DNA of 64,000 bases from an uncultured Rhodospirillales bacterium (GTDB taxonomy: Bacteria; Pseudomonadota; Alphaproteobacteria; Azospirillales; Azospirillaceae), in contig CAIXKV010000069.1 in assembly GCA_903920145.1 (NCBI GenBank), forward strand, positions 5,509 to 69,508. The letters are read 5' to 3'. Shown piece by piece: positions 1 through 64,000 of this stretch. Under the pieces are notes generated by a model. The model saw only the letters and a list, made by a program, of their open reading frames with translations, was not told the DNA's origin and ran no database searches. How positions within the stretch are numbered: the first letter of the stretch is position 1; every line of letters starts with the position of its first letter. Both the position numbers and the translations under genes were made by a program.

Positions 1-3000
1 TGCTCGATTGCCTCTGGAACAAATCCAAAACGATCAAGAAGTGCTAACTTTTGTTCCCGCGTCAAGTCGATCAACATACTTCCACCCAACGGAGGAAGGT
101 TAAACTGAGTTCTTGCCAAATTATAATACATCCCTTTATAATTCATTTCCTTAATATATAAGGGATCAATTAATTGATGATGCGTCCCTTGTTCTTGTAC
201 GATACCATCCCGAATGAAGCAGATTCGATCTGAATTCATGATCGTCGTCAAACGGTGAGCAATCGAAATCGAAGTTCGTCCAGGCAAAACCTTTTCTTTA
301 AGCTGCTTGATGATCAATTCTTCAGTCTGATTATCAAGCGCGCTGGTGGCCTCGTCAAAGATCATGATCCGTGGCCGACGATAAAGGGCTCGAGCAATAC
401 AAATTCGCTGCCGTTGACCACCCGACAAAGCTTGTCCCTTTTCACCAATCGGCGTCTGATAGCCCAAGGGTAATTTCAAGATAAATTCCTCGGCTCCGGC
501 CAAACGCGCCACTTCCTGCACCGTATGCATATCCGGTTCAGGATCACCAAAGGCGATATTCTCGGCAACCGAACCGGCAAACAGGAAGCTATCTTGAAGC
601 ACAACGCCGATATTCCGCCGCAAAGAGGCAATATCCATCTGATTGATACTCACCCCGTCGATGGTGACTTCGCCTCTCTGGGGGATATTGAAGCCCAAGA
701 TCATCTTGGCAATGGTGCTTTTCCCACACCCCGCCGGCCCGACAAACGCCACCCGTTCACCGGGACTGATCGAGAGGTTGAAATCCTGCATGATATTCAT
801 GGTGTCCTTGCCAGCCCGATAGCTGAAGAACACGCCCCGAAAATCGATCTTGCCTTCGAGCTGTCCCACCGCTTTACGCATCCGACCCGGAGTGGTGGCC
901 ACTTCATCTTCGGGTTCCTTATCGAGAAACTCCGCAACCCGATCCACCGAAATACGCACCTCTTGAAGTTGACTCCACAGATTCACCATTTGCAACACTG
1001 GATTGGTGACAAGCCCCATCAACATCTGGAACCCCATCAACTCACCAACCGTCATCTGGTTGCCGATCACCAAGCTGGCTCCAACCCACAAGACCGTCGT
1101 GGTCATACCCAAGATCGCTAACTGGAAAACGCTCGAATTCATCAAGGACAGACGTTGCTGATGAAATCCACGATTTACATTTTCAACAAAAGCATTTTCC
1201 CAACGGGCCCGCGCAAAATATTCATTACTCGTTGCCTTGATTGGTTCAATTCCGTTTAACGCCTCAATCAAAGCCGACTGCGCTTGGGTATTCGAAAGAA
1301 ATATCTCCTGCGATATTTTCTTTAATCGTGGCGTAAAATACATCACAATTGCGATAAAAATAGGCAAGAATACAATCACAATGATTGATAATGTTGCACT
1401 ATAGGCAAACATCATGAAGAAGTAGATGACAAGCATGAGCACATTCATCACGGTCGTGATCGTTGATCCGGTCAAAATGTGTCGTATTTTTTGATTTTCG
1501 CCAAAACGAGAGAGAATTTCGCCCTTATTCACCCCCATGAAAAAAGACATCGGCAGACTCAGAACATGGCGATAGAATTCCGCCATGAGGCGCATATCCA
1601 GTCGGGTGGTGGTATGGGCCAGCAAAAGAGACTGGATGACCGTCATACCCGTGGTTAATATGGCCACGAGCACCATACCAGCCAACATCATATTCAAAAG
1701 ACTGACATCTTTGTGAACAATAACCGTATCAACAATTGTCTGTGTAAATAATGGTGAAGCTAAACCCAAAATATTAATAACCAGAGCAGCCAAAATCGCT
1801 TCGGCAAAATATCCTTTATAGGGCATGATATAAGATATAAAATAGCTTAACGGATTTTTTTGCTTGATACCTTCCGTTTCAAAGCGTTGAGTCGGCTCCA
1901 ATGCAATAAAAACACCCGCATCCGAACGTTTGTCGGTGACCCCACGCACACTCGCGGCGGTCCACATTTTTATAAATTCGTCTTTAGCAATTCGACGAAC
2001 TTTACTTTCACGTGGATCTGCGATCTGAACTTCGCGTTCACCAACCTTGACCAACACCGCGAAGTGATAACCCTCGAGACTGATGATGCCGGGGAGCAAC
2101 GCAGTCTTAAGATCATCATATCGCAATGCGTAGCCTTTGGAGCGAAAACCAAGGTTTTCTGCACCACGGATGACATCATCGATGTTTAAAGTGGTACTTT
2201 CGAGACCCGTTTTAGCCTTAATCGCATTCAACGGGAATTGACGACCATGATAATTAATAATCATAGTCAAGCATGCCGCTACATTATCAGCCTCTCGTTC
2301 CTGCTTAACCACTTTAAACTTAACAGATTCTTCAGCAACTTTTGAACGAGAACGAAATTCTTCTTCTGTGATCGAGTCAGCAAGCTGAATGCGCTGGTCG
2401 ACACCTTCAGTTCTCTGACGTATACTTAATTCATCCTGTTCATAGCGCTCCAGTTCGCGAATCCGACCTCGGAGCTGTTCGGCTAATTCAGGATTCAATT
2501 CGAGTAATTTTTTGACCGTGGCCTGGTAAATCACCAGCACCGTGACTTCAGTTACCGCCCGTGCCGTATGAGGCTGGTTGCCAGTGGTATCGAGACGCAG
2601 AATCGCCCCACCTTCACCAATCAAAGAGCCGCGACCAACCCGACCAAACGAAATGGCTTCGCCCGAAAGAGGCTGGCGAACCAGCTCAACAGTTCCGCTT
2701 TCAATGTAATAAAGACGAGGATCGTTATCGCCCTGATTGAAAACAGCACCATCGGCCTTGATTCTTTTCACCCCGAGTTCACCAACCATTTGGGTGAAAT
2801 TCTCAGGGGTATATTTGGCTCGGCCAAGCAGGGTTCTTAACCGCTCACCGACTTTAACCAAACCGACAAAGCGTTTGAAATGCTCTTCGACAATCCGATC
2901 TTGACTGATCAGTCCTCGCGCTTCGCGAGCTGGCAATACGATCATCTCCACCGGACCTTCGGTGACGAGATCATGAGTCCAATCGCTATCCCCTAGCAGC

Positions 3001-3293
3001 GACATTTCCCCCAACGTCGCGCCGTCGGTGACAACACCAACGCTGACCAGTTTGTCGCTGGCCTCCTGCTTGAGACGAACGCGGCCATTATAAACAATAT
3101 ACATACCGTCGATGGGCTGACCCTGACGACAAATATGGCTGTTGGCGGCGTAACGACGCACTTCCAGCATAGGTTCCAGCAGGCGCTTTTCAGCAAGCGG
3201 CAGGACGCTAAACATAACGTGGGTCTGAAGCACGTAGCGCACCGCTTCAATCGCCGCGTTGTTGGTCACCCGTTCAAGATTGGCCTTTTGCAT
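1..3293 (-). CDS. ABC exporter (type I secretion / bacteriocin-exporter class) with two N-terminal cyclic-nucleotide-binding-like domains and a C39-peptidase-like domain; 3' end runs off the window
   Basis: Absent from the ORF track (no stop in the window). My translation of the minus strand from ATG at 3293 stays open to base 1, and the frame is consistent at both ends. Seen: two cNMP-binding-like segments, QEREADNVAACLTMIINYHG...GYHFAVLV (C39-like), a multi-TM region, Walker A GPAGCGKST, signature LSGGQRQRICIARA, Walker B IMIFDEATSALD. The ORF continues about 35 codons past the usual NBD end. Plus-strand ORFs 255..473 and 525..1121 are its antisense shadows. Confidence 0.85.
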   Translation of the reverse strand, partial: MQKANLERVTNNAAIEAVRYVLQTHVMFSVLPLAEKRLLEPMLEVRRYAANSHICRQGQPIDGMYIVYNGRVRLKQEASDKLVSVGVVTDGATLGEMSLLGDSDWTHDLVTEGPVEMIVLPAREARGLISQDRIVEEHFKRFVGLVKVGERLRTLLGRAKYTPENFTQMVGELGVKRIKADGAVFNQGDNDPRLYYIESGTVELVRQPLSGEAISFGRVGRGSLIGEGGAILRLDTTGNQPHTARAVTEVTVLVIYQATVKKLLELNPELAEQLRGRIRELERYEQDELSIRQRTEGVDQRIQLADSITEEEFRSRSKVAEESVKFKVVKQEREADNVAACLTMIINYHGRQFPLNAIKAKTGLESTTLNIDDVIRGAENLGFRSKGYALRYDDLKTALLPGIISLEGYHFAVLVKVGEREVQIADPRESKVRRIAKDEFIKMWTAASVRGVTDKRSDAGVFIALEPTQRFETEGIKQKNPLSYFISYIMPYKGYFAEAILAALVINILGLASPLFTQTIVDTVIVHKDVSLLNMMLAGMVLVAILTTGMTVIQSLLLAHTTTRLDMRLMAEFYRHVLSLPMSFFMGVNKGEILSRFGENQKIRHILTGSTITTVMNVLMLVIYFFMMFAYSATLSIIVIVFLPIFIAIVMYFTPRLKKISQEIFLSNTQAQSALIEALNGIEPIKATSNEYFARARWENAFVENVNRGFHQQRLSLMNSSVFQLAILGMTTTVLWVGASLVIGNQMTVGELMGFQMLMGLVTNPVLQMVNLWSQLQEVRISVDRVAEFLDKEPEDEVATTPGRMRKAVGQLEGKIDFRGVFFSYRAGKDTMNIMQDFNLSISPGERVAFVGPAGCGKSTIAKMILGFNIPQRGEVTIDGVSINQMDIASLRRNIGVVLQDSFLFAGSVAENIAFGDPEPDMHTVQEVARLAGAEEFILKLPLGYQTPIGEKGQALSGGQRQRICIARALYRRPRIMIFDEATSALDNQTEELIIKQLKEKVLPGRTSISIAHRLTTIMNSDRICFIRDGIVQEQGTHHQLIDPLYIKEMNYKGMYYNLARTQFNLPPLGGSMLIDLTREQKLALLDRFGFVPEAIE

Positions 3294-3330
3294 CTGAGCA
3301 TGTCCCTGGCTTCGATCCGGCGATGGGGGT

Positions 3331-4695
3331 TCAAGTCTTGGGCGTATTCGACGCCGCTGGGGCCGGGGCCTCGGAAGGAGGTTCGGCTTGGAAGAATTTT
3401 GATGCGGGCGAGAACAGAAGTTCGATGAATCGCTTATCCCCGGTCTTAATCTCGGCTAAACCAGTCAATCCAATCTCCAAAGACTTGACCGGATCTCCTT
3501 GCCGCACAGGTTGACGCTGGACGGTTTCAGATGCCAGACCAACCTTGACTACGAACAAATTAGCCTCACCAGGCGCAGAGCTTGGACGAACGCTAATATC
3601 TGATATCGAACCTCTTTGAATTCCATATTCTTGAAAAGGATAGGCAAAATATTTTATTTTGACCTCTTGCCCAACTTTCAAAAGACCAATATCTTTATTT
3701 TGAACTAAAATTCTAGCTTCCAGTGGCGCCGAATTTTTAACAATTGTAACCAATGGGGCCCCAGGATTGACCAGTTGACCACGTTGAACATGCACAGTCG
3801 TAACAATACCATCAACTGTACTGGAATAATGAGCATGATCCTGCTCATAACGAACACCTGCCACCAAAGTCTGGGCTTGGTGTTGACGATCTTTTAAATC
3901 CTGAATTCGTTCATTAATTTGTTTAACTTCAGTTTCATGATCATCTCTTGCTTTATCAATATCTCGACTCATTCTGTCTAATGTACTTTGGTCACCTTGT
4001 TGTTGCTTGTCACGTTGAGCTGTTTTTAATGAAACTTTTATGTTTTCAATATCAGACTGGGCATTATCGGCGGCCCTTTGTAAATCATCACATTTTGAGC
4101 TGGGAATATCACGACTAGCGCATAAAGGACGATACCGTGCCAAATCATGAAGAACATTATCATGATTACGCTGTGCTGAATTCAGTTGATTTGTTAACTG
4201 ATCAATACGATCATCTAGAGATCCTTTCCCAGTCGTTAATCGTAGCCGTAATTCATCTCTAGATGATTCAAGCTGATGACTTCTATAATCATAGTCACGA
4301 TTTACTGTACTTAGTCGATCTTCGTAATCCCGAATCTGGTGCTCTAAGGCTTCCTGTTCTGGCGTCGAAGCCGCCCGGATCTTTTCTTGAATCGTCGCGA
4401 CCGGGTTTCCCTGGCTAACCGCACTGTTTTCGCTGACATCCAGACTTTCGACCTGACCACCATTGATGGCTTCAACCGTCACCGTCTGGCGCTGCAAGGT
4501 CAAAGGCGCTACCACCAAAGTATCGGTGGTAGCCACAAAAGAGTAAAATAGCATACAAAACACAGTGATAAACATAAAGTAAATTGGCCCACGCAAAATA
4601 AACTTGGGCGCGCTATACAACAATGTTGCCGCTTTAATTGGATGCCGGACCTCGACGGCGATATTTTTAGCTTGCTGAGTGGTCTTCTTTGCCAT
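3331..4695 (-). CDS. HlyD-family membrane fusion (periplasmic adaptor) protein
   Basis: N-terminal TM helix, a long charged coiled-coil middle, and a C-terminal barrel-like region (GIVTTVHVQRGQLVNPGAPLVTIV ... VKIKYFAYPFQEYG). Sits directly upstream of the ABC exporter on the same strand. Confidence 0.85.
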   Translation of the reverse strand: MAKKTTQQAKNIAVEVRHPIKAATLLYSAPKFILRGPIYFMFITVFCMLFYSFVATTDTLVVAPLTLQRQTVTVEAINGGQVESLDVSENSAVSQGNPVATIQEKIRAASTPEQEALEHQIRDYEDRLSTVNRDYDYRSHQLESSRDELRLRLTTGKGSLDDRIDQLTNQLNSAQRNHDNVLHDLARYRPLCASRDIPSSKCDDLQRAADNAQSDIENIKVSLKTAQRDKQQQGDQSTLDRMSRDIDKARDDHETEVKQINERIQDLKDRQHQAQTLVAGVRYEQDHAHYSSTVDGIVTTVHVQRGQLVNPGAPLVTIVKNSAPLEARILVQNKDIGLLKVGQEVKIKYFAYPFQEYGIQRGSISDISVRPSSAPGEANLFVVKVGLASETVQRQPVRQGDPVKSLEIGLTGLAEIKTGDKRFIELLFSPASKFFQAEPPSEAPAPAASNTPKT

Positions 4696-4789
4696 GGCGA
4701 TCTCTCAAACTGGAAGGAATTTTGTCTCTTCTATTTGACGCTTGGGGTTCTTTCTAGATCAAAAACGTTACCACACGAACCAACTTCAA

Positions 4790-5539
4790 TCATGCGGGAA
4801 CGGTACAAACCTGCTCCTTCAGCCATTCATTGAAAATTTGATCTCTAATAATATTTTTAAGTGAGTCTGTTAGTTTTGGCACATTAACTGCGTATATTTT
4901 ATAAACGGTCCACAATGAATTTTCACGAAATGGGCCTATAACCATATTATCAACGCTTTCAAAAGCTTTTTTATCAACTTCTAAAGGCAAAATACCCTTT
5001 TTAACATTACCTATATAACCTCCGGCAAGTCTTGTACTTTCATCAACTGAAAAACAACGAGCCAATTCAACAAAATCTTGCTGGTTTCCCCGTGCCGCCG
5101 CCAAAACCCGTTCGGCTTCATCTCGCGTTCGGCAAGCGATGCGAGCAACAGATACTGAAGCAAAGCGCAACGGTTCGCGACGATAAAATTCTGTAATCTT
5201 ACGCGCTGTAACCAAATGCTGCTTCAGGGCATCCCGAATCACTTCGGTACGAATCGTTTCGTACCACTGTACATCTGATATTCCATAGTAATTGAGATAT
5301 TTCTCAAAAAATTCTGGCCGATCAATACCTAAAGAAATTTTACATGATTTCGCTTTCTTCTCTACATTTTGCTCATCAAGGATTAATCCGAGTTCTTTAA
5401 ATTGCAATTTAAGCACTTTTTGTTCAATCAATTCATAGATTGATGTCCGAAATATACCTTTTAATTTCATATGAACAATCACATCACTGGTGCGAATGGT
5501 CTCGCCTTTAACTGTTGTCACCACCGCTTCAGGCTGCAT
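4790..5539 (-). CDS. parvulin/SurA-like peptidyl-prolyl isomerase
   Basis: C-terminal parvulin-like pattern (DEAERVLAAARGNQQDFVELARCFSVDESTRLAGGYIGNVKKG...GPF...WTVYKI). The ORF extends to 5557, but the ATG at 5539 is preceded by AAGGGA, so I prefer it as the start. Confidence 0.6.
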   Translation of the reverse strand: MQPEAVVTTVKGETIRTSDVIVHMKLKGIFRTSIYELIEQKVLKLQFKELGLILDEQNVEKKAKSCKISLGIDRPEFFEKYLNYYGISDVQWYETIRTEVIRDALKQHLVTARKITEFYRREPLRFASVSVARIACRTRDEAERVLAAARGNQQDFVELARCFSVDESTRLAGGYIGNVKKGILPLEVDKKAFESVDNMVIGPFRENSLWTVYKIYAVNVPKLTDSLKNIIRDQIFNEWLKEQVCTVPA

Positions 5540-5789
5540 GATCAATCCCTTCAGCATTTGGGTTTGACACCAAGAAGCCTATCCGTCCAAATCCAGCGAT
5601 GGCGGATCGGGACGGCCAAACCAATTTCAGCTTGAGGCCTGAATGTGTCACGGAACCTCTCGGGCACCGGTTGCGAAAATGTTTCTGCACAGCGGCGAAA
5701 AACCATAAGGACAAGGGCGTTGCATCCACACCATACACCAAATCGGAATAACACGACATCATATGATCAAAGGGCACTCTAGATTATTG

Positions 5790-5805
5790 CGCAATCGCCG
5801 GCCCG
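5790..5805 (-). promoter_or_regulatory. weak candidate sigma-54 -24/-12 element facing the PPIase-HlyD-ABC operon
   Basis: The minus strand reads CGGGCCG-GCGA-TTGCG against the consensus TGGCACG-N4-TTGCW. The GG and GC dinucleotides have the correct spacing but three other positions mismatch. The GC-rich context makes a chance match plausible. Confidence 0.2.
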
Positions 5806-5915
5806 CCGCTCGACCCTACTATCGACATCCTGCCATCCTGAAGACCGGAGTTGACGCCAGATAGGGGCCCGTGCCGTGATGGGCAGGCGAAACGGCAGAA
5901 AGGCGTGCGAAAACC

Positions 5916-7199
5916 ATGGAAGATGACTACCGTCAACCGAGTCCTTACATCACCGGCGGAGCCCTCGGAGTCTTTTCCAGCAGTGCCGATGAACACATCA
6001 ATGAATGTATCGCCCGAATCGAAACCTTAAAACTCAAGGTGTTGGGGGATTGGCGGATGGAGAGCGCCGACCGCGCTGAATTCTTGGCTGAACTCAATAC
6101 ATTACGAGCCGCCTACCTACATCTGTGTACACTAGCTGGGAGTTCAGGCTCCGCCAACACTGATACCAACGCAGCACCGTTACGAGAGACCAGCCGCGCG
6201 GGCCTTTCATTCGAGGGCGTGTTAGGTGCCAACCCGCAAATCACCGAAAGCCTCGACCGCATCGCGCGAATCGCCCCAACTCCCCTAACGGTTCTGCTGG
6301 AGGGCGAAACTGGATCAGGAAAAGAGTTGTTTGCTCGAATAATTCATCTTAATAGTAAAAGAACAAATTTTGTTCCCGTAAATTGCGGCGCTCTGCCATC
6401 GGGGGTAATAGAATCTGAATTATTTGGTCACGTAAAAGGTGCTTTTACCGGGGCCACTGCCGATCGTAAAGGGCGATTCGAAGAAGCCGACGGGGGAACC
6501 ATCTTTTTAGATGAAATCGGGGAACTCGAACCGATAGCCCAAGTAAAATTATTAAGGACTTTAGATGTTGGCGAAATTCAGCGAGTTGGATCAGATAAAG
6601 TTCAAAAAGTTAATGTAAGAGTCATCGCAGCGACCAATCGCAATCTTGAAGAAATGGTTGCAGATCATAAATTTAGAGAAGATTTATTTTTTAGATTAAA
6701 TATTTGTCATTTTTTAATTCCTCCATTAAGAGAACGTCGCGATGAAATTTTATTATTATTTGATTTTTTTGTTCGAAAAATTAGCGCCGATGCGAATTTG
6801 CCAATTCCAACTCTTGATAGTAACTTGCACAAATTTTTTGTTGAAACCTATCCATTTCCAGGGAATATTCGAGAGCTCAAAAATATAGCTCAGTATATTG
6901 TTGCTATTTACAATGGCCAACCTGTTCGGATTGGAGACCTTCCTAAACGGTACACTGAGGCTTGGCATAAACATCAGTCAGCACCCATTTTAACTTCTAT
7001 CGCCACCGAAAAAGACGTCGTTCATAGTCTTGGTGATGCTCGCTTGCGTGCTGAACGTCAACACTTGGTCGATGCCTTAACTCTTCATAAGGGCGATATT
7101 CAAACCGTATGCCGAGAATTCAACCTATCTCGGGCTCGTATCTATCAACTTCTCAAAAAATACGATCTCCAACCCCATCGCTTTCGACTTAATCCGTAG
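5916..7199 (+). CDS. sigma-54-dependent transcriptional activator (bacterial enhancer-binding protein) lacking a recognisable N-terminal sensor/receiver domain
   Basis: AAA+ sigma-54 interaction module: Walker A GETGSGKE, ESELFGH, GAFTGA loop, Walker B IFLDEIGEL. C-terminal Fis-type HTH (NLSRARIYQLLKKYDL). Only about 125 aa precede the AAA+ domain, with no REC/PAS/GAF motifs seen. Confidence 0.9.
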   Translation: MEDDYRQPSPYITGGALGVFSSSADEHINECIARIETLKLKVLGDWRMESADRAEFLAELNTLRAAYLHLCTLAGSSGSANTDTNAAPLRETSRAGLSFEGVLGANPQITESLDRIARIAPTPLTVLLEGETGSGKELFARIIHLNSKRTNFVPVNCGALPSGVIESELFGHVKGAFTGATADRKGRFEEADGGTIFLDEIGELEPIAQVKLLRTLDVGEIQRVGSDKVQKVNVRVIAATNRNLEEMVADHKFREDLFFRLNICHFLIPPLRERRDEILLLFDFFVRKISADANLPIPTLDSNLHKFFVETYPFPGNIRELKNIAQYIVAIYNGQPVRIGDLPKRYTEAWHKHQSAPILTSIATEKDVVHSLGDARLRAERQHLVDALTLHKGDIQTVCREFNLSRARIYQLLKKYDLQPHRFRLNP

Positions 7200-7282
7200 A
7201 ATTTCGCGCCTGTATCCTCGGCTTTGGGCACATGAACAAAGCCGGACTACGGGTCTCAGCCGGTATGAGTCCGATCCTATAA

Positions 7283-7314
7283 AGCGCCCATGGGTGCTCT
7301 CGCCCCTGGGCGCT
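7283..7314. terminator. hairpin between convergent genes (possible bidirectional terminator)
   Basis: AGCGCCCATGGG / CCCCTGGGCGCT form a 12-bp stem with one mismatch and an 8-nt loop. T-rich sequence follows on the plus strand, and TTTAT follows on the minus strand. Confidence 0.5.
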
Positions 7315-7329
7315 CTGTCTTAAAAGTTT

Positions 7330-7569
7330 TTACATGCGCTCTTGCGGCGGAATCCGCTCTTCAGGCGGCACTTGATGGTGGTTCCAACCGATAACGTTAA
7401 GAGCGGCGGTGAGTTCGCCGATCTGTCCACCAAGTCCGGATGATGTGGAGGTTTCAGCGGTTTGTGCCGGTGCATTCTGGAAATGGGCTTGCAACGGCGG
7501 CACAGAGTGATTGATGACCTTTGCCGTATTGCGAACACACCCATTATGAGTGGCGAATGTCGTTTCCAT
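7330..7569 (-). CDS. small hypothetical protein (79 aa from the internal METT start), candidate exported peptide with an internal Gly-Gly
   Basis: ORF 7330..7605. GAGGG lies just upstream of the ATG at 7569 and a terminator hairpin lies just downstream of the stop. Sequence METTFATHNG...TSTSSGLGG|QIGELTAALNVIGWNHH... No recognisable family. Confidence 0.3.
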   Translation of the reverse strand: METTFATHNGCVRNTAKVINHSVPPLQAHFQNAPAQTAETSTSSGLGGQIGELTAALNVIGWNHHQVPPEERIPPQERM

Positions 7570-8079
7570 AACCCTCAAAAGTCCTCTCATCTGACCATCC
7601 CGCACTCTGGCGAGATCGATAGCGATCCTGTCTATCGCCTTGACAGACTCGGATCGAAGTTTAAAGCAATCAGCTTAACGGCAGATATTACCCGCCGCGA
7701 GGCCCTCATACTCCGCTTCGATGGGCTTGTCATCGCTTCTGGTCGTGTCTTATAAAATTCATTCTGACCGTGTCATCTTATTACCACTTCAAAATGAACA
7801 CAGTTATTTTTGTCGCGAACGAAAATGACCTTTCTCATCAGCCTTCATCAGACCGTTATTTTCCTTTTTGAGAAAATTATAAGCTCAGTGATACGAGCAC
7901 GCTTTAGCAATAAGACAAGCGCCTCTCAGACTGTGTTGCACCACCGCACGCCCACGGGTGCCGAAGCCAAGGCGCCAATATTCCTTTGACCACCGAGGAA
8001 CCTCGACAACATCCTTAGAAGCTCAGAGAGCTAAAGAGCCAAGCCCTCTGCGGGAAGTCACAACATTTACAAATGCAAT

Positions 8080-8580
8080 TTAAGTCTTAAGTATATTTTT
8101 AGAAGCTATAGCTAGAGATTTTTCCAATTCGCTACGATCATCATCAATTTGCGCCATATATAATTTAATATTAGTAATAGTTGATTTTAATTTACTTTGA
8201 CGTTTACGAATCGTATGTAATATTTTTAGTGTTATCAAGTCACTTGGAGATTTTGGCGAAAAACGTCCAATAACACCAACAAATTCCAAGACCATCAAAA
8301 GCGCTAATAGACCGCTTATGACTAATAAAATAATGACATATTGTTCAGTTTGACGAGTTCGATGATCAGCTTTATCCAATTCACCGCCGACTGTTTCAAT
8401 TTTATTATCAACTTTCTGCACTTCATATCCCGTAGTTTTGACCAAAGCAACCACACCAGAAAGCTCAGAGGTTGACGGCGAGGTGATTGCTTGTCCGAAG
8501 CTGGGCGTTGATAGACCAAGACAGACCCAAAGCGCTACCGAGACCACGGGCGCTAACTTTAGTGAATCACCTTTGGGCAT
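8080..8580 (-). CDS. hypothetical signal-peptide / single-TM coiled-coil protein
   Basis: N-terminal signal-like LAPVVSVALWVCLGLSTPSFGQA, an internal TM segment YVIILLVISGLLALLMVLEFVGVIG, and charged helical flanks. Lies downstream of the AMIN-Sel1 gene on the same strand. Confidence 0.45.
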   Translation of the reverse strand: MPKGDSLKLAPVVSVALWVCLGLSTPSFGQAITSPSTSELSGVVALVKTTGYEVQKVDNKIETVGGELDKADHRTRQTEQYVIILLVISGLLALLMVLEFVGVIGRFSPKSPSDLITLKILHTIRKRQSKLKSTITNIKLYMAQIDDDRSELEKSLAIASKNILKT

Positions 8581-8700
8581 AATGGTTTCCCTTTCTTAGT
8601 CGTTGGTTTCGTTAATGGGCAACGGCTTTGCCGATACCGGCCCTTCCGGTATCACGTTGTTCCCGATCTCACAAGTCTGCGACGGCCAAGTTGAAGGCAA

Positions 8701-9708
8701 TTAAGGAGGGGGCGCGGCTCTGGCTGCCATGGCTCGGTGAAGATCATCCAAAGCGCGTCGAGCTTGAGGTAACCCTTGAGCGGCGGCTTTTTCTAATAAT
8801 TCAGCAGCTTGTTTTTGGTCTCGGTTTGCACCAACCCCATTAAAAATTAAAACAGCTAAATAAAATTGGGCCGGAGCAAAACCATTGTTGGCAGACTTTG
8901 TTAACCATTGCACGGCTTGTTGATAATCTTGAGGGACTCCTTTTCCACTCCGATAGAGTTCGGCAAGATTAAAGGCGCCTTGAGGACTTCCAGAGGCGGC
9001 TGCCATACGAAAAGCCTCAGCAGCCGCCGCATAATCCAAGATTCCACCTTGACCTAGCGCTATTCGGAGCCCTTGATCTAATGGCTTCTCATGTTCAGCG
9101 ACCGGCATAGAAACTGGCGGTACTGGTAGCGCTGAAGGTAACATTGAAGTTGAAGCTGGTGTGACCTTAGTTGATGCCGAATCCCGTGGCAGAACGGGGG
9201 TGGGGAGAGGTGCCGGGGTTGGTTTAACTGCAACAGAGGTGGTGAAGGGAGATGTGCCTAAAGTTGTAGTGATCTCTGGGGCTAGATCGATAATGATTCT
9301 GTACAACCGAGTGCCCCCTTGGGGAGCTAATGTTCCGGTTCCTAAAATCCGAATTGCCTGATTGGCCTGAATAATAATTTGCCCTGTCGCGGCTTCAAAC
9401 CGATAACCAATCAATGGTCCGAAACCACGCAAGAGTAAATTAGCAGGAGGGTGCCAATCAACACCGACAATATCGATGTTTACTTCTCGGCGATTGGTGG
9501 CAAGATGCGGTGTAACTGGCACCAATGCGGTAAGGTCAAGAACAACTCTAATCTTATTTGTTCCGCTATGATCTGGATCTTTACCAAATCGAATGGCTTC
9601 AACCACAGCTTCGCTGGCTAGTGCCGGCACAATAAAACTGCTGCAAAAAAAAATTGCAGCTAGTGCCATAACTTGGTGTAAGAAATAGTCTTTCCTCTTA
9701 GGAAACAT
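8701..9708 (-). CDS. secreted AMIN-like domain + Pro-rich linker + Sel1 (TPR-like) repeat protein
   Basis: Signal peptide, then an AMIN-like pattern (IRVVLDLTALVP...REVNIDIVGVDW), then a P/T/S-rich linker. C-terminal Sel1 repeats (AFNLAELYRSGKGVPQDYQQAVQWLTKSANNGFAPAQFYLAVLIFNGVGANRDQKQAAELLEKAAAQG). The start may instead be the internal M at 9669. Confidence 0.65.
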   Translation of the reverse strand: MFPKRKDYFLHQVMALAAIFFCSSFIVPALASEAVVEAIRFGKDPDHSGTNKIRVVLDLTALVPVTPHLATNRREVNIDIVGVDWHPPANLLLRGFGPLIGYRFEAATGQIIIQANQAIRILGTGTLAPQGGTRLYRIIIDLAPEITTTLGTSPFTTSVAVKPTPAPLPTPVLPRDSASTKVTPASTSMLPSALPVPPVSMPVAEHEKPLDQGLRIALGQGGILDYAAAAEAFRMAAASGSPQGAFNLAELYRSGKGVPQDYQQAVQWLTKSANNGFAPAQFYLAVLIFNGVGANRDQKQAAELLEKAAAQGLPQARRALDDLHRAMAARAAPPP

Positions 9709-10669
9709 GCGACATTAAGACCTGTACTGTTGTTCGTTCAGGAACAGCTGGCGGCGATGGATAAAGAATAACACCAGTATCATTAACATCAACTTTAGCT
9801 TCTGGATAAACAAGCAAGACATTTTTTAATACTTGAACAAAAGACTCTCGAAATTTGCGTAATCTTGAGAATTGAGGGCCAAATTGGTTTTGAACATCTG
9901 GCCATGGAATGGTTTTTGGTTTTTGCAATGCTCGTAAGCGATAAGCTAACCATACATAAGTATCGATTGCCATTGACTGGTTGCTTATCTGTCGAATGGC
10001 TGGTTCCCAGATGGGAACGGGATGTTTGCGTAAAGCATCAAAGAAAGTTTGACTGATGACGACAGTATCTTCCCACAAGGATGGTTGGCGTGGATCGGTA
10101 TCAGTATGAAAAACGATGCCACCTTCAACAATACTATCCTTTTTAAATCCAGAATAGCGTTTTCCACCTTCAGTTTCGCCTTCCCATGAAAACCGTAGGC
10201 TGCATGCGGAAATGCGGGCTGCTTGTTCCTTGACCTCTCGGTAGGAGCGACCGCCGATGGCAATTCCCATACGCTGTAACCAATCATACATGCTGCTGCC
10301 AAGTTCGACTTCTCGGCAGTTTTTACGCAAAGCTTGGGTTTGTAAATAGAGTAAGATGAGTCTGGCTCGGGATCCGTAGGGTACACCATAAAGAACATCG
10401 CGGCCGTCGATGTAAAGACTTCCGGGATCAACGGTTAAAGACATCGGACCAACAGCCCGATGCCACTTGCCGTTTGGGGTATCAAGGGCCCGGTGGGGTA
10501 GAGAAATCATGCAAAAGCCGCTATAGGTGACACCGATTCCACCTTTTTCATCACTGAGAAAATTGTGAACTTTGTCAATCAAACGACGATCTTCGGGATC
10601 GGTAACAAGTCGCTTGGCTTGATCACGGCCAACCCGCGCAACCAGATCATGTAGTTCGCCCATGGCCAT
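9698..10669 (-). CDS. repA: plasmid-type replication initiator (alphaproteobacterial RepA / 'replication initiator protein A'-like)
   Basis: GFCMISLPHR, SRARLILLYLQTQALR and WLAYRLRAL are patterns I recall from the RPA/RepA family of alphaproteobacterial plasmids and islands. Flanked by iteron-like repeats. The ORF-track start at 10678 is TTG; the first ATG is at 10669. Confidence 0.7.
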   Translation of the reverse strand: MAMGELHDLVARVGRDQAKRLVTDPEDRRLIDKVHNFLSDEKGGIGVTYSGFCMISLPHRALDTPNGKWHRAVGPMSLTVDPGSLYIDGRDVLYGVPYGSRARLILLYLQTQALRKNCREVELGSSMYDWLQRMGIAIGGRSYREVKEQAARISACSLRFSWEGETEGGKRYSGFKKDSIVEGGIVFHTDTDPRQPSLWEDTVVISQTFFDALRKHPVPIWEPAIRQISNQSMAIDTYVWLAYRLRALQKPKTIPWPDVQNQFGPQFSRLRKFRESFVQVLKNVLLVYPEAKVDVNDTGVILYPSPPAVPERTTVQVLMSHVS

Positions 10670-10734
10670 CTCCACCAAGCTTTGGCAAGTGTCGGACGAT
10701 CACAGCAGATCTTACTGACAAAATCGAGTTGGAG

Positions 10735-11042
10735 TTTAGGGGCGCTATCGAGGGAGATCGTCTTGTGAAACCAAGGGGCTGTCGGCTTGATTTGGGGTTT
10801 AGGGGCGCAAAACAAATCCGATGTCGGCAAAGCCATAATAGGAAACACTGCGGGCTCTTGGTTGCGACTGCGGTGCCATCTGCCCGGTGTCTAACGGTGG
10901 CTTTAATGTGTCAATATGAAAGCCCAATGGCATGAGTGGGGTATAGGTTTAGGACTAAGGGGCAATGGGGTGTTTTATCCGTTATGGTTGGTTATCATTT
11001 GATAAAAAAAGAGTTACGGTTGTTTTTTTGGGATTTAGGGGC
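10735..11042. repeat. three dispersed TTTAGGGGC half-iterons upstream of repA
   Basis: Exact TTTAGGGGC at 10735-10743, 10798-10806 and 11034-11042, plus degenerate TTTAGGAC/TAAGGGGC near 10948-10972. This is the reverse complement of the core of the 11518-11681 repeats. Confidence 0.55.
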
Positions 11043-11483
11043 GTTCGAGAGCAGTAAAAAACTTACTAAAAGTTTACAGCGGATTATGTTTATCATCAAA
11101 TTAGATAAATGTTCGTCTTTATTTTTGTCATTTTTAATGGCATTATTTAAGAGTAAGCCATGGATGGGAGTAATAAATGCCGTATTTATAGGATTAAAGA
11201 TAACTTCAATAGAGACATTACAATTATATCAATCAATGGCCGATGAAATTTTTTCTGGATAAGCCATTCTTTACTGCAAACCAAGCCTAAGGAGGTGCGT
11301 TTCAAGCGACGGAGGCCGGCTTGCAACGAAAGCAAGCCCTGAGTCAAGCCGAATCAATCAAAGCCGATGTTTCAAGCTTGGTGCCGATTTCATTCCGAGG
11401 CGATCTCACTCGTTTCGGAGCAATTTCAGCAGCTCCAACCGGACAAGGAGGGTTCTAGCCGGTTGTCGGTTTGGCGTCAATGG

Positions 11484-11517
11484 TTATTTGTTTATTTGTT
11501 ACTTATTATTTGTTTGT
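11484..11517. other. AT-rich tract with reiterated TTATTTGTT units (candidate DNA-unwinding element)
   Basis: Sequence TTATTTGTTTATTTGTTACTTATTATTTGTTTGT immediately abuts the iteron array. Confidence 0.4.
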
Positions 11518-11681
11518 GCCCCTAAACCCCAGGGGATAACTCGAGTCGCGCCCCTAAAGGCCAGGTTTGCGCCCCTAATGTCCAAGTTTTTGCGCCCCTA
11601 AACCCCAGGGGATAACTCCAAAGCGCCCCCAGACCCCAGGGGATAACTCCGAAAACGCCCCTAAACCCCAGGGGATAACTT
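11518..11681. repeat. iteron-like direct repeat array (4 full 25-nt copies + 2 degenerate)
   Basis: GCCCCTAAACCCCAGGGGATAACTC occurs at 11518-11542 and 11594-11618. Near-identical copies lie at 11625-11649 (GCCCCCAGACC...) and 11657-11681. Degenerate GCCCCTAAAGGCCAGG is at 11550-11565 and GCCCCTAATGTCCAAG at 11571-11586. Each unit contains the reverse complement TTATCCCC, which is partly DnaA-box-like. Confidence 0.65.
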
Positions 11682-11691
11682 TTCAAAATCG

Positions 11692-11714
11692 CCGACTCGG
11701 TGATTCCGAGTCGG
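11692..11714. other. perfect 9-bp stem hairpin next to the iteron array
   Basis: CCGACTCGG - tgatt - CCGAGTCGG. There is no convincing T-run on the plus strand, so its function is unknown. Confidence 0.3.
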
Positions 11715-11882
11715 TGGCGTGGGGTGATGGCATTTGGCCAAAGAGTTTGTTTAAGACCAACGGCCCTAGACAATGATCCGTGCCGTTGGTATCGGCGGCG
11801 ACCGCCGCCGCGCGCCCATGTGCGCGAAGCCAAGGGCGCATCCGCTCCCTTGACCTGAGGGCCATTGTCGGCCCGGAAGCTG

Positions 11883-12272
11883 TCATGCACCCCTTTCTTC
11901 TTGAACGACGGAAATTAGCCCCGTCCCTCGAAGAAATTCCTGAACGCCGCTCCTAGGTTCTTGATGGCGTTCAACGGCTTGTGCAGGGCCATCTCGTTGA
12001 GCTTTCCATCGCCCTGGACTTGACCTCGCCACTGCCCCAATGCCCAATTCCATGCGAACCGCGCCGTTCCCGCAGACTTGGCAAAATGCGTTACCTGCCG
12101 GGTCGGCACCTCGGAACATCTCCGGACGCAACCGCGCCAGATCGTACCGCCGCTGGCCGCCCGATGTCCGTGCATCCGGCTTCAGGCGCCCCTCAGTTTC
12201 CCAGCGGCGCAACGTCTGCACCGAGACCCCAAGGGCGGCTGCCGCCTCATTTATCGTTACGAATCTGCTCAT
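11883..12272 (-). pseudogene. decayed IS607/IS605-family remnant (TnpA MerR-like HTH fragment joined out of frame to a TnpB N-terminal fragment)
   Basis: Frame 1 reads MSRFVTINEAAAALGVSVQTLRRWETEGRLKPDARTSGGQRRYDL, a typical IS607 serine-recombinase N-terminal HTH, with no catalytic domain after it. The overlapping frame (11915..12175) reads ARFAWNWALGQW...NAIKNLGAAFRNFF, which is TnpB/OrfB N-terminal-like, and then stops. Confidence 0.6.
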
Positions 12273-12316
12273 TTTAATGATGCATGAGCATATTTAGGCA
12301 GTGTCAAGACACTCTG

Positions 12317-12850
12317 CTAAAAACCCCCGTATTTGCGGATAATCGGCATGATCTCCTGTTCGAGATCATCTGGTGTCAAGGGACCGATATGCTTGTATCG
12401 GATGCGTCCCTGGCCATCGATAACGAAGGTTTCAGGGACACCATAGACGCCGAAATCAAGGGCGACCCGGCCCTCCCGATCAACCCCGATACTGGTAAAC
12501 GGGTTGCCATACTGGCCAAGCCAAGCCACAGCGTCTTCTGGTCGGTCTTTATAATTTAAACCCCGCACGGGCACGCCGATTTCGGCCAGATGACGCAGCA
12601 CCGGCTGTTCAGCCCGGCATGGCGCACACCACGAGGCAAACACAGTAAGCAGTTGGGGTTGACCCGTGGCCAGGGCTGCGCTGTCCAGGCCGACGCTTGA
12701 ACCGGGCAAGGACGGCAGGGCAAAAGATGGCACCGGCTTATCGATCAGGGCCGACGGCACCAAATGCGGGTCTCGGGTTAAGCCGGCGGCGAAATAAGCC
12801 ACCAGCGCCGCAAAAACCAGAGCCGGGAGCGCATAAAGCCATCTGGACAT
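12317..12850 (-). CDS. ccmG: periplasmic thiol:disulfide oxidoreductase CcmG/DsbE
   Basis: N-terminal anchor, WCAPC active site, and the GVYGVPETFVID motif. Lies downstream of ccmF. Confidence 0.9.
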   Translation of the reverse strand: MSRWLYALPALVFAALVAYFAAGLTRDPHLVPSALIDKPVPSFALPSLPGSSVGLDSAALATGQPQLLTVFASWCAPCRAEQPVLRHLAEIGVPVRGLNYKDRPEDAVAWLGQYGNPFTSIGVDREGRVALDFGVYGVPETFVIDGQGRIRYKHIGPLTPDDLEQEIMPIIRKYGGF

Positions 12851-12860
12851 CAGAAACCCC

Positions 12861-14870
12861 TCACCGGCTGTCGTCAGAAGAGGCCAAGGCGGGCACGAGC
12901 GGGACCGTTGGCCTACGCCGTCGCTTGCTGGGGGCTCCGATCCGCAACCGCCGATCCCCCAGACTCACCAGTCCCCCAAACACCATGACACCACAGCCCA
13001 GCCACAGCCAGGGCACCAACGGATGATGGTAAAGCCGGAGGGTCCAGCCTCCCGTTCCATCCTCATCCCCCAGCGCCAGATAAAGATCGGCGGTGCCGGT
13101 GGTACGGATGGCGGCATGGCTCAAGGGCATGCCGGTTACGGTGTAATGCCGCCGTTCCGGAGCCAGCAGACCAACCTTCCGACCATCCTGCGTCACAACA
13201 AAGGTGGCGCGTTGGGCGTCATAATTGGGACCAACAACCGGCTCGACCCCCTGAAAGCTCAGGTGATAGTCGGCGATTTCGACGGTATCGCCGGGATGGA
13301 TCACCTGAATGCGCTCCGAAACCCAAAAGGACGAGCCGGTCATCCCGGCGATGGCGAGTCCCAGGCCGGCATGGGCCAGTGTCATCCCCCAAGCCGCCGC
13401 CGGCAGCCCCGCCGCTCGCCGTAGACTGACCCTCAGCGGGGCTCGGAACAAAGCGATACGCTCGGCCCATTCGAGCCAAGCCCCAAAAAAGGCCCAAGCT
13501 GCCAGTGCCACTCCAACCAGCGCCATCACCGGCCCGCCGCCAGACTGCCAGCAGGCCACCAGGACCGCCAAGGTTGCGAGGGCCCCCACCACTGCCAATC
13601 GCCCCAGCACTCCGGCCCAATCGGCCCGCTTCCAGCTCAAGAACGGCCCAACCACCATGGCCGTGACCAGCGGGATCATCAAGGGAACGAAGGTGGCATT
13701 GAAAAACGGTGCTCCTACCGAGACTTTCCCAGCGCCAAGCACATCCAAAAACAGCGGGTAAAGTGTCCCCATCAGCACAGTCGCAGTGGCGGTGGCCAGC
13801 AGCAGATTGTTCAGAACCAGCGCCCCCTCCCGACTGATCGGAGCGAACAGACCCCCGGCTTTAAGGGCTGGGGCCCGCAAGCCATAGAGCAACAACGAAC
13901 CGCCGATGGTCACGGTCAATAGCCCTAGGATAAAGACTCCTCGGGCCGGGTCCACGGCAAAGGCGTGAACCGAACTCAAAACCCCCGAGCGCACCAGAAA
14001 AGTTCCGATCAATGACAAACTAAAGGTCAGGATCGCCAACAACAGGGTCCAGCTTTTGAGGGCGTCGCGCTTTTCGACCACGATCGCCGAGTGCAACAGA
14101 GCGGTGCCCGCCAACCAGGGCATCAAAGAGGCATTTTCCACCGGATCCCAGAACCACCAGCCGCCCCATCCCAGAGTATAGTAAGCCCACCAGGATCCCA
14201 ACGCGACGCCTAAGGTCAGGCAAGTCCAGGCGGCCAACGTCCAGGGACGAACCCAACGTGCCCAGGCCGGGTCCACCCGGCCCTCGATCAGGGCTGCGAT
14301 GGCGAACGAAAAAGCCATCGAAAAGCCGACATACCCAAGATACAGGAACGGCGGGTGCAGCGCCAAACCAGGATCCTGGAGGAGAGGGTTGAGGTCATCA
14401 CCATCAAGGGGCGGCGGATCCACCCGCGCGAACGGGTCCGAAGTGGCCAGAATGAACAGCAGAAATCCGACCCCGATCATCGCCTGAACGGCCAGCACGC
14501 GGGCCTTGAGTGGCAAGGGCAGTGATCGGCCAAACACCGCCACCGCCGCACCGAAACCGGCCAGGATCGTCACCCACAGCACCATGGAGCCTTCATGATT
14601 GCCCCACACACCAGCGATCTTGTACAGCAGCGGCTTGGTTGAGTGGCTGTTCTGGACCACATTCAAGACGCTGAAGTCCGAGACAATGGCCGCCTGAATC
14701 AACGTGGCAAAGGCAAACCCAATCAGCCCGAACTGAGCCAGCGCCGCCGGCCCGGCAACCGCCATCCAGGCGGACTCCCCGCGTTGGGCGCCGGCCAGCG
14801 GCAAGCCAGCCTGGACCAGCGCCACCACCAGCGCCAAGACAAGGGCATAATGGCCAAGTTCTGGAAACAC
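12861..14870 (-). CDS. ccmF: cytochrome c-type biogenesis heme lyase CcmF
   Basis: 669-aa polytopic protein with the WGGWWFWDPVEN tryptophan-rich motif, in ccmE/ccmG context. Confidence 0.95.
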   Translation of the reverse strand: MFPELGHYALVLALVVALVQAGLPLAGAQRGESAWMAVAGPAALAQFGLIGFAFATLIQAAIVSDFSVLNVVQNSHSTKPLLYKIAGVWGNHEGSMVLWVTILAGFGAAVAVFGRSLPLPLKARVLAVQAMIGVGFLLFILATSDPFARVDPPPLDGDDLNPLLQDPGLALHPPFLYLGYVGFSMAFSFAIAALIEGRVDPAWARWVRPWTLAAWTCLTLGVALGSWWAYYTLGWGGWWFWDPVENASLMPWLAGTALLHSAIVVEKRDALKSWTLLLAILTFSLSLIGTFLVRSGVLSSVHAFAVDPARGVFILGLLTVTIGGSLLLYGLRAPALKAGGLFAPISREGALVLNNLLLATATATVLMGTLYPLFLDVLGAGKVSVGAPFFNATFVPLMIPLVTAMVVGPFLSWKRADWAGVLGRLAVVGALATLAVLVACWQSGGGPVMALVGVALAAWAFFGAWLEWAERIALFRAPLRVSLRRAAGLPAAAWGMTLAHAGLGLAIAGMTGSSFWVSERIQVIHPGDTVEIADYHLSFQGVEPVVGPNYDAQRATFVVTQDGRKVGLLAPERRHYTVTGMPLSHAAIRTTGTADLYLALGDEDGTGGWTLRLYHHPLVPWLWLGCGVMVFGGLVSLGDRRLRIGAPSKRRRRPTVPLVPALASSDDSR

Positions 14871-14938
14871 ACAGCCTCCCTTTCGCGTCCGGTGCTTCCG
14901 TTGGAAGAACGGCGGAACAGACCAGACTCAATCCGCCC

Positions 14939-15388
14939 CTACTGAACCAAGGTCGATGTCACGTGCTGTCCTGCCCGCTTCAGCGCATCGGCAACGGTCG
15001 GCGGCATATATTTCTCGTCGTGTTTGGCGAGCACCTCATGGGCCTCAAACAGGCCATCGGGTCGCAACTGCCCTTCGGCCACAACCCCCTGACCCTCACG
15101 AAACAGATCGGGCAGAAGGCCGGTGTAGCTCACTGTCACCTTGGTCTTCAAATCAGTGATTGTGAAGCGCACGGTGGTGCCGTCGGGTTGACGCTGGACG
15201 CTGCCAGCCTCGACCAAACCACCAACCCGAATCCCGCGAATACCGGGCGGATGCTCTTGAAGGTCCGAGGGGCTGTAGAAGAACACCAGATGATCCTGAA
15301 ACGCGGTCAGGACCAAAGCCGTAGCGGTGCCAAAGCTCAACAGAACCAGAGCCAACACGATTAGGCGGCGCTTTTTCTTAGGAGTCAT
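14939..15388 (-). CDS. ccmE: heme chaperone CcmE
   Basis: N-terminal anchor, an OB-fold-like body, and the heme-binding LAKHDEKYMPP motif. Confidence 0.9.
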   Translation of the reverse strand: MTPKKKRRLIVLALVLLSFGTATALVLTAFQDHLVFFYSPSDLQEHPPGIRGIRVGGLVEAGSVQRQPDGTTVRFTITDLKTKVTVSYTGLLPDLFREGQGVVAEGQLRPDGLFEAHEVLAKHDEKYMPPTVADALKRAGQHVTSTLVQ

Positions 15389-15424
15389 GCCGGCAAATCC
15401 AAAAGAGGCTCTGAAGCAACAGCA

Positions 15425-15622
15425 TCATGACGGCGTATCGTCACGCGTGCGCCGAGACAAAGGCCGGGACGGTTGCACGGCCTCTAAGGCGGCCAACAGC
15501 CTTTGACGATGGCGCAGGGATTGAAGACTGGCTACCATCATACCGACCAACGCCAGCACCGTAACGGCATAGGCTGGCCAGACATAGGCAGCATAACCGC
15601 CCATCGCAAGAAAATTGGTCAT
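15425..15622 (-). CDS. ccmD: heme exporter protein CcmD
   Basis: MTNFLAMGGYAAYVWPAYAVTVLALVGMMV... is a typical small single-TM CcmD. I prefer this internal start over the ORF-track start at 15652. Confidence 0.7.
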   Translation of the reverse strand: MTNFLAMGGYAAYVWPAYAVTVLALVGMMVASLQSLRHRQRLLAALEAVQPSRPLSRRTRDDTPS

Positions 15623-15812
15623 GACACCACCCACAAGGGAGAGGACACCCAAAAATCGAGCGTTTCCGGGCTGTCCTTATGATAGGAGGGTGTCCTGGGA
15701 TTCGTCCAGCGCCCTTTTTCGCCATCATCCCGGTTCATGAACTTTGGAACTGGGTATTGGATCGCCCTCGGACCATTGGGTCTTGGTGTTGGCCCATCAA
15801 GGCCGGCTGGAC

Positions 15813-17795
15813 TCAATGGGCATCCCGCCAAATGACCCGCTTGCAGAGATACATCAGGCCGGAAAACAACAGCAGGAATACAATCACACGAATCCCTAGA
15901 TGCTTGCGCTGATCTTGGGTCGGATCGGCGACAAAGGATAGGAACGTTGCGACATCCTCGGCTTCCTGCTCGACCGTCGCCTTGGTGCCGTCGGCATAAG
16001 TGACGCTATCATCCTGGAGCATCTGCGGCATGCTGATCTGATGTCCGGGAAAGTAACGGTTATAATAGCGCCCCTCAATCAGCTTGAAACCATCTGGCGG
16101 CGGGTTTTGATAGCCGGTCAGCACCGCTGTAAGATAGTCCTCGCCGCCATGACGCGCCTTGACGATCAGTGACAAGTCAGGCGGAAGACTCCCGCCCATT
16201 GTGGCTTGCGCTTCTTTTTCATTAGCAAAAGGACCGATCATCCGGTCATAGGGCCGGGGCGCCCGTTTCAGGATTTTTCCTTCGTCATTGGGCTCATCAT
16301 CGACCAAATAGGGCCATTGGGCGGCAATGGTCTTGACCTGATCTTCGGTAAAACCAATCCCTTGCAAGGTGCGGAACGGGACCAGCTTCAGGGCGTGGCA
16401 GCCAGAGCAGACCTCTTTGTAAACCTGGAAGCCGCGTTGGGCCTGTTGGGGATCGATGGTGCCAAACGGGCCGGACTGGTGCCAGACATGAGCCGGAAGT
16501 TCAGGATCGGCCCAAGCATGGCCGGCCAAACTCAACATTAAGCCTCCGGCGGCCAGCAACAGCACAGCCCCGCGCACCGCTTTTTTCAAGGATAAAGCCT
16601 CCGAAAGGCTGGCCGGTACGAGGCGCGCCCTTTCGAACAGGCCAATCAACGGCATGATTATCAGAAAATAAGTAAAATAATAGCCGGTTCCGATCCGCGC
16701 CAACAGCACCCAGACTCCTTCAGGGCTGCGGGCACCGCAAAAACTAAGAACGGTTATATCAATAATGAGCAACCAAAAGAAGAAGCGGGCCGTGGGCCGG
16801 AATGTCAGGCTTCGAACTTTGGCCGTATCAAGCCAGGGCACCACAAACAAAACCAAAACCGCCCCAAACATCGCCACAGTCCCGCCGAGCTTATCGGGAA
16901 TGGCTCGTAAAATCGCGTAGAGCCATAAATAATACCACTCGGGCACAATATGCGACGGCGTGACCAGGGGATTGGCGGGGATGAAATTATCTGGATGCCC
17001 CCAATAGGTTGGCGCAAAGAAGACAAAGACCGAAACCACAATCAGAAATAAACAGCAGGCCAAGAGGTCTTTAACAGTGATGTAAGGATGAAAAGAAACC
17101 GTATCCTGTGGCATTTGCGGCTCAAGGCCGGTCGGATTGTTGCAGCCGACGACATGTAGAGCATTGATATGGAGCCCTAGGACGGCCAGTAACAGGAAAG
17201 GCAAGAGGAAGTGCAAGGAATAAAAGCGATTCAGAGTCGGGTTATCCACCGAAAAACCACCCAATAACCACGTTACAATGGAATCTCCAATTCCTGGAAA
17301 GGCCGAAAAGAGATTGGTGATGACCGTTGCAGCCCAAAAGCTCATTTGCCCCCAAGGCAAAACATAGCCCAAAAAACCAGTGGCGATCATTAAGACGAAA
17401 ATAAGAACACCAATAATCCACAATAATTCTCGAGGATTTTTGTGTGACCCATAATAAATGCTTCTGGCCATATGAATATAAATAGCAGCAAAGAAAAATG
17501 AACTAAAATTAGCATGTAAATCACGCAACAACCATCCGTAATTAACGTCTCTCATAATATGATCAACAGATGCAAAAGCCATCGCGGTGTTAGCTATATA
17601 ATGCATAGATAATAGGATGCCGGTTACAAATAGTACAGCCAGCGATAATGTCGCGATGGCTCCAAACGCCCATAAATAATTAATATTTCTGGGAACTTGA
17701 AATTTTCCATATTCATTCTGTATGAATGTAAAAATAGGTAGTCTGGTATCAATCCATTGAATCAATGGGTTATTGAATTGGGATTTATGAAGCAT
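15813..17795 (-). CDS. fbcH: fused cytochrome b / cytochrome c1 of the bc1 complex
   Basis: The N-terminal part is an 8-TM cytochrome b (PEWYYLWLYAILR). An internal signal-like segment follows, then cytochrome c1 with CSGCHAL and a C-terminal anchor. The ORF-track start at 17810 is TTG; the ATG is at 17795. Confidence 0.9.
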   Translation of the reverse strand: MLHKSQFNNPLIQWIDTRLPIFTFIQNEYGKFQVPRNINYLWAFGAIATLSLAVLFVTGILLSMHYIANTAMAFASVDHIMRDVNYGWLLRDLHANFSSFFFAAIYIHMARSIYYGSHKNPRELLWIIGVLIFVLMIATGFLGYVLPWGQMSFWAATVITNLFSAFPGIGDSIVTWLLGGFSVDNPTLNRFYSLHFLLPFLLLAVLGLHINALHVVGCNNPTGLEPQMPQDTVSFHPYITVKDLLACCLFLIVVSVFVFFAPTYWGHPDNFIPANPLVTPSHIVPEWYYLWLYAILRAIPDKLGGTVAMFGAVLVLFVVPWLDTAKVRSLTFRPTARFFFWLLIIDITVLSFCGARSPEGVWVLLARIGTGYYFTYFLIIMPLIGLFERARLVPASLSEALSLKKAVRGAVLLLAAGGLMLSLAGHAWADPELPAHVWHQSGPFGTIDPQQAQRGFQVYKEVCSGCHALKLVPFRTLQGIGFTEDQVKTIAAQWPYLVDDEPNDEGKILKRAPRPYDRMIGPFANEKEAQATMGGSLPPDLSLIVKARHGGEDYLTAVLTGYQNPPPDGFKLIEGRYYNRYFPGHQISMPQMLQDDSVTYADGTKATVEQEAEDVATFLSFVADPTQDQRKHLGIRVIVFLLLFSGLMYLCKRVIWRDAH

Positions 17796-17823
17796 TGTGA
17801 TGGCTTCCAATCTGAGATAGTGA

Positions 17824-18396
17824 TTATCCGATCCTGATTACGCTCTCACTGAGAAAACTATAATGTGGAACTGGAAGATTATAGGGCGCCGGTCCTTTGC
17901 GAATACGCCCAGAGGTATCATACTGCGATCCGTGGCAGGAGCAGAACCAACCACCGAAGTCGGGATCGCTCAGACGTAGGTTATTACCGTCAAAGATCGG
18001 AACACATCCAAGATGGGTGCAGACACCAACCAAGATCAACCATTCCGGCCTTTGAACCCGTGCCGAATCTGGTTCTGGATCCCGTAATATTGATAGATCA
18101 ACATCTTGTGCTTGCTTGATTTCATCTTCTGTCCGTCGTCGGATGAAGGTCGGTTTTCCCTGCCAAGTGACAACAATCATCTGACCGGGTTGAATTGAAG
18201 CGATATTGACTTCAACGGTGGCCAGAGCCAAAGCATCCGAGGCTGGATTCATGCTGTCAATCAGGGGCCATGCCGTTGCGGCTACGCCCGCCGCGCCCAC
18301 AGCGGCAGTCCCCAAATACAGAAAATGACGCCGATTGGGGCCATTTTGGTTCTCTTTGCTGGTACCCAGAGCCGTGGAATCAGGGGGGATCGACAT
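17824..18396 (-). CDS. petA: ubiquinol-cytochrome c reductase Rieske iron-sulfur subunit
   Basis: Tat-like RRHFLYLG, and Rieske boxes CTHLGC and CSCHGS. Confidence 0.9.
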   Translation of the reverse strand: MSIPPDSTALGTSKENQNGPNRRHFLYLGTAAVGAAGVAATAWPLIDSMNPASDALALATVEVNIASIQPGQMIVVTWQGKPTFIRRRTEDEIKQAQDVDLSILRDPEPDSARVQRPEWLILVGVCTHLGCVPIFDGNNLRLSDPDFGGWFCSCHGSQYDTSGRIRKGPAPYNLPVPHYSFLSESVIRIG

Positions 18397-18434
18397 TAAA
18401 ACCGCGCTCCACTACATCCGGGACGAGATCATGA

Positions 18435-18824
18435 TCATGGGTTATTCTTTAGAAAAGCGATAATATTCGCTCGTTCGGCAGCATTCCGGATCCCTGTAAA
18501 GGCCATCTTGGTTCCCGAAACCACAGCCTGGGGCCTGGCTAGCCAAGCATCCAGGGTGGCTTCGTTCCAGGTCAGTCCGGCGGACGTCAAGGCGCTCGAA
18601 TAGTTGAAATTTGGATAGGATGCCGCACGCCGGCCAACCACACCCTTAAGGTTCGGGCCAATTCCGTTGCTGTCAAATCGTGGTGGATGATGGCAATAGC
18701 CACAATAGACTCTGAATGATTTCTCGCCGGCATCGGCGTCTTGGGCCAGAGCTTGGCCCGAGAGGTTAAACAGCGCCGCTATGATAGCGAACACGCCGAA
18801 ACCCGCTTTGGAAAATAATCCCAT
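18435..18824 (-). CDS. class I c-type cytochrome (soluble, signal peptide)
   Basis: Signal peptide MGLFSKAGFGVFAIIAALFNLSGQALA, CXXCH as CGYCH, and a distal Met region (GTKMAFTG). The internal start at 18824 is preferred. Confidence 0.8.
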   Translation of the reverse strand: MGLFSKAGFGVFAIIAALFNLSGQALAQDADAGEKSFRVYCGYCHHPPRFDSNGIGPNLKGVVGRRAASYPNFNYSSALTSAGLTWNEATLDAWLARPQAVVSGTKMAFTGIRNAAERANIIAFLKNNP

Positions 18825-18964
18825 CCTGTGCTTCTTTCTTTTATCAGTTTCATGCCAAGCCGTGTGGCTCACGGAGAAACAAAACAACCTAAAGCTTTTA
18901 TTTGCGATTTGGAAGGCGATAGTATCCCGATTTTTAAGATTATCACATCAGAAAGGTTCTATGC

Positions 18965-19873
18965 CTATAGGGCCGAATCCCTGTGCAGCAGTAACGGAAT
19001 TTCGTCATCGAGCGCCTCTGACCATGGCCGCAGCGCCACCCCATGGACCGCCTGAATGCGCGCCCCCGACAGCGTTGAATGGGCTGGCCTGCGGGCTGGG
19101 GTTGGATAGTCGGCGGTGGTGATCGGGCGTAAGCGTGGAACCGTTGCCCCCAGCGCCGCCGCACGAGCAAAAATGGCCGTGGCAAAGCCGTACCAGCTTA
19201 CGGACTCGCCACCACCCCCCAGATGAAAAGTCCCAAAGCCACGCCTCTCACCCGCAGCCAGTTTCATGGCCAAAGCGATTAAGGCTTCGGCCAAATCCGG
19301 GGCGTAGGTTGGCCGCCCGATCTGGTCATCCACCACCCCCAGCTCTGGGCGTTCGCGGCCTAACCGAAGCATGGTCCGCACGAAATTGCTTCCAAAAGGC
19401 GCATGGACCCACGATGTTCGGAGAATCAGGTGGGCCTCCAGCCGCTCGCGCACCGCCCGCTCGCCCGCCGCTTTGCTGGCGCCATAGACGCCCAACGGCG
19501 CTACCGGATCGTCTTCGATCCAAGGTTCAGCCTTGCTGCCATCAAACACGTAATCGGTGGACAGATGGATGAGCGGCACCCTCGCCGCCGCTGCGCTGGC
19601 CGCCAGATGGGCCGGACCCTCGCGGTTGAGGGCATAGGCTTGATCCGGTTCGGTTTCTGCACGATCCACCGCCGTATAAGCAGCGGCATTGATGATCACG
19701 TTCGGGCGTTCGCTTTGCACCAACGCCAGGACCGAGGCCGGGTCGGTCAGATCGAAATCGTCGCGACCCCGACACACCACCACGGTGTCGGCAGGCCATG
19801 TCCCTTGTGCCAAGCTGGTCGCGACCTGCCCGTTGCGGCCAATCACGAGAATCCGGGAGGATAGGGCTTTCAT
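18965..19873 (-). CDS. rfbD: dTDP-4-dehydrorhamnose reductase
   Basis: [11 protein letters not shown] Rossmann motif and STDYVFDG. The ATG at 19873 overlaps the rfbB stop (ATGA). The ORF-track N-terminal extension is probably not translated. Confidence 0.85.
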
Positions 19874-20940
19874 GACTGGACCAGCCCCAGTCGTTGACCT
19901 CGGTAAACCGTGCCGCGAATCGGCTCCCACCAATCGGGGCGGTCCAGATACCAGCGCACCGTTTGCTTCAAGCCGCTTTCGAAGGTCTCTTGCGGCTGCC
20001 ACCCCAATTCCCGCAGAATTCGGCTCGTATCCATGGCGTAACGCTGGTCATGTCCAGGCCGGTCGGCCACGAACCGGATCAAGTCCCGACGTCTTGGCAC
20101 TCCGGGTTCGGGCCGGAGAGTGTCTACAAGGTCGGCGATCTGTTCCACCACATCCAGATTTCGGCGTTCAGCATTGCCACCGATATTATATTTGCGGCCC
20201 ACCTCGCCCCGTGTCAGCACCAGATGCAGCGCCCGCGCATGGTCTTCCACATGAAGCCAGTCGCGTATGTTGTCACCACGACCATAAACCGGCAGCGGCT
20301 TGCGCTCCAACGCATTGAGAATCACCAGCGGAATCAGCTTTTCCGGGAACTGATATGGCCCGTAATTATTGGTGCAATTGCTGATCACCACCGGCACGCC
20401 ATAGGTATGGTGCCAAGCCGAAACCAGATGATCCGAAGCGGCCTTACTTGCCGAATAGGGTGAGCGCGGGTCATAGGCCATGTCTTCGACGAACAGGCCG
20501 GTTGGTCCCAGCGAGCCATAAACCTCGTCGGTGGAGACATGGTGGAAGCGAAACCGTGCCTGGGCGCTGTCATCCAGGGCGCTCCAGTAAGCGCGCACCC
20601 GTTCCAGCAGGATGCCCGTCCCCAGCACATTGGTTTCCAGGAAGGTCACCGGCCCTTCAATGGAGCGGTCCACATGGCTTTCTGCGGCGAGATGAAGCAC
20701 CGCATCGGGCTGATGCTCTTGCAGGACTCGCGCCACCGCCGGGCCGTCGCAGATATTCACCTGCTCGAACCGATAGCGCGGGTGATCTTGAATCTCCGCC
20801 AAAGAGTAGAGGTTGGCGGCGTAGGTCAGTGCGTCCAGATTGACGACGGTGCTGTCGGTGGCTGCGATCAGATGGCGGCAAACCGCCGAACCGATGAAGC
20901 CGGCGCCGCCCGTAACCAGAATCGTCCGAAATCGCGTCAT
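19870..20940 (-). CDS. rfbB: dTDP-glucose 4,6-dehydratase
   Basis: [12 protein letters not shown], the YSASKAASD catalytic motif, and typical length. Confidence 0.95.
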
Positions 20941-20958
20941 TCCCGCCCGATCCTCAAG

Positions 20959-21531
20959 CTATTTGGCAGTCTGGTTGTAGACGAAACAGCGAGACACCTC
21001 CGCCCATTTCGGCAAACAGCGATCCTTAGCGGACAACTCGGCTTCGGCTTCGGTCACCGGCCAGTCGATTCCCAGTGCCGGATCGGCCCAATGCAGGCCG
21101 TCATCATCCTCGGCAGAGTAGGGTGCGTCGACCTTGTAGGCCACCACGGTCTCGGGCTCTAGCGTACAAAAGCCGTGGGCGAAGCCCGTTGGGATCATCA
21201 ATTGGTTGCCTTCTTCGGCGGACAGCCGAACCGCCACCGACCGGCCATAAAAAGGCGAGCCCTGGCGAAGGTCAACCGCCACATCAAAAATCGCCCCCCG
21301 CAGCACGCTGACCAGTTTGGCTTGAGCTGTTGGCGGGCGTTGGAAATGGAGGCCGCGAACCGTGCCGACCTTGGTCGATAGGGACAGATTGTCCTGAACG
21401 AAATCATAAACCAAGCCGTGCGTCGCCAACCGCTGGCGGTTATAGCTTTCGACGAAGAAGCCTCGCGGATCATGGAAGCGCCGGGGCGTCAGGATCAGCA
21501 AGTCGGGATTTTCGGTAGGCTGGATCTGCAT
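20959..21531 (-). CDS. rfbC: dTDP-4-dehydrorhamnose 3,5-epimerase
   Basis: RGFF...VRGLHFQ...GFAHGF cupin pattern. The internal MQIQP start is preferred. Confidence 0.9.
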   Translation of the reverse strand: MQIQPTENPDLLILTPRRFHDPRGFFVESYNRQRLATHGLVYDFVQDNLSLSTKVGTVRGLHFQRPPTAQAKLVSVLRGAIFDVAVDLRQGSPFYGRSVAVRLSAEEGNQLMIPTGFAHGFCTLEPETVVAYKVDAPYSAEDDDGLHWADPALGIDWPVTEAEAELSAKDRCLPKWAEVSRCFVYNQTAK

Positions 21532-21697
21532 GCGCCGACTTTCCGATAAAGGCAAACAGCGCCACCGCGCCGGATCAGCGTTGTGCTAGCACTGGGGAGG
21601 ACTGGTTGCCAAGGTGCCTTGGGCTGCTTTTGGTTTCAGACAGCCCTGCGCGCACCGGGCTTGCGTGGCTGGATCAAGAGGAAATGCTGTGATCTCA

Positions 21698-22522
21698 ATG
21701 CCTTATACTCTGGACGTGATCGGCCTTGGTCTGATCGGCGCCGTCATCGGCAGCTTTCTCAATGTGGTCATTCACCGTGTGCCGGTGATGATCGAGCGTG
21801 ACTCGCTGGACATCCAGGAGGGAGGCGAGACCGCCGGCGAACGCTATGACTTGGCCCTCCCCCCTTCGGCCTGTCCGCACTGTGGGCATCGGCTGCGGCC
21901 ATGGGAGAATATACCAGTCCTCAGTTACCTGATGTTGCGCGGACGATGCTCGGCTTGCACCGCCCCCATCGGTTGGCGTTACCCGGTGGTCGAAGTTGCC
22001 GCCACCGCCACCGGCCCTTTGCTGGTGGCGCATTTCGGCTTGACTGAACAGGCATTGGCGGCCACCGCCTTTGTCTGGTTCGCCATTGCCATCGCCGCTA
22101 TTGATCTACGCCACATGTTGATCCCTGACATGCTGTCTTTGCCATTGCTATGGCTCGGCCTGTTGGTATCGACGCAAAGCCTTTTCATCGCCCCTGCCAC
22201 GGCCATCATCGGTGCCGCCGCCGGATATCTGGCGTTTTTCATCATCAGTCGAGTCGGCGCCCGGTGCAGTGGCCGGGTTATCATGGGTGCAGGTGACGCC
22301 AAGCTTCTGGGGGCTATCGGCGCCTGGATCGGTTGGAGCCACCTGCCACAAGCGGCGGTGATCGCCAGCGTTCTGGGCAGTGTCGCAGGACTCGCCCTGA
22401 TCTTTCTGGGAAAACAGAATCGTTCACATCCAATTCCGTTCGGCCCCTTTCTGCTGATTGGTGGGATCGCGGCCTTGTTATGGGGAAGCGCACTGAGCAT
22501 GGCATTCGGCTTTCGAAATTAG
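21698..22522 (+). CDS. pilD: prepilin peptidase / N-methyltransferase (A24 family)
   Basis: GSFLNVVIHRVP, zinc-ribbon-like CPHCGH...CSAC, and the GAGDAKLLGAIGAW aspartate box. The internal MPYTL start is preferred over 21614. Confidence 0.85.
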   Translation: MPYTLDVIGLGLIGAVIGSFLNVVIHRVPVMIERDSLDIQEGGETAGERYDLALPPSACPHCGHRLRPWENIPVLSYLMLRGRCSACTAPIGWRYPVVEVAATATGPLLVAHFGLTEQALAATAFVWFAIAIAAIDLRHMLIPDMLSLPLLWLGLLVSTQSLFIAPATAIIGAAAGYLAFFIISRVGARCSGRVIMGAGDAKLLGAIGAWIGWSHLPQAAVIASVLGSVAGLALIFLGKQNRSHPIPFGPFLLIGGIAALLWGSALSMAFGFRN

Positions 22523-22978
22523 CCAATGGCCATTTTGGAGTTCTTTAACACTTCAATTTTTTACGAATAATGTAGTTACTAATCACTCATTGTGGCGATG
22601 GCAGCATCATACAGAATTAACTATTGCATAATAATATTAGTATATGACGGATCGATTGCGATCAATGCTTAGGCATACTGTCCATAACGATGGGCTTTTT
22701 AATGAATTTATTGTCATTTAGCTCTATTTTAACGTTTGGCCTGATCATCTTATGGCCCATTGTCGACTGCCCTCTCCGTGGCAAACAGATCAAATTACCG
22801 CAGATTCATCATCGAAACCGCCCCAATGCCCTATTGAATGTTGAAAGTAAGCGTCCCTTCGCGATATGACATCTCGGTGGGGCTTTTTCGGGAGTGAGTC
22901 CTTCGACTCTCGCGATAGGCTCGCAGTCTCTTTGTTTGCGCCTGGTCAGACGACTCCAGGCTTTTCGAAAGGTGCGGG

Positions 22979-25006
22979 ATGCGAAAGGCTACGAAGTGTC
23001 TCGGTGTCGCCATGCGCCGGGTGTTTCTGACGACGGCTGTTGTCATGTCGGTGGGGTCGATGGCTAAAGCCGCCGATATCCCATTGAGTAAGACGGAAGT
23101 CTTCGCAGAGAATGCCTTTGACGAAGATATCCGCACTGTCTTGCGTAAATTATTGGCAACCGATAGCCTCGCCGTGATTTTTCGTCCCGATGTCAAAGGC
23201 AGTGTGACCTACGATTTTACCAAAACACCGATTCCATTGCTTGGCGCCTTTAATAAGTTGATGGAAGAAAATGGCCTTGATTACGAATATAATGCCGACA
23301 CCAAAACTGTTACGATTCTGGTCAAAGGTCTGATCGAGACCACGTTCATTCCGCTCAAGAATAAAAATGTGACCGATGAGGCGATTAAAAGTGCCGCTCA
23401 TCATTTCGGTCTGGATCAAGAAGTTACCATTATTTATGACGCGCCCAGCAAAACGATCATGCTTAAAGGCAAGGCCGAGCGGGTTAAGGATCTCAGCGAT
23501 CTGATCGAGCGGTTGGAAACATCCGCCACCGAACGCGATAAGGCCGAGGCCGAGAACTTTGCGGCGGCTAGCTCGGCGGCCTTGTCCCAGGCCGAAGCCA
23601 TGAAGAGACAGGCCGAGGCCCAGCAGGCGGCCTATCGCCTGTCCCAAGAACAAAAAGAGCAAAATGACATTGATAGCATCCGGGTCGAAGTCATAAAGCT
23701 GCATTATGCCAGCGTTGGCCCGACCAAGGTGCAGTTTCAGGGTGAAAATGTCACCATTCCAGGGGTGATTGATACCTTGAATAATCTGCTTGGTGTGACC
23801 AATGCTAAAGCAGCCGCTCAAAATGAAACCGCGAAACCGAGTGCGTTTCCCACCTCATCGGTTCCGTCGTCGGAGCCCGGACATGGTGGCGGGACGACGG
23901 TCGACGAGAAATATCCGAGTGGTGCCGCCTCTCCGGGAGCCGCACAGCAGAGCAACCCCAGCGATTTCCACGGCACAATTTCCGCCGACGTCCGAACCAA
24001 TTCGGTGATTGTCCGGGGGACGCCTCGCGAAATCCAACAGGTTAAAGACCTCCTTCCCAAGCTTGATAAGCCGATGGAGCAAGTCGAGATCGAGGTCATT
24101 ATTGCCAATACCACCCAGGACTTTTCACGAAATCTGGGGTTGAGCCTGGGGAACGACACCGGATTGGTGGGGTCTGGAGCCGTTGGTGGCGCCTTTTCGA
24201 CGCTTCCGCCGAGCGTTGGCAGCTACTACACCACGCCGACCACGGCGGCGAGTACCGTCAACAACAACGTTTCGCCCTTGACGCTGGCGGGGACGACCAC
24301 CGGGGTTGGAAGTGTAGCCTCGCTGATCTTCCGAGGCTCCAATGCCACCCTGAACGCCCAGCTCAATGCGTTGGAGAGCAACAACCAGGGTCACATTGTG
24401 GACTCGCCTCGGGTGGTGACTATCGACAATGTGGCGGCCAAAGTCAGCCTGGACGGCACCACCTTCCTTGCCGTTCCGGCGGCGGCTAACGCTCCGGGCG
24501 GGTATATGACGGTTCCGGCGGGCACAACCCTGAAAATCACCCCCTCGGTCTTGCGGCGCGAGGATGTGGGGGGTGAAAACATGGTCCGCATGGTGATCGA
24601 AGCCGAAGCTACCGCCGTTGTCGCGCCGACCACGGCGACTGCCGGCCCCGGTCGCAATGGCGAGCAAATCCAGACCCAAGTGGTTATCCCCGATGGATCG
24701 ACCTTCATCATGGGCGGCTTGAGCCATATCGACCGAACCGAAAATTTGAATCAGGTTCCATTGCTGGGGGATATCCCGGTTGTGGGCGAGTTGTTTAAAA
24801 ACCGCGATACCAGCCGTGACTACAAGGACATCATGTTCTTCATCACGCCGAAAATCGTGCCCAAGGCCGCCCTCTATGCCAAAGATGTCGCCGAAAAGCG
24901 GTATCTCCAAGCGGAACGGGCGGAAATTGATCGGGTTGCCGATGGCGTTCGGAAGAAGAGCATGCTGCTGGACCTCGGCCATAAGTCCCTTCAGGACGAC
25001 GAATAA
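22979..25006 (+). CDS. secretin (PilQ/GspD/MshL class outer-membrane channel)
   Basis: Signal peptide, an N0-like domain, and a Glu/Ala-rich coiled segment. N3-to-secretin junction ISADVRTNSVIVRGTPREIQQVKDLLPKLD. C-terminal VPLLGDIPVVGELFKNRD...MFFITPKIV. Confidence 0.9.
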   Translation: MRKATKCLGVAMRRVFLTTAVVMSVGSMAKAADIPLSKTEVFAENAFDEDIRTVLRKLLATDSLAVIFRPDVKGSVTYDFTKTPIPLLGAFNKLMEENGLDYEYNADTKTVTILVKGLIETTFIPLKNKNVTDEAIKSAAHHFGLDQEVTIIYDAPSKTIMLKGKAERVKDLSDLIERLETSATERDKAEAENFAAASSAALSQAEAMKRQAEAQQAAYRLSQEQKEQNDIDSIRVEVIKLHYASVGPTKVQFQGENVTIPGVIDTLNNLLGVTNAKAAAQNETAKPSAFPTSSVPSSEPGHGGGTTVDEKYPSGAASPGAAQQSNPSDFHGTISADVRTNSVIVRGTPREIQQVKDLLPKLDKPMEQVEIEVIIANTTQDFSRNLGLSLGNDTGLVGSGAVGGAFSTLPPSVGSYYTTPTTAASTVNNNVSPLTLAGTTTGVGSVASLIFRGSNATLNAQLNALESNNQGHIVDSPRVVTIDNVAAKVSLDGTTFLAVPAAANAPGGYMTVPAGTTLKITPSVLRREDVGGENMVRMVIEAEATAVVAPTTATAGPGRNGEQIQTQVVIPDGSTFIMGGLSHIDRTENLNQVPLLGDIPVVGELFKNRDTSRDYKDIMFFITPKIVPKAALYAKDVAEKRYLQAERAEIDRVADGVRKKSMLLDLGHKSLQDDE

Positions 25007-25036
25007 GCGAGGGGATGAGACCAGGGAGGGGGAGTC

Positions 25037-25504
25037 ATGCTGCGGGTGATCACGTCGTTGAACTGGCTGATTGGATGTGTCGCCCTGGCCTTGGCGGCGG
25101 CTTACCCCTTCTATTATCAGGCCGGGGTGGCTGAGGCTAAAATGGCGGCCTCGGCGACCATGGATCAAATCGTTCAGGCGGAACGTCTAAAGGCGTTTGA
25201 GCCAAACGGTAGCGTTGTTTACTTCAGAATGAACCGGCAGGACATCATTCGGACCACTTTGCAGGTTCCCTTGGTGGGTGCGGCGGCTGATTTTACGTAT
25301 GATTCTTACTCGGATCACGATCATGCCCTCGTCGTTCGGGCCATGACCAGCGATGCCGCGTTGCGCAGAGGACGTCCACCGTTGCTGTATACTTACGCGG
25401 TGTCCGATGTGAACGGCTTGCCCAAGGAAGGGGGGCATGCCGAAGGAACCTGGGAACGATTGTCCGGCAAGTCCGTTGGTCTGCTGGCACTTGCGGGGTT
25501 GTAG
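25037..25504 (+). CDS. hypothetical membrane-anchored protein (pilin-shaped N-terminal helix but no prepilin cleavage motif)
   Basis: Strong RBS GGAGGGGGAG. N-terminal hydrophobic helix LIGCVALALAAAYPFYY followed by an amphipathic helix. No family recognised. Confidence 0.45.
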   Translation: MLRVITSLNWLIGCVALALAAAYPFYYQAGVAEAKMAASATMDQIVQAERLKAFEPNGSVVYFRMNRQDIIRTTLQVPLVGAAADFTYDSYSDHDHALVVRAMTSDAALRRGRPPLLYTYAVSDVNGLPKEGGHAEGTWERLSGKSVGLLALAGL

Positions 25505-25616
25505 CCGGGTTTTGTTGGAATGGTATCATCAGCGATGTCGGAGGAACGGCCCCCACCGTCGACCGTCGCTTCAAGTCATCGGCCAGGCCGGATCACGATT
25601 GCGCCGAACAGGAGGA

Positions 25617-26279
25617 ATGATGAAAGCGCGGACTCTTGGGGTTATCCTGACAGGTATGCTGGCTCTCTCCGCATGCAGCGTTTCCGAGCCGCCGACAGCC
25701 GCGCTCGGGACCACGCCGACTCTGCCAACCGCGCCCAAAGCCACAACCACGCTAGACAGCTTGGTTCTGAGCAAACCCCAATGGCGGGTTGGGGACGAAT
25801 GGCATTACAGCGACGGCTATGCAGTGCGCGTGAGCGAAATCACCGGCATTTTGGCAAAGTTCGAGCGGCTTGACGCGCCCGGTCAGTGGTTCGTCAACAA
25901 CGGCTTTTTCCGAGAGACGTCTCAGTCAGATGGCACGCCCCGGCAGGTGGTCTTCCGTTCCGAAAACCCGGACCCGTCCTTCTACACCCTGCCGTTGGGG
26001 CGGCCTCTGGTGTATGTCGAAGAATATCTGCGCGATAAAGACTTGATCCGTCACCAAACGTCATGGGTGGTGGAAAGCCGCGAGCGAATCACGGTGCCCG
26101 CTGGCACCTTTGATACCTTTGTCGTGGTGATACGCAAGCGTAGCCTGACCAGCGATTGGACCGCTTACGAACGTTGGTGGTACGCGCCTGCCGTAAAGAA
26201 TTACGTCCGCATGGAATACCGATATGGCGAGGAACCCGAAGGAGCGCGGGTTCTGATGAGCAGCAAGTTGGGGAATTGA
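25617..26279 (+). CDS. hypothetical lipoprotein
   Basis: AGGAGG RBS, MMKARTLGVILTGMLALSAC lipobox, and a beta-rich body. The ORF-track start at 25437 is upstream and overlaps the previous gene. Confidence 0.6.
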   Translation: MMKARTLGVILTGMLALSACSVSEPPTAALGTTPTLPTAPKATTTLDSLVLSKPQWRVGDEWHYSDGYAVRVSEITGILAKFERLDAPGQWFVNNGFFRETSQSDGTPRQVVFRSENPDPSFYTLPLGRPLVYVEEYLRDKDLIRHQTSWVVESRERITVPAGTFDTFVVVIRKRSLTSDWTAYERWWYAPAVKNYVRMEYRYGEEPEGARVLMSSKLGN

Positions 26280-26345
26280 TAGTCGCAGGGGTGGCTTTGG
26301 GGATTAAACCCGGTTTCGGCACTGTTTGAGGTCTGGGGTTATGAA

Positions 26346-27965
26346 ATGTCGGTGATGAACCAGACAAGAACCTTGGCAGCCGGAGCCGGGCGTTATTCGG
26401 ATTGGCGGCTCTTGGGCAAAGGGGGGACCGCCAATGTCTATCGGGTTCATGATAATGAACTGGATTATGATGTCGCGATTAAAATTCTCAAGCCGGAGAT
26501 TTTGACCAGCGCGGCCAATCTTGAGTTGATGAAGCAAAGCTTACGGACTGAAGTCCTAATTTCGCGTCGGCTTCGTCACCAAAATATTTGTGCCATTCAT
26601 GACCTTTATGACGGACCTGAAGGCTTTGGGACTGTCATGGATCTGATCGATGGGGTTGAGCTACGCGATTGGATGAATGAGCATTTCCATGATTTGCTGG
26701 ATACTGCCGAGTTAAGACTGGAACTATTGCGTAAAATTGCCGAGGCCTTGGCTTACGCCCATACCCTAATTGTTCATCGTGACTTGAAGCCGCAGAATAT
26801 CTTTCTTCGCAATGGCGATATTCGTCAGCCAGTGATTATGGATTTTGGATTTTCGGTCATCGGTGACAAGAGCGACCGAACCTCGATGCAGGCTTTTACC
26901 CCAAAATACATGGCCCCCGAACAATACGAAGACCCTCATAAAGTTGATCGACGAGCAGACCTTTTTGCACTGGGAATTTTGGCCTATGAACTTTTTACGG
27001 GACAGGTTCCACCCCACTCATTGAAAGATATTCTGAAGACCCGTAAGCCACCGCGCATTCCATTACACGAGATTGCGCCGCCTAGCGACCGGAATGCGGC
27101 GGTTCGTCCGGCTTTCGACCGAATTATTCTGCAATTAACGGCTTATGAACCGGAACGCCGGATTCAATCTGCCGACGAATTGGTTGTGGTTCTGGCAAAA
27201 TCCAAGGATCTGCTGTATCCGCCCGAAGACGTGAATAGTGGTGAAAGTCCGGCCCTGGGCTTCCGCTCGATGAATGCGGTTGAGGTACCGGGCGGTGAGT
27301 ATCTTTTGGGGGCACGGGCCGGTGCCAAGGGAACCAATGCCAACGAATTGCCGACTCGGCGCATCACCCTGACTCCCTTCAAGATCGATCGCATGCCCGT
27401 CACCAACCGCGAATATCTGGAGTATGCCGAAGGAACGGGACGGCGCAAACCGCCGCTGCATGATCATCCGGTGTTTGGAGCCCCCAATCATCCGGTGGTT
27501 GGCGTTACCTTCGATGAAGCCATGCAGTTTGCGCGATGGGCCGGCGGCATGTTGCCGTCCGAGGCCCAATGGGAATATGCCGCCCGCGCGGGGCAAAAAT
27601 TAATCGATTATCCCTGGGGAGACGACCCGCCGTCTCAAGTTCGCGCCAATATCAATAACATCTCTCGCACAACCAGTATTGTTGGCGCCTATCCTGAAGG
27701 TAGCAATTCACTGGAAATTTATGATATGTGTGGAAATGTTTGGGAGTGGTGCCTGGACGTTTATGAAGAAAAGTTTTATACAAATATTCAGCAAGGAACC
27801 TTAAATCCAGTTAATAATCCAAAAAATTCCAGTCCAAAATCCCTTCGCGTTCTGCGTGGGGGAAGTTTTCAGTCTTTTTCCGTGCAGGGTCGTTGCGCAT
27901 TTCGCTTTTTTGCCTCTTCCTTCGAATCCCGAAACGATATCGGGTTTCGTTTGATCTATAGCTAA
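26346..27965 (+). CDS. Hanks-type Ser/Thr protein kinase fused to a C-terminal FGE/SUMF1 (sulfatase-modifying-factor-like) domain; no TM segment seen
   Basis: Kinase motifs are intact: GKGGTANVY, VAIKILK, HRDLKPQNIF, DFGFS, YMAPEQ. C-terminal FGE-like motifs: MPVTNREYLEY, HPVVGVTFDEAMQFARWAG, LPSEAQWEYAARAG, GNVWEWCLD, RVLRGGSF, IGFRL. Confidence 0.85.
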   Translation: MSVMNQTRTLAAGAGRYSDWRLLGKGGTANVYRVHDNELDYDVAIKILKPEILTSAANLELMKQSLRTEVLISRRLRHQNICAIHDLYDGPEGFGTVMDLIDGVELRDWMNEHFHDLLDTAELRLELLRKIAEALAYAHTLIVHRDLKPQNIFLRNGDIRQPVIMDFGFSVIGDKSDRTSMQAFTPKYMAPEQYEDPHKVDRRADLFALGILAYELFTGQVPPHSLKDILKTRKPPRIPLHEIAPPSDRNAAVRPAFDRIILQLTAYEPERRIQSADELVVVLAKSKDLLYPPEDVNSGESPALGFRSMNAVEVPGGEYLLGARAGAKGTNANELPTRRITLTPFKIDRMPVTNREYLEYAEGTGRRKPPLHDHPVFGAPNHPVVGVTFDEAMQFARWAGGMLPSEAQWEYAARAGQKLIDYPWGDDPPSQVRANINNISRTTSIVGAYPEGSNSLEIYDMCGNVWEWCLDVYEEKFYTNIQQGTLNPVNNPKNSSPKSLRVLRGGSFQSFSVQGRCAFRFFASSFESRNDIGFRLIYS

Positions 27966-28007
27966 TGCTTTTTGAGCCAATCCCTACCGTCTAGTATCTC
28001 GAAACGG

Positions 28008-30482
28008 ATGTCGTGCATGACCATTCTCCCCTCTCAGGTTCCCGACATCCACCTCGCCATCATCCAAGCCGATGGAGAGGAGCGAGGTATTCTGCTGGAT
28101 CACCGCCGCGACCGCTATGTTATGGGGCGACGCGAGGCACAATTGGGAACATCGGTTGATATTCCACTGCCTGACCGTCATGTGTCGCGTCGACACTGCG
28201 AAATTACCGCTGATCGCGTGAATTACGGCTGGACGATTCGCGATCTTTTGAGTTCTAATGGCACCAGAATCAATGACGAGCTGATTTCTGACGTTCCAGT
28301 TCCTCTTTTGGACGGCCAAAAGATCACAGTCGGATTAACCTCCCTGACGGTTCGTTTTGACTATGAAAGCGCCGTAGCCGCCGGCGAGCAGGACTTGATG
28401 CCAGAACCCACCGGAACGGTGATCGAGAGCAGCGTCGCAGAGGGTACGGTGTTATTCGGCGCACCTGGGCAAGGGGGCGAAACCGTCCTTTTCGCGCCAC
28501 CCGCCTCGGCTGTTCTCCCAACGGAAGACCGTCGAGCAACGGACTCTTTTGCGCCAACGATGTTGGTAGACGAGGGTAACGATCAAACCATAGCAACCGC
28601 CTATAGGCCAACAGCGGCCTCAGAACCAGCCTTAAAGCCGACTACGGGCCGTGAAGCCACTATTACGATTACACGCAAGACTGCTGCATCGCCAACACCG
28701 ATGGCACGCCCCAGTAATACGCCTTCCAGTCGTGCCAACCGACGTCAGGAGTTGCAAGACGCAGGCTTTCGAGGCATTGCCCTGGATATTGCTGTGGATG
28801 TTTTCCGCGAAGAAGCGCGCTTATCGGCGCTCTGCCGACAGGCGGCGGAAACCGGCAAGACCTTCTTCCGGGTTTTAGCCAATGACCCGACCATTAAGGC
28901 CCATAAGGAAATTTATGAGTATGTGGCCAAATCGCTTAAAATACCGCTGGTTGACGATGAAAAATATATTATGGAGCAAGCTATTGAAGAAAAATGGCTG
29001 ACTTACGCTCATGCCGCTAATATTGGTGCAGTTTTGCTTCGAAATTCCGATACCGATGTGGCTCTAATTGCGACGATTGATCCTTATGATGTGATAATGT
29101 CAGACTGGATCGCGGCCAGCGCGAATGTTAAAATAGTTGAAAAGATTTTAGTTTTACCGACGGTGTTTCAATCAGCGCTTCAGCGCATGAAAAACCGGAC
29201 TGACGAAGATGATAGCAGTGCTGCGGTTCTGGTCATTAATCTTGATAGCGAAACAGAACGCGAAGTTCAGCTACGGGTGGAAAGCGTCGAGGTTCCCAAA
29301 ATTGTCAATTACTTCCTGCAAAAGTCATTTTTCGAAGGCGCTTCGGATATTCATATTGAACCTACTGAAGACTTCTTATTGGTTCGTAATCGCGTCGATG
29401 GGATTCTTCATGAATTAACGACACTTCCAGCATCAATGCATCCTGAAATTGTCTCTCGTGTTAAAATTCTTTCTGGAATGGATGTTGCTGAAAAACGGCG
29501 TCCACAAGATGGGCGCATTGGAACACTTATTCGTGAAAATGCTATTGATGTTCGTGTTTCATCTTATCCGACAATCTATGGTGAAAAGATCGTAATGCGC
29601 TTGCTTGACAAGAACGCATTGCGCCCATCGCCAGAACATCTTGGCATGATTTCCCGTGATCTTAGATTGCTTTATGACAAATTGGATGCACCGTTCGGGT
29701 TGGTGATGATCAGTGGACCGACAGGGTCGGGTAAAACCACCACATTATACTCGTGTCTCAGCTACATTGATAAAAAGACCAAAAACGTCCTGACAGTAGA
29801 AGATCCGGTTGAATACCGCCTGAAAGGCGTCCACCAGATGCAGGTCAATGAAAAAATTGGCCTGACTTTTGCTTCGGGTCTGCGCACTATTTTGCGCCAA
29901 GACCCGGATGTCATCATGGTTGGCGAGTGTCGCGATGGTGAAACGGCGGGTATGGCCATTCAGGCCGCCTTGACGGGTCATATTGTCTTTTCAACCATCC
30001 ACACCAACGATGCGGTCGGGGTGATTCCGCGCTTGATTGATATGGGCGTTGAGCCGTTTCTTGTGGCGAACTCGGTATCGCTCTGTATTGCGCAACGGCT
30101 GGTGCGTCGAATCTGTAGGCATTGCCAAACCCCGGAAGAGGGGCAATCGGTGCTGGAACGGCTGCATAACGATGCCATTTCTGATGAACGCTTGGCCGCC
30201 CTTGGTATTGTGGTTGATCCTGATTTGACGTATGTCACGGGTCGAGGATGTGTTCACTGTCGAAACACTGGCTATCAGGGCCGGCAGGCGGTGTTTGAGA
30301 TTTTCGAAATTGACCAAGATGCTCGCGCCGAGATTGTTTCCCCGACCTTTGATGCCAACGTGATGCGGCGTCGGGCCCGAGAACGGGGCATGACCACCTT
30401 GATTGGTCACGGATTGATGCTGATTGACGAAGGCATGACCACCCACTCTGAAGTCGTTCGCGTCCTGGGTGAGGCATACTAA
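28008..30482 (+). CDS. GspE/PilB-class secretion/pilus-extension ATPase with N-terminal FHA domain and a long Thr/Ser/Pro-rich linker
   Basis: FHA motifs: MGR...SRRH...SSNGTRIND. The linker is about 130 aa of low complexity. A T2SSE-N-like domain follows. Walker A SGPTGSGKTTTL, Walker B-like VIMVGECRD, and tetracysteine CRHC...CVHC. The ORF-track start at 27972 is TTG; the first ATG is at 28008. Confidence 0.9.
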   Translation: MSCMTILPSQVPDIHLAIIQADGEERGILLDHRRDRYVMGRREAQLGTSVDIPLPDRHVSRRHCEITADRVNYGWTIRDLLSSNGTRINDELISDVPVPLLDGQKITVGLTSLTVRFDYESAVAAGEQDLMPEPTGTVIESSVAEGTVLFGAPGQGGETVLFAPPASAVLPTEDRRATDSFAPTMLVDEGNDQTIATAYRPTAASEPALKPTTGREATITITRKTAASPTPMARPSNTPSSRANRRQELQDAGFRGIALDIAVDVFREEARLSALCRQAAETGKTFFRVLANDPTIKAHKEIYEYVAKSLKIPLVDDEKYIMEQAIEEKWLTYAHAANIGAVLLRNSDTDVALIATIDPYDVIMSDWIAASANVKIVEKILVLPTVFQSALQRMKNRTDEDDSSAAVLVINLDSETEREVQLRVESVEVPKIVNYFLQKSFFEGASDIHIEPTEDFLLVRNRVDGILHELTTLPASMHPEIVSRVKILSGMDVAEKRRPQDGRIGTLIRENAIDVRVSSYPTIYGEKIVMRLLDKNALRPSPEHLGMISRDLRLLYDKLDAPFGLVMISGPTGSGKTTTLYSCLSYIDKKTKNVLTVEDPVEYRLKGVHQMQVNEKIGLTFASGLRTILRQDPDVIMVGECRDGETAGMAIQAALTGHIVFSTIHTNDAVGVIPRLIDMGVEPFLVANSVSLCIAQRLVRRICRHCQTPEEGQSVLERLHNDAISDERLAALGIVVDPDLTYVTGRGCVHCRNTGYQGRQAVFEIFEIDQDARAEIVSPTFDANVMRRRARERGMTTLIGHGLMLIDEGMTTHSEVVRVLGEAY

Positions 30483-30483
30483 G

Positions 30484-31530
30484 ATGGCCGGCGTTTCTCG
30501 CGTCCATATGATGATCTTCACCCAGCAGTTCGCTTCTATGTTGCGAAGTAAGCTGCCATTGGTGGATGTTCTGGACAATCTGGCGGCGGAAACGCCTCAG
30601 AAAAAGTTGCGCGCCGCCATCGAAGAGGTTTCGGAAGAGGTTCAGCATGGCGTGGATTTGGCCGACGCCATGGCCCGACATCCCCGGATGTTTGACAGTG
30701 TTTATGTCAATGTGGTGAAAGCCGGGATGGAATCGGCGAGGTTGGCTGGTTCATTGACTGAAATTGCCCATTATCTCAAAGTGATTCACGATACAGAACG
30801 AAAAGTACGATCGGCGATTACCTATCCTGTGATCGTAATGATTGCATTTTTTGGTATTTTTAATGGTATGGTTTTTGGTATTCTTCCTCGCTTCCAGGCG
30901 ATTTTTGCGAATTTGCATAAAGCATTACCAGCACCGACCCAATTGTTGCTCGATATGGGTGCGTATTGGGGAGCCAATTGGACCTGGATTGTCGGCTCTT
31001 TGGTCTTGTTGGTGATCAGCTTTCAAGCCTGGGTCCGAACGCCGGACGGCAATGCTGTTTTTGATCAATACAAGCTAAAGTTGCCGATGCTGGGGCCGTT
31101 GTGGCGTATGGCCGCTTTGGCGCGCTTTCTGCGGACCTTGGCGGTTCAAGTCGAAAACGAAGTCGCAGTGTTAGCAGCCTTGCGATTGGCTGCCGATACC
31201 TGCGGTAATGTCTTTGTACGCGAAACCATTTATGATATTGCCGCTGATGTGGAGCAAGGCCGTAGCCTATCGGTCAGTTTCCGCGATCATCGGGTTTTTC
31301 ACGGTATCGTGGTTCAAATGATCGCAGCCGGCGAAGAAGCTGGATCATTGGATGAATTGTTAATGTCTTCAGCGGATTACTTTGATAATCTGTTGCAAGA
31401 TCGCCTTGATCAGATTACCCAATTGATCAATCCGATCTTGACCATCTTCGTGGGCCTCGCCACAGCCGGCATGATGATCGCGGCCTTCCTGCCAGTGTTC
31501 CAAATGGGCAATTTGGCCGGCGGCCACTGA
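30484..31530 (+). CDS. GspF/PilC-type inner-membrane platform protein
   Basis: Two GspF-like repeats (FTQQFASMLRSKLPLVDVL ... AAGEEAGSLDELL) and three TM segments. The ATG at 30484 follows the ATPase stop by 1 nt. Confidence 0.85.
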   Translation: MAGVSRVHMMIFTQQFASMLRSKLPLVDVLDNLAAETPQKKLRAAIEEVSEEVQHGVDLADAMARHPRMFDSVYVNVVKAGMESARLAGSLTEIAHYLKVIHDTERKVRSAITYPVIVMIAFFGIFNGMVFGILPRFQAIFANLHKALPAPTQLLLDMGAYWGANWTWIVGSLVLLVISFQAWVRTPDGNAVFDQYKLKLPMLGPLWRMAALARFLRTLAVQVENEVAVLAALRLAADTCGNVFVRETIYDIAADVEQGRSLSVSFRDHRVFHGIVVQMIAAGEEAGSLDELLMSSADYFDNLLQDRLDQITQLINPILTIFVGLATAGMMIAAFLPVFQMGNLAGGH

Positions 31531-31548
31531 ACGAAGGAACCCAAAGCC

Positions 31549-32289
31549 ATGGCCATCGATCATCACAAGATCATCAAACCAGCCCCAGCCACGCGGCGAC
31601 GCGGCTGGGCTGGCTTTACCCTGATCGAGCTGATGGTGGTGATTGCCATCGTCGGTATTTTGGCGTCGATTGGGTTGCCGATGTACTCGAATTATGTACT
31701 TCAGAGTAACTTAAATCAAGCCTTGCCAAATATGATGGCCATTGCGGCCAAAGAGCGTACTCATTTTAATCGAACAGGTTATTACCTGGCGACAGGTGAT
31801 GAGCAAGAACTTCAACAAAAGCTTGGCCTGAATCTTCATGATCAAGGTGATTTTTGTTTTATGGTTCTTTGTGTCGCCGAAACAGGCTGGGCTTGTGGGA
31901 ATTATGATACGGGTACGGTTGGCTCCTATAATGCTTCGCCTACAAGTGCGGATTTTGGAAGCAGCGTCATTACAACCCCAGATTCTGATACGGTTACGCC
32001 GCAGTTTCAGGTTATTGCGGTACTGCGCCAGCAAGGCGCCAGCGCAGCCAGTGATCCTTCAACGGTTACGGGTAATGGATTGTCCTGTAGTGTAAGCACG
32101 AATCTTGCGAAGGCCCGTCCTAGTTCTTGGATCGCGTCTGCTGGTACTCAGGGCGGCCAAGGAAGAGTTGTCGTGTTGAGCTATCCTCAGCCTGTGGATG
32201 GAACGGCAACAGCTGTGACGATCGGCACTCACACCTCAGACCTTGTGTGGTCCAATGGCGTGACTCTTACCGACGCCCTGAGCAATTGA
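31549..32289 (+). CDS. prepilin (probable major pilin/pseudopilin) with a 22-aa leader
   Basis: MAIDHHKIIKPAPATRRRGWAG|FTLIELMVVIAIVGILASIG carries the class III signal with Phe+1 and Glu+5. The C-terminal half is Ser/Thr-rich. Confidence 0.8.
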   Translation: MAIDHHKIIKPAPATRRRGWAGFTLIELMVVIAIVGILASIGLPMYSNYVLQSNLNQALPNMMAIAAKERTHFNRTGYYLATGDEQELQQKLGLNLHDQGDFCFMVLCVAETGWACGNYDTGTVGSYNASPTSADFGSSVITTPDSDTVTPQFQVIAVLRQQGASAASDPSTVTGNGLSCSVSTNLAKARPSSWIASAGTQGGQGRVVVLSYPQPVDGTATAVTIGTHTSDLVWSNGVTLTDALSN

Positions 32290-32297
32290 CCCCGGCC

Positions 32298-33071
32298 ATG
32301 ACCCAACCCATCCGCGCCCGCTCACAATCCGGCTTTACTCTGATCGAGGTCATGATCAGTTTCGTATTGTTGCTGGTATTGATGATGGGGATGAATGCGT
32401 TATGGACTCAAGTTTCGGCTCAATTTGATCTGACGACCTATCGCGAGAAGGCTATTTTACGCCTCAGCGGAGAGATGACGCGCCTTGTTAATTTATATAC
32501 AAGTGCTGAATATGGATTTATGGACAATTATTTAACGGATACGACTGCTGTAGATTATACCAAGAATTTACCGACCGATATGGGAAGCTATATTTCTATT
32601 TCTGCAAGTTCATCAACAGTACCAGCTAATGGTAAGCGTCTTATTTATGCTCTTGGGGATGTCAAAACACCTGTTTATGTTGGCGCAGATGCGGGGACTA
32701 GTCTTTCTCAGTTTATTCAAACAATCAATCCAGATGGTACATCTCCATCGGCATCTACAGTATATAGTTACATCCTGGTGCTAGGGTCTGGGGATGCCAC
32801 ACGAAATTATGTCTGGCTTGACAATGGTGCAAGTTCAATCGTTGCACAACTAAGTTGGGATATGTACCAGATATCTTCCGACTCGCTCCCATGTTATAAT
32901 GGAAATGGAAGTGTTCCAGGTACAGGTAGTGATGGTAGATGCTATTTATTAACTGTTTATATTGATTATCCATTTCGATTTAATCGAGTCGACAATACTG
33001 TTTCTGAAATTCCTGGCATTCCCATTGATACAGTCACTGCTCAGACCATTGTTGGGAAGCTCTTCCGATGA
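32298..33071 (+). CDS. minor prepilin-type protein
   Basis: MTQPIRARSQSG|FTLIEVMISFVLLLVL. The internal ATG at 32298 is preferred over the ORF-track start at 32127, which overlaps the pilin gene. Confidence 0.75.
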   Translation: MTQPIRARSQSGFTLIEVMISFVLLLVLMMGMNALWTQVSAQFDLTTYREKAILRLSGEMTRLVNLYTSAEYGFMDNYLTDTTAVDYTKNLPTDMGSYISISASSSTVPANGKRLIYALGDVKTPVYVGADAGTSLSQFIQTINPDGTSPSASTVYSYILVLGSGDATRNYVWLDNGASSIVAQLSWDMYQISSDSLPCYNGNGSVPGTGSDGRCYLLTVYIDYPFRFNRVDNTVSEIPGIPIDTVTAQTIVGKLFR

Positions 33072-33808
33072 CATTATTAAATATAGCCCGTCATCGTGAA
33101 TCTGGGTTTACCTTGATTGAGCTAATGGTTGCCATGACCATTGGTATGATCGTGATTATGGCGGCAACTGAGTTGTTTCTTGATGCGGTTGGAGTTGCCA
33201 ACACCCTAGAACGTCAAGCCACACTGAATCGTCAAGCACGGGAAATGTATGATATTCTTTCATTGGGAGGTCATAGGATTGGAATCAACGTGACAAATTC
33301 GAATGCGAGCGTCGTTGATCCGCTTGGAAATTACGATGCGGACGTGAATTATCATTATATTTTTGGTCTTCGCGGGCGTTTTTATCAAACGTCTACAGGT
33401 AGGATGGGCTGGTCATTTCAGACGAGTCTAATGGAGGTCAGTGCATCTGGTGCGTTACTGTATAAGCTTGCGCTATACCCAACAAATAAAACGCCCACTC
33501 AAATAACAATACCTTCATATGTTATAATCGATAGCGATCAGATAACAGAGACAACATTTAACTGTAATGCGCAATACGATCCTCTTATTGAATGTGCATC
33601 GGACAGCACAACACCAACTATGTATGGATATTTCCGTTCCGACAGTTCTGCTCCTCCTTCTGGCCCGCATGCTGTTCAGAGTGTTGTTTTTGATTTATTT
33701 GATCCGGTCTATTATTCTCCCGCTCAGTTGGTCAATGAAGCCGAGGAGGATCGACGGACGGTTTATTGGACAGCGTATGCCTCTGAGATTGACAGGACTC
33801 CGCCATGA
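33068..33808 (+). CDS. minor prepilin-type protein (PilW/GspJ-like position)
   Basis: MTLLNIARHRESG|FTLIELMVAMTIGMIVI. Its start overlaps the upstream stop (ATGA). Confidence 0.75.
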   Translation: MTLLNIARHRESGFTLIELMVAMTIGMIVIMAATELFLDAVGVANTLERQATLNRQAREMYDILSLGGHRIGINVTNSNASVVDPLGNYDADVNYHYIFGLRGRFYQTSTGRMGWSFQTSLMEVSASGALLYKLALYPTNKTPTQITIPSYVIIDSDQITETTFNCNAQYDPLIECASDSTTPTMYGYFRSDSSAPPSGPHAVQSVVFDLFDPVYYSPAQLVNEAEEDRRTVYWTAYASEIDRTPP

Positions 33809-34773
33809 CTAAAATGGAACATCCTCAGCGCGGCGCTGTGTTGTTGGTCGTCATGCTGCTCATGGTGGTCTTGATGCTGATTGCTGCCGGGTTGAGCAAT
33901 TATTTTTTAACCTCTGAAGACCAAGCTGTTGAAAATCTTTTGATTGACGTTAGAACCTATTGGGCACAAATGGGTCACGTTTATTATGTCCTTAGCCGAA
34001 CTGGTGGCCAAGGCGTTTGTGGGAGTCTTGATAATAGTACTAATAATCAAAAATATTATTGCGGAACAACGTCAACATCCGCACCAACTGATGATGATTC
34101 TAATGGAACTTGCGATTCTAGCGGATCATGCGGTAAAATTAGCTCAGAATCTACCGCTTACGCGAAGTCAGATGTTTTTACCAATTCATATACTCCACCT
34201 TCTTTTACCGGACGATCATTAATTAATAATACTCCAGCTTCAAGTTTACAGAAATATTCAGTAGAATTAGATACTCTTGACAAACTGGCAAGCAGTTCTG
34301 CCCCCACTGTGATTGATCCGGGGTCAAGACGTTGGACTTTTCCACAAGATAATACTTATGGAGAATCCAATGTTACGACAGATTATTATATAACGTTACG
34401 ATCGGTTGTTAGAGATCGCAGAATGACGGACCAAAATGGTGCATTTGCATCACCGCCAAGTTATCCAGCAGACATTACGAGCAGCGCTCCGCAAAAACAC
34501 CCACAATTAAGAATGGATATTTCTGTTATTGATAGTGGAACTATGGTTTCTTCGCTTGGGCCGTCGATTAATGGTTTGAAAGACCGAGCCGACCGCCTGA
34601 CGATCGGGTTTGGTGTTACCGATAGCTATCTCTCTGACCCAGGTACTAATACATACACAAACAGAGGGTGCAATACACCATCGAATGTTACCTCATCATA
34701 TGAAGGCCAAGTTTGTATAGAATTCATCATGCGTAATGCTGATTTGCCTCTAACAAATTACATGACCCAGTAA
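33805..34773 (+). CDS. PilX/GspK-like minor component (hydrophobic N-terminus without a G|F cleavage site)
   Basis: QRGAVLLVVMLLMVVLMLIAAGL N-terminus, typical of PilX/GspK-type proteins. The body is Ser/Thr/Asn-rich. Its start overlaps the upstream stop. Confidence 0.45.
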   Translation: MTKMEHPQRGAVLLVVMLLMVVLMLIAAGLSNYFLTSEDQAVENLLIDVRTYWAQMGHVYYVLSRTGGQGVCGSLDNSTNNQKYYCGTTSTSAPTDDDSNGTCDSSGSCGKISSESTAYAKSDVFTNSYTPPSFTGRSLINNTPASSLQKYSVELDTLDKLASSSAPTVIDPGSRRWTFPQDNTYGESNVTTDYYITLRSVVRDRRMTDQNGAFASPPSYPADITSSAPQKHPQLRMDISVIDSGTMVSSLGPSINGLKDRADRLTIGFGVTDSYLSDPGTNTYTNRGCNTPSNVTSSYEGQVCIEFIMRNADLPLTNYMTQ

Positions 34774-34825
34774 ACCTAAAAACCAGCACAGACCACCCAC
34801 CCCCGACCCGACCGACGAGGATATC

Positions 34826-36835
34826 ATGTTTAAGTTGTTCAAGAAGCGTGAGGCGGAGGAGGCCAAGGCGGGCGAGGGGCGCTTTTTGGTTTATTTGCAT
34901 GTCGCCGATGACGGGTGGCGGGCGGCGATTGTTGACAAGCATCACGAACACGAAACCCGGATGATCGGCGACCAGGGCGAAGCGGCCAAGGTGCTGGCAG
35001 ATTTGCCCAAAGATCACGGGACCGAACAGGCGATTGAACAGATGTTTAAACTCGCCGGGGACGGTTTACGACAGCATGAATCCCAGCGGATTTCCGATAT
35101 TTGTATCGTGATCGGCGATCCTAGGGTGATGTATATCGACATGCTGCCCGATATTTTTTCGTCAGCATCGACCGCAACTTTGCATGAATACGGACGCGCT
35201 AATCTTCGTTGTCGCGGGGTCTCTTTTGGTCTTGCTAAATTCGGGCCGGTGGATCGCGGCCTAGCTAAGGCCAGCGGCGGCGTGATCGCCTTCATCGATG
35301 CGGCCCGGTTGGGCGCCTATCTGTCGCGGCTCGATCGGCTGGCACTCAAAGTGCGGGCCGTCACGCCGATTTCCGACATCATGCTTCGCCAAGCCCACAG
35401 CAAGCCGCATTCCGGCCCGGCGGTATCGCTTTATATTGGCGCCCTGTCCAGCATTCTGGTGTTGTCCAATCCGACCATTGGCGCCATCGTCCGGCGAGTT
35501 CTACCCTTCGGTGTCGGCGTCTTGGGGCGGTTGCTGGCGGAGGGCAGCGGGGTTTCGTATGATCAGGCCATGGGGTCTTTGGCCGAGCAGGACTTGATTT
35601 CGGAGTTGCGGATCGGCGGGGAAACCGATGGCTTTGACACCCTGACCAGTAGTCCAGCCGAACGCATTCTCGGCGGAGCGATCCGGAGCTTTTTGGCCGA
35701 TATTAACGCCTCTGTAGCCTTTTTCGAAGAACAGCGCTGCGCCGGTCGCCCGGTCTCCATGGATATTTACGGCGATCTTAGCCGAGTGCGCGGGCTAGAG
35801 CGGTTATTGCGGGAAAGCCTGTCTCAAGCTCCGGCTCCCCTGACCGTGACCTTCGAGACGCATTCGCTTGTCGATCTCATTCAAGCTTTACCCACCGAAG
35901 CCCCGCTGAATCTGTTGTCCGAGGCCACTGGCGATTTGCGGATTGGCGCCGTCACCTACACCTTCCAAAATCAACAGTTCCGTCCATCCGAAGAGGTTCG
36001 GCGCGAAGTCGCCGCACGCGATCAAGCCAAACCTCAGCATCGCCATGCCAGCAAAACAACTCGAGCCCGCCGGGGTGCGTCGGAAGCGGCCGCCAAGCCG
36101 TCTTTGTTGGCCCAGTTGCGCGCTCGTCTGAACGGACAAACCCAAGGCGGGAGCGAAGAAGACGCCGCCGTTCGCCGTATGGATCAACAGGGATTCGCAG
36201 TATTGGGGCTGTTGGTGGTCGGTGTGGGCTATCTCTTATTTAATATGAGCAGTGATGCCCATAATAAATATAATAATCAAATCGCCGCTTTTGATCTTGC
36301 CATGGCCGACAATAGCCAACGTCATCAGGCTGTCTCCAGCGGTGGGATTCAGTATCATGCTGCCGATGATGTCGATAAAGTCTTATGGACCGAAAAAATT
36401 ATTTCGTTATCAAATCATTTAACCAGTGAAATTTGGTTAACTGATCTTTATTTAACAACAGAAACCAGAACAATCGATAAAGTTGCGCTTAGTACTAAGA
36501 AGTTAGTTATGGAAGGGGCTGTATTACCCTCAACCGATGGCCATATCCAGAAAATTGCCGAGTATATTGATGCCTTACAAAATGATAAAAGCCAGTTTAT
36601 GAGCGATTTCCGAGATATTACCTTTGAAGGACTATCGATTGATACCAGTGAATCTGATCAAGTGGTCCGTTTCACGATCGAGGCTTGGTATGATGAATCC
36701 AAACGGCAAGAGATTGTCAGCACCGCTGCCGCCGCCAATGGAACCGGCGGTATCGATGCCATGAAACAAGCGACAGAGCAACATAACCAGCAGCTCCAAA
36801 AAATTCCAGGCATGGCCCCGGCTGGAGCCCACTAA
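34826..36835 (+). CDS. fused PilM-like (actin-like ATPase fold) - TM - PilN-like assembly protein (MshI-like architecture)
   Basis: Cytoplasmic part with SLYIGALSSILVL...LPFGVGVLGRLLAEGSGVSYDQAMG (PilM-like), a charged linker, and TM GFAVLGLLVVGVGYLLF. The periplasmic part has EIWLTDLYL...LVMEGAVL...VRFTIEAWY (PilN-like). Confidence 0.5.
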   Translation: MFKLFKKREAEEAKAGEGRFLVYLHVADDGWRAAIVDKHHEHETRMIGDQGEAAKVLADLPKDHGTEQAIEQMFKLAGDGLRQHESQRISDICIVIGDPRVMYIDMLPDIFSSASTATLHEYGRANLRCRGVSFGLAKFGPVDRGLAKASGGVIAFIDAARLGAYLSRLDRLALKVRAVTPISDIMLRQAHSKPHSGPAVSLYIGALSSILVLSNPTIGAIVRRVLPFGVGVLGRLLAEGSGVSYDQAMGSLAEQDLISELRIGGETDGFDTLTSSPAERILGGAIRSFLADINASVAFFEEQRCAGRPVSMDIYGDLSRVRGLERLLRESLSQAPAPLTVTFETHSLVDLIQALPTEAPLNLLSEATGDLRIGAVTYTFQNQQFRPSEEVRREVAARDQAKPQHRHASKTTRARRGASEAAAKPSLLAQLRARLNGQTQGGSEEDAAVRRMDQQGFAVLGLLVVGVGYLLFNMSSDAHNKYNNQIAAFDLAMADNSQRHQAVSSGGIQYHAADDVDKVLWTEKIISLSNHLTSEIWLTDLYLTTETRTIDKVALSTKKLVMEGAVLPSTDGHIQKIAEYIDALQNDKSQFMSDFRDITFEGLSIDTSESDQVVRFTIEAWYDESKRQEIVSTAAAANGTGGIDAMKQATEQHNQQLQKIPGMAPAGAH

Positions 36836-36869
36836 ATCCGCGCGCTCTTGATCGGTTTTGAGGTGATTT

Positions 36870-37685
36870 ATGGACGCTTTTATTCGCAAATACCAATCCT
36901 TCATTGTCTCTCTGATCTTTGCATTGGTGGGTATTGCCGCTCTGTTATATTCCGCCGTGATCAGCCCGGCAACGGTGGCACAAGCTGATACGATGGCGCT
37001 GACGGCCGTCATCAAACGAGACAGCCAAGTTTTGGCCTTGATCCAAGCCAAAATGGCCGAAGATGTCAAGAGCGGCGATGATCAGGTGATTCATAGTCTG
37101 CCGGCTTTCCTGAAACGGATCAATGCCATTGCTCATGAGACCAATGTTATTGTTAATGAATTGGTCCCGTCAAAAGATCAAAATATTAAATTTACTATTA
37201 AGATTACCACAGATTTCTATACTTTCTTAAAATTTATCATGCGCCTGGAGTCCTTGGATGTGGCTATTAACGATATGCAAATCCATCCCTTTGATAGCAC
37301 CAAGAAAACGCCAATTCATGCAATCGAATTCACAATTACGCCTCGCCATGATGGCAAAGAGCTTGAAAGTTCCCGTATCGCAGCGTTGCGTGAAGCCGCC
37401 GAAGCGCCAGACCGGCGCAATCCGTTCCAACGCTTCACATATATCAATAAGGCGGTGACGACCGAAATCGATCTGACATGGATTTATAAAATGTCAGGCA
37501 TTGGGCGAATTGGTGACGAGCAAATCGCGACCATCGATAACAAAGATTATCGCAAAGGAGATTTGCTCGAGAATATGACAATCACAGCGGTTCTCAATGA
37601 TCGTGTTCAGCTTGAACGGAAAACAGATCATGGAACAGATCGCTATGTCCTCCGATTCCGTAATTCTGGAATCAAAAAACCTTGA
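36870..37685 (+). CDS. fused PilO-like / PilP-like assembly protein
   Basis: N-terminal TM, a coiled segment, and a ferredoxin-like FTIKITTDFYTFLKFIMRLESLDVAINDMQI (PilO/GspM-like). C-terminal beta segment GIGRIGDEQIATIDNKDYRKGDLL...VQLER (PilP-like). Confidence 0.4.
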   Translation: MDAFIRKYQSFIVSLIFALVGIAALLYSAVISPATVAQADTMALTAVIKRDSQVLALIQAKMAEDVKSGDDQVIHSLPAFLKRINAIAHETNVIVNELVPSKDQNIKFTIKITTDFYTFLKFIMRLESLDVAINDMQIHPFDSTKKTPIHAIEFTITPRHDGKELESSRIAALREAAEAPDRRNPFQRFTYINKAVTTEIDLTWIYKMSGIGRIGDEQIATIDNKDYRKGDLLENMTITAVLNDRVQLERKTDHGTDRYVLRFRNSGIKKP

Positions 37686-37711
37686 AAATAAGATCATTTG
37701 GGGTGCGTGGC

Positions 37712-38593
37712 ATGAACATAAGCAAGACACTTCTGACCATTCCGGCAGCTTTAGCCCTGTGGGTGTGCTTTTCGGTGCCGGCTAAAGCCGATTACTATGA
37801 TGATGCTTTACTTACGTATCAGCATGGTGAATATCTTGATGCCTTTGTCATGTTCGAAAAGCTGGCCACGCAAGGTGATCCGCGTGCCCAGTTCTGGATC
37901 GGCACCATGTGGTACGAAGGCAAGGGCAAGCCACAAAATTACCGGGAAGCTTATCGTTGGTATCTGCGTTCTGCCTATTTAGGGAATGCCAACAGTCAAA
38001 ATAATCTTGGCCTGATTTATGAAAAAGGCCAAATTCAGCCAGCCAATCCGGTGGTTGCTTATGCTTGGTTTTCTCTGGCGGCAGCCCATAACGACGACGA
38101 AACCAACACGGTTGCGCACGATAACCTGAATCGTCTGACCGATAGCCTTAAGGCAGAACACGAAAATGAAATCATTGAAGGCCAAGCTTTAGCCCAGGAA
38201 TACGCCGCGCGCATCAATACTGAAAAGCAGGCCCAAAGAAAGATCGATCTGGCCGCAGTCTCGGCGCCACGTCTGCCGCCCACCCCGTCCCCCGGTGTTG
38301 CCGAAGCCGGAAGACATCCGGTAACATTAACCCCGGTTCTGCGGCGAGGTTTCGGCGAAATCTACAAGGTACAGATCGGATTGTTTGGGCAGGCCCAGAA
38401 TATCAAGGGCATGCGCGCCGATCTGGCCAAGAAGGGCTATCGATTTGAAGACAAGGTGATTGATGTTCAGGGGAACAGCTACCATCGTTTCCGTATTGGC
38501 CCTTATACTTCGCTTCAGAGTGCGCAAGCAGCCAAGCAAAAAGTTGATCGCCTGTTTAAGCTCCAGAGTGCTGTGATTCCATTGCTGAGGTAG
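37712..38593 (+). CDS. secreted Sel1-repeat protein with C-terminal SPOR (peptidoglycan-binding) domain
   Basis: Signal peptide. Sel1 repeats GDPRAQFWIGTMWYEGKGKPQNYREAYRWYLRSAYLGNANSQNNLGLIYEKG. C-terminal SPOR-like YKVQIGLFGQAQNIKGMRADLAKKGY...YHRFRIGPYTSLQSAQAAKQKV. Confidence 0.75.
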   Translation: MNISKTLLTIPAALALWVCFSVPAKADYYDDALLTYQHGEYLDAFVMFEKLATQGDPRAQFWIGTMWYEGKGKPQNYREAYRWYLRSAYLGNANSQNNLGLIYEKGQIQPANPVVAYAWFSLAAAHNDDETNTVAHDNLNRLTDSLKAEHENEIIEGQALAQEYAARINTEKQAQRKIDLAAVSAPRLPPTPSPGVAEAGRHPVTLTPVLRRGFGEIYKVQIGLFGQAQNIKGMRADLAKKGYRFEDKVIDVQGNSYHRFRIGPYTSLQSAQAAKQKVDRLFKLQSAVIPLLR

Positions 38594-38610
38594 AGTGATT
38601 TGTGGACATA

Positions 38611-38644
38611 CCCGCAAGAAGGTCTCGCCTTCTTGCGGGTTTTT
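38611..38644 (+). terminator. rho-independent terminator closing the pilus-like operon
   Basis: CCCGCAAGAAGG - tctcg - CCTTCTTGCGGG forms a perfect 12-bp stem followed by TTTTT. Confidence 0.8.
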
Positions 38645-38678
38645 CGAGGTGTAATGTAGTCTATTGAGTCGGTACGCT

Positions 38679-41075
38679 CTACTCTTCTTTCGCCACCAAT
38701 CTCAAGTGGCGCAGCGGAACCCCCAAAGTTCGGGTGTCGTTCGGAGCGAGGAAGGTATCGCTTTCGATCCGTATGGTCAGTTGGCGGGCCGACGCCACCG
38801 AATCCAAGGGCAAGCTGGCCGACCAATCCTCCGATGGAGCCGTGCCGTCAAACAGGACGACGCCGTTGACCAGCACGCGAAGATGAGTTCCGCCCGGCGG
38901 CCTCATGGCTCCGAGGGCAATCTCTAATCGAGATGCGGGATGCTCTGGGTTGTAGGCTGTCGTCAATTCGGCCTCGCCATTGGTCCAACGCAAAGGACCA
39001 TCCGGCATGGTTTCAACCGACCATAACCCGTGGCTGTTGATCGTCGGACCGGCGGGCAGCAAATCCAGCGTTGGTGTCACTCCACGATAGAAATCCCACG
39101 CGCTCCGATCTCGACCCAACCAGATCACGGTTTGCCAGGGTTGAACATGCTCAAGGCTGGTGGTGACCAAACAATCCGGGGCTACTTTCTGTGGCTGTAG
39201 CCCTAATGGAAAACCAGTTCCAAAATAAGAATCAAGAGGGTGGACTGATGACCAATCAAGGCCAAGTTCCGATAACGTGACCTGAAGATAACGTTCTAAA
39301 AATGGATTCTCTACATCCAAATGAGTTCGCCGGCAAGTGACCAATACCGCTTTCCAAGGCCGCAAATCCCACGATAAATCAGCCTTGAAACTAGCATCTT
39401 GTGCGTCTGGATATGGTGGATAGGGATAGGGAATGCCATTCGGAGCTTGTGCCACCGCGACCGGGCGGTAAAAGCCGAAACCGAGATGCCCCAAAACGAA
39501 TAGCCATGCCACGACATGCCACCAGCGATGCCCTTTTCCTCCCAGTACAGGCGCGGCTAGTAGGATGAACAGTAGCGGTGCGGCCATGGCCAGGGCCTTG
39601 CCGGCAGCCCAGTATTTGCCATAAAGCAAGATCAAAATCGGCATCGCCAAAGCAAGGAGAGCCCCTATAAAGAATTGGCTACTGCGTGCTGTGATCTGAT
39701 CACGCCAAACCGCTCGGACAATGCCAATCGTAGCTGCAAAAAATAGAACAAGTAGGACCAGTAATCCTACTTTCCAGCCGATGGCGGTCCATAATGACAA
39801 TCCAACAGGCGGCAAAAGAAAGTAAAACCCTATGGCCGAGGTTATGAACTCGATTGGAAATGAAAATAGAGCATATAATGTTCGTTTCGATAGCTCGAAG
39901 TGGCCGAATATAGTAGCATAATCCAGGTCTTGTTGGAATAAATAGCGCTGAAAATACTGATTCCAATCAGCCGAGGCCGTGGTCACCACAGAAATCTGAT
40001 CTACCACATGGCCCATTGTGCCTGCCCATAAAGGCAAACATGCTGCCACCGCCAAACCCGCAGCGACCACCAGAACCGCCGATCGCGCCACGGTAAAGCG
40101 TGAAAAGCGGGAGGTCACCAGCATCACAACGCACAAAAGCCCACAGGGTAGGCCATATTCAAACAAAATCTCTGGATAATAGTAGAGAACCGATATGGAT
40201 AAAATTGTTATTAGCATTAAAAACGACAGACTTTCTAACAGATGTCGACGGATTGGAATTGAGGAGGGTTTCTCCATGGCCAGTACCAGGGTTGAAAAAA
40301 GCAACATCATTAACGGCATTGTTGCAAGTTGGCTCCAGGCATCAATATCGAGAACATATTGCATAAAAAAGCCAAGAGTAAGCCCTGCTGCCAGTATCGC
40401 ACAGACAATGATCCGGGCTCTGACGAGATTAATCAAAACAAAGCTGGCGGAAAAAAACATCAAAGATTGCATCATCACCATATAAGCATAGCTACTATCA
40501 GCCGATAGGCTTCTGAACAATGTTGCCAATGCCGCATAGGCCAAACCAACCGTTGGGCGGGCATCAAGTTGTGACTGTGCAAATAGAAGATAGTTATTAT
40601 CACGAGCTGTTTCGGGTGTGAGTGCCTGAAGTGCGGCGAAACTATGAGCCCGCATCGCCGAACTATAGGCAATGTAATTGATCTGATCCCACTGGTTCCC
40701 TTGAAAAACCGTGAATTGTGGGCCGCCAATCCAGGCTGGCAGGAGCACTGCCCCCACAACCACGGCCAGAATTAGGCCAATCCCCACCAGCCGCCGTTCC
40801 GGTAAGCCGGTGCAACCGCCCCGGCGCCACCAGGGCCAAACCAAGCACAGTAAAAAAGCCGCTCCGGCCAATCCCAGCGCCACCAGCAATCCCCAGCGCG
40901 GGGCCACGCCATAGCGGTACAGTAAGGTGATGAGAACGCCAAACAGTCCGTATCCCAGGACTGGCGCCGCCAAGCCCCGCCAACGCACCCTGTCGCCCGG
41001 CAACAGCCGAGACAGCGGATAACCGAGACAGAAAAGGAGCGCCAGCGAACCGCCGACGAAAAGAGCGTCCAGCAT
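38679..41075 (-). CDS. large polytopic membrane protein with C-terminal periplasmic domain (GT-C-like glycosyl/aryl transferase architecture, family not recognised)
   Basis: A 798-aa ORF with many hydrophobic helices over the first ~560 aa, then a soluble beta-rich ~230 aa. Sits 14 nt downstream of a sugar nucleotidyltransferase gene. Confidence 0.55.
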   Translation of the reverse strand: MLDALFVGGSLALLFCLGYPLSRLLPGDRVRWRGLAAPVLGYGLFGVLITLLYRYGVAPRWGLLVALGLAGAAFLLCLVWPWWRRGGCTGLPERRLVGIGLILAVVVGAVLLPAWIGGPQFTVFQGNQWDQINYIAYSSAMRAHSFAALQALTPETARDNNYLLFAQSQLDARPTVGLAYAALATLFRSLSADSSYAYMVMMQSLMFFSASFVLINLVRARIIVCAILAAGLTLGFFMQYVLDIDAWSQLATMPLMMLLFSTLVLAMEKPSSIPIRRHLLESLSFLMLITILSISVLYYYPEILFEYGLPCGLLCVVMLVTSRFSRFTVARSAVLVVAAGLAVAACLPLWAGTMGHVVDQISVVTTASADWNQYFQRYLFQQDLDYATIFGHFELSKRTLYALFSFPIEFITSAIGFYFLLPPVGLSLWTAIGWKVGLLVLLVLFFAATIGIVRAVWRDQITARSSQFFIGALLALAMPILILLYGKYWAAGKALAMAAPLLFILLAAPVLGGKGHRWWHVVAWLFVLGHLGFGFYRPVAVAQAPNGIPYPYPPYPDAQDASFKADLSWDLRPWKAVLVTCRRTHLDVENPFLERYLQVTLSELGLDWSSVHPLDSYFGTGFPLGLQPQKVAPDCLVTTSLEHVQPWQTVIWLGRDRSAWDFYRGVTPTLDLLPAGPTINSHGLWSVETMPDGPLRWTNGEAELTTAYNPEHPASRLEIALGAMRPPGGTHLRVLVNGVVLFDGTAPSEDWSASLPLDSVASARQLTIRIESDTFLAPNDTRTLGVPLRHLRLVAKEE

Positions 41076-41089
41076 TGAAACTCCTACGG

Positions 41090-41836
41090 TTAGCGAGACA
41101 TCGCCCCAAGCCCGATTCGGGTTACTTGTGCCAGGCTTTCTGGGGTGCCGATATCGACAAATCCTCCCCGCGCAACCTCGGTTCGGATGGTCCCAGAAGG
41201 GAGACGTTGAAACAGATCTCGTTCCAATGACGGGCCAGGAAAATTGACCAATTGATCCAGAAAAGCCGCAGAAAATAGGTAAAATCCGGCACTAATCAGG
41301 CCCAACCCTCGATGATTAGAGTCTTTTTCGACAAAGCCGCTGACAAATCCTTGCGTATCTCGTTCAATCCGACCATATCGTGCAGCATCGTCAACTTCAA
41401 CGCATAACAAAGAAAGACTTGCGCCCGATTCGCGATGGCGATCTGCAAAACCAGCTAAGTCCGCATCCACAAAAGTATCACCATTCAATACCAGCACCGG
41501 GTCTGTGTGCAAGTGCGGTCGAGCGAACCGCAAAGCTCCGGCGGTGCCAAGGGGTTCCGGTTCGATCACTGGACACAACATCACCGGCCCCGACGGTCGG
41601 CTTGCCAGATGTGCCACCACCAAATCCGCGCGATATCCTAGGCATAGCACTAGGCGGTGACTTCCGAAATCGGCTAAGAAGTCAATTAAATGATCTAGAA
41701 AAGGGCGATTATCTACAGTGGCTAATATCTTTGGCTGATTACCAATAACGCCTCTCAATCGAGTTCCCAAGCCACCGGCCAAGACCGCTGCGTCAACACC
41801 GTTCAAACCACGGAGTGGGGCCGAATGGGCCGGCAT
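41090..41836 (-). CDS. sugar-phosphate nucleotidyltransferase (NDP-sugar pyrophosphorylase)
   Basis: AVLAGGLGTRLRGVIGNQPKILATV N-terminal signature of the NTP_transferase family, with typical length. Confidence 0.8.
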   Translation of the reverse strand: MPAHSAPLRGLNGVDAAVLAGGLGTRLRGVIGNQPKILATVDNRPFLDHLIDFLADFGSHRLVLCLGYRADLVVAHLASRPSGPVMLCPVIEPEPLGTAGALRFARPHLHTDPVLVLNGDTFVDADLAGFADRHRESGASLSLLCVEVDDAARYGRIERDTQGFVSGFVEKDSNHRGLGLISAGFYLFSAAFLDQLVNFPGPSLERDLFQRLPSGTIRTEVARGGFVDIGTPESLAQVTRIGLGAMSR

Positions 41837-42040
41837 CGTTCACCTTCTTTCAACGAGGTCTGGGCAATGGGAGTCAAGGCTAGCAAAAGCATCGCCGCAG
41901 CCATCTTGACCACGGCGATGTTAGTGTAGTTTATCCCTATCACCAAACGCTTCCGCGTGCGGCATGATCATGATATTTCTGACTCGATCGCTCTTCACAG
42001 CCTGAGGAGTGGGGACGGTCTTGGGGGATGAGGGGACAAG

Positions 42041-42790
42041 GTGATCGATTCCGAGAACCAAGATGCAGACCAGGGTGCAAAGGGAACCCTGGATGCAAAA
42101 ACGGATGCTCTCAAGGCTCAAGGTCATAGAAGAAAAATTCGTTATATTCTACAGAAGAAAATTAATGGGCAATGGGAGAATCATTTCCTGACCGCTGATC
42201 TGAGCGCGGCTGCCAATATGATTAAATATACGTTAATCAATCATTTTACAGATGGACTCAGACTTTATCAATATGATGAAAATTCATTATCTCAAGATAA
42301 AGATGCTAAAGGATTGTTTCATAATATTGTAACGAATGAATCTGATTTATTTAATGTTAGCCATGACTCTGAAAATTTGCAGCCATCTGGCCATCTTGAT
42401 GATGCAGAACGAAAGGATTTTTCAGATCGAGACTTGAGCGGTTTAGATTTTTCTGGACAAGACTTTTCAGGAGCAAATTTTAATCGTTCAAGACTGGTTG
42501 GTGCTCTTTTGAAAGGGTGTCTTCTTAGAAACGCGACGTTCATTGATGCCAATCTCAGCCATGCCGACCTGACGGATTCCGATGCCACCGGAGCCGATTT
42601 CTCGTGCGCCAACCTTAGCAACGCCAAATTGGTCAAGGCCGACCTCACAGCCGCCTGTTTGATGCGAGCCGAGGTCTACAGCGCCGATATGACCGGCGCG
42701 GTGACGAAAGGCGGACATCTGGGGGTTCGCCATATTATACCAGCGGCGGCCTCCCTAGTTGGCCTGATCGATCCCGGCGGCTACTCGTAA
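42041..42790 (+). CDS. pentapeptide-repeat protein
   Basis: Run of A(D/N)LXX repeats: DLSGLDFSGQDFSGANFNRSRLVGALLKGCLLRNATFIDANLSHADLTDSDATGADFSCANLSNAKLVKADLTAACLMRAEVYSADMTGA. The start codon is uncertain (GTG in the track). Confidence 0.75.
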   Translation: MIDSENQDADQGAKGTLDAKTDALKAQGHRRKIRYILQKKINGQWENHFLTADLSAAANMIKYTLINHFTDGLRLYQYDENSLSQDKDAKGLFHNIVTNESDLFNVSHDSENLQPSGHLDDAERKDFSDRDLSGLDFSGQDFSGANFNRSRLVGALLKGCLLRNATFIDANLSHADLTDSDATGADFSCANLSNAKLVKADLTAACLMRAEVYSADMTGAVTKGGHLGVRHIIPAAASLVGLIDPGGYS

Positions 42791-42800
42791 AGGTGGCTTA

Positions 42801-43769
42801 TCAGGCGTATTTAGACTGTTCCATATCGAACTGAATAGCCAGCATCCGACGCAACAACAAGGCGGATCGTTCCACCGGCTCGGCCTCAAAAGAGGTAACG
42901 GGCAAAGGCTCGCCGACCAAAGCCGCTGCTAGGCAGTGGTTCAAATAGGCCTCGAAAGATGGTGGCAGGTCTCCTAGTTCGGGATCAGGGTCGACATCAT
43001 AGAAAATAGGACCGTCGGGGTTATGGATCGCCAAAGCCACGGCCCAGCGCAATCCCAGGGCTGTGGCAGCGTTACCGACCGTTTCAAGAACCGATGGCGG
43101 CAGATCCGTGACAGGAAACAGGCTTTCCAATCGCTCGATCCCTTCGCGATTGGGCGGCGCCGTGGCCAAAACCAGCACCACATGGCCATCCAGCACATAA
43201 AACCGCAGCAGTGGCCCCGGACACACCGCCGCCAACACAACCGGCGGCTTATCTGGTCCAACCAAGTGCTGCCGTTGCCGCTCTTGGAACCACTGCCAAG
43301 CGGCCCGGCCTGTCATCGGTCGCCAAACCACGCCTTGATGCTGCTGCTGAAAAGCCGCCACCGTCCGGTCATCATTGCCGATCAACATCGGCGGTACGGC
43401 AAAACCAGTTTGGCCTAACCGATCCAGTTGGCCGGGCCGATCAAAGGCGGCCAGCTCGGACGATACCGGGTTATAAAGTCGGGGGCCGCCGCGCTGCTCC
43501 AGCCAGGAGAACACGCTGTATAAAAAGCTGTGAGACTGCTGCCGGATGACGGCTCCCGCTTGCCACAACGACCAATCGCAAATGGGATCTGCCGGCGGCA
43601 ACACAGGGTCTTCATAACGAAAGCCGTGGATATACAAGGCGTCGAGCCGTTCCAAACGGACCTTGTTCCAAGAGACCCCCTCGGAGTCCAGAACCACCGG
43701 CTGTCCTGGCTCTAACCACACCGCATCCCGCACCGGCAGATGTCGGGCTCCAAAAATTCCCACAGTCAC
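42801..43769 (-). CDS. hypothetical protein, possibly ATP-grasp (RimK/glutathione-synthetase-like) fold
   Basis: Only loose pattern resemblance (FDRPGQLDRLGQTGFAVPPMLI...VVWRPMTG...RFYVLDGHVV). Last gene of the TolC-paralog operon strand. Confidence 0.35.
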   Translation of the reverse strand: MTVGIFGARHLPVRDAVWLEPGQPVVLDSEGVSWNKVRLERLDALYIHGFRYEDPVLPPADPICDWSLWQAGAVIRQQSHSFLYSVFSWLEQRGGPRLYNPVSSELAAFDRPGQLDRLGQTGFAVPPMLIGNDDRTVAAFQQQHQGVVWRPMTGRAAWQWFQERQRQHLVGPDKPPVVLAAVCPGPLLRFYVLDGHVVLVLATAPPNREGIERLESLFPVTDLPPSVLETVGNAATALGLRWAVALAIHNPDGPIFYDVDPDPELGDLPPSFEAYLNHCLAAALVGEPLPVTSFEAEPVERSALLLRRMLAIQFDMEQSKYA

Positions 43770-43874
43770 GATCGCCCCCCATATCTGCCAAAGCGGGATG
43801 CCTTTTTGCGGGTGCAGGGCAAAAGCTCCGCAAAACCACCCCTCTGGAGCGCTGCCGTCCCGCCCCCGTCGGCC

Positions 43875-45974
43875 TTACTTCGCCTTCCCGACCTGCTCCG
43901 CTCCAAAATACTTCAGATGGCCGGCATCGGCCAGCAACATCAAGCGGCGCTGGTCAAGGGCTGAGACGGCCAGTTGGCTGGGTAACACATTCGCGATGGT
44001 GCCCTGAGCATAAAGAAGGGTCGTTTCCGCTTCACGACTGTTGATCCGGGCCCCGATCCAGGTCTGTTCGGCGCTAATCCGGTTGCGTAGGGCTTGAATA
44101 ATCTGATCATTGCCCACCAGACCGGCCTCTAACTGACGAACCAAACTATCATAGGCCGATACCAATAGTTTGGTCTCTTGGGCGGCGTGCGTTTCCTGGG
44201 CTCGTGCGCCTTGAAGTACTGCCAGATCGGTGGCGAGTTCTTGACGTACTTGGCCATCGGTCTGACGAATGACTATCTCCTGATCTTCGGCAGACAACCG
44301 GGCAATATCAACCGCAGCATTGGCGGCCCGATTCTTCCAAGGATAGGTATAGGTCAGGGTATAGCTTTGATTGACAGTATCCGGGTTGACCAAATTGGCT
44401 TGGCTCTGCCCCGGATCGGCGTAACCATAGGTCGAACCATTTTCCCCCAAGGTTCCGCTGGCGCTGAATTGAATGTCGGGGCGCGCTTGGTTCTGGGCCA
44501 ATTTCAACGCCACATCGGCACTTTGACGGCCAAGATCGGCAATGAAAAAAGCCGGGCGATTGAGACGGGCGGTACTCAAGGCCACATCAAAGGTCGCAAC
44601 CCGCGTCGCTTCCAGGTCGTGGCCATATCCGTAGGGAAGATAAATAGCGGAGCCGGTGCGAGCGTCTGGATCCCCAATCAATTGCGCCAAGGCCACTGAA
44701 GCCGAGAGATAGACTTGCAATTGTTGTTCGACCGCGATTTCAGCTCGTGATACTTCTGCCTTGACCTGGGCCTCTTCATAGCGTGTGACCAAGCCAGGGT
44801 CTTGTTTGATGATCCGCGCCTGGCGATCCCGAAGGTCGATCGCCATTTTCTGATTTTCAACCGTCGAGCCAAGAATTTCCAATTGGCGCACCAATTCGAA
44901 ATAGGCCAGATCGATGCTTTCCAAAACCTGATTGTTCAGATCCTTGACATTCCAATCGGCTTGATGACGGGCAATGGCCGCGTTCCGAATCGCCGCATGA
45001 TCGGCATTGTCTTCACCGAATCCTTTGCCGAATGGCACCGGTGTATTGAGAGTTACGGTCAGATTGGACGAAAATTCGCCATCTTTCCAATAGTGATTGG
45101 CATCATAATAAATGCGTTGCTGGATCGTCTGATCCGTTACCTGCACCGAACCGCCCCACGGAAGCTCCTGGGTTAGCCCCAACTGCATTGTCACTTGTTG
45201 AATGGGATGGCCATTGTTGATCGTGTTATTTGCCACGATCTCGGCCTGAGTTGGGTTGGTGTTGCCATTTTCATAGAATTCAATCGCCCGAACTGCGGGC
45301 TTGCCCAAATCGGTGCAACTGGCGAAGGGGATGGCACAGAAATCATCCCGCCGATGAACACCATAAGGCCCGAAATTGGCCTGTAACGGATCGATGTAAT
45401 TGGTGGATCCCGCTGGATCGGCATCGAAAGGCGTCACGCCGCCACTGGGAACACTGTTCCCGATATACTGACCCCCCGCTGCCGCCGGCATATCAATGCT
45501 GACCGACTTGGGCTTGACGGTCCCGAGCCGTTCGCGCAGATAGCTGGCTTGGCGGTCATACCCCAGCGACAGATCAAGCACCGGGTCAAACACCGCCTCG
45601 GCCTCGCGGACCAGAGCTTGCGCCAAGTCTGACTGTTGCCGACCGATGGCCAGTGGCAGGTTGGTTGCTAGCCCTTTGACCACGGCATCACGGCGGTTGA
45701 TCGGTAAGATTGCCCGCGAAGCCACGTCGCCGCGACCCATCTTCCGTGCCGTCAACAGGCTTTCAACCAAGGCCCGCGATCGCTTCTGATCCTCCAGCAC
45801 CGGGGCCGGGGTCAATTGGGCCTCGACCACCGCCGCCACAGCGACGGCATGGTGCTGGACGGCATCAGAGCCAAGTTCGGCTCCGGCGGCAAGCGATGGC
45901 AGCGACGCCGCCAACGACAGGCTTGCCGCAACCGAAGCTGTACGCAGCAGGGCTTTGCGGTCGGCAGTCATCAC
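43875..45974 (-). CDS. oversized TolC-family outer-membrane factor, paralog 3 (699 aa)
   Basis: Signal peptide. Two OEP repeats marked by ...EAVFDPVLDLSLGY... and ...ARPDIQFSASGTLGENGSTYGY... A large insert between the repeats contains a Cys pair (FCAIPFASC). Its start overlaps the upstream stop by 4 nt. Confidence 0.75.
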   Translation of the reverse strand: MMTADRKALLRTASVAASLSLAASLPSLAAGAELGSDAVQHHAVAVAAVVEAQLTPAPVLEDQKRSRALVESLLTARKMGRGDVASRAILPINRRDAVVKGLATNLPLAIGRQQSDLAQALVREAEAVFDPVLDLSLGYDRQASYLRERLGTVKPKSVSIDMPAAAGGQYIGNSVPSGGVTPFDADPAGSTNYIDPLQANFGPYGVHRRDDFCAIPFASCTDLGKPAVRAIEFYENGNTNPTQAEIVANNTINNGHPIQQVTMQLGLTQELPWGGSVQVTDQTIQQRIYYDANHYWKDGEFSSNLTVTLNTPVPFGKGFGEDNADHAAIRNAAIARHQADWNVKDLNNQVLESIDLAYFELVRQLEILGSTVENQKMAIDLRDRQARIIKQDPGLVTRYEEAQVKAEVSRAEIAVEQQLQVYLSASVALAQLIGDPDARTGSAIYLPYGYGHDLEATRVATFDVALSTARLNRPAFFIADLGRQSADVALKLAQNQARPDIQFSASGTLGENGSTYGYADPGQSQANLVNPDTVNQSYTLTYTYPWKNRAANAAVDIARLSAEDQEIVIRQTDGQVRQELATDLAVLQGARAQETHAAQETKLLVSAYDSLVRQLEAGLVGNDQIIQALRNRISAEQTWIGARINSREAETTLLYAQGTIANVLPSQLAVSALDQRRLMLLADAGHLKYFGAEQVGKAK

Positions 45975-48139
45975 AGCGGACCTCCGAAGTGTTTGAGAGC
46001 GCCGGACTCGCGCAACAGGGCGAGCCGCTCGCGATCGATGCCGGTTTGCGCGGTCAGATCGCCGTAACGCTCGGCAAGAGCGCCCACCGAGGCCAACAGG
46101 GTTGATTCGGCAATCCGTTGCTGAACTTCGGCTTGAACCAACGCTGTTTTGGCTGAAAACAGCGTCGAGAGGCGCGAGATCGTCTCGTAAGCCGCGACCA
46201 AGCCCTGGTCCTGTTGCTCCAGCGCCAAGTCATAGACCGTCTGGGCATTCTTGACATTTTGTTTGGCGATCCGCACCTGTTCCCGCGCCGAGGCCAGCGC
46301 CCCTCGTGCGGTCTCAAAGCTTTCCCGCGCCTTCAACTCGACCTCGTGCAACAAAATGGCCTGTTGATTGAGGTTATGTTCGGCCTGAGTCAGAGCCGCC
46401 TCGGCGGCGCGGTTGCCGATGGGGAGCTGATAGAGCAAGCCTAAGGTCGCGGTGAACTGATCCTGGGTCAGGAAACCATTGTAAAGGGATTCCCCGATCG
46501 AGCTATAGCCGTAGGTGCAGCATTCCGCAGCGGAAACATTGGCTGTGACCGACAGGTCAGGGCGAGTTTGGGCTTCGCTCTGAGTCCGCCGCAAACTGGC
46601 AATCCGCACCGCCACCGCTTGGCGCTGATAATCGGGGTTTTCCAGGATGCGGTCAGGTTCTGTGATGTCCGTCGTCTGCCGTCTGAGCAAGGACTCGTCA
46701 CCAATCGGCAGCAGCAATGCGTTATTTTTACTGTCCAGTAACTTCTGCATGGACTCGGATATGCTGATATAATTGGCGAACAGTTGCTGCCGGGTCGCCC
46801 GAATGCTGGAAATCTGAGCGTCGGCCTGACCTCGATCACTTTCGGTGACGAAGCCTTGGGTAAACAGCCGCTGAATCCGGTCCCGTTTCTCTTCAGCCGC
46901 CCGAAGTGACTGGTTGGCAATCTCCAGGCTCCTGACCGCCCCAACGAGCTGCCAATACAGCGTATCCACACTCAGAAGCGTGCTGTTGATCACGCTGCGC
47001 ACGCCGAATTCGGCGGCATCGATGTTATGACGGGCAATATCAGCGTTAACATCGCCGGCCGCTGTCGGGCCAAAATTCTTGGTGTAGGGCAATGGCAACG
47101 ACGCCCCCACCGCAATGGTGGTGAAGTACGGCATGTGATAGTTGCCGTAAGTCTGAGGCAGACCGTTGAACTGGTTCAGCGGATAATAACTGGACTGGCG
47201 CTTCGTGGACAGACTAAGATTCAGGCTTGGTCCCCACGGCAATTGCTGAAGAATTTCAGCCGTCCCCGTGTAGGTCTGTTGATTCAGCGGCGCAAAGGGC
47301 GAGGGTGCGTTGGCCTGAATGCCCTCTCCGGCCCCCAATTGATAATATCCTGCCGGTCGATCATGATTGTACTGAATCGCCAGGATCGTCGTGCGTGTGG
47401 GGAATGTGATGACGTAGCAGCCATTGACCCCCGGCGTCTGAGTCAGAGCCGCCGCTGCTGGTGTACAACGGAACACACCATTGGAGTCCACACCGCCCAA
47501 CGGCACAAACTGGGTATCGGGCTTGAATTTCTGAGGGTATTCAGTGCGAGTCGACTGATTGAGCAAGGCCGCGTTTGCAGTCGCGACAAACACCGGATCG
47601 AAGACCGCTTGAGCCTCGATCAACGCCCGCTCGGCGCTGGCTTTGGCGAGGCCGCTGCGTTTGATGTCTAAATTCTTGCGCAAAGCATCCAGTGCCGCCT
47701 CGCGGAGCGCCAACTCGGTGGTGGCGGTCGGCGCGTAAAGCGAGGTGGCGCCAAGGGATGCGCGGGTGATTTCCACCACCTTGTTGCGAACCCGCTCTTG
47801 CGTCAGGCTTGGAACATCAAGCACAAAGAGCTGTGGCGGCAGTTCGTAGCCGAACGGTTGGCCCGGCCCAGCCTGATGGACCGGCAGGGGCGCAGCCTGG
47901 GCTGGAACAGGCACCGCCGCCGGGTCGGCCTGCCCAACGCCGCTCCCCAGCAACAGCATGGTCCCTGCCAACGCACTGGTCAGCCCGACCGTCGAGACAA
48001 GTCGCCGATGGCGGCAGCGATGGCGATCAAAGAGGGAAGCCTTCTCACCATGACGCTGGGTCGTGGGTGTGTTCATCGCCCTTCCCTCACTGGACGCCTG
48101 CACGGAGCCGGCCGTGCGCCGATCACAATCAGCGAACAT
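45971..48139 (-). CDS. oversized TolC-family outer-membrane factor, paralog 2 (722 aa)
   Basis: Signal peptide. Repeats marked by ...AQAVFDPVFVATANA... and ...TRPDLSVTANVSAAECCTYGY... The insert carries a Cys pair (FRCTP...NGCYV). The start at 48139 overlaps the upstream stop; the alternative is M at 48076. Confidence 0.75.
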   Translation of the reverse strand: MFADCDRRTAGSVQASSEGRAMNTPTTQRHGEKASLFDRHRCRHRRLVSTVGLTSALAGTMLLLGSGVGQADPAAVPVPAQAAPLPVHQAGPGQPFGYELPPQLFVLDVPSLTQERVRNKVVEITRASLGATSLYAPTATTELALREAALDALRKNLDIKRSGLAKASAERALIEAQAVFDPVFVATANAALLNQSTRTEYPQKFKPDTQFVPLGGVDSNGVFRCTPAAAALTQTPGVNGCYVITFPTRTTILAIQYNHDRPAGYYQLGAGEGIQANAPSPFAPLNQQTYTGTAEILQQLPWGPSLNLSLSTKRQSSYYPLNQFNGLPQTYGNYHMPYFTTIAVGASLPLPYTKNFGPTAAGDVNADIARHNIDAAEFGVRSVINSTLLSVDTLYWQLVGAVRSLEIANQSLRAAEEKRDRIQRLFTQGFVTESDRGQADAQISSIRATRQQLFANYISISESMQKLLDSKNNALLLPIGDESLLRRQTTDITEPDRILENPDYQRQAVAVRIASLRRTQSEAQTRPDLSVTANVSAAECCTYGYSSIGESLYNGFLTQDQFTATLGLLYQLPIGNRAAEAALTQAEHNLNQQAILLHEVELKARESFETARGALASAREQVRIAKQNVKNAQTVYDLALEQQDQGLVAAYETISRLSTLFSAKTALVQAEVQQRIAESTLLASVGALAERYGDLTAQTGIDRERLALLRESGALKHFGGPL

Positions 48140-50414
48140 AGTCCCGCTCCAGGATCCCTTGGGCCGCCAACAGGTTGACTTGCGCCTTGTGGAGGTTCAC
48201 TTCGGCGGTGATCAGGCCCAAACGGGCCGACACCAAGTCCTGGTACTTATTCAGCACCTCGAACTCTGCCACAAAGCCCAATTCGCGCTGTTCCCGAGCC
48301 CGGTCGTAAGCGCATTGAGCCAGTTTGAGATCATCCCGGCTTTGGCCAACCACCAATTCCGCCGAACGGGCAACCCCCAACGCCTGATCAACCGAATTGA
48401 CCACCGTCTGCCGTGCGAGGCGCGTGCTGTCATAGGCTTGGCGTTCCACAATCCGCGCATGATCCAGCGCGGCCCCGGTGGCGTTCATGCCGATCGGCAG
48501 GTGATATTGCAGCCCGACGAACAGATTAGACGTATCCGGCTTGTACAGATGCGCCAGGGACTCTTGCAGACTGACATAGCCGAAAACAGAGTTATTCTCA
48601 CCCAAGCTATAACTGGCAGACAGGCTAATATCTGGCAAGTCCTGATTCGCACTATAGTCTAAATTCAGCTTACTCGCCGTATAATTCTCTTCAGCGACCT
48701 TGATATCGGGATGCGTCGTCAGGGCGCGGTCATAAACTCCATCCCCATTGATCACCACCGGCTGCCGTAACAAGGCATCTCCATCGGCCGGCAGCAACAG
48801 GGCGCGCTGATCTCCGGTGGTTACGGTTCCCAAATGACTAGAGGTGGCTAGCAATTGGTTCCACGTTGTCTCCTCTTGGGAATCGAGAGAGGCCAACTGA
48901 ATCTCAAGCTGGGTTAGGTCGTAGCGGGTCGCTAAACCGGCGTCGAACAGCCGCTTCTGGCTGGCTTGACGCTCGACCAGCGTCGCTCGCAAGTCAAAAA
49001 GCGCACGAAGCGTCTGGACCGACTGCACCAAGTCCCAATAGCTGTTGAGGGCTTGTGCTAAGGTGCTGTTCCGGGTCGACAGGCTGGACCAAGCCGCATT
49101 GCGCTGCCCGGACCGAGCAATTTGATAATTGTAGAAGTCCGGTGACCCTTCATAGCCCGCATTTTTGGTGAAGGGGAGCGGTAAGGTTAAAGAGAGATTG
49201 GCGGAACTGGTCCAAAACAGCGTATTGCTCCACCCATAAGGGTTGTAAACGCTGTTGTCTGGATAAGCCGGGCTGGTATTAAACGGAGCCCCATTGGCAA
49301 GCGCGACGGGGCGATACCAAGTCGAAGACAGGCTTGCCGATAGGGTACCGTTGAGCGCAAAGGGAGGCGTCGGCGACGGCGCCGCTGGCAGCTCATCACC
49401 AGTCCAACCGGCAATCGGCTGATCATTGACCGCTCCACCGATGATGAAGTTCCAACTGATCCCGAGCGTTCCCACCGCCGTTTGGTTGGAGTCCGACGCA
49501 ATCGAGGCGTATTCCGTCTGTACCGAGTAAGCCGGTGGTAATTGACAGCCGGGATCGGGCGGTAGGATCGTTTGACCATCAACATTGACCGACGGCTGGC
49601 ACTCGGTCGGAACCCCGGAACTGGGAATCCCCCGTGCCGCCGCTTCCGCCGCCGCCACCGACTGCTTGTCCTGATCGCGCATCCGGCCAATTAGGCTATG
49701 ACGGTCGTTGGTGTAACTGTTGGTGTAGGTCAAAGATGTGAAAAAGGTCGGATCGAACGCCGCATCATCCTGGATGACCAGGGCACGAGCAATCTCGATG
49801 CTCTCGGTCGCCGAGCGCACGTCAAGATTCTGACGCAGCACCATATCGGCCAACGCATTTTGCGTGATGTCACGAACGGGCAATTCACGAAGGCGTGCCC
49901 GTGCCCCATCGTTTCCAGCCCGCAACTGGTCGCGTAGAGCCTCGGGCTTGGATATTGGCAACAGTTGGGCTTCAGGCACCACCGGACAGGCTGCCGCAAC
50001 CGCTGCAACCGGGAACAGCCCGGCGGGCGCTCCTTTGACGGGAGCCTTCTGAACCGAAGCGGCCTTGGCGGGAGCCGCTTTAGGCGAAGGCGGCGGCGAG
50101 GCGGCTGCCGATCCGGGCTTGGCCAGCGCCGGTTTAGCTGCTGCGGGCGCCGGCGTGGCTGCCGAAACAGGCGCTGGCGGGGGCGCCGGGTTCGTCACCG
50201 CTGGCGGAACCGGAACGTCCCCGGCAATAGCCGTAGCGTCCATACCGAACGACAACAGAGTGCCTGCGCAAACCGATGCCAAGGCCAGCCGACAGCCTGC
50301 ATCCCGTGGTCGGCCTTCAGCCGGCGAGGGGGCCGCTCGAGAGATAGTCTGATGCGTCATCGCGTGCTTCGTCACCCCTCGTGCCCCCAGCCGCAGATTT
50401 CTAACTGTCTTCAA
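48129..50414 (-). CDS. oversized TolC-family outer-membrane factor, paralog 1 (761 aa) with Ala/Pro-rich N-terminal extension
   Basis: Signal-like segment, then an AP-rich low-complexity stretch. Repeats marked by ...DDAAFDPTFFTSLTY... and ...QDLPDISLSASYSLGENNSVFGY... The insert carries a Cys pair (TECQP...PGCQL). Confidence 0.75.
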   Translation of the reverse strand: MKTVRNLRLGARGVTKHAMTHQTISRAAPSPAEGRPRDAGCRLALASVCAGTLLSFGMDATAIAGDVPVPPAVTNPAPPPAPVSAATPAPAAAKPALAKPGSAAASPPPSPKAAPAKAASVQKAPVKGAPAGLFPVAAVAAACPVVPEAQLLPISKPEALRDQLRAGNDGARARLRELPVRDITQNALADMVLRQNLDVRSATESIEIARALVIQDDAAFDPTFFTSLTYTNSYTNDRHSLIGRMRDQDKQSVAAAEAAARGIPSSGVPTECQPSVNVDGQTILPPDPGCQLPPAYSVQTEYASIASDSNQTAVGTLGISWNFIIGGAVNDQPIAGWTGDELPAAPSPTPPFALNGTLSASLSSTWYRPVALANGAPFNTSPAYPDNSVYNPYGWSNTLFWTSSANLSLTLPLPFTKNAGYEGSPDFYNYQIARSGQRNAAWSSLSTRNSTLAQALNSYWDLVQSVQTLRALFDLRATLVERQASQKRLFDAGLATRYDLTQLEIQLASLDSQEETTWNQLLATSSHLGTVTTGDQRALLLPADGDALLRQPVVINGDGVYDRALTTHPDIKVAEENYTASKLNLDYSANQDLPDISLSASYSLGENNSVFGYVSLQESLAHLYKPDTSNLFVGLQYHLPIGMNATGAALDHARIVERQAYDSTRLARQTVVNSVDQALGVARSAELVVGQSRDDLKLAQCAYDRAREQRELGFVAEFEVLNKYQDLVSARLGLITAEVNLHKAQVNLLAAQGILERDYVR

Positions 50415-50471
50415 TTCGTGCCAGCCCGATATGGAAACAACAACCTTTTCCAGCGGCGGATGAAACGGGCC

Positions 50472-50491
50472 CGCCCGAAAACGGGCGTTTT
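50472..50491 (+). terminator. small terminator-like hairpin in the divergent intergenic region
   Basis: CGCCCG-AAAA-CGGGCG followed by TTTT. No plus-strand gene lies upstream, so it may be a leader attenuator or an sRNA end. Confidence 0.3.
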
Positions 50492-50661
50492 CCTATTCTA
50501 TTGTGTCTGTTTTGCAACGTGATCGGTAACGGTTGCCCGTGCTCGCGTCCTCCGGCATAGTGACGAACGATGAGAAGAGGGCGACGCCTGACCGAGAAAT
50601 GGGGCCCGAACCTTGCCTCAATGAGTTCTCGATGTGGCGACTGGCCATACCAAATTAGACC

Positions 50662-52050
50662 ATGGCACGAATCGGTAGGACGACCATGACCAATTTCAAC
50701 GAAGACCGTACTGTTGCCTTCAATGATCATGGCGCGGACAGGGACCATGGCGGCCCCAAGGCCGGCTTGGTCGAGGCTCCTCGGGCGCGCTTGGTCTGCA
50801 CGGACCCATCCCAGGTTGAAAGCGCCTTGCCCGGAGGCGGCATCATCAATCTGGTTCCAGGAACCGAACAAACCGTTGGTCGAGGCGAAACCTGCACCTA
50901 TCCGATTGGTTCGCGCAAGTTATCGCGGCAGCATGCTCGCATCTTTGTCGGTATGGGTGCCTGGGGGGTTGAAGACCTTAACAGCACAAATGGCGTGCGT
51001 GTGAATGATGAAAAGGTTCAAACTGCTTGGCTAAAGCAAGGTGATGAAGTTCGCTTTGGCCCAATCCCGTTTCGTTTTGAGATCGAGCGCCCTGATGGCC
51101 TTCGCCCAATTCCTTTGCCTTCGGCACCCGAGGGTAGTGAGGGTGAGCACACTATGATCTTCGGTGGTGACAGCGGCGTTCAAGCCGCCGCTGCCATGAT
51201 CAAAGCCGTGCGTGAGTCAGAACAGATCGAAGATGAGCAACCACTGGTTATCGTGCCGACCGCTCCCCCGAAAAAAACTGCGGCTGTTGCAACTCCAAAT
51301 AAAAAGAACGGCACTTGGATTCTGGCGACGGCCATCGCAACAGCGGTTGTCATGGTGATCGGTGGCGTGATCTATCTCTACCCCTCCGTCATGCGCAGCC
51401 AGAAGATCGCCGCCATCACCACACCCGACACAGCAATTATTACGCGAGTCATTGATCGTGCCCGCGAAACGACCGGCACCCCCACCGATACCAGCCGGCT
51501 GGATGACATCAACCTGTTGCAGCCTGTGATTCGGGATACTGGAAATGCCGTCGATGGCGAGTATGCTGATAGCCGAGAACTCGCTAATCTTTATGCTCGT
51601 AGCCGTTTCTTGGTGTTTGAACGGGAATTCCTTCCTCTATTCACACATCCAGATGCCACGGGCGAGGCTTTAAAAGAGGCCGGCCGCAAGGCTTATGAGT
51701 TGCGCAGCCGCCTCGATAAAATCAGCCACACGCTGGCACCACTACCGATCGGCATCGATCAGGATCCATTGAAGGCCGCCGCTGATCTTGCCGATCTTGC
51801 CCGCATTCTGGTGGACTACCGCAGCTTCTCTCGTCAGTTCCCCTTGGTGGGTAAAACCGCCACTCAACCAACTTTGCCACAAATCAAGGCGGTCGAGGCC
51901 CGGAAAGACGAGTTGATCAAGTATCGTCACTTGTACAATGAAGTTTTGGGCAGCGATTATCGCCTATTTAACGCTCAAGTCCAAGATGTCGAAAACAATG
52001 ACATGGGCTTGTTGGGCCGTTGGCATGACTTCTTGGTTTCTGGACAGTAA
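50662..52050 (+). CDS. FHA-domain protein with a single TM helix and a helical extracytoplasmic C-terminal domain
   Basis: FHA motifs VGRGE...SRQHARI...NSTNGVRVND, TM WILATAIATAVVMVIGGVIYLY, and ~215 aa after it with no recognised family. Confidence 0.8.
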   Translation: MARIGRTTMTNFNEDRTVAFNDHGADRDHGGPKAGLVEAPRARLVCTDPSQVESALPGGGIINLVPGTEQTVGRGETCTYPIGSRKLSRQHARIFVGMGAWGVEDLNSTNGVRVNDEKVQTAWLKQGDEVRFGPIPFRFEIERPDGLRPIPLPSAPEGSEGEHTMIFGGDSGVQAAAAMIKAVRESEQIEDEQPLVIVPTAPPKKTAAVATPNKKNGTWILATAIATAVVMVIGGVIYLYPSVMRSQKIAAITTPDTAIITRVIDRARETTGTPTDTSRLDDINLLQPVIRDTGNAVDGEYADSRELANLYARSRFLVFEREFLPLFTHPDATGEALKEAGRKAYELRSRLDKISHTLAPLPIGIDQDPLKAAADLADLARILVDYRSFSRQFPLVGKTATQPTLPQIKAVEARKDELIKYRHLYNEVLGSDYRLFNAQVQDVENNDMGLLGRWHDFLVSGQ

Positions 52051-52061
52051 GCCGGTCAACC

Positions 52062-52988
52062 TTGATGAGAACGCCGAACGCCTTGGTGGGGACTCTGCCC
52101 TTGCCCCATCAAGGTCGGCGGGTTTTGTGGTCCCGGCGGCGTACAAGGACCGCGTTCCTATGGCTCCCGCTGTTGTTGGTCTTGTGGATCACCGCCTGCA
52201 CCCATGATCTCGCGGCCCGGCGGGAAACGGCGGCGGCTTTGGCGGCCCACGCCGGAATGCAGCCGGTCACGTTCGACGGTGGGCGTTTTGTGTTGGCGGG
52301 AGAGATCAGGATGATCGGTCCTCGCCAGCCGATCCTCAGGGTCTACATCGAAGGGGATGGGTTCGGCTATGTCTCGCCCACTCAATTGTCGTCTAACCCG
52401 ACACCTTACAATCCGGTCGGCCTGGAGTTAGCCGCCGCTGATCCGTCCCCGGCAGTGCTGTATCTGGGTCGCCCCTGTCAATATGTCACGCCGCCCGAAG
52501 CCCGGAGCTGCGAGCCGCGTTATTGGTCCACGCATCGTTTTGCGCCCGAAGTGATCGACGCAACCAACCAAGCCATTGCCCAGGCTCTGGCCTGGACCGG
52601 CACCGACCGAGTGGTGCTGATCGGCTATTCCGGCGGCGGTGCCGTCGCAGCCCTGGTCGCGGCGCGGCGATCTGACGTTGTTGCTTGGGTCACGGTGGCG
52701 GCTCCGCTGGATCATGACGCCTGGACCCGCCGGCACGCAGTCGCTCCGCTTAATGGCTCCCTTAACCCCATCGACGATGCCCAACGTCTGGCCGGGTTGC
52801 CGCAGATGCACTTCGTCGGCGCCAAAGACGAGGTGGTTCCACCCGAAATTCCGCGTCGCTTTCTGGAGCGTGAGGGAGCGGAGGCCGAAAACCGGCTGGT
52901 TGTGGTCCCCGGCTTCGATCACGTTTGCTGCTGGGTCGCCCGTTGGCCGGAACTGCGGACCTTGATTCCTGCACTTGGCCCGCCCTGA
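52062..52988 (+). CDS. alpha/beta-hydrolase-fold lipoprotein
   Basis: Lipobox LWITAC, nucleophile elbow GYSGGG, and later GAKDEVV and FDHVCCW (candidate Asp/His). Follows the FHA gene by 11 nt. Confidence 0.6.
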   Translation: MMRTPNALVGTLPLPHQGRRVLWSRRRTRTAFLWLPLLLVLWITACTHDLAARRETAAALAAHAGMQPVTFDGGRFVLAGEIRMIGPRQPILRVYIEGDGFGYVSPTQLSSNPTPYNPVGLELAAADPSPAVLYLGRPCQYVTPPEARSCEPRYWSTHRFAPEVIDATNQAIAQALAWTGTDRVVLIGYSGGGAVAALVAARRSDVVAWVTVAAPLDHDAWTRRHAVAPLNGSLNPIDDAQRLAGLPQMHFVGAKDEVVPPEIPRRFLEREGAEAENRLVVVPGFDHVCCWVARWPELRTLIPALGPP

Positions 52989-53692
52989 GTCCCGGACGGT
53001 GATCCAGACGCAGAGGCTGGCGCTGACGGTATTGACGATGTTGGGGGTGTTGGGGTTGCTCCGCCGTTGGCGTCTTTTACGTTGGACCCCATCGGTTTTT
53101 GGGATGGCGCCGCGTTTTTAACTGATTGCACTCCGGCCTCCGGTCGCGCCGATGTGCGATGATCGCTCAACATGGTCCGTTGCAAGCCAACGCCGCCCAT
53201 TTGTAACCGTTGCCAGGGCACAAAGCGGTCTTCGGGTAGCTCTGCCTGCTGCCGGAAGGCGGCCATCGGCTGATAGGTTCCCGAATAATTGCTCCACCAA
53301 TCGAGTCGTCCGCCATCGAAGCGAACGGTTCCGGCATACAGAACCGGATGGCCATTGGCCAAACTGGCATGACCGCTCCGGGCCGAAAGGAAGGTTCGCT
53401 TGTCGCTTGGTCGATCCCCTACCGTGCGCACAAAATTGTAAAGCCCATCGGGCTTGACCTGTAATCCTCGGGCGGCGGTTTTCACGAGAAAGGTCTCTCC
53501 CTGAACCCGCACCAGTTCATCTCCGGGGGGCGCCCGGTCCGCCCGCCCGACCCGCAAGGGCGCAAAGGTCGCATGGCATTGAACCGCCCCAACTCTCGCT
53601 CCACCACCAACGCTCTGCCCTCCTCCGGGCGGACGGCCAGACCAGGACACCGGCGGCGGTGCAAAATACCGAGAGGGCGGCATCAGGCGCAT
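52919..53692 (-). CDS. hypothetical protein downstream of DUF4280 gene (candidate T6SS cargo/effector), low-complexity C-terminal tail
   Basis: The ORF starts 12 nt after the DUF4280 stop. Core segment SARSGHASLANGHPVLYAGTVRFDGGRLDWWSNYSGTYQP; no family recognised. The last ~23 codons overlap the convergent hydrolase gene. Confidence 0.4.
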   Translation of the reverse strand: MRLMPPSRYFAPPPVSWSGRPPGGGQSVGGGARVGAVQCHATFAPLRVGRADRAPPGDELVRVQGETFLVKTAARGLQVKPDGLYNFVRTVGDRPSDKRTFLSARSGHASLANGHPVLYAGTVRFDGGRLDWWSNYSGTYQPMAAFRQQAELPEDRFVPWQRLQMGGVGLQRTMLSDHRTSARPEAGVQSVKNAAPSQKPMGSNVKDANGGATPTPPTSSIPSAPASASGSPSGTQGGPSAGIKVRSSGQRATQQQT

Positions 53693-53704
53693 CCTTTCAA
53701 CACT

Positions 53705-54091
53705 TCAATCCATGGTCTGAAACTGACCTGGAAGTGTAATACTGATAATCCCGGCCCAACTGCACATACATTTCGAGCCGTTGTTTAAAGCGGGCATATT
53801 CCCGATCAACACTGTCGGCGCTCCCGGAACCCAAGGGGCCGCCGTAACAGGTATACAGGGCATAGGTGTTAGAACCCCCAACGCCGCCGCCGTCGCCGCA
53901 ATAACCGTGGGGTTGGCCGGGCTGGAACACATGCCAAAGGGCATGATGTTAACCATCGGCTTATTGTCCATGATGTTGGCGGCGGCTGGACCGCCGGCCA
54001 TGACCAGATTCAGCGGCAACACATTGAGCGTGCTTGGGGCCATGCCAAAACTGCACTGAAGCATGGCCCCGGAAACAACCTGAATCCCCAT
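53705..54091 (-). CDS. DUF4280 (PAAR-like) domain protein
   Basis: MGIQVVSGAMLQCSFGMAPSTLNVLP...NIMPFGMCSS..NP...PCIPVTAAPWVPGAPTVLIGNMPALNNGSKCMCSWAGIISITLPGQ matches the conserved Cys/Gly pattern I recall for DUF4280. The internal start at 54091 is preferred. Confidence 0.7.
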   Translation of the reverse strand: MGIQVVSGAMLQCSFGMAPSTLNVLPLNLVMAGGPAAANIMDNKPMVNIMPFGMCSSPANPTVIAATAAALGVLTPMPCIPVTAAPWVPGAPTVLIGNMPALNNGSKCMCSWAGIISITLPGQFQTMD

Positions 54092-54101
54092 GGTCCCCCA
54101 C

Positions 54102-54974
54102 CTAAGCGCGACAGGTCCGGGCCGCAGCGGCATAATCGATCAGCACCGCGATTCGCTTGAGAGCGCCGGCCAAATGAACATGATCGAGGGCGTATTGCTG
54201 GCCTTGCCGACCGATGCGCTCGGCTAGATGTGGGTGCCGGGCGAGATGAGCAATCACTTCAAACAACCCCTGACCATCGGGAGCAATCGGCACATAATGA
54301 ACCCACGGCATCAGCCCTTCGGCCCAATACTCGTTGTATTCACCATCCACCACCAGAACCGGACGACCGGAATGGAGAAGAAACTTCCGCCGCCCGCTAT
54401 ATCCGGCACCACGGATGTCCAAGAGCATGGCATAGGCGCAGTGATCGGGCAAGGAGACATAATCGGAAGCGGCCAAACGGCCCTCTTCGCTGATTGCGTC
54501 TCGCCAGCGCATGGACCGGAAATCGGCGAGATCCGGGTGAGCCTGAGCGTTGGTATAAATCACTTCACGCAACGGATGCGTTGCCGTGTTGCCGATCCAA
54601 AAGCACCGGGGCTCGGAAGGGGCGGTGGCCGAGGCCATCAGGATGGTGTGAACACTGTCCTGATAATTCCGAATCCCGGCTTCAACCCAGGCATGGAACG
54701 AAAAACACGGAAAACTATGGACACCAGGAACCCGCTTGGATCGGGCGAAGGCAAAGACCGGAAAGCCTAAATTGGGCAAGACATCGGCAATCCGAAAGAT
54801 GTCGTCGCCGGTAAAGACGCCGAACGCCCAATCGCCTTCTGGCATTATCCGTCGATGAACCGCAAAGGCCGTCTGGGTCAATTGGATGACGCTGGCATTT
54901 CGGCTTTGAAAACCGCCATGGTCTTCGACATCAAGACGGTCAGCAGCTCGACGAAAGACCACAAGACTTCTCAT
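54102..54974 (-). CDS. GT90/CAP10-like glycosyltransferase (LPS- or protein-modifying)
   Basis: YAMLLDIRGAGYSGRRKFLLHSGRPVLVVDGEYNEYWAEGLMPWVHYVPI resembles the CAP10/KDELC-type motif (...W.E.....L.PWVHY.P.). Confidence 0.55.
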   Translation of the reverse strand: MRSLVVFRRAADRLDVEDHGGFQSRNASVIQLTQTAFAVHRRIMPEGDWAFGVFTGDDIFRIADVLPNLGFPVFAFARSKRVPGVHSFPCFSFHAWVEAGIRNYQDSVHTILMASATAPSEPRCFWIGNTATHPLREVIYTNAQAHPDLADFRSMRWRDAISEEGRLAASDYVSLPDHCAYAMLLDIRGAGYSGRRKFLLHSGRPVLVVDGEYNEYWAEGLMPWVHYVPIAPDGQGLFEVIAHLARHPHLAERIGRQGQQYALDHVHLAGALKRIAVLIDYAAAARTCRA

Positions 54975-55046
54975 GGGACGATTCCGGCCAACAGAGTGAA
55001 TTCAGGGATGACCCCCGGTTTGAGATCCAGCGCAGAGCCCTGCAAA

Positions 55047-64000: not shown

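Follow-up and report, generated by a model that had tools for sequence, protein, structure and literature searches.

A RepA_C initiator gene and a conserved iteron origin mark a probable chromid carrying sole respiratory genes in an uncultured Rhodospirillales genus

We analysed a 64,000-nucleotide stretch of DNA (the window) from an uncultured Rhodospirillales bacterium whose genome (G000) is a 4.26 Mb draft of 269 contigs, 99% complete. Positions are those of the window unless they are prefixed with the name of its contig, C69. The origin module was compared across three species of one uncultured Rhodospirillales genus, namely the source genome, a sister species (G001) and a more distant species (G007). 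The genes and other features at the locus are the following:

8701..9708, minus strand: gene for a Sel1-repeat envelope protein (Pfam Sel1), its start overlapping the repA stop
9698..10678, minus strand: repA, encoding a RepA_C-family replication initiator of 326 aa if read from TTG 10678 (Pfam and homologues)
10730..10744, plus strand: inverted iteron 1 (TGGAGTTTAGGGGCG), ~50–60 nt upstream of the repA start, with an equivalent in G001 and G007
10793..10807, plus strand: inverted iteron 2 (TGGGGTTTAGGGGCG), kept in G001 and G007
10980..11260, no strand assigned: very AT-rich spacer specific to G000, up to 82% AT in 40-nt windows
11029..11043, plus strand: inverted iteron 3 (TGGGATTTAGGGGCG), a third site also present in G001 and G007
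11474..11517, plus strand: AT-rich element, GTCAATGG followed by three copies of TTATTTGTT, a candidate DNA-unwinding element
11517..11681, plus strand: six direct iterons, four long (of the CGCCCCTAAACCCCAGGGGATAACTC type) and two short
11692..11714, plus strand: 9-bp perfect hairpin (CCGACTCGG / CCGAGTCGG) that closes the origin
11749..11839, no strand assigned: one copy of a short MITE/REP-like repeat that is dispersed in the genome, outside the origin
11883..12330, minus strand: IS607-like remnant (Pfam MerR and HTH_17; NCBIfam IS607 transposase N-terminus; TnpB-like fragment)
12317..18396, minus strand: ccmG, ccmF, ccmE, a small ORF, a cytochrome b/c1 fusion gene and the Rieske protein gene (NCBIfam and Pfam)

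An earlier note on this DNA had pointed to a RepA-like gene and asked for its family. The protein matched the Pfam RepA_C profile (PF04796) over residues 99–252 (E 2.4e-24), scoring 87 bits where the cut-off is 26. Annotated Azospirillum plasmid RepA proteins align with 98% of its length at 51–53% identity (best 53%), indicating that RepA is an intact initiator rather than the truncated one that the earlier note had considered; RepA is covered to 80% or more by 984 plasmid records. The start codon is ambiguous between TTG 10678, ATG 10669 and ATG 10663, and the sister species keeps only the last candidate methionine (10663). A sequence search of the PDB with RepA gave no match, and in a fold comparison of its AlphaFold model (pLDDT 76) the only significant PDB neighbours were domains 2–3 of RctB. 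Five RepA_C genes are present in the source genome. The Sel1-repeat gene downstream of repA is also found in the sister species, at only 53% identity, and is absent from that position in G007; it is accessory and lies outside the minimal replicon.

Exact copies of TTTAGGGGC are present upstream of repA at 10735, 10798 and 11034, just as the earlier note had reported, and each is enclosed by the 15-nt site TGGRGTTTAGGGGCG. The region of inverted iteron 2 matches the iteron at 11588–11607 perfectly over 20 nt in inverse orientation, and inverted iteron 1 is a candidate site for autorepression or handcuffing. The long direct iterons start at about 11517, 11593, 11624 and 11656 (or 1 nt later) and the short ones at 11549 and 11570, giving spacings of 32, 21, 23, 31 and 32 nt. 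These had been described as four 25-nt repeats with two degenerate copies. The four long copies are indeed there, but the first two alone match the 25-mer exactly; the third has two mismatches and the fourth has one, and the short copies are not products of decay, being nearly letter-for-letter the same in the three species. Five of the six direct iterons are kept in position and sequence in both G001 and G007, and G000 alone has the other one as an additional copy. Over both strands of the 4.26 Mb genome, 7 of 26 occurrences of GCCCCTAAA fall inside one 950-bp span at the origin, a clustering far beyond chance.

Two AT-rich stretches had been included in the proposed origin, and only one of them is conserved. 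The three TTATTTGTT copies span 11484–11515, and the element that they form with GTCAATGG is nearly invariant in the three species; in G001 and G007, no other 40-nt window of the origin is as AT-rich. By contrast, the stretch at 10980–11260 is AT-rich in G000 only; the matching spacer in G001 and G007 is GC-normal and unalignable. An ORF at 10936–11262, situated in this spacer and without a Pfam match, was treated as spurious. At the far end of the origin, the sister species carries a GACTCG...CGAGTC element similar to the hairpin.

We found no conserved DnaA box in the origin: a single match at 8 of 9 positions (11254) occurs in G000 only, and the origins of G001 and G007 contain no box at up to one mismatch. 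The TTATCC end of the long iterons, which had been likened to a DnaA box, varies in G001 and G007, and we therefore dropped that reading. A search of the origin for IHF sites gave nothing conserved, and a promoter and terminator scan gave no sigma-70-type promoter above chance. An Rfam scan of 9000–12600 detected no RNA family and hence no known antisense control RNA. GC skew, which the earlier note had proposed to inspect around 11.5 kb, did not turn cleanly at the origin, either in the window or on the circular replicon of the sister species described below, on which the cumulative maximum is closer to the origin than the minimum is; because the amplitude is tiny and gene order is scrambled, the skew neither supports nor refutes an origin.

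Conservation at the locus is concentrated in two places. A block of ~170 nt containing the AT-rich element and the direct iterons is almost invariant in the three species, the remaining spacer being unalignable. RepA is 97.5–98% identical between G000 and G001 at the amino acid level and 80% at the nucleotide level (pN 0.017, pS 0.79), with different codons at 173 of the 320 identical residues. It ranks first in conservation among 103 orthologues on the replicon, and second of 212 when one chromosomal contig is added. RepA of G007 is 88% identical, as against 45–75% for the neighbouring genes there. By these comparisons, RepA and the iteron block are under very strong purifying selection, and the constraint on RepA is as strong as that on housekeeping proteins, which argues against a decayed integrated plasmid or island, one of two possibilities raised before. 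A second RepA paralogue is equally conserved (C250 versus G001:C41, 98% amino acid and 82% nucleotide identity), so that the conservation of RepA indicates function and long vertical inheritance and is weakened as proof that the replicon is essential. With an intact RepA_C initiator, and with iterons and an AT-rich element conserved in three species, the proposal of an iteron-controlled oriV is supported.

The orthologous module of the sister species lies on a contig of 216,921 bp (G001:C6) whose ends overlap exactly over 141 nt. This 141-mer occurs nowhere else in G001, indicating that the contig is a closed circle of 216.8 kb. The circle carries a plasmid-type parAB pair (a type-Ia ParA with an N-terminal HTH, and ParB) located ~55 kb from repA and sharing no operon with it; the homologous plasmid-type parAB contig of the source genome is G000:C37. 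Thus, the statement that no parAB genes are visible is true of the window, and indeed of C69, which gave no match to parA or parB, but not of the replicon. A search with the RP-C profile gave no match in G000, G001 or G007, and the control genomes were likewise without a match. The only ccmF, cytochrome b/c1 and tRNA-Pro(UGG) genes of G001 are all on the circle.

In the source genome, about 70–80% of C69 maps to this circle (68%, or 94 kb, at the nucleotide level with alignments of at least 400 nt and at least 68% identity), with gene order heavily scrambled. Five more contigs map to the circle, and contigs aligned over at least 40% sum to 166 kb. The ccmG, ccmF, ccmE, cytochrome b, Rieske and tRNA-Pro(UGG) genes are single copy in G000 and found on C69 only; other contigs carry dnaA and the chromosomal parAB-rsmG-mnmG locus. 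The closeness of the origin to ccmG and the bc1 genes, estimated earlier at about 600 bp for ccmG, is borne out: the end of ccmG at 12317 is 636 bp from the last iteron, and the cytochrome b and Rieske protein genes occupy 15813–18396. GC content is 63.4% for the circle of G001 and 62.6% for one of its chromosomal contigs, and 57.5% for the replicon contigs of G000 and 58.7% for the rest. The replicon therefore combines plasmid-type replication and partition, core genes, and a base composition near that of the chromosome, which are reportedly the features by which Harrison et al. in 2010 defined a chromid. Based on these comparisons of sequence, we consider it likely that the locus is the active oriV and initiator of a ~0.2-Mb circular secondary replicon that qualifies as a chromid. 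This was the other possibility raised in the earlier note, and the closed circle of the sister species, with its parAB and sole core genes, speaks for it. Because G000 is a draft of 269 contigs, that its own copy is circular and separate is deduced from G001.

An alternative that we regard as unlikely is that the module, or the whole replicon, is integrated in the chromosome of G000, either as a cointegrate or as an island in decay, and that its origin is silent or redundant. The fragmented draft leaves room for linkage to the chromosome, no origin signature is seen in GC skew, and there is a parallel in Azospirillum humicireducens, for which a move of DNA from a secondary replicon into the chromosome has been discussed (bioRxiv 10.64898/2026.09.14.751567). 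IS607-like elements and dispersed repeats, which could mediate cointegration, are abundant, and the IS remnant abuts the origin. However, the orthologous module of G001 is on a closed circle, RepA and the iterons are under very strong purifying selection without decay, and the ORFs of C69:1–17.5 kb include no integrase or att-like boundary. Moreover, the greater part of C69 (94 kb) matches the circle at the nucleotide level, and no chromosomal block was identified among the matching segments. The AT-richer composition of positions 1–11500 had also been taken to support an island. The genes of this region are orthologous and syntenic with GC-normal genes of G001 (GC3 of 0.33–0.38 here versus 0.65–0.75 there), so that composition is no evidence of foreign origin; their low GC is lineage-specific synonymous AT drift. 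The IS remnant, likewise cited in favour of an island, is real, but it marks a breakpoint inside the replicon, a rearrangement junction between the origin and ccmG. The same IS607-like end recurs at the termini of many contigs, C69 among them.

Slightly less probable still is an assembly chimera, in which a 12-kb low-GC segment with repA and the origin (C69 ~5.4–17.2 kb) and the block of ccm and bc1 genes would have been fused through shared repeats, making the 0.6-kb adjacency an artefact and leaving the origin real. Copies of the dispersed repeat bound this segment at C69:5238–5292 and 17257–17347, GC3 rises from ~0.35 to ~0.6 across the segment boundaries, and the join between the origin and ccmG passes through the dispersed repeat and the IS remnant. 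This repeat gives 504 BLAST hits in 222 of the 269 contigs, 302 of them no more than 200 nt from a contig end. While the right-hand junction is without synteny in G001, the left-hand junction, where a hydrogenase lies beside an ABC exporter, is syntenic there. Proteins encoded in the segment and in its flanks have diverged equally from G001, low-GC3 patches also occur in chromosomal contigs of G000, and G001 has repA and the ccm and bc1 genes on one circle anyway. We give very little weight to the idea that the locus is part of an integrative mobilizable element like SGI1, with a replicon that would lie dormant in the chromosome and fire only once excised: SGI1 has a RepA_C gene and iteron oriV preceded by an HTH_17 gene (PMC7433901), and beyond the iterons here there is an ORF encoding MerR and HTH_17 domains, but that ORF is an IS607 transposase N-terminal remnant that recurs at the ends of many contigs and is not present in G001 or G007, the ORFs of C69:1–17.5 kb include no integrase or excisionase, there is no trmE-type insertion site, and the module has passed by vertical descent through three species, on a 217-kb circle.

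If the locus is the origin of a chromid, its working can be sketched by analogy with iteron plasmids and SGI1. RepA monomers would occupy the five or six direct iterons and open the adjacent element of three TTATTTGTT copies, where the host helicase and replisome would be loaded. The three inverted sites near the repA promoter would serve autorepression and origin pairing (handcuffing), a control that would keep the copy number near that of the chromosome, and ParAB encoded elsewhere on the replicon would segregate it.

The distribution of the core genes suggests how the replicon may have arisen. G007 has the same repA and origin, with ccm and petABC in different contexts, that of the ccm genes being common to G006; in G007 and in two further genomes used for comparison of gene context (G002 and G006), the ccm and pet genes have neighbours without homologues on the circle. 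Hence, the RepA replicon is probably older than its core genes, and the ccm and bc1 genes would have moved onto the older plasmid in the common ancestor of the G000 and G001 species. A later IS-mediated rearrangement in G000 would have placed them 0.6 kb from the origin. Having gained sole core genes, the plasmid would become indispensable. Proven synteny breaks number 32 on the circle (21 per 100 kb) and 7 on one chromosomal comparator contig (5.5 per 100 kb). At roughly even chances, then, the genus captures a plasmid becoming a chromid: an older RepA replicon may have gained the sole ccmEFG genes, a newly fused cytochrome b-c1 gene with Rieske and perhaps tRNA-Pro(UGG) in the G000/G001 ancestor, and since then have kept its content while its order was shuffled ~4 times faster than that of the chromosome and its initiator evolved at the slow pace of the most conserved housekeeping proteins.

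These results indicate a multipartite genome in a freshwater Rhodospirillales lineage that is uncultured and represented by metagenome bins alone, with a ~217 kb RepA/iteron chromid that bears indispensable respiratory genes and a tRNA gene. If such a circle is lost from a bin, "core" functions go with it, which matters for binning and for estimates of completeness. Three species and one closed circle also make a comparative dataset for the change from plasmid to chromid, the rate at which gene order is scrambled, and the constraint on initiator and iterons, and the compact, conserved origin of ~1 kb could become a vector backbone for Rhodospirillales.

Several known systems resemble the locus in part. 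Plasmids of the Rep_3 type (F RepE, R6K pi, pPS10 RepA) have direct iterons beside an AT-rich unwinding element and inverted sites at the rep promoter; RepA has no Pfam match to Rep_3 (PF01051), nor does anything in G000 or G001, and RepE, pi and pPS10 RepA were absent from the significant fold matches of its model. RctB, acting at ori2 of Vibrio cholerae chromosome 2, is the initiator of an essential secondary replicon and binds repeated sites, as RepA would do; RctB domains 2–3 match the RepA model, which is of only moderate confidence, with E 5e-7 and TM 0.53–0.60. However, sequence identity is 10–12%, the 326-aa RepA is without RctB domains 1 and 4, and no 39-mers, methylation-dependent 12-mers or crtS logic were seen here. 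SGI1 is an experimentally tested RepA_C replicon, in which deletion of rep (S003) or oriV abolishes replication (PMC7433901), and it shares with the locus a RepA_C initiator and GC-rich iterons of ~17 nt beside AT-rich tracts with short repeats. By contrast, SGI1 sits integrated as an island and needs helper-induced excision before it replicates, with its oriV of four iterons downstream of rep; excision genes are lacking here, and the module would be the resident origin of a stable circle.

The closest known systems are the RepA/iteron secondary replicons of Azospirillum, of 150–880 kb, whose initiator is of the same family, with 51–53% identity at full length. Their origins have dense iterons of 14–18 nt upstream of or around repA together with remote sites in the opposite orientation (bioRxiv 10.64898/2026.09.14.751567), and we observed the same pattern in A. 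brasilense p5 and the 882-kb replicon of A. thermophilum, with 15-nt sites in both orientations around repA. Common to both groups are at least three dense iterons near repA plus opposite-orientation sites (six direct and three inverted here), parAB that can be distant from repA, housekeeping-type genes adjoining repA, and a multipartite genome, as the several RepA_C genes of G000 attest. The differences are that the iteron is TGGGGTTTAGGGGCG here and TGGAGTCTTGTCGCG in Azospirillum, that all sites lie upstream of repA here whereas they flank it in A. brasilense p5, that at least one DnaA box is expected of an Azospirillum-type origin and none is conserved here, and that the host is an uncultured freshwater genus. 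At ~217 kb the replicon is small, yet it holds the sole bc1, ccm and tRNA-Pro(UGG) genes. The locus is thus a new example of a known genome architecture.

HMM search assigned the RepA-like gene described in the earlier note to the Pfam family RepA_C (87 bits; the family cut-off is 26), and the gene is full-length. The elements of the module are as follows, together with those of the gap that separates it from ccmG.

Features of the origin region and of the gap between the origin and ccmG (window coordinates unless stated)
9698-10678, minus strand: repA, an open reading frame of 326 aa
10730, 10793 and 11029, upstream of repA: three 15-nt inverted sites of the form TGGRGTTTAGGGGCG
Between the inverted sites and the TTATTTGTT copies, upstream of repA: a very AT-rich spacer
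11484-11515, upstream of repA: three copies of TTATTTGTT, a candidate unwinding element
11517-11681, upstream of repA: six direct sites (four long, two short) bearing the inverse of the TGGRGTTTAGGGGCG-type core
11692-11714, upstream of repA: a perfect 9-bp hairpin
11749-11839: a dispersed short repeat (MITE/REP-like, 55-91 nt), located by BLAST
11883-12330, and also C69:94258-94398 on the contig that holds the window: an IS607-like element (MerR-type HTH transposase N-terminus and TnpB-like fragment)

Seven of the 26 occurrences of the 9-mer iteron core in the whole genome fall inside the 950-bp origin span, and relaxed 15-mer matches outside that span are scattered singletons, indicating that the iteron observation is real and beyond chance; the iteron origin proposed in the earlier note, with its RepA, is confirmed. 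We found no conserved DnaA box and no antisense RNA family at the origin. Annotated RepA proteins from Azospirillum plasmids (150-880 kb) align to 98% of the RepA length with 51-53% identity, and relatives are present in 1,099 plasmid records. In a PDB fold comparison with an AlphaFold model of RepA (pLDDT 76, pTM 0.71), significance was reached only by domains 2-3 of RctB, which initiates replication of Vibrio chromosome 2 (E 5e-7, TM 0.53-0.60); RepE, pi and pPS10 RepA were not among the significant matches of this moderate-confidence model. The RctB match agrees with a predicted two-winged-helix, iteron-binding fold, and RepA_C has been counted among the winged-helix initiators (bioRxiv 10.1101/2024.09.03.610885).

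The same repA occurs in two further species of the genus, a sister species (G001, a bin labelled uncultured Rhodospirillales; 98% identity) and a more distant one (G007, a Rhodospirillaceae bin; 88%). Close to the start of repA, each of the three species carries three inverted sites, and each also has the direct array and the TTATTTGTT element; the window's genome has one iteron more than the other two. Alignment of the three intergenic regions revealed an almost invariant block of ~170 nt, equal to window 11474-11650, whereas the remaining spacer could not be aligned. Two iteron copies previously described as degenerate are in fact short sites inside this block in all three species. The protein, too, is constrained. 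Only 7 of 327 RepA residues differ between the window's genome and the sister species, yet DNA identity is 80%, different codons are used at 173 of the 320 identical residues, and GC3 is 0.38 in the former and 0.68 in the latter; with pN at 0.017 and pS at 0.79, synonymous sites are saturated. Of the 103 orthologue pairs on its contig in the sister species, RepA ranks first in conservation (the runner-up is at 93.7%), and it is second of 212 once a 198-kb chromosomal contig is included. In the more distant species, RepA is 88% identical to that of the window, as compared with 45-75% for its neighbour proteins. This pattern of sequence conservation marks a working initiator rather than a decaying one. 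A second RepA_C paralogue in the window's genome (C250:6542-7480, 52% identical to the window RepA) is matched on another contig of the sister species, G001:C41, at 98% aa and 82% nt identity, indicating that such constraint is a trait of initiators in the genus and no proof that one given replicon is essential. Two or more RepA replicons of ancient origin may thus have been passed down vertically in the genus.

At window 9698-9708 the repA stop overlaps the beginning of a gene for a Sel1-repeat envelope protein; the pairing is kept in the sister species, where the Sel1 protein is just 53% identical, and is missing from the more distant species, placing the Sel1 gene outside the minimal replicon. 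The RepA contig of the more distant species also has a Rep_3 (PF01051) match ~8 kb from the RepA origin (G007:C30:17235-17531), in a stretch without homologue in the other two genomes that may be an inserted small plasmid.

In the sister species the module lies on a contig of 216,921 bp (G001:C6) with the same 141 nt at both ends, a sequence absent elsewhere in that genome. De Bruijn-graph assemblers with a maximum k of 141 usually leave such identical ends of 141 nt on circular contigs, and the unique overlap therefore indicates a circular molecule of 216,780 bp. The circle has one repA and origin of the window's type, a tRNA-Pro(UGG), the only ccmF and the only cytochrome b/c1 gene of its genome, and a GC content of 63.4% (62.6% for a chromosomal contig). 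It also has a parAB pair, whose products share 48% identity with those encoded beside repA on the 882-kb replicon of A. thermophilum; the orthologous ParA on contig C37 of the window's genome shows the HTH at the N-terminus that characterizes plasmid ParA proteins of type Ia.

The window, C69:5509-69508, comes from a draft bin (4.26 Mb, 269 contigs, 58.6% GC, 99% complete). Nucleotide alignments to the circle cover 68% of C69 and also extend to C201, C10, C119, C37 and C257; together, the contigs aligned over 40% or more of their length (counting C69) amount to 166 kb. The genes for ccmG, ccmF, ccmE, cytochrome b, Rieske protein and tRNA-Pro(UGG) are single-copy and all on C69; dnaA is located on C53, and the parAB-rsmG-mnmG locus of the chromosome on C215. 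The tRNA gene (C69:258-334, which is 5.2 kb upstream of the window) lies beside a sulfhydrogenase-like NiFe hydrogenase operon, a pairing repeated on the circle. Besides the chromosomal parAB, the genome has three plasmid-type parAB pairs (C37, C125, C77) and five RepA_C genes (C69, C250, C55, C77, C133), indicating that it is multipartite; this gene content points to a resemblance to the genome of Azospirillum.

The earlier note had left open whether the locus belongs to a chromid or to an integrated, decayed plasmid. The circular sister replicon and its sole copies of core genes favour the former, and the constraint on RepA and the iterons argues against the latter; we consider it likely that the locus is the origin of a chromid. 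GC skew was uninformative at the origin, both in the window and on the circle.

Low GC in window 1-11.5 kb had been read as a sign of foreign DNA, which the sister species contradicts. The genes of this tract (ABC/C39 exporter, HlyD, parvulin, sigma-54 activator, hypothetical protein, Sel1 protein and RepA) are orthologous and largely syntenic there, with protein identities of 43-98% and a GC3 of 0.65-0.82, as opposed to 0.28-0.50 in the window's genome, indicating lineage-specific synonymous AT drift. The main tract spans C69:5463-17200; similar drift is seen at window 32100-34800, and similar, smaller low-GC patches occur on chromosomal contigs. The GC shift is abrupt at both tract ends. Possible causes of the drift are an influence of the nearby origin on mutation, replacement of the segment by recombination with a relative of lower GC, and a join made during assembly. 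A chimeric join of the tract to the remainder of the contig might be suspected from the dispersed-repeat copy at each end, but the left junction is syntenic in the sister species; such a join is improbable.

Gene order on the probable chromid is scrambled. The circle and the window's genome are separated by 32 proven breakpoints (21 per 100 kb aligned), as against 7 (5.5 per 100 kb) for G001:C22, the sole chromosomal comparator, which is largely collinear. A dispersed-repeat copy and the IS607-like remnant fill the 0.6 kb gap between the origin and ccmG, and in the sister species the origin adjoins a sigma-54 activator gene instead, indicating that the adjacency to ccmG is a lineage-specific rearrangement inside the replicon. 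The dispersed repeat gave 504 BLAST hits in 222 of the 269 contigs, 302 of them no more than 200 nt from the end of a contig, identifying it as a main cause of the fragmented assembly. The IS607-like element is also multicopy, and its end terminates C69, C10, C201, C79, C266 and other contigs.

The core genes appear to be younger on the replicon than the replicon itself. In the more distant species and two others (G002, G006), ccmEFG and petABC are on separate contigs, with neighbours that lack homologues on the circle. On one side of ccmEFG, G006 and G007 have homologues of C247 of the window's genome, and on the other, homologues of C96. C96 itself begins with an IS607-related fragment, beside these flanking genes. 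The RepA replicon is also present in the more distant species, so the plasmid seems to predate its ccm/pet cargo, which would have been acquired by the common ancestor of the window's species and the sister species. Cytochromes b and c1 form one fused 665-aa open reading frame (window 15813-17810), fused also in the sister species, and are separate (cytochrome b, 426 aa) in the other three; the fusion coincides with the move.

The module belongs to the already known RepA/iteron secondary replicons of Rhodospirillales. Most notable are the housekeeping-level constraint on the initiator, the very small size of a probable chromid with the genome's only bc1 and ccm genes, and the within-genus record of how these genes were gained. 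By analogy, we propose that RepA would bind the direct iteron array and open the TTATTTGTT element, and that through the inverted sites it would repress its own promoter and pair origins. Iteron plasmids in general share this layout. In SGI1, the sole experimentally tested RepA_C replicon, deletion of rep or of the iteron oriV abolished replication (PMC7433901). Azospirillum secondary replicons have, as here, dense iteron groups and remote sites in the opposite orientation, the latter thought to limit copy number (bioRxiv 10.64898/2026.09.14.751567).

What the first reader, a model, noticed from the sequence alone, without database searches (positions are those of the whole stretch)
22979..38644. 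Compact, co-directional T4P/T2SS-like machine with fused alignment-complex genes and no retraction ATPase
Thirteen same-strand genes with short gaps or ATGA overlaps (33068/33071 and 33805/33808) end at a perfect 12-bp-stem terminator.

The parts list is complete for a fibre-extrusion machine: secretin, extension ATPase, platform protein, one large prepilin, two minor prepilins, and a PilX/GspK-like protein.

The layout is unusual in several ways:
- PilM and PilN appear fused in one 669-aa protein, and PilO and PilP in one 271-aa protein.
- The secretin is first and is followed by a pilin-shaped membrane protein and a lipoprotein of unknown family.
- A Sel1-SPOR protein closes the operon, a possible peptidoglycan anchor analogous in role to FimV/TsaP.
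- There is no PilT/PilU, and no GspC/L/M.

This does not match the canonical T4aP, MSHA, Tad or T2SS gene sets as I know them. MSHA is the nearest, through its fused MshI.
Basis: partly seen in the sequence, partly recalled or inferred. Interest (0 to 1): 0.65.

Follow-up and report, generated by a model that had tools for sequence, protein, structure and literature searches.

The report
Kinase-gated type IV filament machine
This operon encodes a complete pilus or secretion nanomachine of the type IV pilus / type II secretion superfamily, from a rare and apparently undescribed lineage that carries its own Ser/Thr kinase and a phosphothreonine-reading FHA domain on its motor ATPase, which suggests the motor is switched on by phosphorylation.

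Summary
Thirteen co-directional genes (22979-38593, +) with the stated ATGA overlaps end at a strong terminator and encode a type IV filament (TFF) machine.

- Gene 4 is a Hanks-type Ser/Thr kinase fused to an FGE-sulfatase-like domain.
- The PilB/GspE-type ATPase carries an N-terminal FHA domain.
- A prepilin peptidase lies just upstream (21614-22522).

The 669-aa protein is a PilM-PilN fusion (profile, fold and Pfam evidence). The 271-aa protein is weakly GspM/PilO-like, with a small C-terminal domain that gives only sub-threshold GspC/GspB/CdsD_C-type Pfam hits.

The same gene set, kinase included, recurs in Rhodospirillales, cultured Azospirillum rugosum, Magnetococcales and Gammaproteobacteria MAGs. 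In one locus the kinase is fused directly to the ATPase.

No NCBIfam equivalog for T2SS, T4aP, MSH or Tad reaches its cutoff. The ATPase family is monophyletic and about as far from PilB and GspE (43-49% identity) as those are from each other.

Best reading: a distinct TFF lineage whose extension motor is gated by kinase-to-FHA phospho-signalling, probably building a surface pilus. I found no paper describing it. Verdict: new variant of a known kind, moderately interesting.

The parts
21614..22522 (+). Prepilin peptidase (PilD/GspO type). The likely ATG start is 21698.
   Evidence: Pfam A24_N_bact 2.6e-31 and Peptidase_A24 3.6e-24. The same gene precedes the secretin in Azospirillum rugosum L014 and lies nearby on the opposite strand in L018.
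22523..22978 (+). AT-rich intergenic region (43.6% GC). Presumed promoter and regulatory region of the operon.
   Evidence: Sequence and GC content. The promoter role is inferred. No strong consensus promoter was called.
22979..25006 (+). g1: outer-membrane secretin (675 aa) with a signal peptide.
   Evidence: Secretin 2.6e-34 and Secretin_N 7.6e-19. NCBIfam scores versus cutoffs: SctC 201/238, PilQ 182/284, GspD 170/351, MshL 69/250. All are below cutoff.
25037..25504 (+). g2: 155-aa membrane-anchored protein of unknown family. It is pilin-shaped but has no prepilin cleavage motif. It always follows the secretin.
   Evidence: One N-terminal TM segment. Conserved next to the secretin in 9 loci. 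The family profile gives only a weak hit to a PilA N-terminus (8TJ2, E = 0.026).
25620..26279 (+). g3: lipoprotein (lipobox LSAC), DUF3108-like. Candidate secretin-associated or pilotin-like factor (inferred).
   Evidence: DUF3108_like 2.8e-4 here, and the same family is recorded in relatives. The family profile hits PDB 4FVS 'putative lipoprotein' at 1.2e-4. Present in all secretin-containing loci.
26346..27965 (+). g4: cytoplasmic Hanks-type Ser/Thr kinase (residues 18-274) fused to an FGE-sulfatase-like domain (311-537).
   Evidence: Pkinase 3.1e-38 and FGE-sulfatase 4.6e-50. No TM segment. Catalytic residues K46, E69, H144-R145-D146, N151, D166-F167-G168 and P191-E192 are invariant across 10 loci with 43-86% identity.
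28017..30482 (+). g5: extension-type motor ATPase. Domain order: FHA domain (49-121 of the ORF from 27972; 34-106 from the 28017 start), a ~200-residue S/T/P-rich linker, a weak MshEN/N1 domain, then the PilB/GspE-type ATPase core with a CxxC...CxxC zinc site.
   Evidence: T2SSE 8.9e-120, FHA 1.5e-14, MshEN 1.3e-3. GspE 495 bits (cutoff 630) and PilB 483 bits (cutoff 676). FHA residues R38 and S57 are invariant; G37, R58, H60 and N81 are nearly so. Walker A and all four Cys are invariant in 18 relatives.
30484..31530 (+). g6: inner-membrane platform protein (PilC/GspF).
   Evidence: T2SSF 4.2e-52 with two repeats. GspF 276 bits (cutoff 424) and PilC 271 bits (cutoff 700).
31549..32289 (+). g7: large major prepilin (246 aa), cleavage motif G|FTLIELMVV.
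   Evidence: N_methyl 2.3e-6. Only the N-terminal helix matches known pilin models. It is 54-56% identical in close relatives, where the platform protein is 85-93% identical.
32298..33071 (+). g8: minor prepilin.
   Evidence: N_methyl 6.9e-8. 41-43% identical in close relatives. 42% GC.
33068..33808 (+). g9: minor prepilin. ATGA overlap with g8.
   Evidence: N_methyl 7.1e-10. 38-41% identical in close relatives.
33805..34773 (+). g10: GspK/PilX-like tip pilin (QRG-hydrophobic N-terminus, no E5). ATGA overlap with g9.
   Evidence: Weak NCBIfam T2SS_GspK hit on residues 8-59 (E = 0.0036). One N-terminal TM segment. Conserved position after the minor pilins in all loci.
34826..36835 (+). g11: PilM-PilN fusion. 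Layout: cytoplasmic actin-like PilM domain (~20-400), basic linker, TM segment 456-474, coiled helix, periplasmic ferredoxin-like domain (~536-637).
   Evidence: 57-sequence profile against PDB: PilM 2YCH 2e-15, 3JC8 1e-6, 5EOX 3e-6. AlphaFold2 pLDDT 84.7. Foldseek top hits are PilM 3JC8, 5EOU and 2YCH, then FtsA. Pfam on family members: PilM_2 in 7 of 57, PilN in 2 of 57, T2SSL in 0.
36870..37685 (+). g12: bitopic protein. N-terminal half is GspM/PilO-like. The C-terminal ~50 residues form a small domain with sub-threshold GspC/GspB/CdsD_C-type Pfam hits; calling it PilP-like is my inference.
   Evidence: T2SSM in 5 of 12 members (best 6e-6); PilO in 1 of 12. CdsD_C in 5 of 12, Y4YQ_C in 3, T2SSB in 2, T2SSC in 1. 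All are below the gathering cutoffs. TM segment 12-30.
37712..38593 (+). g13: periplasmic Sel1-repeat plus SPOR (peptidoglycan-binding) protein. An alternative TTG start is at 37682.
   Evidence: Sel1 7.4e-15 and SPOR 7.9e-10. Signal peptide. Relatives carry Sel1-SLT, SLT, or an ExeA-like AAA_22 plus PG_binding_1 protein instead.
38610..38645 (+). Intrinsic terminator closing the operon.
   Evidence: 14-bp stem followed by UUUUU, -26.8 kcal/mol, z = -4.6.

Best explanation
The locus encodes a complete, envelope-spanning type IV filament machine. It belongs to a distinct lineage within the PilB/GspE branch of the superfamily, the branch that also holds T4aP, T2SS and MSH.

Parts and roles:
- The upstream prepilin peptidase processes four pilins: one large major pilin, two minor pilins and a GspK/PilX-like tip subunit.
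- A PilC/GspF platform and a zinc-binding PilB/GspE-type hexameric ATPase polymerise the pilins.
- A PilM-PilN fusion and a PilO/GspM-like protein with a small C-terminal domain (its GspC/PilP-like identity is inferred) link the cytoplasmic motor to the secretin.
- A Sel1-SPOR protein ties the assembly to peptidoglycan.

Distinctive feature: a built-in phospho-switch. The cytoplasmic Hanks kinase has an FGE-sulfatase-like C-terminal domain that probably acts as the sensor or docking module. The kinase phosphorylates a threonine on a machine component. Candidates are the S/T/P-rich linker of the ATPase itself, the basic cytoplasmic linker of PilM-PilN, or the kinase's own autophosphorylation sites. 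The FHA domain on the ATPase binds that phosphothreonine, which recruits or activates the motor at the platform. The logic resembles PpkA-Fha1 gating of the Pseudomonas H1-T6SS.

The product is more likely a surface-exposed pilus than a periplasmic pseudopilus.

Shown: gene content, domain identities, conservation, kinase-ATPase linkage. Inferred: the phosphorylation target, the direction of regulation, and the nature of the fibre.
For: Machine identity:
- Pfam/NCBIfam domain calls.
- PilM-PilN evidence.
- Membrane topologies.

Kinase and FHA belong to the machine:
- The kinase-FGE gene lies directly upstream of the ATPase in all eleven other intact loci that cover that position. These are the window's own contigs, Rhodospirillales L008 and L006, Azospirillum rugosum L014, Magnetococcales L016, Gammaproteobacteria L010-L012, L018 and L019.
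- This holds even though gene order is permuted in the gammaproteobacterial loci.
- Kinase catalytic residues are invariant. FHA phosphothreonine-binding residues are invariant or nearly so.
- In L015 the kinase domain is fused directly to the ATPase N-terminus in place of FHA (Pkinase + MshEN + T2SSE, 943 aa). This is a Rosetta-stone link.
- Gammaproteobacterial loci L010 and L011 end with a PP2C-like phosphatase gene (weak).

Distinct lineage:
- All T2SS, T4aP, MSH and Tad equivalog models score below cutoff.
- The ATPase family is monophyletic in 200 of 200 NJ bootstraps. It is 43-49% identical to Geobacter PilB and Vibrio/E. coli GspE, which are 47-49% identical to each other.
- The PilM-PilN protein family has only 183 representatives among 1.84 billion.

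Pilus rather than pseudopilus:
- Pilins g7-g10 are 38-56% identical in relatives whose other components are 65-93% identical.
- The minor-pilin block has the lowest GC, 42-44%.
- The major pilin is 246 aa.
- The cytoplasmic scaffold is PilM-type, not GspL-type.
Against: - No experiment exists. The phosphorylation target is unknown.
- No phosphatase gene is present in this operon or window.
- Some ATPase relatives next to the same kinase lack a Pfam-detectable FHA domain (L018, L019). The kinase-to-FHA route therefore cannot be the only coupling.
- The FGE-like domain has no demonstrated sensing role.
- Single-operon organisation, no PilT in the window, weak GspM/GspC/GspB/GspK-type hits and a marginally higher GspE than PilB HMM score all fit a T2SS-like secretion role equally well.
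- The ATPase tree uses few references, NJ only, and no MshE sequence.
- The PilO-PilP assignment rests on sub-threshold hits.
Confidence: 0.6

Rival explanations
1. It is a divergent type II secretion system. A short periplasmic pseudopilus pushes folded substrates through the secretin. The kinase/FHA module gates secretion rather than pilus display.
For: - Single operon containing the secretin, with an adjacent prepilin peptidase, and no PilT in the window.
- The GspE model is the top ATPase hit by a small margin, 495 against 483 bits.
- g12 gives T2SSM, T2SSC and T2SSB sub-threshold hits.
- g10 has a GspK-like N-terminus.
- An esterase / PHB-depolymerase gene lies next to the locus in L014 and L015, as a possible substrate.
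Against: - No GspG, GspD, GspE or GspF equivalog reaches its cutoff.
- The scaffold is PilM-type, with 0 of 57 members hitting T2SSL.
- The major pilin is large and evolves fast, unlike the conserved ~140-aa GspG.
- There is no PDZ-bearing GspC.
- No conserved candidate substrate gene is found across loci.
- In the NJ tree the family joined the GspE clade in only 9 of 200 bootstraps.
Confidence: 0.25
2. It is an ordinary member of the MSHA pilus class, and looks odd only because it comes from uncultured Alphaproteobacteria.
For: - Single-locus organisation and a fused PilM/PilN-like protein recall MshI (my recollection, not tested).
- A weak MshEN domain is present in the ATPase.
- The Magnetococcales relative has an ExeA/MshM-like AAA_22 protein.
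Against: - The secretin scores 69 bits on MshL (cutoff 250), lower than on PilQ, GspD or SctC.
- No MshM or MshN is present in this operon.
- A prepilin peptidase is adjacent, whereas MSH loci lack one (PMC6668835).
- A kinase and FHA domain are not part of the 20-profile MSH model described in PMC6668835.
- MshEN scores 19.2 bits, below the 23.1 cutoff.
Confidence: 0.07
3. The kinase and FHA domain are unrelated passengers, for example serving the nearby T6SS-like genes, and do not regulate this machine.
For: The window also holds an FHA protein (50662-52050) and TssK/L/M-like genes (57570-63801). T6SS threonine-phosphorylation pathways are well known.
Against: - The kinase is inside the operon, immediately upstream of the ATPase, in all eleven other intact loci that cover that position, across three proteobacterial classes. 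Their flanks differ and lack T6SS genes.
- The FHA domain is part of the ATPase polypeptide.
- One locus has a direct kinase-ATPase fusion.
- Catalytic and phosphothreonine-binding residues are conserved.
Confidence: 0.05

Closest known systems
Type IVa pilus machine (PilA, PilB, PilC, PilD, PilMNOP, PilQ; e.g. Myxococcus xanthus, Pseudomonas aeruginosa)
   Same: - PilB-like zinc-binding extension ATPase, PilC platform, secretin and prepilin peptidase.
- PilM-type actin-like cytoplasmic scaffold (sequence profile and fold).
- PilN/PilO-type bitopic partners.
- Major pilin plus minor pilins, including a PilX/GspK-like subunit.
   Different: - All genes are in one operon.
- PilM and PilN are fused. 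PilO carries a small C-terminal domain (PilP-like identity inferred) in one polypeptide.
- No PilT/PilU in the window. No AMIN domains in the secretin.
- All PilB, PilQ and PilC equivalog models are below cutoff.
- A Hanks kinase gene and an FHA domain on the motor are core components.
- A 2024 review of PilB regulation, covering c-di-GMP/PilZ/FimX and two-component systems, does not mention FHA domains or Hanks kinases (PMC11656802).
Type II secretion system (GspC-O)
   Same: - Single operon with secretin, GspE-like ATPase, GspF-like platform and GspK-like pilin.
- A bitopic protein with a cytoplasmic actin-like domain plus a periplasmic ferredoxin-like domain, which is the GspL architecture.
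- A GspM-like partner and an adjacent prepilin peptidase.
   Different: - The scaffold domain is PilM-type, not T2SSL.
- No GspG/H/I/J equivalogs. The major pilin is 246 aa and fast-evolving.
- No PDZ-bearing GspC.
- All equivalog scores are below cutoff.
- A kinase/FHA module is present.
MSHA pilus (MshA-Q, Vibrio)
   Same: Single-locus pilus system, no dedicated retraction ATPase in the locus, fused PilM/N-like MshI (from memory), and an ATPase with an MshEN-type N-domain.
   Different: - The secretin is not MshL-like (69 bits against a cutoff of 250).
- No MshM or MshN.
- A prepilin peptidase is adjacent, whereas MSH loci lack one (PMC6668835).
- FHA replaces the c-di-GMP-binding N-terminal input.
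Threonine phosphorylation pathway of the Pseudomonas aeruginosa H1-T6SS (PpkA kinase, PppA phosphatase, Fha1). Established knowledge; cited in PMC8460266.
   Same: A Hanks kinase and an FHA reader are encoded inside a secretion-machine locus, giving post-translational gating of assembly. A PP2C-like gene is present in some relatives (L010, L011).
   Different: - The machine is of a different kind (TFF, not a contractile T6SS).
- The FHA domain is fused to the motor ATPase itself.
- The kinase is cytoplasmic with an FGE-like domain. As I recall, not tested here, PpkA is instead membrane-spanning with a periplasmic sensor domain.
FHA-fused Tad ATPases (Myxococcus KilF; class III CpaF, mostly Betaproteobacteria)
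   Same: An N-terminal FHA domain joined through a disordered linker to a TFF-superfamily motor ATPase (PMC8460266, PMC12019362).
   Different: Those are TadA/CpaF-type ATPases in Tad/Flp systems. Here the motor is PilB/GspE-type: the TadA-family model scores 53 bits (cutoff 373) against 495 for GspE. It also has a dedicated kinase gene next to it.

Membership tests
Type II secretion system | GspE, GspD and GspF equivalogs (NCBIfam TIGR02533, TIGR02517, TIGR02120) at or above trusted cutoff | tested here: not met
   495 bits against cutoff 630, 170 against 351, 276 against 424.
Type II secretion system | Small conserved major pseudopilin GspG plus GspH/I/J/K | tested here: not met
   GspG 28 bits (cutoff 88.85) and GspH 31 bits (cutoff 80), matching the N-terminal helix only. 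GspK weak, 16.9 bits (cutoff 130)..
Type II secretion system | GspL-type (T2SSL) cytoplasmic domain and GspM | tested here: inconclusive
   The architecture is GspL-like. The domain is PilM-type: 0 of 57 members hit T2SSL and 7 hit PilM_2. g12 gives sub-threshold T2SSM hits in 5 of 12 members.
Type II secretion system | Secretes folded periplasmic substrates | not testable with these tools
   No conserved candidate substrate gene was found across loci.
Type IVa pilus | PilB, PilQ and PilC equivalogs at or above cutoff | tested here: not met
   483 bits against cutoff 676, 182 against 284, 271 against 700.
Type IVa pilus | PilM-PilN-PilO-PilP alignment subcomplex | tested here: met
   PilM by sequence profile and fold. 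PilN by Pfam in 2 of 57 members plus topology. PilO/PilP-like only weakly. The components are present as two fusion proteins rather than four separate ones.
Type IVa pilus | Dedicated retraction ATPase PilT | tested here: not met
   No second T2SSE-family gene in the 64-kb window. The rest of the genome is not available, so a distant pilT cannot be excluded.
MSHA pilus | MshL-type secretin | tested here: not met
   TIGR02519 scores 69 bits (cutoff 250).
MSHA pilus | MshM (AAA ATPase), mandatory in the TXSScan model, and MshN (accessory) | tested here: not met
   None of the 13 genes has an AAA_22/ExeA-type or MshN-like TPR protein. The model definition is from PMC6668835.
MSHA pilus | Locus lacks a prepilin peptidase | tested here: not met
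   A Peptidase_A24 gene lies 456 bp upstream on the same strand.
MSHA pilus | ATPase groups with MshE in a phylogeny | not tested
MshEN scores only 19.2 bits (cutoff 23.1).
Tad/Flp pilus | TadA/CpaF-type ATPase, TadB/C platform, Flp pilin | tested here: not met
   The TadA-family model scores 53 bits (cutoff 373). The platform is a two-repeat T2SSF of GspF/PilC type. The pilins are 246-257 aa with G|FTLIE.
Type IV filament superfamily (generic) | Secretion ATPase, polytopic platform, class III signal-peptide pilins, prepilin peptidase (plus a secretin in diderms) | tested here: met
   All five components are present and contiguous.
Kinase/FHA-gated machine (analogy to the T6SS threonine phosphorylation pathway) | Catalytically competent Hanks kinase and phosphothreonine-competent FHA domain encoded with the machine and co-conserved | tested here: met
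   Catalytic motifs and FHA R/S/H/N residues are conserved. The kinase is adjacent in all eleven other intact loci that cover that position, and one locus has a kinase-ATPase fusion.
Kinase/FHA-gated machine (analogy to the T6SS threonine phosphorylation pathway) | Phosphorylation actually controls assembly | not testable with these tools
   Needs genetics and phosphoproteomics.

The most novel reading that the evidence does not exclude
This is a previously unrecognised, monophyletic class of type IV filament machine, at the same rank as T2SS, T4aP and MSH. Its defining trait is obligatory gating of the PilB/GspE-type motor by a dedicated Hanks kinase through an FHA reader or direct fusion. 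That would make it a signal-triggered 'firing' pilus or secretion device in Alphaproteobacteria, Magnetococcales and Gammaproteobacteria, with new accessory families (g2, the g3 lipoprotein) at the secretin.
Probability: 0.4. Interest if true: 0.75.

Novelty: new variant of a known kind. Interest (0 to 1): 0.6.

Why it matters
Known control of PilB/GspE-type motors, as reviewed in PMC11656802, works through c-di-GMP, PilZ/FimX-type adaptors and two-component systems.

A lineage in which a Hanks kinase and an FHA reader are hard-wired into the machine would add Ser/Thr phosphorylation as a direct switch for type IV filament assembly. This parallels the T6SS threonine phosphorylation pathway and the FHA-bearing Tad/Kil motors.

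The locus also offers natural PilM-PilN and PilO-plus-C-terminal-domain fusions that fix the stoichiometry and topology of the alignment complex, which is useful for structural work.

Because the same system is present in a cultured bacterium (Azospirillum rugosum, assembly GCA_017876155.1), the hypothesis can be tested directly. It would also give TXSScan-type classifiers a definable new model for some of the many 'generic' TFF systems left unassigned (PMC6668835).

Tried and rejected
- AlphaFold2 of g11 with only 4 close sequences gave an unusable model (pLDDT 43.7). It was repeated with 57 sequences (pLDDT 84.7).
- Single-sequence and 4-sequence profile searches of g11 and g12 against PDB sequences found nothing.
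- hhalign of the g11 and g12 family profiles against single E. coli GspL, GspM and GspC sequences was uninformative, with probability below 3%. The g12 profile against the g11 C-terminal profile gave only a weak but topologically congruent match (E = 0.0067, probability 5.7%).
- L009 first looked like a natural variant without FHA or kinase. It is cut by a DDE transposase directly upstream of a truncated ATPase, so it was rejected as evidence.
- A long (21-aa) leader on g7 suggested type IVb-like pilins. Leader length varies from 3 to about 25 residues among orthologues, and all have G|F...E5, so this was dropped.
- Rfam found no RNA family in the window.
- tblastn of g11 against 72,556 plasmids found no match.
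- No PP2C phosphatase was found in the window.
- Six full-text literature searches found no description of an FHA-bearing PilB/GspE with a cognate kinase. The library holds only open-access papers, so prior description cannot be excluded.
- MacSyFinder/TXSScan could not be run. NCBIfam equivalog cutoffs were used as a proxy.

Full report
**Observation**

The ORF map shows thirteen consecutive + strand genes from 22979 to 38593.
- Gaps range from -4 to 115 bp.
- The two ATGA overlaps at 33068/33071 and 33805/33808 are exactly as stated.
- Downstream, ACCCGCAAGAAGG-TCTCG-CCTTCTTGCGGGT followed by TTTTT (about 38610-38645) folds into a 14-bp stem. It gives -26.8 kcal/mol and z = -4.6, and none of 200 shuffles folds as well.
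- The next gene is on the opposite strand.

Gene-caller coordinates on identical metagenomic contigs refine several starts: g3 25620, g5 28017, g6 30484, g8 32298.

**Anatomy** (Pfam and NCBIfam; topology)

- g1 is a secretin.
- g2 (155 aa) has one N-terminal TM helix and no known family.
- g3 is a lipoprotein with a weak DUF3108-like match.
- g4 is a cytoplasmic Hanks-type Ser/Thr kinase (Pkinase 3e-38) fused to an FGE-sulfatase-like domain (5e-50).
- g5 has an FHA domain (1.5e-14), a ~200-residue S/T/P-rich linker, a weak MshEN/N1 domain, and a PilB/GspE-type ATPase core (T2SSE 9e-120). The core has Walker motifs and the CxxC...CxxC zinc site typical of extension ATPases.
- g6 is the PilC/GspF platform.
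- g7, g8 and g9 are prepilins with G|FTLIE motifs.
- g10 has a GspK/PilX-like N-terminus.
- g11 (669 aa) and g12 (271 aa) had no significant single-sequence hits.
- g13 is Sel1 plus SPOR.

The gene 456 bp upstream on the same strand (21614-22522) is a prepilin peptidase. The parts list is therefore complete only when that gene is included.

**The two fusion proteins**

g11:
- It is rare. A word-indexed search of 5.8 billion proteins found 4 clusters. An exhaustive HMMER search of 1.84 billion representatives found 183.
- A 57-sequence family profile hits solved PilM proteins: Thermus 2YCH at 2e-15, Myxococcus at 1e-6, Pseudomonas at 3e-6.
- With that alignment AlphaFold2 gives a confident model (pLDDT 84.7). 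Its best Foldseek matches are PilM (3JC8, 5EOU, 2YCH), followed by FtsA and MreB.
- After the TM helix (456-474) the model has a long helix and an alpha-beta-beta-alpha-beta-beta-type ferredoxin-like domain.
- Individual family members hit Pfam PilM_2 (7 of 57), PilN (2 of 57) and never T2SSL.

The PilM-PilN fusion is well supported.

g12:
- Twelve orthologues give only sub-threshold hits. T2SSM hits 5 of 12 (best 6e-6) and PilO 1 of 12 on the N-terminal half.
- CdsD_C, Y4YQ_C, T2SSB and T2SSC hit the last ~50 residues.
- A PilO/GspM-like module plus a small C-terminal domain of the GspC/PilP kind is plausible but not proven.

**Comparative genomics**

The same gene set recurs in:
- close Rhodospirillales relatives (L006, L008)
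- the cultured Azospirillum rugosum (L014)
- Magnetococcales (L016)
- several Gammaproteobacteria MAGs (L010-L013, L018, L019), where the order is permuted but the content is the same

The kinase-FGE gene sits immediately upstream of the ATPase in all eleven other intact loci that cover that position. This includes two loci whose ATPase lacks a Pfam-detectable FHA domain. In L015 the kinase domain is fused directly to the ATPase (Pkinase-MshEN-T2SSE, 943 aa).

Conservation of functional residues:
- Kinase catalytic residues are invariant across 10 loci.
- The FHA phosphothreonine-binding residues are invariant or nearly so across 18 ATPases.

Other variation among loci:
- L010 and L011 end with a PP2C-like gene.
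- The last position of the operon varies but is always peptidoglycan-directed: Sel1-SPOR here, Sel1-SLT or SLT elsewhere, and an ExeA-like AAA_22 plus PG_binding_1 protein in Magnetococcales.
- One apparent variant without FHA or kinase (L009) is simply disrupted by a transposase.

**Classification**

No NCBIfam equivalog reaches its cutoff:

| Model | Score (bits) | Cutoff |
|---|---|---|
| GspE | 495 | 630 |
| PilB | 483 | 676 |
| GspD | 170 | 351 |
| PilQ | 182 | 284 |
| MshL | 69 | 250 |
| GspF | 276 | 424 |
| PilC | 271 | 700 |
| GspG | 28 | 89 |
| TadA family | 53 | 373 |

I built a small NJ analysis of the ATPase core (369 columns). References were transcribed from PDB alignments, plus E. 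coli GspE, HofB and YggR.
- The kinase-associated ATPases are monophyletic in 200 of 200 bootstraps.
- They are 68-97% identical to each other.
- They are 43-49% identical to Geobacter PilB and to Vibrio and E. coli GspE. PilB and GspE are 47-49% identical to each other.
- The sister group is unresolved: PilB in 71 of 200 bootstraps, GspE in 9 of 200.

This is a limited test, with few references and no MshE. It is consistent with a lineage as deep as the T2SS/T4aP split.

MSH is not the nearest class by any test I could run. According to Denise et al. [quoted passage not shown] Neither is true here.

**Mechanism**

- Shown: a full TFF machine with a co-conserved, catalytically intact kinase and a phosphothreonine-competent FHA domain on the motor.
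- Inferred: the kinase phosphorylates a threonine on the ATPase linker, the PilM-PilN cytoplasmic linker, or itself. FHA binding then recruits or activates the hexameric motor on the PilM/PilC platform. This is analogous to PpkA-Fha1 in the H1-T6SS.

I favour a surface pilus over a pseudopilus for four reasons:
- The four pilins are by far the fastest-evolving components, at 38-56% identity against 65-93% for the rest in the same relatives.
- The minor-pilin block has the lowest GC.
- The major pilin is large.
- The scaffold is PilM-type.

A T2SS-like secretion role remains a serious rival, at about 0.25.

**Novelty**

FHA-fused motors are known in the Tad class: KilF (PMC8460266) and class III CpaF (PMC12019362). 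Kinase/FHA gating is known for T6SS.

Six full-text searches found no description of a PilB/GspE-type motor with an FHA domain and a cognate kinase. A 2024 review of PilB regulation has no occurrence of 'FHA' and uses 'kinase' only for histidine and sensor kinases. Database names for these proteins are generic, such as 'ATPase, T2SS/T4P/T4SS family', or wrong, such as 'TadA'.

I rate it a new variant of a known kind, with a 0.4 chance that it deserves to be a separate TFF class.

**Limits**

- There is no experimental data.
- The library searched holds open-access papers only.
- TXSScan was not run.
- The genome outside the 64-kb window is unknown, so a distant pilT or phosphatase cannot be excluded.
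- g2, g3 and g12 remain structurally uncharacterised.

Noticed in passing
window 57570-63801 (-), 50662-52050 (+): T6SS membrane-complex-like genes lie about 12-25 kb downstream of the pilus operon: IcmF-related_N/TssM (1364 aa), DotU/TssL and VasE/TssK. A separate FHA-domain protein (462 aa) lies nearby. This is a second phosphothreonine reader near the kinase.
   Followed up: partly
window 43875-50414 (-), 55693-57510 (-): Three tandem, unusually large (699, 722 and 761 aa) TolC/OEP-family paralogs lie next to an ABC exporter with a transmembrane domain. This may be a type I secretion or efflux cluster.
   Followed up: no
window 1-12000: A low-GC block (45-49%, against 57-63% at 44-64 kb) contains a plasmid RepA_C protein (9698-10678), a Sel1-repeat protein (8701-9708), a sigma-54 activator (5916-7199) and a HlyD-like protein. 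It may be an integrated element or a chromid-like replicon.
   Followed up: no
window 38679-41075 (-): A 798-aa polytopic membrane protein with no Pfam hit lies directly after the terminator on the opposite strand, next to an NTP_transferase gene. dTDP-rhamnose genes (18965-21555) flank the other side. The pilus operon therefore sits among surface-polysaccharide genes.
   Followed up: partly
window 15813-17810 (-): A fused cytochrome b / cytochrome c1 gene (665 aa) with the Rieske subunit gene upstream (17824-18396), and CcmF at 12861-14870.
   Followed up: no
L015 1282-4113: A relative in which the Ser/Thr kinase domain is fused directly to the MshEN-T2SSE ATPase (943 aa). It has no FHA domain, no FGE domain and no separate kinase gene.
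   Followed up: yes
L016 14348-16977: The Magnetococcales version of the operon carries an ExeA/GspA-like AAA_22 plus PG_binding_1 protein and a Staphylococcal-nuclease-domain protein between the platform gene and the pilins.
   Followed up: partly
L010 15285-16244; L011 15117-16061: The gammaproteobacterial versions end with a PP2C-like phosphatase gene (Pfam E = 7e-4, with DGxGG and SDGLW motifs). No counterpart exists in the window.
   Followed up: partly
L018 2557-3465 (-): In a locus whose ATPase lacks a detectable FHA domain, a divergently transcribed gene encodes FHA plus a guanylate/adenylate cyclase domain. The phospho-signal may be read in trans there.
   Followed up: no
L009 1826-3457 (-): A DDE transposase is inserted directly upstream of a truncated (503-aa) ATPase. 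This copy of the system is disrupted.
   Followed up: yes
window 32298-34773: The minor-pilin block (g8-g10) has 42-44% GC, against 50-59% for most other genes of the operon, and is the most divergent part between relatives. This suggests cassette-like replacement or diversifying selection.
   Followed up: partly

Follow-up and report, generated by a model that had tools for sequence, protein, structure and literature searches.

A putative threonine-phosphorylation module, pairing a kinase–FGE-like protein with an FHA-bearing motor ATPase, in a clade of type IV filament machines

The 64,000-nt stretch of DNA analysed here (the window) carries on its forward strand a gene cluster for a type IV filament machine, and a kinase–FGE gene and an assembly ATPase gene sit within this cluster of secretin, prepilin peptidase, GspF and pilin genes. 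Upstream of the pair lie a prepilin peptidase (A24; 21614..22522), a secretin (22979..25006), a conserved small membrane protein of ~150 aa (25037..25504) that comes after the secretin in all loci, and a conserved lipoprotein (25617..26279) with the lipobox LSAC and a weak DUF3108-like match. Downstream are a GspF/PilC-type platform protein (30484..31530), three prepilin-type genes with G/FTLIE leaders (31549–32289, ~32298–33071 and 33068–33808), a 322-aa protein whose N terminus has a hydrophobic helix and is weakly GspK-like (33805..34773), a 669-aa bitopic protein (34826..36835), a GspM/PilO-like bitopic protein with a weak T2SSM match (36870..37685) and, at the cluster end, a Sel1-repeat/SPOR protein (37682..38593) that two related loci (L004 and L086) also have. 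The position of the 669-aa protein is conserved in all loci; with one TM helix at about residues 456–476 its topology resembles that of GspL or of a PilM–PilN fusion, and its AF2 model is of poor quality. The ATPase is the only one of the PilB/GspE type in the machine.

The first gene of the pair (26346..27965, forward strand) encodes a soluble 539-aa protein with Pfam Pkinase and FGE-sulfatase matches. Its Hanks-type kinase domain (residues 18–274, 26397..27167; Pfam Pkinase E 3e-38) contains VAIK (26472, K46), HRDLKPQN (26775, residues 144–151), DFG (26841, 166–168) and APE (26913, 190–192), and K46, HRD, DFG and APE are invariant or near-invariant among 41 kinase orthologues; by these motifs, the catalytic core is intact. 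The protein has no TM helix, the highest 19-residue Kyte–Doolittle mean being 1.05, so that Pfam, motif positions and hydropathy all agree with the original prediction of a complete kinase without a membrane anchor. The fusion to an FGE domain, also predicted, stands at the level of the profile match (residues 311–537, 27276..27956; Pfam FGE-sulfatase E 5e-50), but the SUMF1/C-type-lectin-like domain is FGE-like and not an FGE, because both catalytic cysteines are missing: aligned to Streptomyces coelicolor FGE (2q17/6muj), it has a deletion in place of ‘LCH’ and another residue where ‘SYC’ has its Cys. It is not expected to make formylglycine, and probably binds a ligand or peptide, perhaps as a sensor, perhaps as a substrate dock. 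The architecture has been catalogued in the Proteo1 family of bacterial Ser/Thr kinases, in which an FGE-sulfatase domain likewise lies at the C terminus (bSTK atlas, bioRxiv 10.1101/2025.01.12.632604); the atlas text does not contain the words secretion, pilus or pili and therefore draws no link between kinase–FGE proteins and a secretion machine.

The last base of the kinase stop codon is 27965, and the next open reading frame opens with a TTG at 27972, 6 nt on, and has its first ATG at 28008, 42 nt past the stop, both spacings being as originally given. The second ATG, at 28017, is the start in databases and in the homologue alignment and the likely start codon, leaving a 51-nt gap to the kinase gene and an 821-aa FHA–linker–PilB/GspE-type ATPase (P0001; 28017..30482, forward strand). 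Its FHA domain (residues 10–115, 28044..28361; Pfam FHA E 1.5e-14) is modelled by AF2 as a beta-sandwich with a pLDDT of ~90. The pThr-binding residues G37 R38, S57 R58 H60 (SRRH, S57–H60) and N81 G82 T83 are all present; an alignment shows VSRRH and NGT to be shared with the FHA domain of Mycobacterium tuberculosis FhaA (PDB 3po8), and the residues are 88–98% conserved (46–51 of 52 orthologues), which marks the pThr-binding pocket as intact.

Beyond the linker, a GSPII/MshEN-like N1D (28731..29216) precedes the N2D and catalytic C-terminal domain (29229..30479; Pfam T2SSE E 9e-120, with PDB PilB/GspE matches), which contains the Walker A motif GPTGSGKT (567), DPDVIMVGE (629), a His box (654–665) and the zinc motif CRHC...CVHC (700, 745). 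Profile searches thus recover the expected Pkinase, FGE-sulfatase, FHA and T2SSE domains, with MshEN below threshold (19.2 bits against a Pfam cutoff of 23.1). Everything originally listed from the sequence is found where it was placed. Residues 262–816 align to the entire Geobacter PilB, N1D included; the ATPase is therefore complete, with FHA and linker as an additional module at its N terminus, and the N1D is kept in a degenerate, weakly MshEN-like form. AF2 models the ATPase part with confidence, as it does the FHA domain. The proposal that FHA replaces a second-messenger domain at the equivalent position thus fails: FHA and linker were added ahead of a retained N1D.

The linker between FHA and ATPase modules, predicted at ~130 aa, spans residues 117–252 (136 aa, 28365..28772), is Ala/Thr/Pro-rich (A21, T18, P14, E11, S10) and is disordered in the AF2 model (pLDDT ~30 over residues 127–236). 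It contains four T-hydrophobic-hydrophobic motifs, at T134 (28416), T144 (28446), T156 (28482) and T181 (28557), which we regard as candidate sites for phosphorylation and for binding by FHA; of 46 aligned sequences, 44 have Thr in the T144 column. Linkers across the ATPase family carry several copies of [D/E][D/E]-A-T-[V/I/M]-[V/I/L], and acidic-x-Thr-hydrophobic-hydrophobic occurs 231 times in them against 8.7 expected, an enrichment that is significant singly in 43 of 65 sequences. The equivalent S-hydrophobic-hydrophobic pattern is unenriched in the linkers (22 observed, 27 expected), as is the motif in the folded part of the same proteins (221 against 210), and by these counts the repeat is Thr-specific and linker-specific. 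FHA domains are specific for pThr, which the Thr-only usage fits, and the upstream acidic and downstream hydrophobic residues resemble the site preferences of mycobacterial STPKs. FHA-less ATPases also bear the motif (41 observed, 7.9 expected), one of them as tandem ‘DATLLAPP’ repeats (L087), and the strict motif count is zero in a few FHA-bearing orthologues (for example P0017, P0019 and P0033). The unphosphorylated linker is undocked from the FHA domain in the AF2 model, as expected, and this carries no weight either way.

The cluster is present in several proteobacterial groups. Wherever a related locus includes upstream DNA, which is so for 16 of them, the kinase–FGE gene immediately precedes the ATPase gene on the same strand, a conserved neighbour of the kind originally asked about; because the pair recurs in 16 of 16 loci it is more than a chance pairing, with the sampled loci related by descent and their counts therefore not independent events. 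The two genes overlap by 1–8 nt in four loci (L001, L002, L003 and L086), kinase and ATPase divergence correlate at r = 0.96 over 19 pairs (co-inheritance), and, by contigs of identical size, 30 of 69 ATPase-clade proteins have a kinase match among the best 120 listed. FHA is fused to the ATPase in 12 loci and a separate cluster gene in two others with FHA-less ATPases, as a cyclase–FHA gene (L003) or adjoining a PP2C gene (L004). A further locus (L088) has a kinase–kinase–FGE gene beside an ATPase devoid of both FHA and linker, and the link between kinase and machine is therefore not strictly dependent on either. Neither the scans of the window nor the fused-FHA loci yielded a PP2C, and the variants with separate FHA gave one clear and one weak case; the putative phosphorylation pathway is therefore seen here without a dedicated eraser.

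Kinase adjacency, the FHA domain and the repeated Thr motifs together suggest that motors of this class may be switched by phosphorylation. We consider it reasonably probable that the two genes form a conserved Thr-phosphorylation module in a distinct clade of T2SS/T4P-like machines, and give similar, better-than-even credence to a mechanism in which the kinase would phosphorylate linker threonines and the FHA domain would bind the resulting pThr sites to gate the motor. Binding may occur in cis, as in GarA/OdhI, between hexamer subunits, like the SCD–FHA pairing of Rad53/Chk2, or in trans where FHA is a separate protein. It could alter ATPase assembly, docking on the GspL/GspF-like platform or activity, and filament assembly would thereby be gated post-translationally. 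In GarA phosphorylation drives intramolecular closure, in Chk2/Rad53 intermolecular oligomerisation; in all of these a Thr cluster adjoins the FHA domain in one polypeptide, whereas here FHA comes first, a secretion ATPase that forms hexamers is the output domain and the repeats read [DE][DE]A-T-hydrophobic-hydrophobic, not ETTS or TQ. The predicted kinase/FHA input on the motor ATPase, with the linker as acceptor, thus gains comparative support and may be called partly supported overall. If true, it would constitute a phosphorylation switch on a pilus or secretion motor ATPase of the PilB/GspE type.

An unlikely competitor keeps kinase and FHA linked and gives FHA another ligand, either the autophosphorylated kinase, as in KAPP KI-FHA, EmbR–PknH and FhaA–PknB, or some other part of the machine in phosphorylated form, perhaps the 669-aa GspL-like protein, while the linker motif would serve elsewhere, for example in docking to the FGE-like domain. 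The FGE fold can bind peptides, as in FGE–substrate complexes, and the L088 locus retains the kinase–FGE with neither linker nor FHA; FHA–kinase docking and the binding of pThr-TssL by Agrobacterium Fha are established precedents (PMC3953482). Against this, kinase activation-loop threonines are unconserved across the 41 orthologues except for the generic Thr of GT-P-KYMAPE, and the module shows no conserved cluster of threonines other than the linker motif, which most loci encode in cis with FHA.

Considerably less credible is a phospho-independent, structural or adaptor FHA, with the kinase regulating pilins, secreted cargo or transcription. The FHA-like domains of T7SS EssC and T3SS YscD do function without pThr binding (PMC4925161), and Pfam Yop-YscD_cpl also matches the domain; its canonical pThr-binding residues are nevertheless conserved, unlike those of EssC/YscD-type domains, unfused FHA persists as a gene beside PP2C (L004), and kinase adjacency is invariant. 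Least plausible of all, we would give only the slimmest chance to the FGE-like domain being an active formylglycine-generating or oxidising enzyme that modifies a product of the cluster, for example a pilin, with the kinase in an accessory role. The strong profile match and the enzymatic nature of the fold relatives EgtB, PvdO, OvsA and SenA would suit such a role, but both Cu-binding catalytic cysteines are missing, the domain lacks a signal peptide and lies in the cytoplasm, profile searches found no sulfatase or CxPxR substrate gene in the cluster, and it is the catalytic residues of the kinase that are invariant.

Measured against known systems, phosphorylation-based gating as we favour it shares with the c-di-GMP-binding MshEN ATPases MshE and PilB a regulatory input through the ATPase N terminus, and the N1D fold is retained; here, however, FHA and linker are placed upstream and not substituted, and, in an alignment reading, the family consensus lacks the R/G/Q positions that are key to the c-di-GMP motif. 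The layout of FHA, disordered region and secretion ATPase, within the same ATPase superfamily, has precedents in Myxococcus xanthus KilF, mentioned but uncharacterised (PMC8460266), and in class III CpaF (FHA–IDR–CpaF, for example Achromobacter E3HIW0), noted but uncharacterised (PMC12019362). These are CpaF/TadA-type ATPases with neither N1D nor zinc motif, whereas the present PilB/GspE-type ATPase has both, and the passages on them in the two papers mention neither a conserved adjacent kinase–FGE nor a repeated Thr motif. Since KilF and CpaF are uncharacterised, the original statement that no characterised motor is regulated in this way holds within the literature searched, but the architecture itself is not new.

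The Thr-phosphorylation pathway of T6SSs (PpkA/PppA/Fha1 in Pseudomonas aeruginosa, PpkA/TssL/Fha in Agrobacterium tumefaciens) resembles the module here in that a secretion-machine cluster encodes both a Hanks-type kinase and a protein that reads pThr through FHA, and in the post-translational gating of assembly that we propose. In contrast to it, the machine here is a type IV filament system and most loci have no cognate PP2C that we found; the T6SS kinase spans the membrane and has a periplasmic vWA domain, whereas the kinase here is a soluble protein whose FGE-like domain is cytoplasmic. The motor ATPase itself bears the FHA domain, and in the same polypeptide a Thr motif present in multiple copies is the putative acceptor. 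The FHA and linker of the ATPase also give a weak match to TagH (TIGR03354, E 4.5e-10).

The kinase–FGE protein (26346-27965, + strand, 539 aa) and the ATPase encoded downstream of it (28017-30482, + strand, 821 aa) have relatives in Rhodospirillales, including the cultured Azospirillum rugosum (locus L001), in Magnetococcales and Magnetovibrionaceae, and in some gammaproteobacterial MAGs. We scanned the six-frame open reading frames of 17 related loci with HMMs built from our own alignments; a 13-sequence alignment of the ATPase N1D domain, searched against metagenomes, returned nine loci. In all 16 loci with upstream DNA, the window included, a kinase–FGE gene lies directly upstream of the ATPase gene on the same strand, and in several the two overlap by 1-8 nt. 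Locus L005 has a DUF29 gene between them, and the upstream gene of locus L087 encodes a 522-aa protein that has no Pfam record and shares 46% identity with the window kinase. Across 19 same-contig pairs, the identities of kinase and ATPase to their window counterparts correlate with r = 0.96, as co-inheritance of the two as a unit would give. The 16/16 adjacency and this correlation therefore argue that, within this clade of loci related by descent, the kinase is a conserved neighbour of the ATPase, as the original prediction had it, and their link is the most constant element of the module. By a proxy (identical size of the longest contig), 30 of the 69 ATPase-clade proteins pair with one of the best 120 kinase matches. 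A plasmid database contained no member of this ATPase clade, and searching genome contigs with a kinase–FGE alignment gave no orthologues among the matches listed, the best being unrelated kinases or FGE proteins at no more than 35% identity.

The domains read from the bare sequence were recovered by HMM annotation of the two proteins (Pkinase, FGE-sulfatase, FHA and T2SSE). The Pkinase match (residues 18-274) exceeds the Pfam cutoff with E = 3e-38, and the catalytic motifs of a Hanks-type Ser/Thr kinase are intact as predicted: VAIK with K46, HRDLKPQN at 144-151, DFG at 166-168 and APE at 190-192. When 41 orthologues are aligned, K46, H144, K148, G168, P191 and E192 are invariant, and R145, D146, N151, D166 and F167 are kept in at least 90%. 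The original reading also found no transmembrane helix, and indeed none is detectable in the kinase–FGE protein, whose best 19-residue Kyte–Doolittle mean, 1.05, is too low for a membrane helix; this places both the kinase and the FGE-like domain in the cytoplasm. The kinase gene of locus L088 (7434-9950) encodes a longer protein of 838 aa, in which the canonical kinase at the N-terminus is followed first by another kinase-like domain, whose HRD and DFG motifs are degenerate ('HAKGPHLALAPDQ', 'LNWGW'), and then by the FGE-like domain. Proteins of similar size (about 830 aa) occur among the close kinase matches (P0121, P0125 and P0143).

The kinase frame ends with its stop codon at 27965 and the next frame opens with a TTG at 27972, with ATGs at 28008 and 28017, which agrees with the predicted spacings of 6 nt to the frame opening and 42 nt to the first ATG. 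The start used by the 100% identical database protein P0001 (821 aa) and by its homologues is 28017, and the actual intergenic gap is probably 51 nt. Besides the FHA domain (PF00498, E = 1.5e-14), Pfam finds T2SSE in the ATPase with E = 9e-120. An AlphaFold2 model built from a 46-sequence alignment (mean pLDDT 78.6) predicts with confidence a beta-sandwich (residues 10-115, pLDDT around 90), an N1D (239-400) and an N2D/catalytic domain (405-818), and shows disorder at 127-236 (pLDDT around 30). Residues 262-816 align to nearly the whole of Geobacter PilB (5tsg, residues 35-583), and the protein carries Walker A and B, the Asp and His boxes and a CxxC...CxxC tetracysteine zinc motif; in its N1D–N2D–CTD order, catalytic motifs and zinc motif it is a PilB/GspE-type assembly ATPase. 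It misses the NCBIfam equivalog cutoffs for both GspE (TIGR02533, 495 versus 630) and PilB (TIGR02538, 483 versus 676), and by these scores it represents a distinct sequence clade assignable to neither T2SS nor T4aP. The FHA domain had been proposed to stand in place of the MshEN, or second-messenger, domain; this did not hold, as FHA and linker precede a complete PilB/GspE with its N1D kept. That N1D looks degenerate as a c-di-GMP binder: its MshEN match is sub-threshold (19.2 bits versus a cutoff of 23.1), and by inspection the family consensus is missing the R, G and Q positions of the c-di-GMP motif.

Both genes belong to a same-strand cluster (about 21614-38593) that begins with a prepilin peptidase, a secretin, a small membrane protein and a lipoprotein, and continues after the ATPase with a GspF/PilC platform protein, three prepilin-type proteins with G/FTLIE leaders and a protein with a GspK-like N-terminus; a 669-aa bitopic protein (34826-36835, + strand), a GspM/PilO-like protein and a Sel1/SPOR protein close it, in this order. 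The only plausible terminator from a promoter and terminator scan is at about 38624, after the last cluster gene. A T2SSE-core HMM finds a single T2SSE-type ATPase in the window, which therefore contains no retraction ATPase. The arrangement of the genes, D-(x)-E-F-pilins-K?-L?-M?, is reminiscent of a gsp operon. No NCBIfam match in the cluster reaches its curated cutoff, those to GspK and GspM being weak (E around 1e-3), and by sequence the machine appears to form its own clade of type IV filament systems, assignable to neither a classical T2SS nor a T4aP. Its topology suggests that the 669-aa protein corresponds to GspL or a PilM–PilN fusion; a homologue search returned four relatives, a PDB sequence search only spurious repeat-protein matches, and its AlphaFold2 model has a pLDDT of 42.6. 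Most related loci (L001-L005 and L086 were compared with window positions 25437-26346) have a prepilin-type gene of about 200 aa between the lipoprotein and kinase genes, which is absent from the window.

In the FHA domain, the VSRRH and NGT segments are identical to those of the FHA domain of Mycobacterium tuberculosis FhaA (3po8). The pThr-binding residues first noticed by eye withstood proper alignment, each being kept in 46-51 of 52 FHA-bearing orthologues: G37 in 47, R38 in 51, S57 in 49, R58 in 48, H60 in 49, N81 in 46, and G82 and T83 in 50 each. With these pocket residues on a predicted beta-sandwich, the domain has the features expected of a pThr reader. Twelve of the 16 loci have it fused to the ATPase, L005 in two copies. 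The L094 ATPase P0027 (A3G18_08850) might pass for FHA-less at its annotated 553 aa, which results from a mis-called start hiding the fusion; the open frame (9377-11665) encodes 763 aa with a full FHA domain (E = 9e-34). Genuinely FHA-less ATPases are those of L003, L004, L087 and L088. The L003 cluster contains a separate protein that combines FHA with a class III nucleotidyl cyclase domain (2557-3465, − strand), and the locus has a weak PP2C-like frame at 18869-19612; in L004, a separate FHA gene (18658-20440, + strand) lies directly upstream of a clear PP2C gene, with a prepilin peptidase gene adjoining. For the L004 FHA protein, Pfam and BLAST give no support to a C-terminal class III cyclase domain. 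No FHA domain is seen on the partial L087 contig, and the L088 ATPase (593 aa), which adjoins its kinase gene, has neither FHA domain nor linker. Thus, as the separate FHA genes indicate, the kinase–FHA module stays with the machine even when unfused.

The predicted Thr-rich linker of about 130 aa between FHA domain and ATPase corresponds to residues 117-252 and is Ala/Thr/Pro-rich. We counted motifs in the pre-N1D region of 65 homologues against per-sequence shuffles and found T-[VILM]-[VILMF] 235 times where 34 were expected, or 231 versus 8.7 when an acidic residue 2-3 positions upstream is included; the folded part of the same proteins yields 221 versus 210, and S-hydrophobic-hydrophobic in the linkers 22 versus 27. 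The acidic motif is individually significant (p ≤ 0.05) in 43 of the 65 sequences, and linkers of FHA-less ATPases are likewise enriched (41 T-[VILM]-[VILMF] versus 7.9). Around the Thr, D/E is enriched at −4 to −2, Ala at −1, V/I/M at +1, I/V/L at +2 and Pro at +5; in its acidic upstream and hydrophobic downstream residues the motif is similar to known bacterial STPK sites. The window linker has four copies (T134, T144, T156 and T181), and at T144 the alignment shows Thr in 44 of its 46 sequences, a figure inflated by the alignment of repeats; a few orthologues are devoid of the strict motif. At the N-terminus of the L087 ATPase (4266-5130), near-perfect tandem 'P(R/Q)DATLLAPP(T/M/A)DL' units provide about seven or more Thr motifs, and it looks as though the putative acceptor motif had multiplied there by recent repeat expansion. 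Across the family, the restriction of the linker motif to Thr is just what an FHA reader specific for pThr would require.

The FGE/SUMF1-like domain predicted from sequence (residues 311-537) is well supported, matching PF03781 with E = 5e-50 over model positions 5-254 of 255 and FGE structures in the PDB at E = 1e-28. This match might suggest a catalytically active domain, which we regard as very improbable because both catalytic cysteines are missing: in alignment with Streptomyces coelicolor FGE (2q17/6muj), the 'LCH' cysteine falls in a three-residue deletion and the 'SYC' cysteine aligns to Ser, and the family consensus RGGSFxSFxxQGRCAFR likewise has neither. The catalytic Cu-binding pair (LCH...SYC) is Cys272/Cys277 in the S. 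coelicolor enzyme. With both cysteines absent, we reject an active FGE and call the domain FGE-like. PorK/GldK make non-catalytic use of the same fold, and here the domain may sense a ligand or dock a peptide.

For the switch itself, we lean towards a reading that we hold to be rather probable, in which the kinase would phosphorylate the linker Thr motifs and the FHA domain would read the pThr in cis, between subunits or, where it is separate, in trans, thereby gating ATPase assembly, docking or activity. Comparative evidence from the pairing, the FHA pocket and the Thr motif favours the kinase/FHA input on the motor put forward in the original prediction, of which the replacement of MshEN fell away. 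Its weak points are that most loci have no dedicated phosphatase, that the L088 variant dispenses with FHA and linker, that some orthologues have no strict motif, and that the loci share descent. Alternatively, the docking partner of the FHA domain could be the phosphorylated kinase itself or a different component, the GspL-like 669-aa protein for example; this is unlikely, and set against it is the Thr motif, the strongest, albeit indirect, new evidence for the linker as phospho-acceptor and FHA ligand. A structural, phospho-independent role for the FHA domain is quite improbable beside the near-constant pocket.

More tentatively, the linker–FHA switch may exemplify a widespread, unrecognized post-translational control of PilB/GspE-type motors through FGE-like docking or sensing and multi-site Thr phosphorylation. 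The non-catalytic FGE-like domain would then be a peptide-docking or sensor module that positions the kinase on the tandem [DE][DE]A-T-hydrophobic-hydrophobic motifs of the disordered N-terminal arm of the ATPase; through multi-site phosphorylation, protomers would be zipped together or set free by the FHA domains of adjacent subunits, making hexamer assembly at the platform switch-like, and in separate-FHA variants the phospho-arm would recruit other effectors, for example the nucleotidyl cyclase–FHA protein. Should the kinase, linker and FHA domain act in the way favoured above, T6SS-type threonine-phosphorylation logic would also operate on a type IV filament motor, with a defined candidate acceptor motif and a role for the common but unexplained kinase–FGE architecture. 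As the system is present in cultured A. rugosum, the hypothesis is directly testable.

T4P and T2SS assembly ATPases are known to be controlled by c-di-GMP (MshEN), by PilZ/FimX-type partners and by chemosensory systems. A text search of a 2024 review on PilB regulation (PMC11656802) gave no Hanks-kinase or FHA input, and no paper in the literature searched describes kinase/FHA control of a PilB/GspE motor. To this extent the claimed novelty stands; FHA-fused ATPases of the same superfamily had already been noted, as uncharacterized, in Myxococcus xanthus KilF (PMC8460266) and in class III CpaF with its 'FHA-IDR-CpaF' architecture (PMC12019362), and the module may shed light on these Tad ATPases. 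An atlas of bacterial STKs (bioRxiv 10.1101/2025.01.12.632604) describes a 'Proteo1' family with the kinase–FGE-sulfatase architecture and nowhere mentions secretion or pili. Gating of a secretion nanomachine by threonine phosphorylation is already known, as are type IV filament ATPases with a fused FHA domain; what is new is the PilB/GspE-type motor, the invariant kinase–FGE partner and the Thr motif with its repeats. The T6SS threonine phosphorylation pathway (PpkA/PppA/Fha) couples a kinase, a PP2C phosphatase and an FHA protein to T6SS core genes, whereas the window cluster has secretin, prepilin peptidase, GspF and pilin genes instead, and no PP2C phosphatase was found in the window; the module might act like this pathway, yet is not a member of it.

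The kinase-to-GspM part of the cluster (26000-38000) has 46-52% GC compared with 58-63% over much of the DNA on either side. GC is low (45-49%) in the first 12 kb of the window as well, which encode a sigma-54 activator (5916-7199) and a RepA_C plasmid-replication protein (9698-10678); the GC contrast and the RepA_C region may reflect horizontal acquisition or a plasmid or chromid context. Just past the cluster end lies a gene (38679-41075, − strand) whose product, a polytopic membrane protein of 798 aa, has no Pfam match; a nucleotidyl-transferase gene (41090-41836) adjoins it. At the right end of the window are T6SS-type genes for IcmF/TssM-like (1364 aa), DotU/TssL and VasE/TssK proteins (57570-63801, − strand), and near them a separate 462-aa FHA protein (50662-52050, + strand) and three tandem OEP/TolC-like paralogues of 699, 722 and 761 aa (43875-50414, − strand), which may belong to a second FHA-linked machine on the same replicon.

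Follow-up and report, generated by a model that had tools for sequence, protein, structure and literature searches.

In the CvaA-CvaB-TolC system of colicin V and class II microcins, a C39-ABC exporter and an HlyD-type adaptor are joined to TolC as the duct. An unlinked tolC gene is normal in enterobacteria, and to our knowledge all solved OMFs are homotrimers. In HetC of Nostoc PCC 7120, an N-terminal cyclic-nucleotide-binding domain is followed by a C39 peptidase, which is active and essential, a TMD and an NBD (PMC10986499). C39-ABC, HlyD and a TIGR04500 PPIase are found as partners in graspetide loci (PMC8939145), and the MdtBC RND heterotrimer is a normally homotrimeric efflux component made from paralogs of one operon (PMC8277102). 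We found no paper on the cassette described below or on a heteromeric TolC/OMF, and the peptide-secretion machine that this cassette would serve appears to be undescribed so far.

Here, we analysed a window of 64,000 nucleotides (the whole stretch of DNA under study) in which an earlier note had claimed three consecutive minus-strand genes for oversized TolC paralogs. The ORF list contains them as described:

48129 to 50414, minus strand: OMF paralog A (position 1), ORF of 761 aa, Pfam OEP twice, E 4.9e-23
45971 to 48139, minus strand: OMF paralog B (position 2), ORF of 722 aa, Pfam OEP twice, E 4.6e-24
43875 to 45974, minus strand: OMF paralog C (position 3), ORF of 699 aa, Pfam OEP twice, E 4.8e-20
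48092 to 48121, minus strand: 30-nt block CGGCGCACGGCCGGCTCCGTGCAGGCGTCC, between the A stop and the Shine-Dalgarno of the second ATG of B

Both overlaps proposed before are present, 11 nt between A and B (48129-48139) and 4 nt (GTGA, 45971-45974) between B and C; the former, however, vanishes if B begins at its second ATG (M22, 48076), which has a strong GAGGGAAGGG Shine-Dalgarno in front. The true start codons of these ORFs are uncertain, and the database entry with an exact match to A has its start placed 53 aa later. The 30-nt block contains the hairpin GCACGG/CCGTGC and hardly varies across 8 loci with B proteins of merely 62-95% identity. The signal peptide ascribed to each protein corresponds to a signal-like N-terminal segment, recognised only by visual inspection and a hydropathy scan.

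A, B and C truly belong to the TolC/OMF family. Two Pfam OEP (PF02321) stretches were detected in every one of them (E 5e-20 to 5e-24), which bears out the assignment of both half-repeats, and an AF2 model computed for B (pLDDT 90.6, pTM 0.73) matched TolC (1ek9) in Foldseek with E 9e-15 and TMt 0.70; all 44 significant PDB matches of this model were OMFs. No PDB chain was detectable for the paralogs by sequence search, even a profile-based one, and their scores are far under the cut-offs of TIGR01844 and TIGR01845. The strand motifs are conserved ('FDP' in S1, 'P-x-P / P-I-G' in S2/S5), the helix segments are of the same length in the three proteins (78-80, 73 and 46 residues), and all six periplasmic tips retain the G(L/F)(V/A)xxx(D/E/Q) motif. 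The FDP and GENxSxxGY / CCTYGY landmarks pointed out before were found in the three proteins, but the CC of CCTYGY, looked for among orthologs, was not conserved.

The excess length of about 200-300 aa had been attributed to an insert between the two repeats. The B model and the strand motifs place it instead within repeat 1, between strands S1 and S2, where a Cys-pair domain of 140-170 aa is accompanied by an extra beta-hairpin (PWG):

49215 to 49715, minus strand: insert of A, residues ~234-400
47129 to 47560, minus strand: insert of B, residues ~194-337
45075 to 45548, minus strand: insert of C, residues ~143-300

The insert explains only part of the excess; the rest includes a Pro/Ala-rich linker at the N-terminus, which is long in A, and C-terminal tails in B (~31 aa, conserved, ...RLALLRESGALKHFGGPL) and C (~36 aa, ...RLMLLADAGHLKYFG...), while A has no such tail. 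The closely spaced Cys pair reported for every insert is indeed found in all three and kept in orthologs: C272/C290 in A and C213/C220 in C are conserved, and C225/C241 in B is invariant in 20/20 orthologs. A has further covarying cysteines (C143/C701), and the inserts diverge strongly from paralog to paralog. Since it sits between S1 and S2 of repeat 1, the insert is predicted to lie in surface loop 1 and to face the cell surface, so that of the "extracellular or equatorial" structure imagined earlier the first option is kept and the second dropped.

The paralogs share 25-29% pairwise identity and form three clean clades, one for each position. The survey for conserved triplets that the earlier note had suggested was run, and A-B-C order and position-specific orthology were kept in 21 independent loci, including relatives at merely 27-31% identity (position-to-position best matches: 390/420 for A, 353/420 for B and 363/420 for C). 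The genes are overlapping or closely spaced in all loci, the position-specific C-terminal invariants (none in A, ~31 aa in B, ~36 aa in C) are kept throughout, and no locus with complete flanks was found to hold fewer than three paralogs. These patterns strongly support an old triplication with coupled and non-redundant paralogs, in line with the coupling of diverged paralogs that was first proposed. A recent lineage-specific duplication was rejected on account of the low identity, the order and orthology across the loci and the invariants. The family is rare (14-20 close homologs for each paralog in a set of 5.8 billion clusters), and it seems confined to genomes with the FHA/ATP-grasp-like cassette.

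This conserved cassette consists of an FHA-TM protein, A, B, C and then a degenerate PsnB-like ATP-grasp protein:

50662 to 52050, plus strand: FHA-TM protein, Pfam FHA E 7.8e-17, TM helix at residues 219-237, ~220-aa periplasmic domain
42801 to 43769, minus strand: ATP-grasp-like protein p322, cytoplasmic, last gene of the OMF operon

Both genes flank the triplet almost everywhere. In distant relatives the FHA-TM gene, here divergent from A, immediately precedes the triplet and shares its operon, and the ATP-grasp-like gene comes after C in practically all loci. In L013 and L018 the triplet is accompanied by the ATP-grasp-like gene, but their flanks contain neither an FHA gene nor a pump. The p322 family profile matched PsnB (PDB 7drm) with E 2.5e-15, and the signature Lys, Gln-Glu and Asn are replaced in 15/15 members, in contrast to 5 canonical neighbours. 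Judging by these residues, p322 is a diverged, catalytically degenerate paralog of graspetide macrocyclases.

In the window, the triplet has a T2SS-like cluster on one side and DUF4280/TssKLM genes on the other. Together with the FHA-TM protein, and perhaps with T6SS-like TssKLM or T2SS-like genes, the triplet might thus form an envelope-spanning structural or signalling device whose surface domains act as sensors or adhesins, rather than the duct of a distant pump. The FHA-TM gene is in fact the most constant neighbour, and the sole membrane partner near the triplet in alphaproteobacterial loci, and its product gave weak TagH and YscD-type matches. We nevertheless hold such a device to be quite improbable, since TssKLM is lacking at the corresponding site in L011, a 95%-identical relative, as well as in L001, L004, L015 and all distant loci, the T2SS-like genes are not conserved neighbours either, the tip motifs for adaptor docking are retained, and ten loci have pump genes in the triplet operon.

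The window itself contains a related pump at its left end:

1 to 3293, minus strand: ABC exporter, cut by the window edge (full gene 1112 aa)
3331 to 4695, minus strand: HlyD-type periplasmic adaptor (membrane-fusion protein), Pfam HlyD_3 / HlyD_D23
4790 to 5557, minus strand: PpiC-type rotamase, Pfam Rotamase, upstream of HlyD

The exporter has two cNMP_binding domains, Peptidase_C39, ABC_membrane and ABC_tran, with type_I_sec_HlyB (E 6e-180) as its best NCBIfam match; in its C39-like domain the nucleophile Cys is replaced by Asn. The adaptor matched type_I_hlyD with E 1e-30, under the cut-off. HlyD and cNMP-C39-ABC genes head the triplet operon in ten distant loci (immediately upstream in the L030 group, L031, L037, L038, L040, L042, L045, L051 and L053; adjacent in L046), and each cassette has only a single adaptor, ABC, FHA gene and ATP-grasp-like gene. 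The window HlyD is 41-46% identical to the HlyD genes heading FHA-A-B-C operons, and the window ABC, which matches the operon-linked ABCs in domain architecture, is 52-53% identical to them over 1057 aa; both are as close to the operon-linked copies as those are to each other. By these comparisons, the HlyD/ABC pair at 1-4695 is orthologous to the pump found elsewhere in one operon with the triplet, and its HlyD is likely the cognate adaptor. The earlier view that the triplet has no cognate pump was thus wrong (41% and 53% identity for HlyD and ABC), although it is correct that no membrane-fusion protein or transporter lies next to the OMF operon of the window. The pump is ~38-40 kb away, in a lower-GC segment (45-49% vs 57-59%) beside a RepA_C gene, and with 38 kb in between co-function in the window rests on orthology, not linkage. 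The rotamase matched TIGR04500 'peptide maturation system' weakly (E 7e-12, far below the cut-off) and is a possible, uncertain peptide-maturation accessory.

The triplet is unlinked to any pump in the window's clade. As unlinked tolC is normal in enterobacteria and the tips are canonical, a general-purpose duct like E. coli TolC could be considered, of any oligomeric form, with many unlinked efflux or secretion pumps and the operon pump as one client. We give it little credence: the constant FHA-TM and ATP-grasp-like genes argue for a dedicated system, as do the rarity of the family and its seeming restriction to the cassette.

Tandem Gly-rich peptide ORFs with a KSGG|D (Gly-Gly) site and a conserved C-terminus were found in L001, L013, L031, L037, L038 and L045. 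They adjoin an ATP-grasp gene in L013, L031 and L037, and the copies scanned (L013 and L031) best matched ribosomal-peptide-maturase families; in L045, an extra ATP-grasp match, truncated where the locus ends, lies beside three Gly-rich copies. These ORFs are predictions that matched no family annotation, and neither a Gly-rich cargo gene nor a canonical ATP-grasp ligase was found in the window or past its left edge. The Gly-rich peptides, encoded at related loci beside a canonical graspetide-type ligase, are likely the cargo of the secretion system.

We therefore consider it reasonably probable that the triplet serves a dedicated type I / PCAT-type peptide secretion system as its exit duct in the outer membrane, with A, B and C co-assembled. 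The other parts would be the HlyD adaptor, the exporter with two cNMP domains and a C39(-like) domain, the inner-membrane FHA protein and the catalytically degenerate ATP-grasp protein, with the FHA and cNMP domains presumably regulatory; in this genome the cassette would be split between 1-4695 (pump) and 42801-52050 (FHA, A, B, C, ATP-grasp-like). The C39 domain lacking its nucleophile Cys, the missing window cargo and ligase, and the flanks of L013 and L018 speak against this reading, as do the distance between pump and triplet in the window and the purely predicted nature of the Gly-rich ORFs.

The A-B-C order with its position-specific orthology and invariants is most economically explained by a 1:1:1 heterotrimer, a well motivated proposal. 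Coupled stoichiometry would most likely give one A:B:C pseudo-threefold TolC-like trimer, in which the disulfide-bonded domain and extra beta-hairpin of each subunit would build an asymmetric extracellular crown. The same helix lengths and the six kept tips suggest that an HlyD hexamer could dock on it as on TolC. However, these are general OMF constraints that three homotrimers fit equally. Three separate homotrimeric ducts, differing in cargo, in pump states or in the surface domain only (receptor diversity, phage or bacteriocin evasion), are a rather unlikely alternative. In their favour, every paralog by itself makes up a full protomer, with two repeats and both tip motifs, every PDB match found was an OMF of the homotrimeric kind, and the inserts differ strongly. 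Fixed-order retention of all three over deep divergence, never one or two where flanks are complete, is hard to reconcile with separate ducts, as are the conserved translational coupling, the tail-less A found everywhere and the single set of partner genes per cassette. If co-assembled, A, B and C would form the first TolC-family channel made of three different subunits.

In comparison with TolC/OMF proteins (E. coli TolC 1EK9, OprM, CusC, VceC, CmeC, MtrE), the triplet is alike in the two OEP repeats, the fold of the B model, the S1/S2/S5 strand motifs and the G(L/F)(V/A)xxx(D/E) tips; it differs in the disulfide-bearing insert with the PWG hairpin, in its distance from PDB chains and NCBIfam models, and in having three obligatorily linked paralogs instead of one gene. 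CvaA-CvaB-TolC and other Gram-negative PCAT systems share the C39-domain ABC, the HlyD-type adaptor, the TolC-type duct and, at related loci, small Gly-rich Gly-Gly peptides as candidate cargo; here, a dedicated three-paralog duct takes the place of housekeeping TolC, the ABC bears two cNMP-binding domains, FHA-TM and degenerate ATP-grasp genes join the operon, and the window C39 lacks the catalytic Cys. HetC resembles the window exporter by architecture only: its peptidase is active, in contrast to the Cys to Asn change here, and no TolC triplet, FHA protein or ATP-grasp linked to it is reported (PMC10986499). Graspetide loci (PsnB, MdnB/C macrocyclases) are alike in the homology of p322 to PsnB and in the canonical ligase with tandem small peptide genes at related loci, whereas p322 has lost the signature residues, the Gly-rich peptides match no described family, and TolC-type or FHA proteins are not mentioned in the survey (PMC8939145). 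Finally, MdtBC offers a precedent for paralog co-assembly, but in an inner-membrane RND component, whereas here it would concern an OMF.

Three consecutive minus-strand ORFs of the window encode long paralogs of the TolC type, here called A, B and C. They were found where the earlier note had placed them and at the lengths it had read:

48129-50414, minus strand: outer membrane factor (OMF) paralog A, ORF of 761 aa
45971-48139, minus strand: OMF paralog B, ORF of 722 aa
43875-45974, minus strand: OMF paralog C, ORF of 699 aa

The overlaps between the ORFs, 11 nt for A/B and 4 nt for B/C (GTGA), were reproduced as well. The tight spacing is kept in relatives, but the start codons are less certain than had been assumed. 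B has an alternative ATG (M22, 48076) downstream of a strong GAGGGAAGGG Shine-Dalgarno sequence, and an exact database copy of A begins 53 residues further in. By eye, hydrophobic N-terminal segments followed by AxA-like sites can be recognized, which may be Sec signal peptides, with the starts of A and B uncertain. A 30-nt block (48092-48121, minus strand) follows the stop of A and precedes the Shine-Dalgarno sequence of the second ATG of B; it contains a perfect 6-bp hairpin (GCACGG-CCGGCT-CCGTGC). Eight loci keep this block almost unchanged, with flanking proteins of only 62-95% identity, and three other related loci (L001, L015 and L027) lack it. It may act in translational coupling or in attenuation.

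In each protein Pfam OEP (PF02321, gathering cut-off 22 bits) matched two stretches, with 82.4, 85.7 and 72.6 bits for A, B and C (E 5e-20 to 5e-24), in agreement with the two TolC/OEP repeats described before. The best scores against TIGR01844 (type I secretion TolC) and TIGR01845 (NodT lipoprotein OMF) were 83.4, 71.1 and 33.0 bits, all far under the cut-off of 225. Pairwise identity is 29% for A/B, 25% for A/C and 28% for B/C. A, B and C form a separate long OMF subfamily.

In word-indexed searches only 14-20 close homologs were obtained per paralog, and an exhaustive HMMER search with mature B gave, at E<=1e-30, 181 representative clusters, nearly every one of which measures 600-1000 aa; the system is present in at least 181 sequence clusters, mainly of uncultured bacteria. 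Cluster names point to Alphaproteobacteria and Rhodospirillaceae MAGs and one 'Hydrogenedens' MAG, with little taxonomy otherwise. A scan of genome contigs with B alone was discarded, as the matches listed were irrelevant Bacteroidales fragments only. The A, B and C clades are cleanly apart in a neighbour-joining tree. We annotated 58 related loci with family HMMs, along the lines of the phylogenetic profiling proposed earlier: every locus with enough flank carries three genes in the order A-type, B-type, C-type, even in relatives only 27-31% identical to B. Among 21 loci, the cross-locus best match was the gene at the same position in 390/420 (position 1), 353/420 (position 2) and 363/420 (position 3). 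The helical segments have the same lengths in A, B and C everywhere (78-80, 73 and 46 residues); because of this invariance, helix-length covariation was uninformative as a test of a heterotrimer. The C-terminal tail depends on position, being never found in A and measuring ~31 residues in B and ~36 in C. This deep order, together with orthology and position-specific peculiarities, removes the possibility, raised by the earlier note against its own proposal, that the triplet is a recent lineage-specific duplication. Rather, the comparison indicates a triplet that is ancient and obligate, and argues that A, B and C belong to one unit and cannot stand in for one another.

The fold of B was assessed by modelling, and a sequence search of the PDB with B and with a profile of its orthologs detected no chain. 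An initial AF2 model (20 orthologs) was poor, with pLDDT 62.5, and was superseded by one based on a 65-sequence alignment (pLDDT 90.6, pTM 0.73). All 44 Foldseek matches of this model at E<=1e-3 were outer membrane factors, TolC itself (1ek9) being matched with E 9e-15 and TMt 0.70. B, the one paralog modelled, has the TolC protomer fold of beta-strands, long antiparallel helices and an equatorial segment. After helix H2 the model continues into strand S1 (residues 183-194, FDPVF motif), a ~90-residue beta-rich domain with the invariant C225/C241, and an extra long hairpin (286-300 and 303-315). The two-residue turn of this hairpin is PWG, which is nearly invariant and kept in 125/134 full-length clusters of the HMMER search with B. 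A short hairpin follows, then strand S2 (338-349, with PLPYTK at its end) and after it the long helix H3. The insert had been placed between the two repeats; from the order S1-insert-S2 it follows that it lies within repeat 1, and motif anchors put the inserts of A (~234-400) and C (~143-300) in the same place. The model thereby locates the insert at the site of TolC extracellular loop 1.

Repeat 1 of the B model has four long strands instead of the usual two. The hydrophobic alternation of the PWG hairpin is only partial; if the hairpin enters the barrel, there would be six strands per protomer instead of four. The remaining excess length consists of an N-terminal linker, Pro/Ala-rich in A, and the conserved C-terminal tail in B and C. 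The closely spaced Cys pairs previously noticed in all three inserts are kept in orthologs of A, B and C, and the CC of CCTYGY is without conservation. The extracellular face is normally minimal in the TolC family, and large surface-exposed inserts are unusual for it. Two further cysteines of the A family, C143 in the N-terminal segment (49986-49988) and C701 in the last helix pair (48312-48314), co-occur in 11 of 12 orthologs, the twelfth having a gap at the C143 column, and are both missing in 6 orthologs, a pattern pointing to a second disulfide in A that is specific to certain lineages. In a related locus, L018 (6800-15779), the triplet is very long (887/836/902 aa) and is followed by an ATP-grasp-like gene, with the FHA gene and the pump absent from the flanks. 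Inserts and termini can thus become longer still.

Two further genes belong to the cassette:

50662-52050: FHA domain, one TM helix and ~220-aa periplasmic protein; travels with the triplet
42801-43769, minus strand: p322, cytoplasmic protein of ~320-350 aa, encoded immediately after C

The FHA protein scored 35 bits against TIGR03354 (TagH-type), whose cut-off is 120. A profile of six p322 orthologs matched 7drm in the PDB (PsnB, a graspetide macrocyclase) with E 2.5e-15 and 5ig8 with E 1e-3, and the single p322 sequence of the window gave a weak match to TIGR04187 only (E 2e-6). In 15/15 members of the family the ATP-grasp signatures are replaced, WRP standing for (V/A)KP, LA(x) for QE and D-x-D/E for D-C-N; five canonical ATP-grasp neighbours keep all three (Lys, Gln-Glu and Asn). 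Given the roles assigned to the signature Lys, Gln-Glu and Asp/Glu-x-Asn residues, we infer that p322 is a non-catalytic or altered paralog of graspetide macrocyclases. It would perhaps serve as a cargo-binding adaptor.

In distant loci the operon starts with a HlyD-type adaptor and a ~1067-aa ABC exporter composed of two cNMP-binding domains, a C39 peptidase domain, a TMD and an NBD. In the L030 group, L031, L037, L038, L040, L042, L045, L051 and L053, all related loci carrying the triplet, these pump genes immediately precede the FHA gene; in L046 they are adjacent to the cassette. Pump and OMF share one operon in ten related loci, and are 38 kb apart in the window:

3331-4695, minus strand: HlyD adaptor, 41-46% identical to operon-linked adaptors
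1-3293, minus strand, cut by the window edge: ABC exporter, 52-53% identical to operon-linked exporters over full length

This is the level of identity found among the operon-linked copies themselves, and the window exporter has an identical domain architecture. The triplet had been described as having no cognate pump, which fails because the HlyD/ABC pair some 40 kb away is orthologous to the operon-linked pumps. Best NCBIfam matches were type_I_sec_HlyB for the exporter (599.9 bits, under the cut-off of 725.55) and type_I_hlyD for the adaptor (107 bits, under 208.65); by domain architecture, the pair is the HlyB-type ABC plus HlyD-type adaptor of type I secretion. The complete exporter gene encodes 1112 aa; beyond it come hydrogenase genes, which are unrelated. 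The C39 domain of the exporter has DNVAAC for ECGxAC, with Asn at the nucleophile Cys and with the His and Asp kept. Since the Cys is replaced, the window exporter is best classed from its sequence as a C39-like-domain ABC without the PCAT catalytic triad. The nucleophile Cys is also gone in L031 and L037, and the triad is kept in L042, L045, L046 and L051. Ahead of the window pair lies a gene for a PpiC-type rotamase, which matches TIGR04500 weakly. The cassette would simply be split in the window's alphaproteobacterial clade, and some triplet orthologs carry Rhodospirillaceae MAG labels; the pairing of pump and triplet is to be read with the caveats that the window pump lies in a lower-GC segment adjoining a RepA_C gene and that no cargo gene turned up in the window.

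That segment, the left 12 kb (1-12000), has 45-49% GC against 57-63% across much of the rest. It holds, beside the pump, a RepA_C plasmid-replication-type gene (9698-10678), a Sel1 gene (8701-9708) and a sigma-54 activator (5916-7199), and looks like an integrated mobile segment. A single 665-aa ORF at 15813-17810 (minus strand) encodes cytochrome b fused to cytochrome c1, an arrangement that occurs in some Alphaproteobacteria and agrees with how the orthologs are labelled taxonomically. A 798-aa protein with ~14 predicted TM helices (38679-41075, minus strand), without a Pfam or NCBIfam match, is kept beside NTP-transferase and pentapeptide genes in L011, a 95%-identical relative. The statement that no inner-membrane transporter lies by the operon overlooked an MsbA-related ABC exporter at 55693-57510 (minus strand; TIGR02204, 854.6 bits, cut-off 780.4). 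It has no adaptor, is flanked by GT90 and in relatives also by AhpC genes, and lies outside the conserved cassette.

Genes of two other secretion machineries are also found in the window. TssK, DotU/TssL and a 1364-aa IcmF/TssM-like protein, whose TssM match is confined to the first ~530 residues, are encoded at 57570-63801 (minus strand), with a DUF4280 (PAAR-like) gene (53705-54133) 3.5 kb away. Nothing but a 164-aa ORF separates the Tss genes from divergent sugar genes upstream, and no sheath, Hcp, VgrG or baseplate genes were found nearby in the source contig. This orphan membrane-complex module is missing at the same place in L011. A T2SS / type IV pilus-like cluster (21614-38593, plus strand) comprises a prepilin peptidase, a secretin, a Ser/Thr kinase (26346-27965) with a fused FGE-sulfatase domain, a GspE-type ATPase bearing an FHA domain at its N-terminus, GspF, three N-methyl pseudopilins, a T2SSM-like protein and a Sel1/SPOR protein. 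This kinase could supply the phospho-threonine that the window FHA proteins read. It is unlikely that A, B and C act with these TssK/L/M-like or T2SS-like genes, because such neighbours are not conserved: among the related loci compared, TssKLM stands beside the cassette in this contig only. Both the T6SS link (TssK/L/M, DUF4280, TagH-like FHA) and the T2SS link were rejected on that ground.

Candidate cargo was found in six of the related loci as one to three tandem Gly-rich ORFs of 80-105 aa:

L013, 17960-18617: Gly-rich small ORFs
L031, 13332-13580: Gly-rich small ORFs
L037, 14795-15684: Gly-rich small ORFs
L038, 10217-10456: Gly-rich small ORFs
L045, 883-1681, minus strand: Gly-rich small ORFs
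L001, 20181-20426: Gly-rich small ORFs

Near the N-terminus they share a KSGG↓D-type site, their C-terminal ends are conserved as GGD(V/A)(T/S)DNxxIGxIN(I/V)xx, and they have no match in Pfam or NCBIfam; Pfam likewise gave nothing for the neighbours of the ORF in L001. In L013, L031 and L037 they adjoin an ATP-grasp gene, and the two ATP-grasp copies scanned (L013 and L031) matched ribosomal-peptide maturases best. In L045 a truncated ATP-grasp match lies beside three Gly-rich copies. These ORFs constitute a new family of Gly-rich peptides that are candidates for secretion, and they may serve the cassette as cargo or RiPP precursors. The family was not found in the window or in the 6.7 kb past its left edge. 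Small ORFs by the rotamase and the sigma-54 activator, e.g., one of 79 aa (7330-7569), gave no convincing precursor.

From these comparisons we conclude that A, B and C probably are the outer-membrane part of a dedicated type I / PCAT-like peptide secretion system. The motif G(L/F)(V/A)xxx(D/E/Q), in known systems the docking site of adaptor hairpins, is retained at each of the six periplasmic tips of A, B and C. The three proteins may work as three specialised homotrimers, which is the main rival explanation; to our knowledge all TolC-family ducts studied so far are homotrimers. We favour an A:B:C heterotrimer that would act as one duct, because all three genes are obligately co-retained in a fixed order, their translation is coupled, and each cassette has one set of partner genes and conserved position-specific asymmetries. 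Our full proposal is more tentative and, to our own judgement, falls somewhat short of an even chance: an obligate 1:1:1 duct, the first heteromeric OMF, with a barrel that each subunit may enlarge by one hairpin (to as many as 18 strands instead of 12) and a crown of three different disulfide-bonded surface domains. It would be the exit of a widespread, undescribed machine for Gly-rich, ATP-grasp-associated peptides, gated in the cytoplasm by the FHA membrane protein, the pseudo-ATP-grasp cargo adaptor and the cNMP domains of the ABC exporter. There is a substantial chance that its structure would be surprising, namely a heterotrimeric, possibly enlarged, surface-decorated TolC-type channel.

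The homotrimeric symmetry of TolC underlies current models of hexameric adaptor docking and channel opening, and a conserved three-paralog duct would show how TolC architecture tolerates or exploits asymmetry. The cassette ties type I secretion both to regulation by FHA (phospho-threonine) and cyclic nucleotides and to chemistry like that of graspetides, and defines a testable, apparently unstudied secretion system. Our literature search, of incomplete coverage, found neither a heteromeric TolC-family duct nor an FHA / TolC-triplet / ATP-grasp cassette. Among characterised components, the closest are TolC, the graspetide ligases and the colicin-V-type PCAT exporters. HetC, a cNMP-C39-ABC protein (PMC10986499), is another. 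C39-ABC, HlyD and TIGR04500 PPIase proteins are common partners in graspetide loci according to a survey (PMC8939145) in which TolC-type and FHA proteins are unmentioned.
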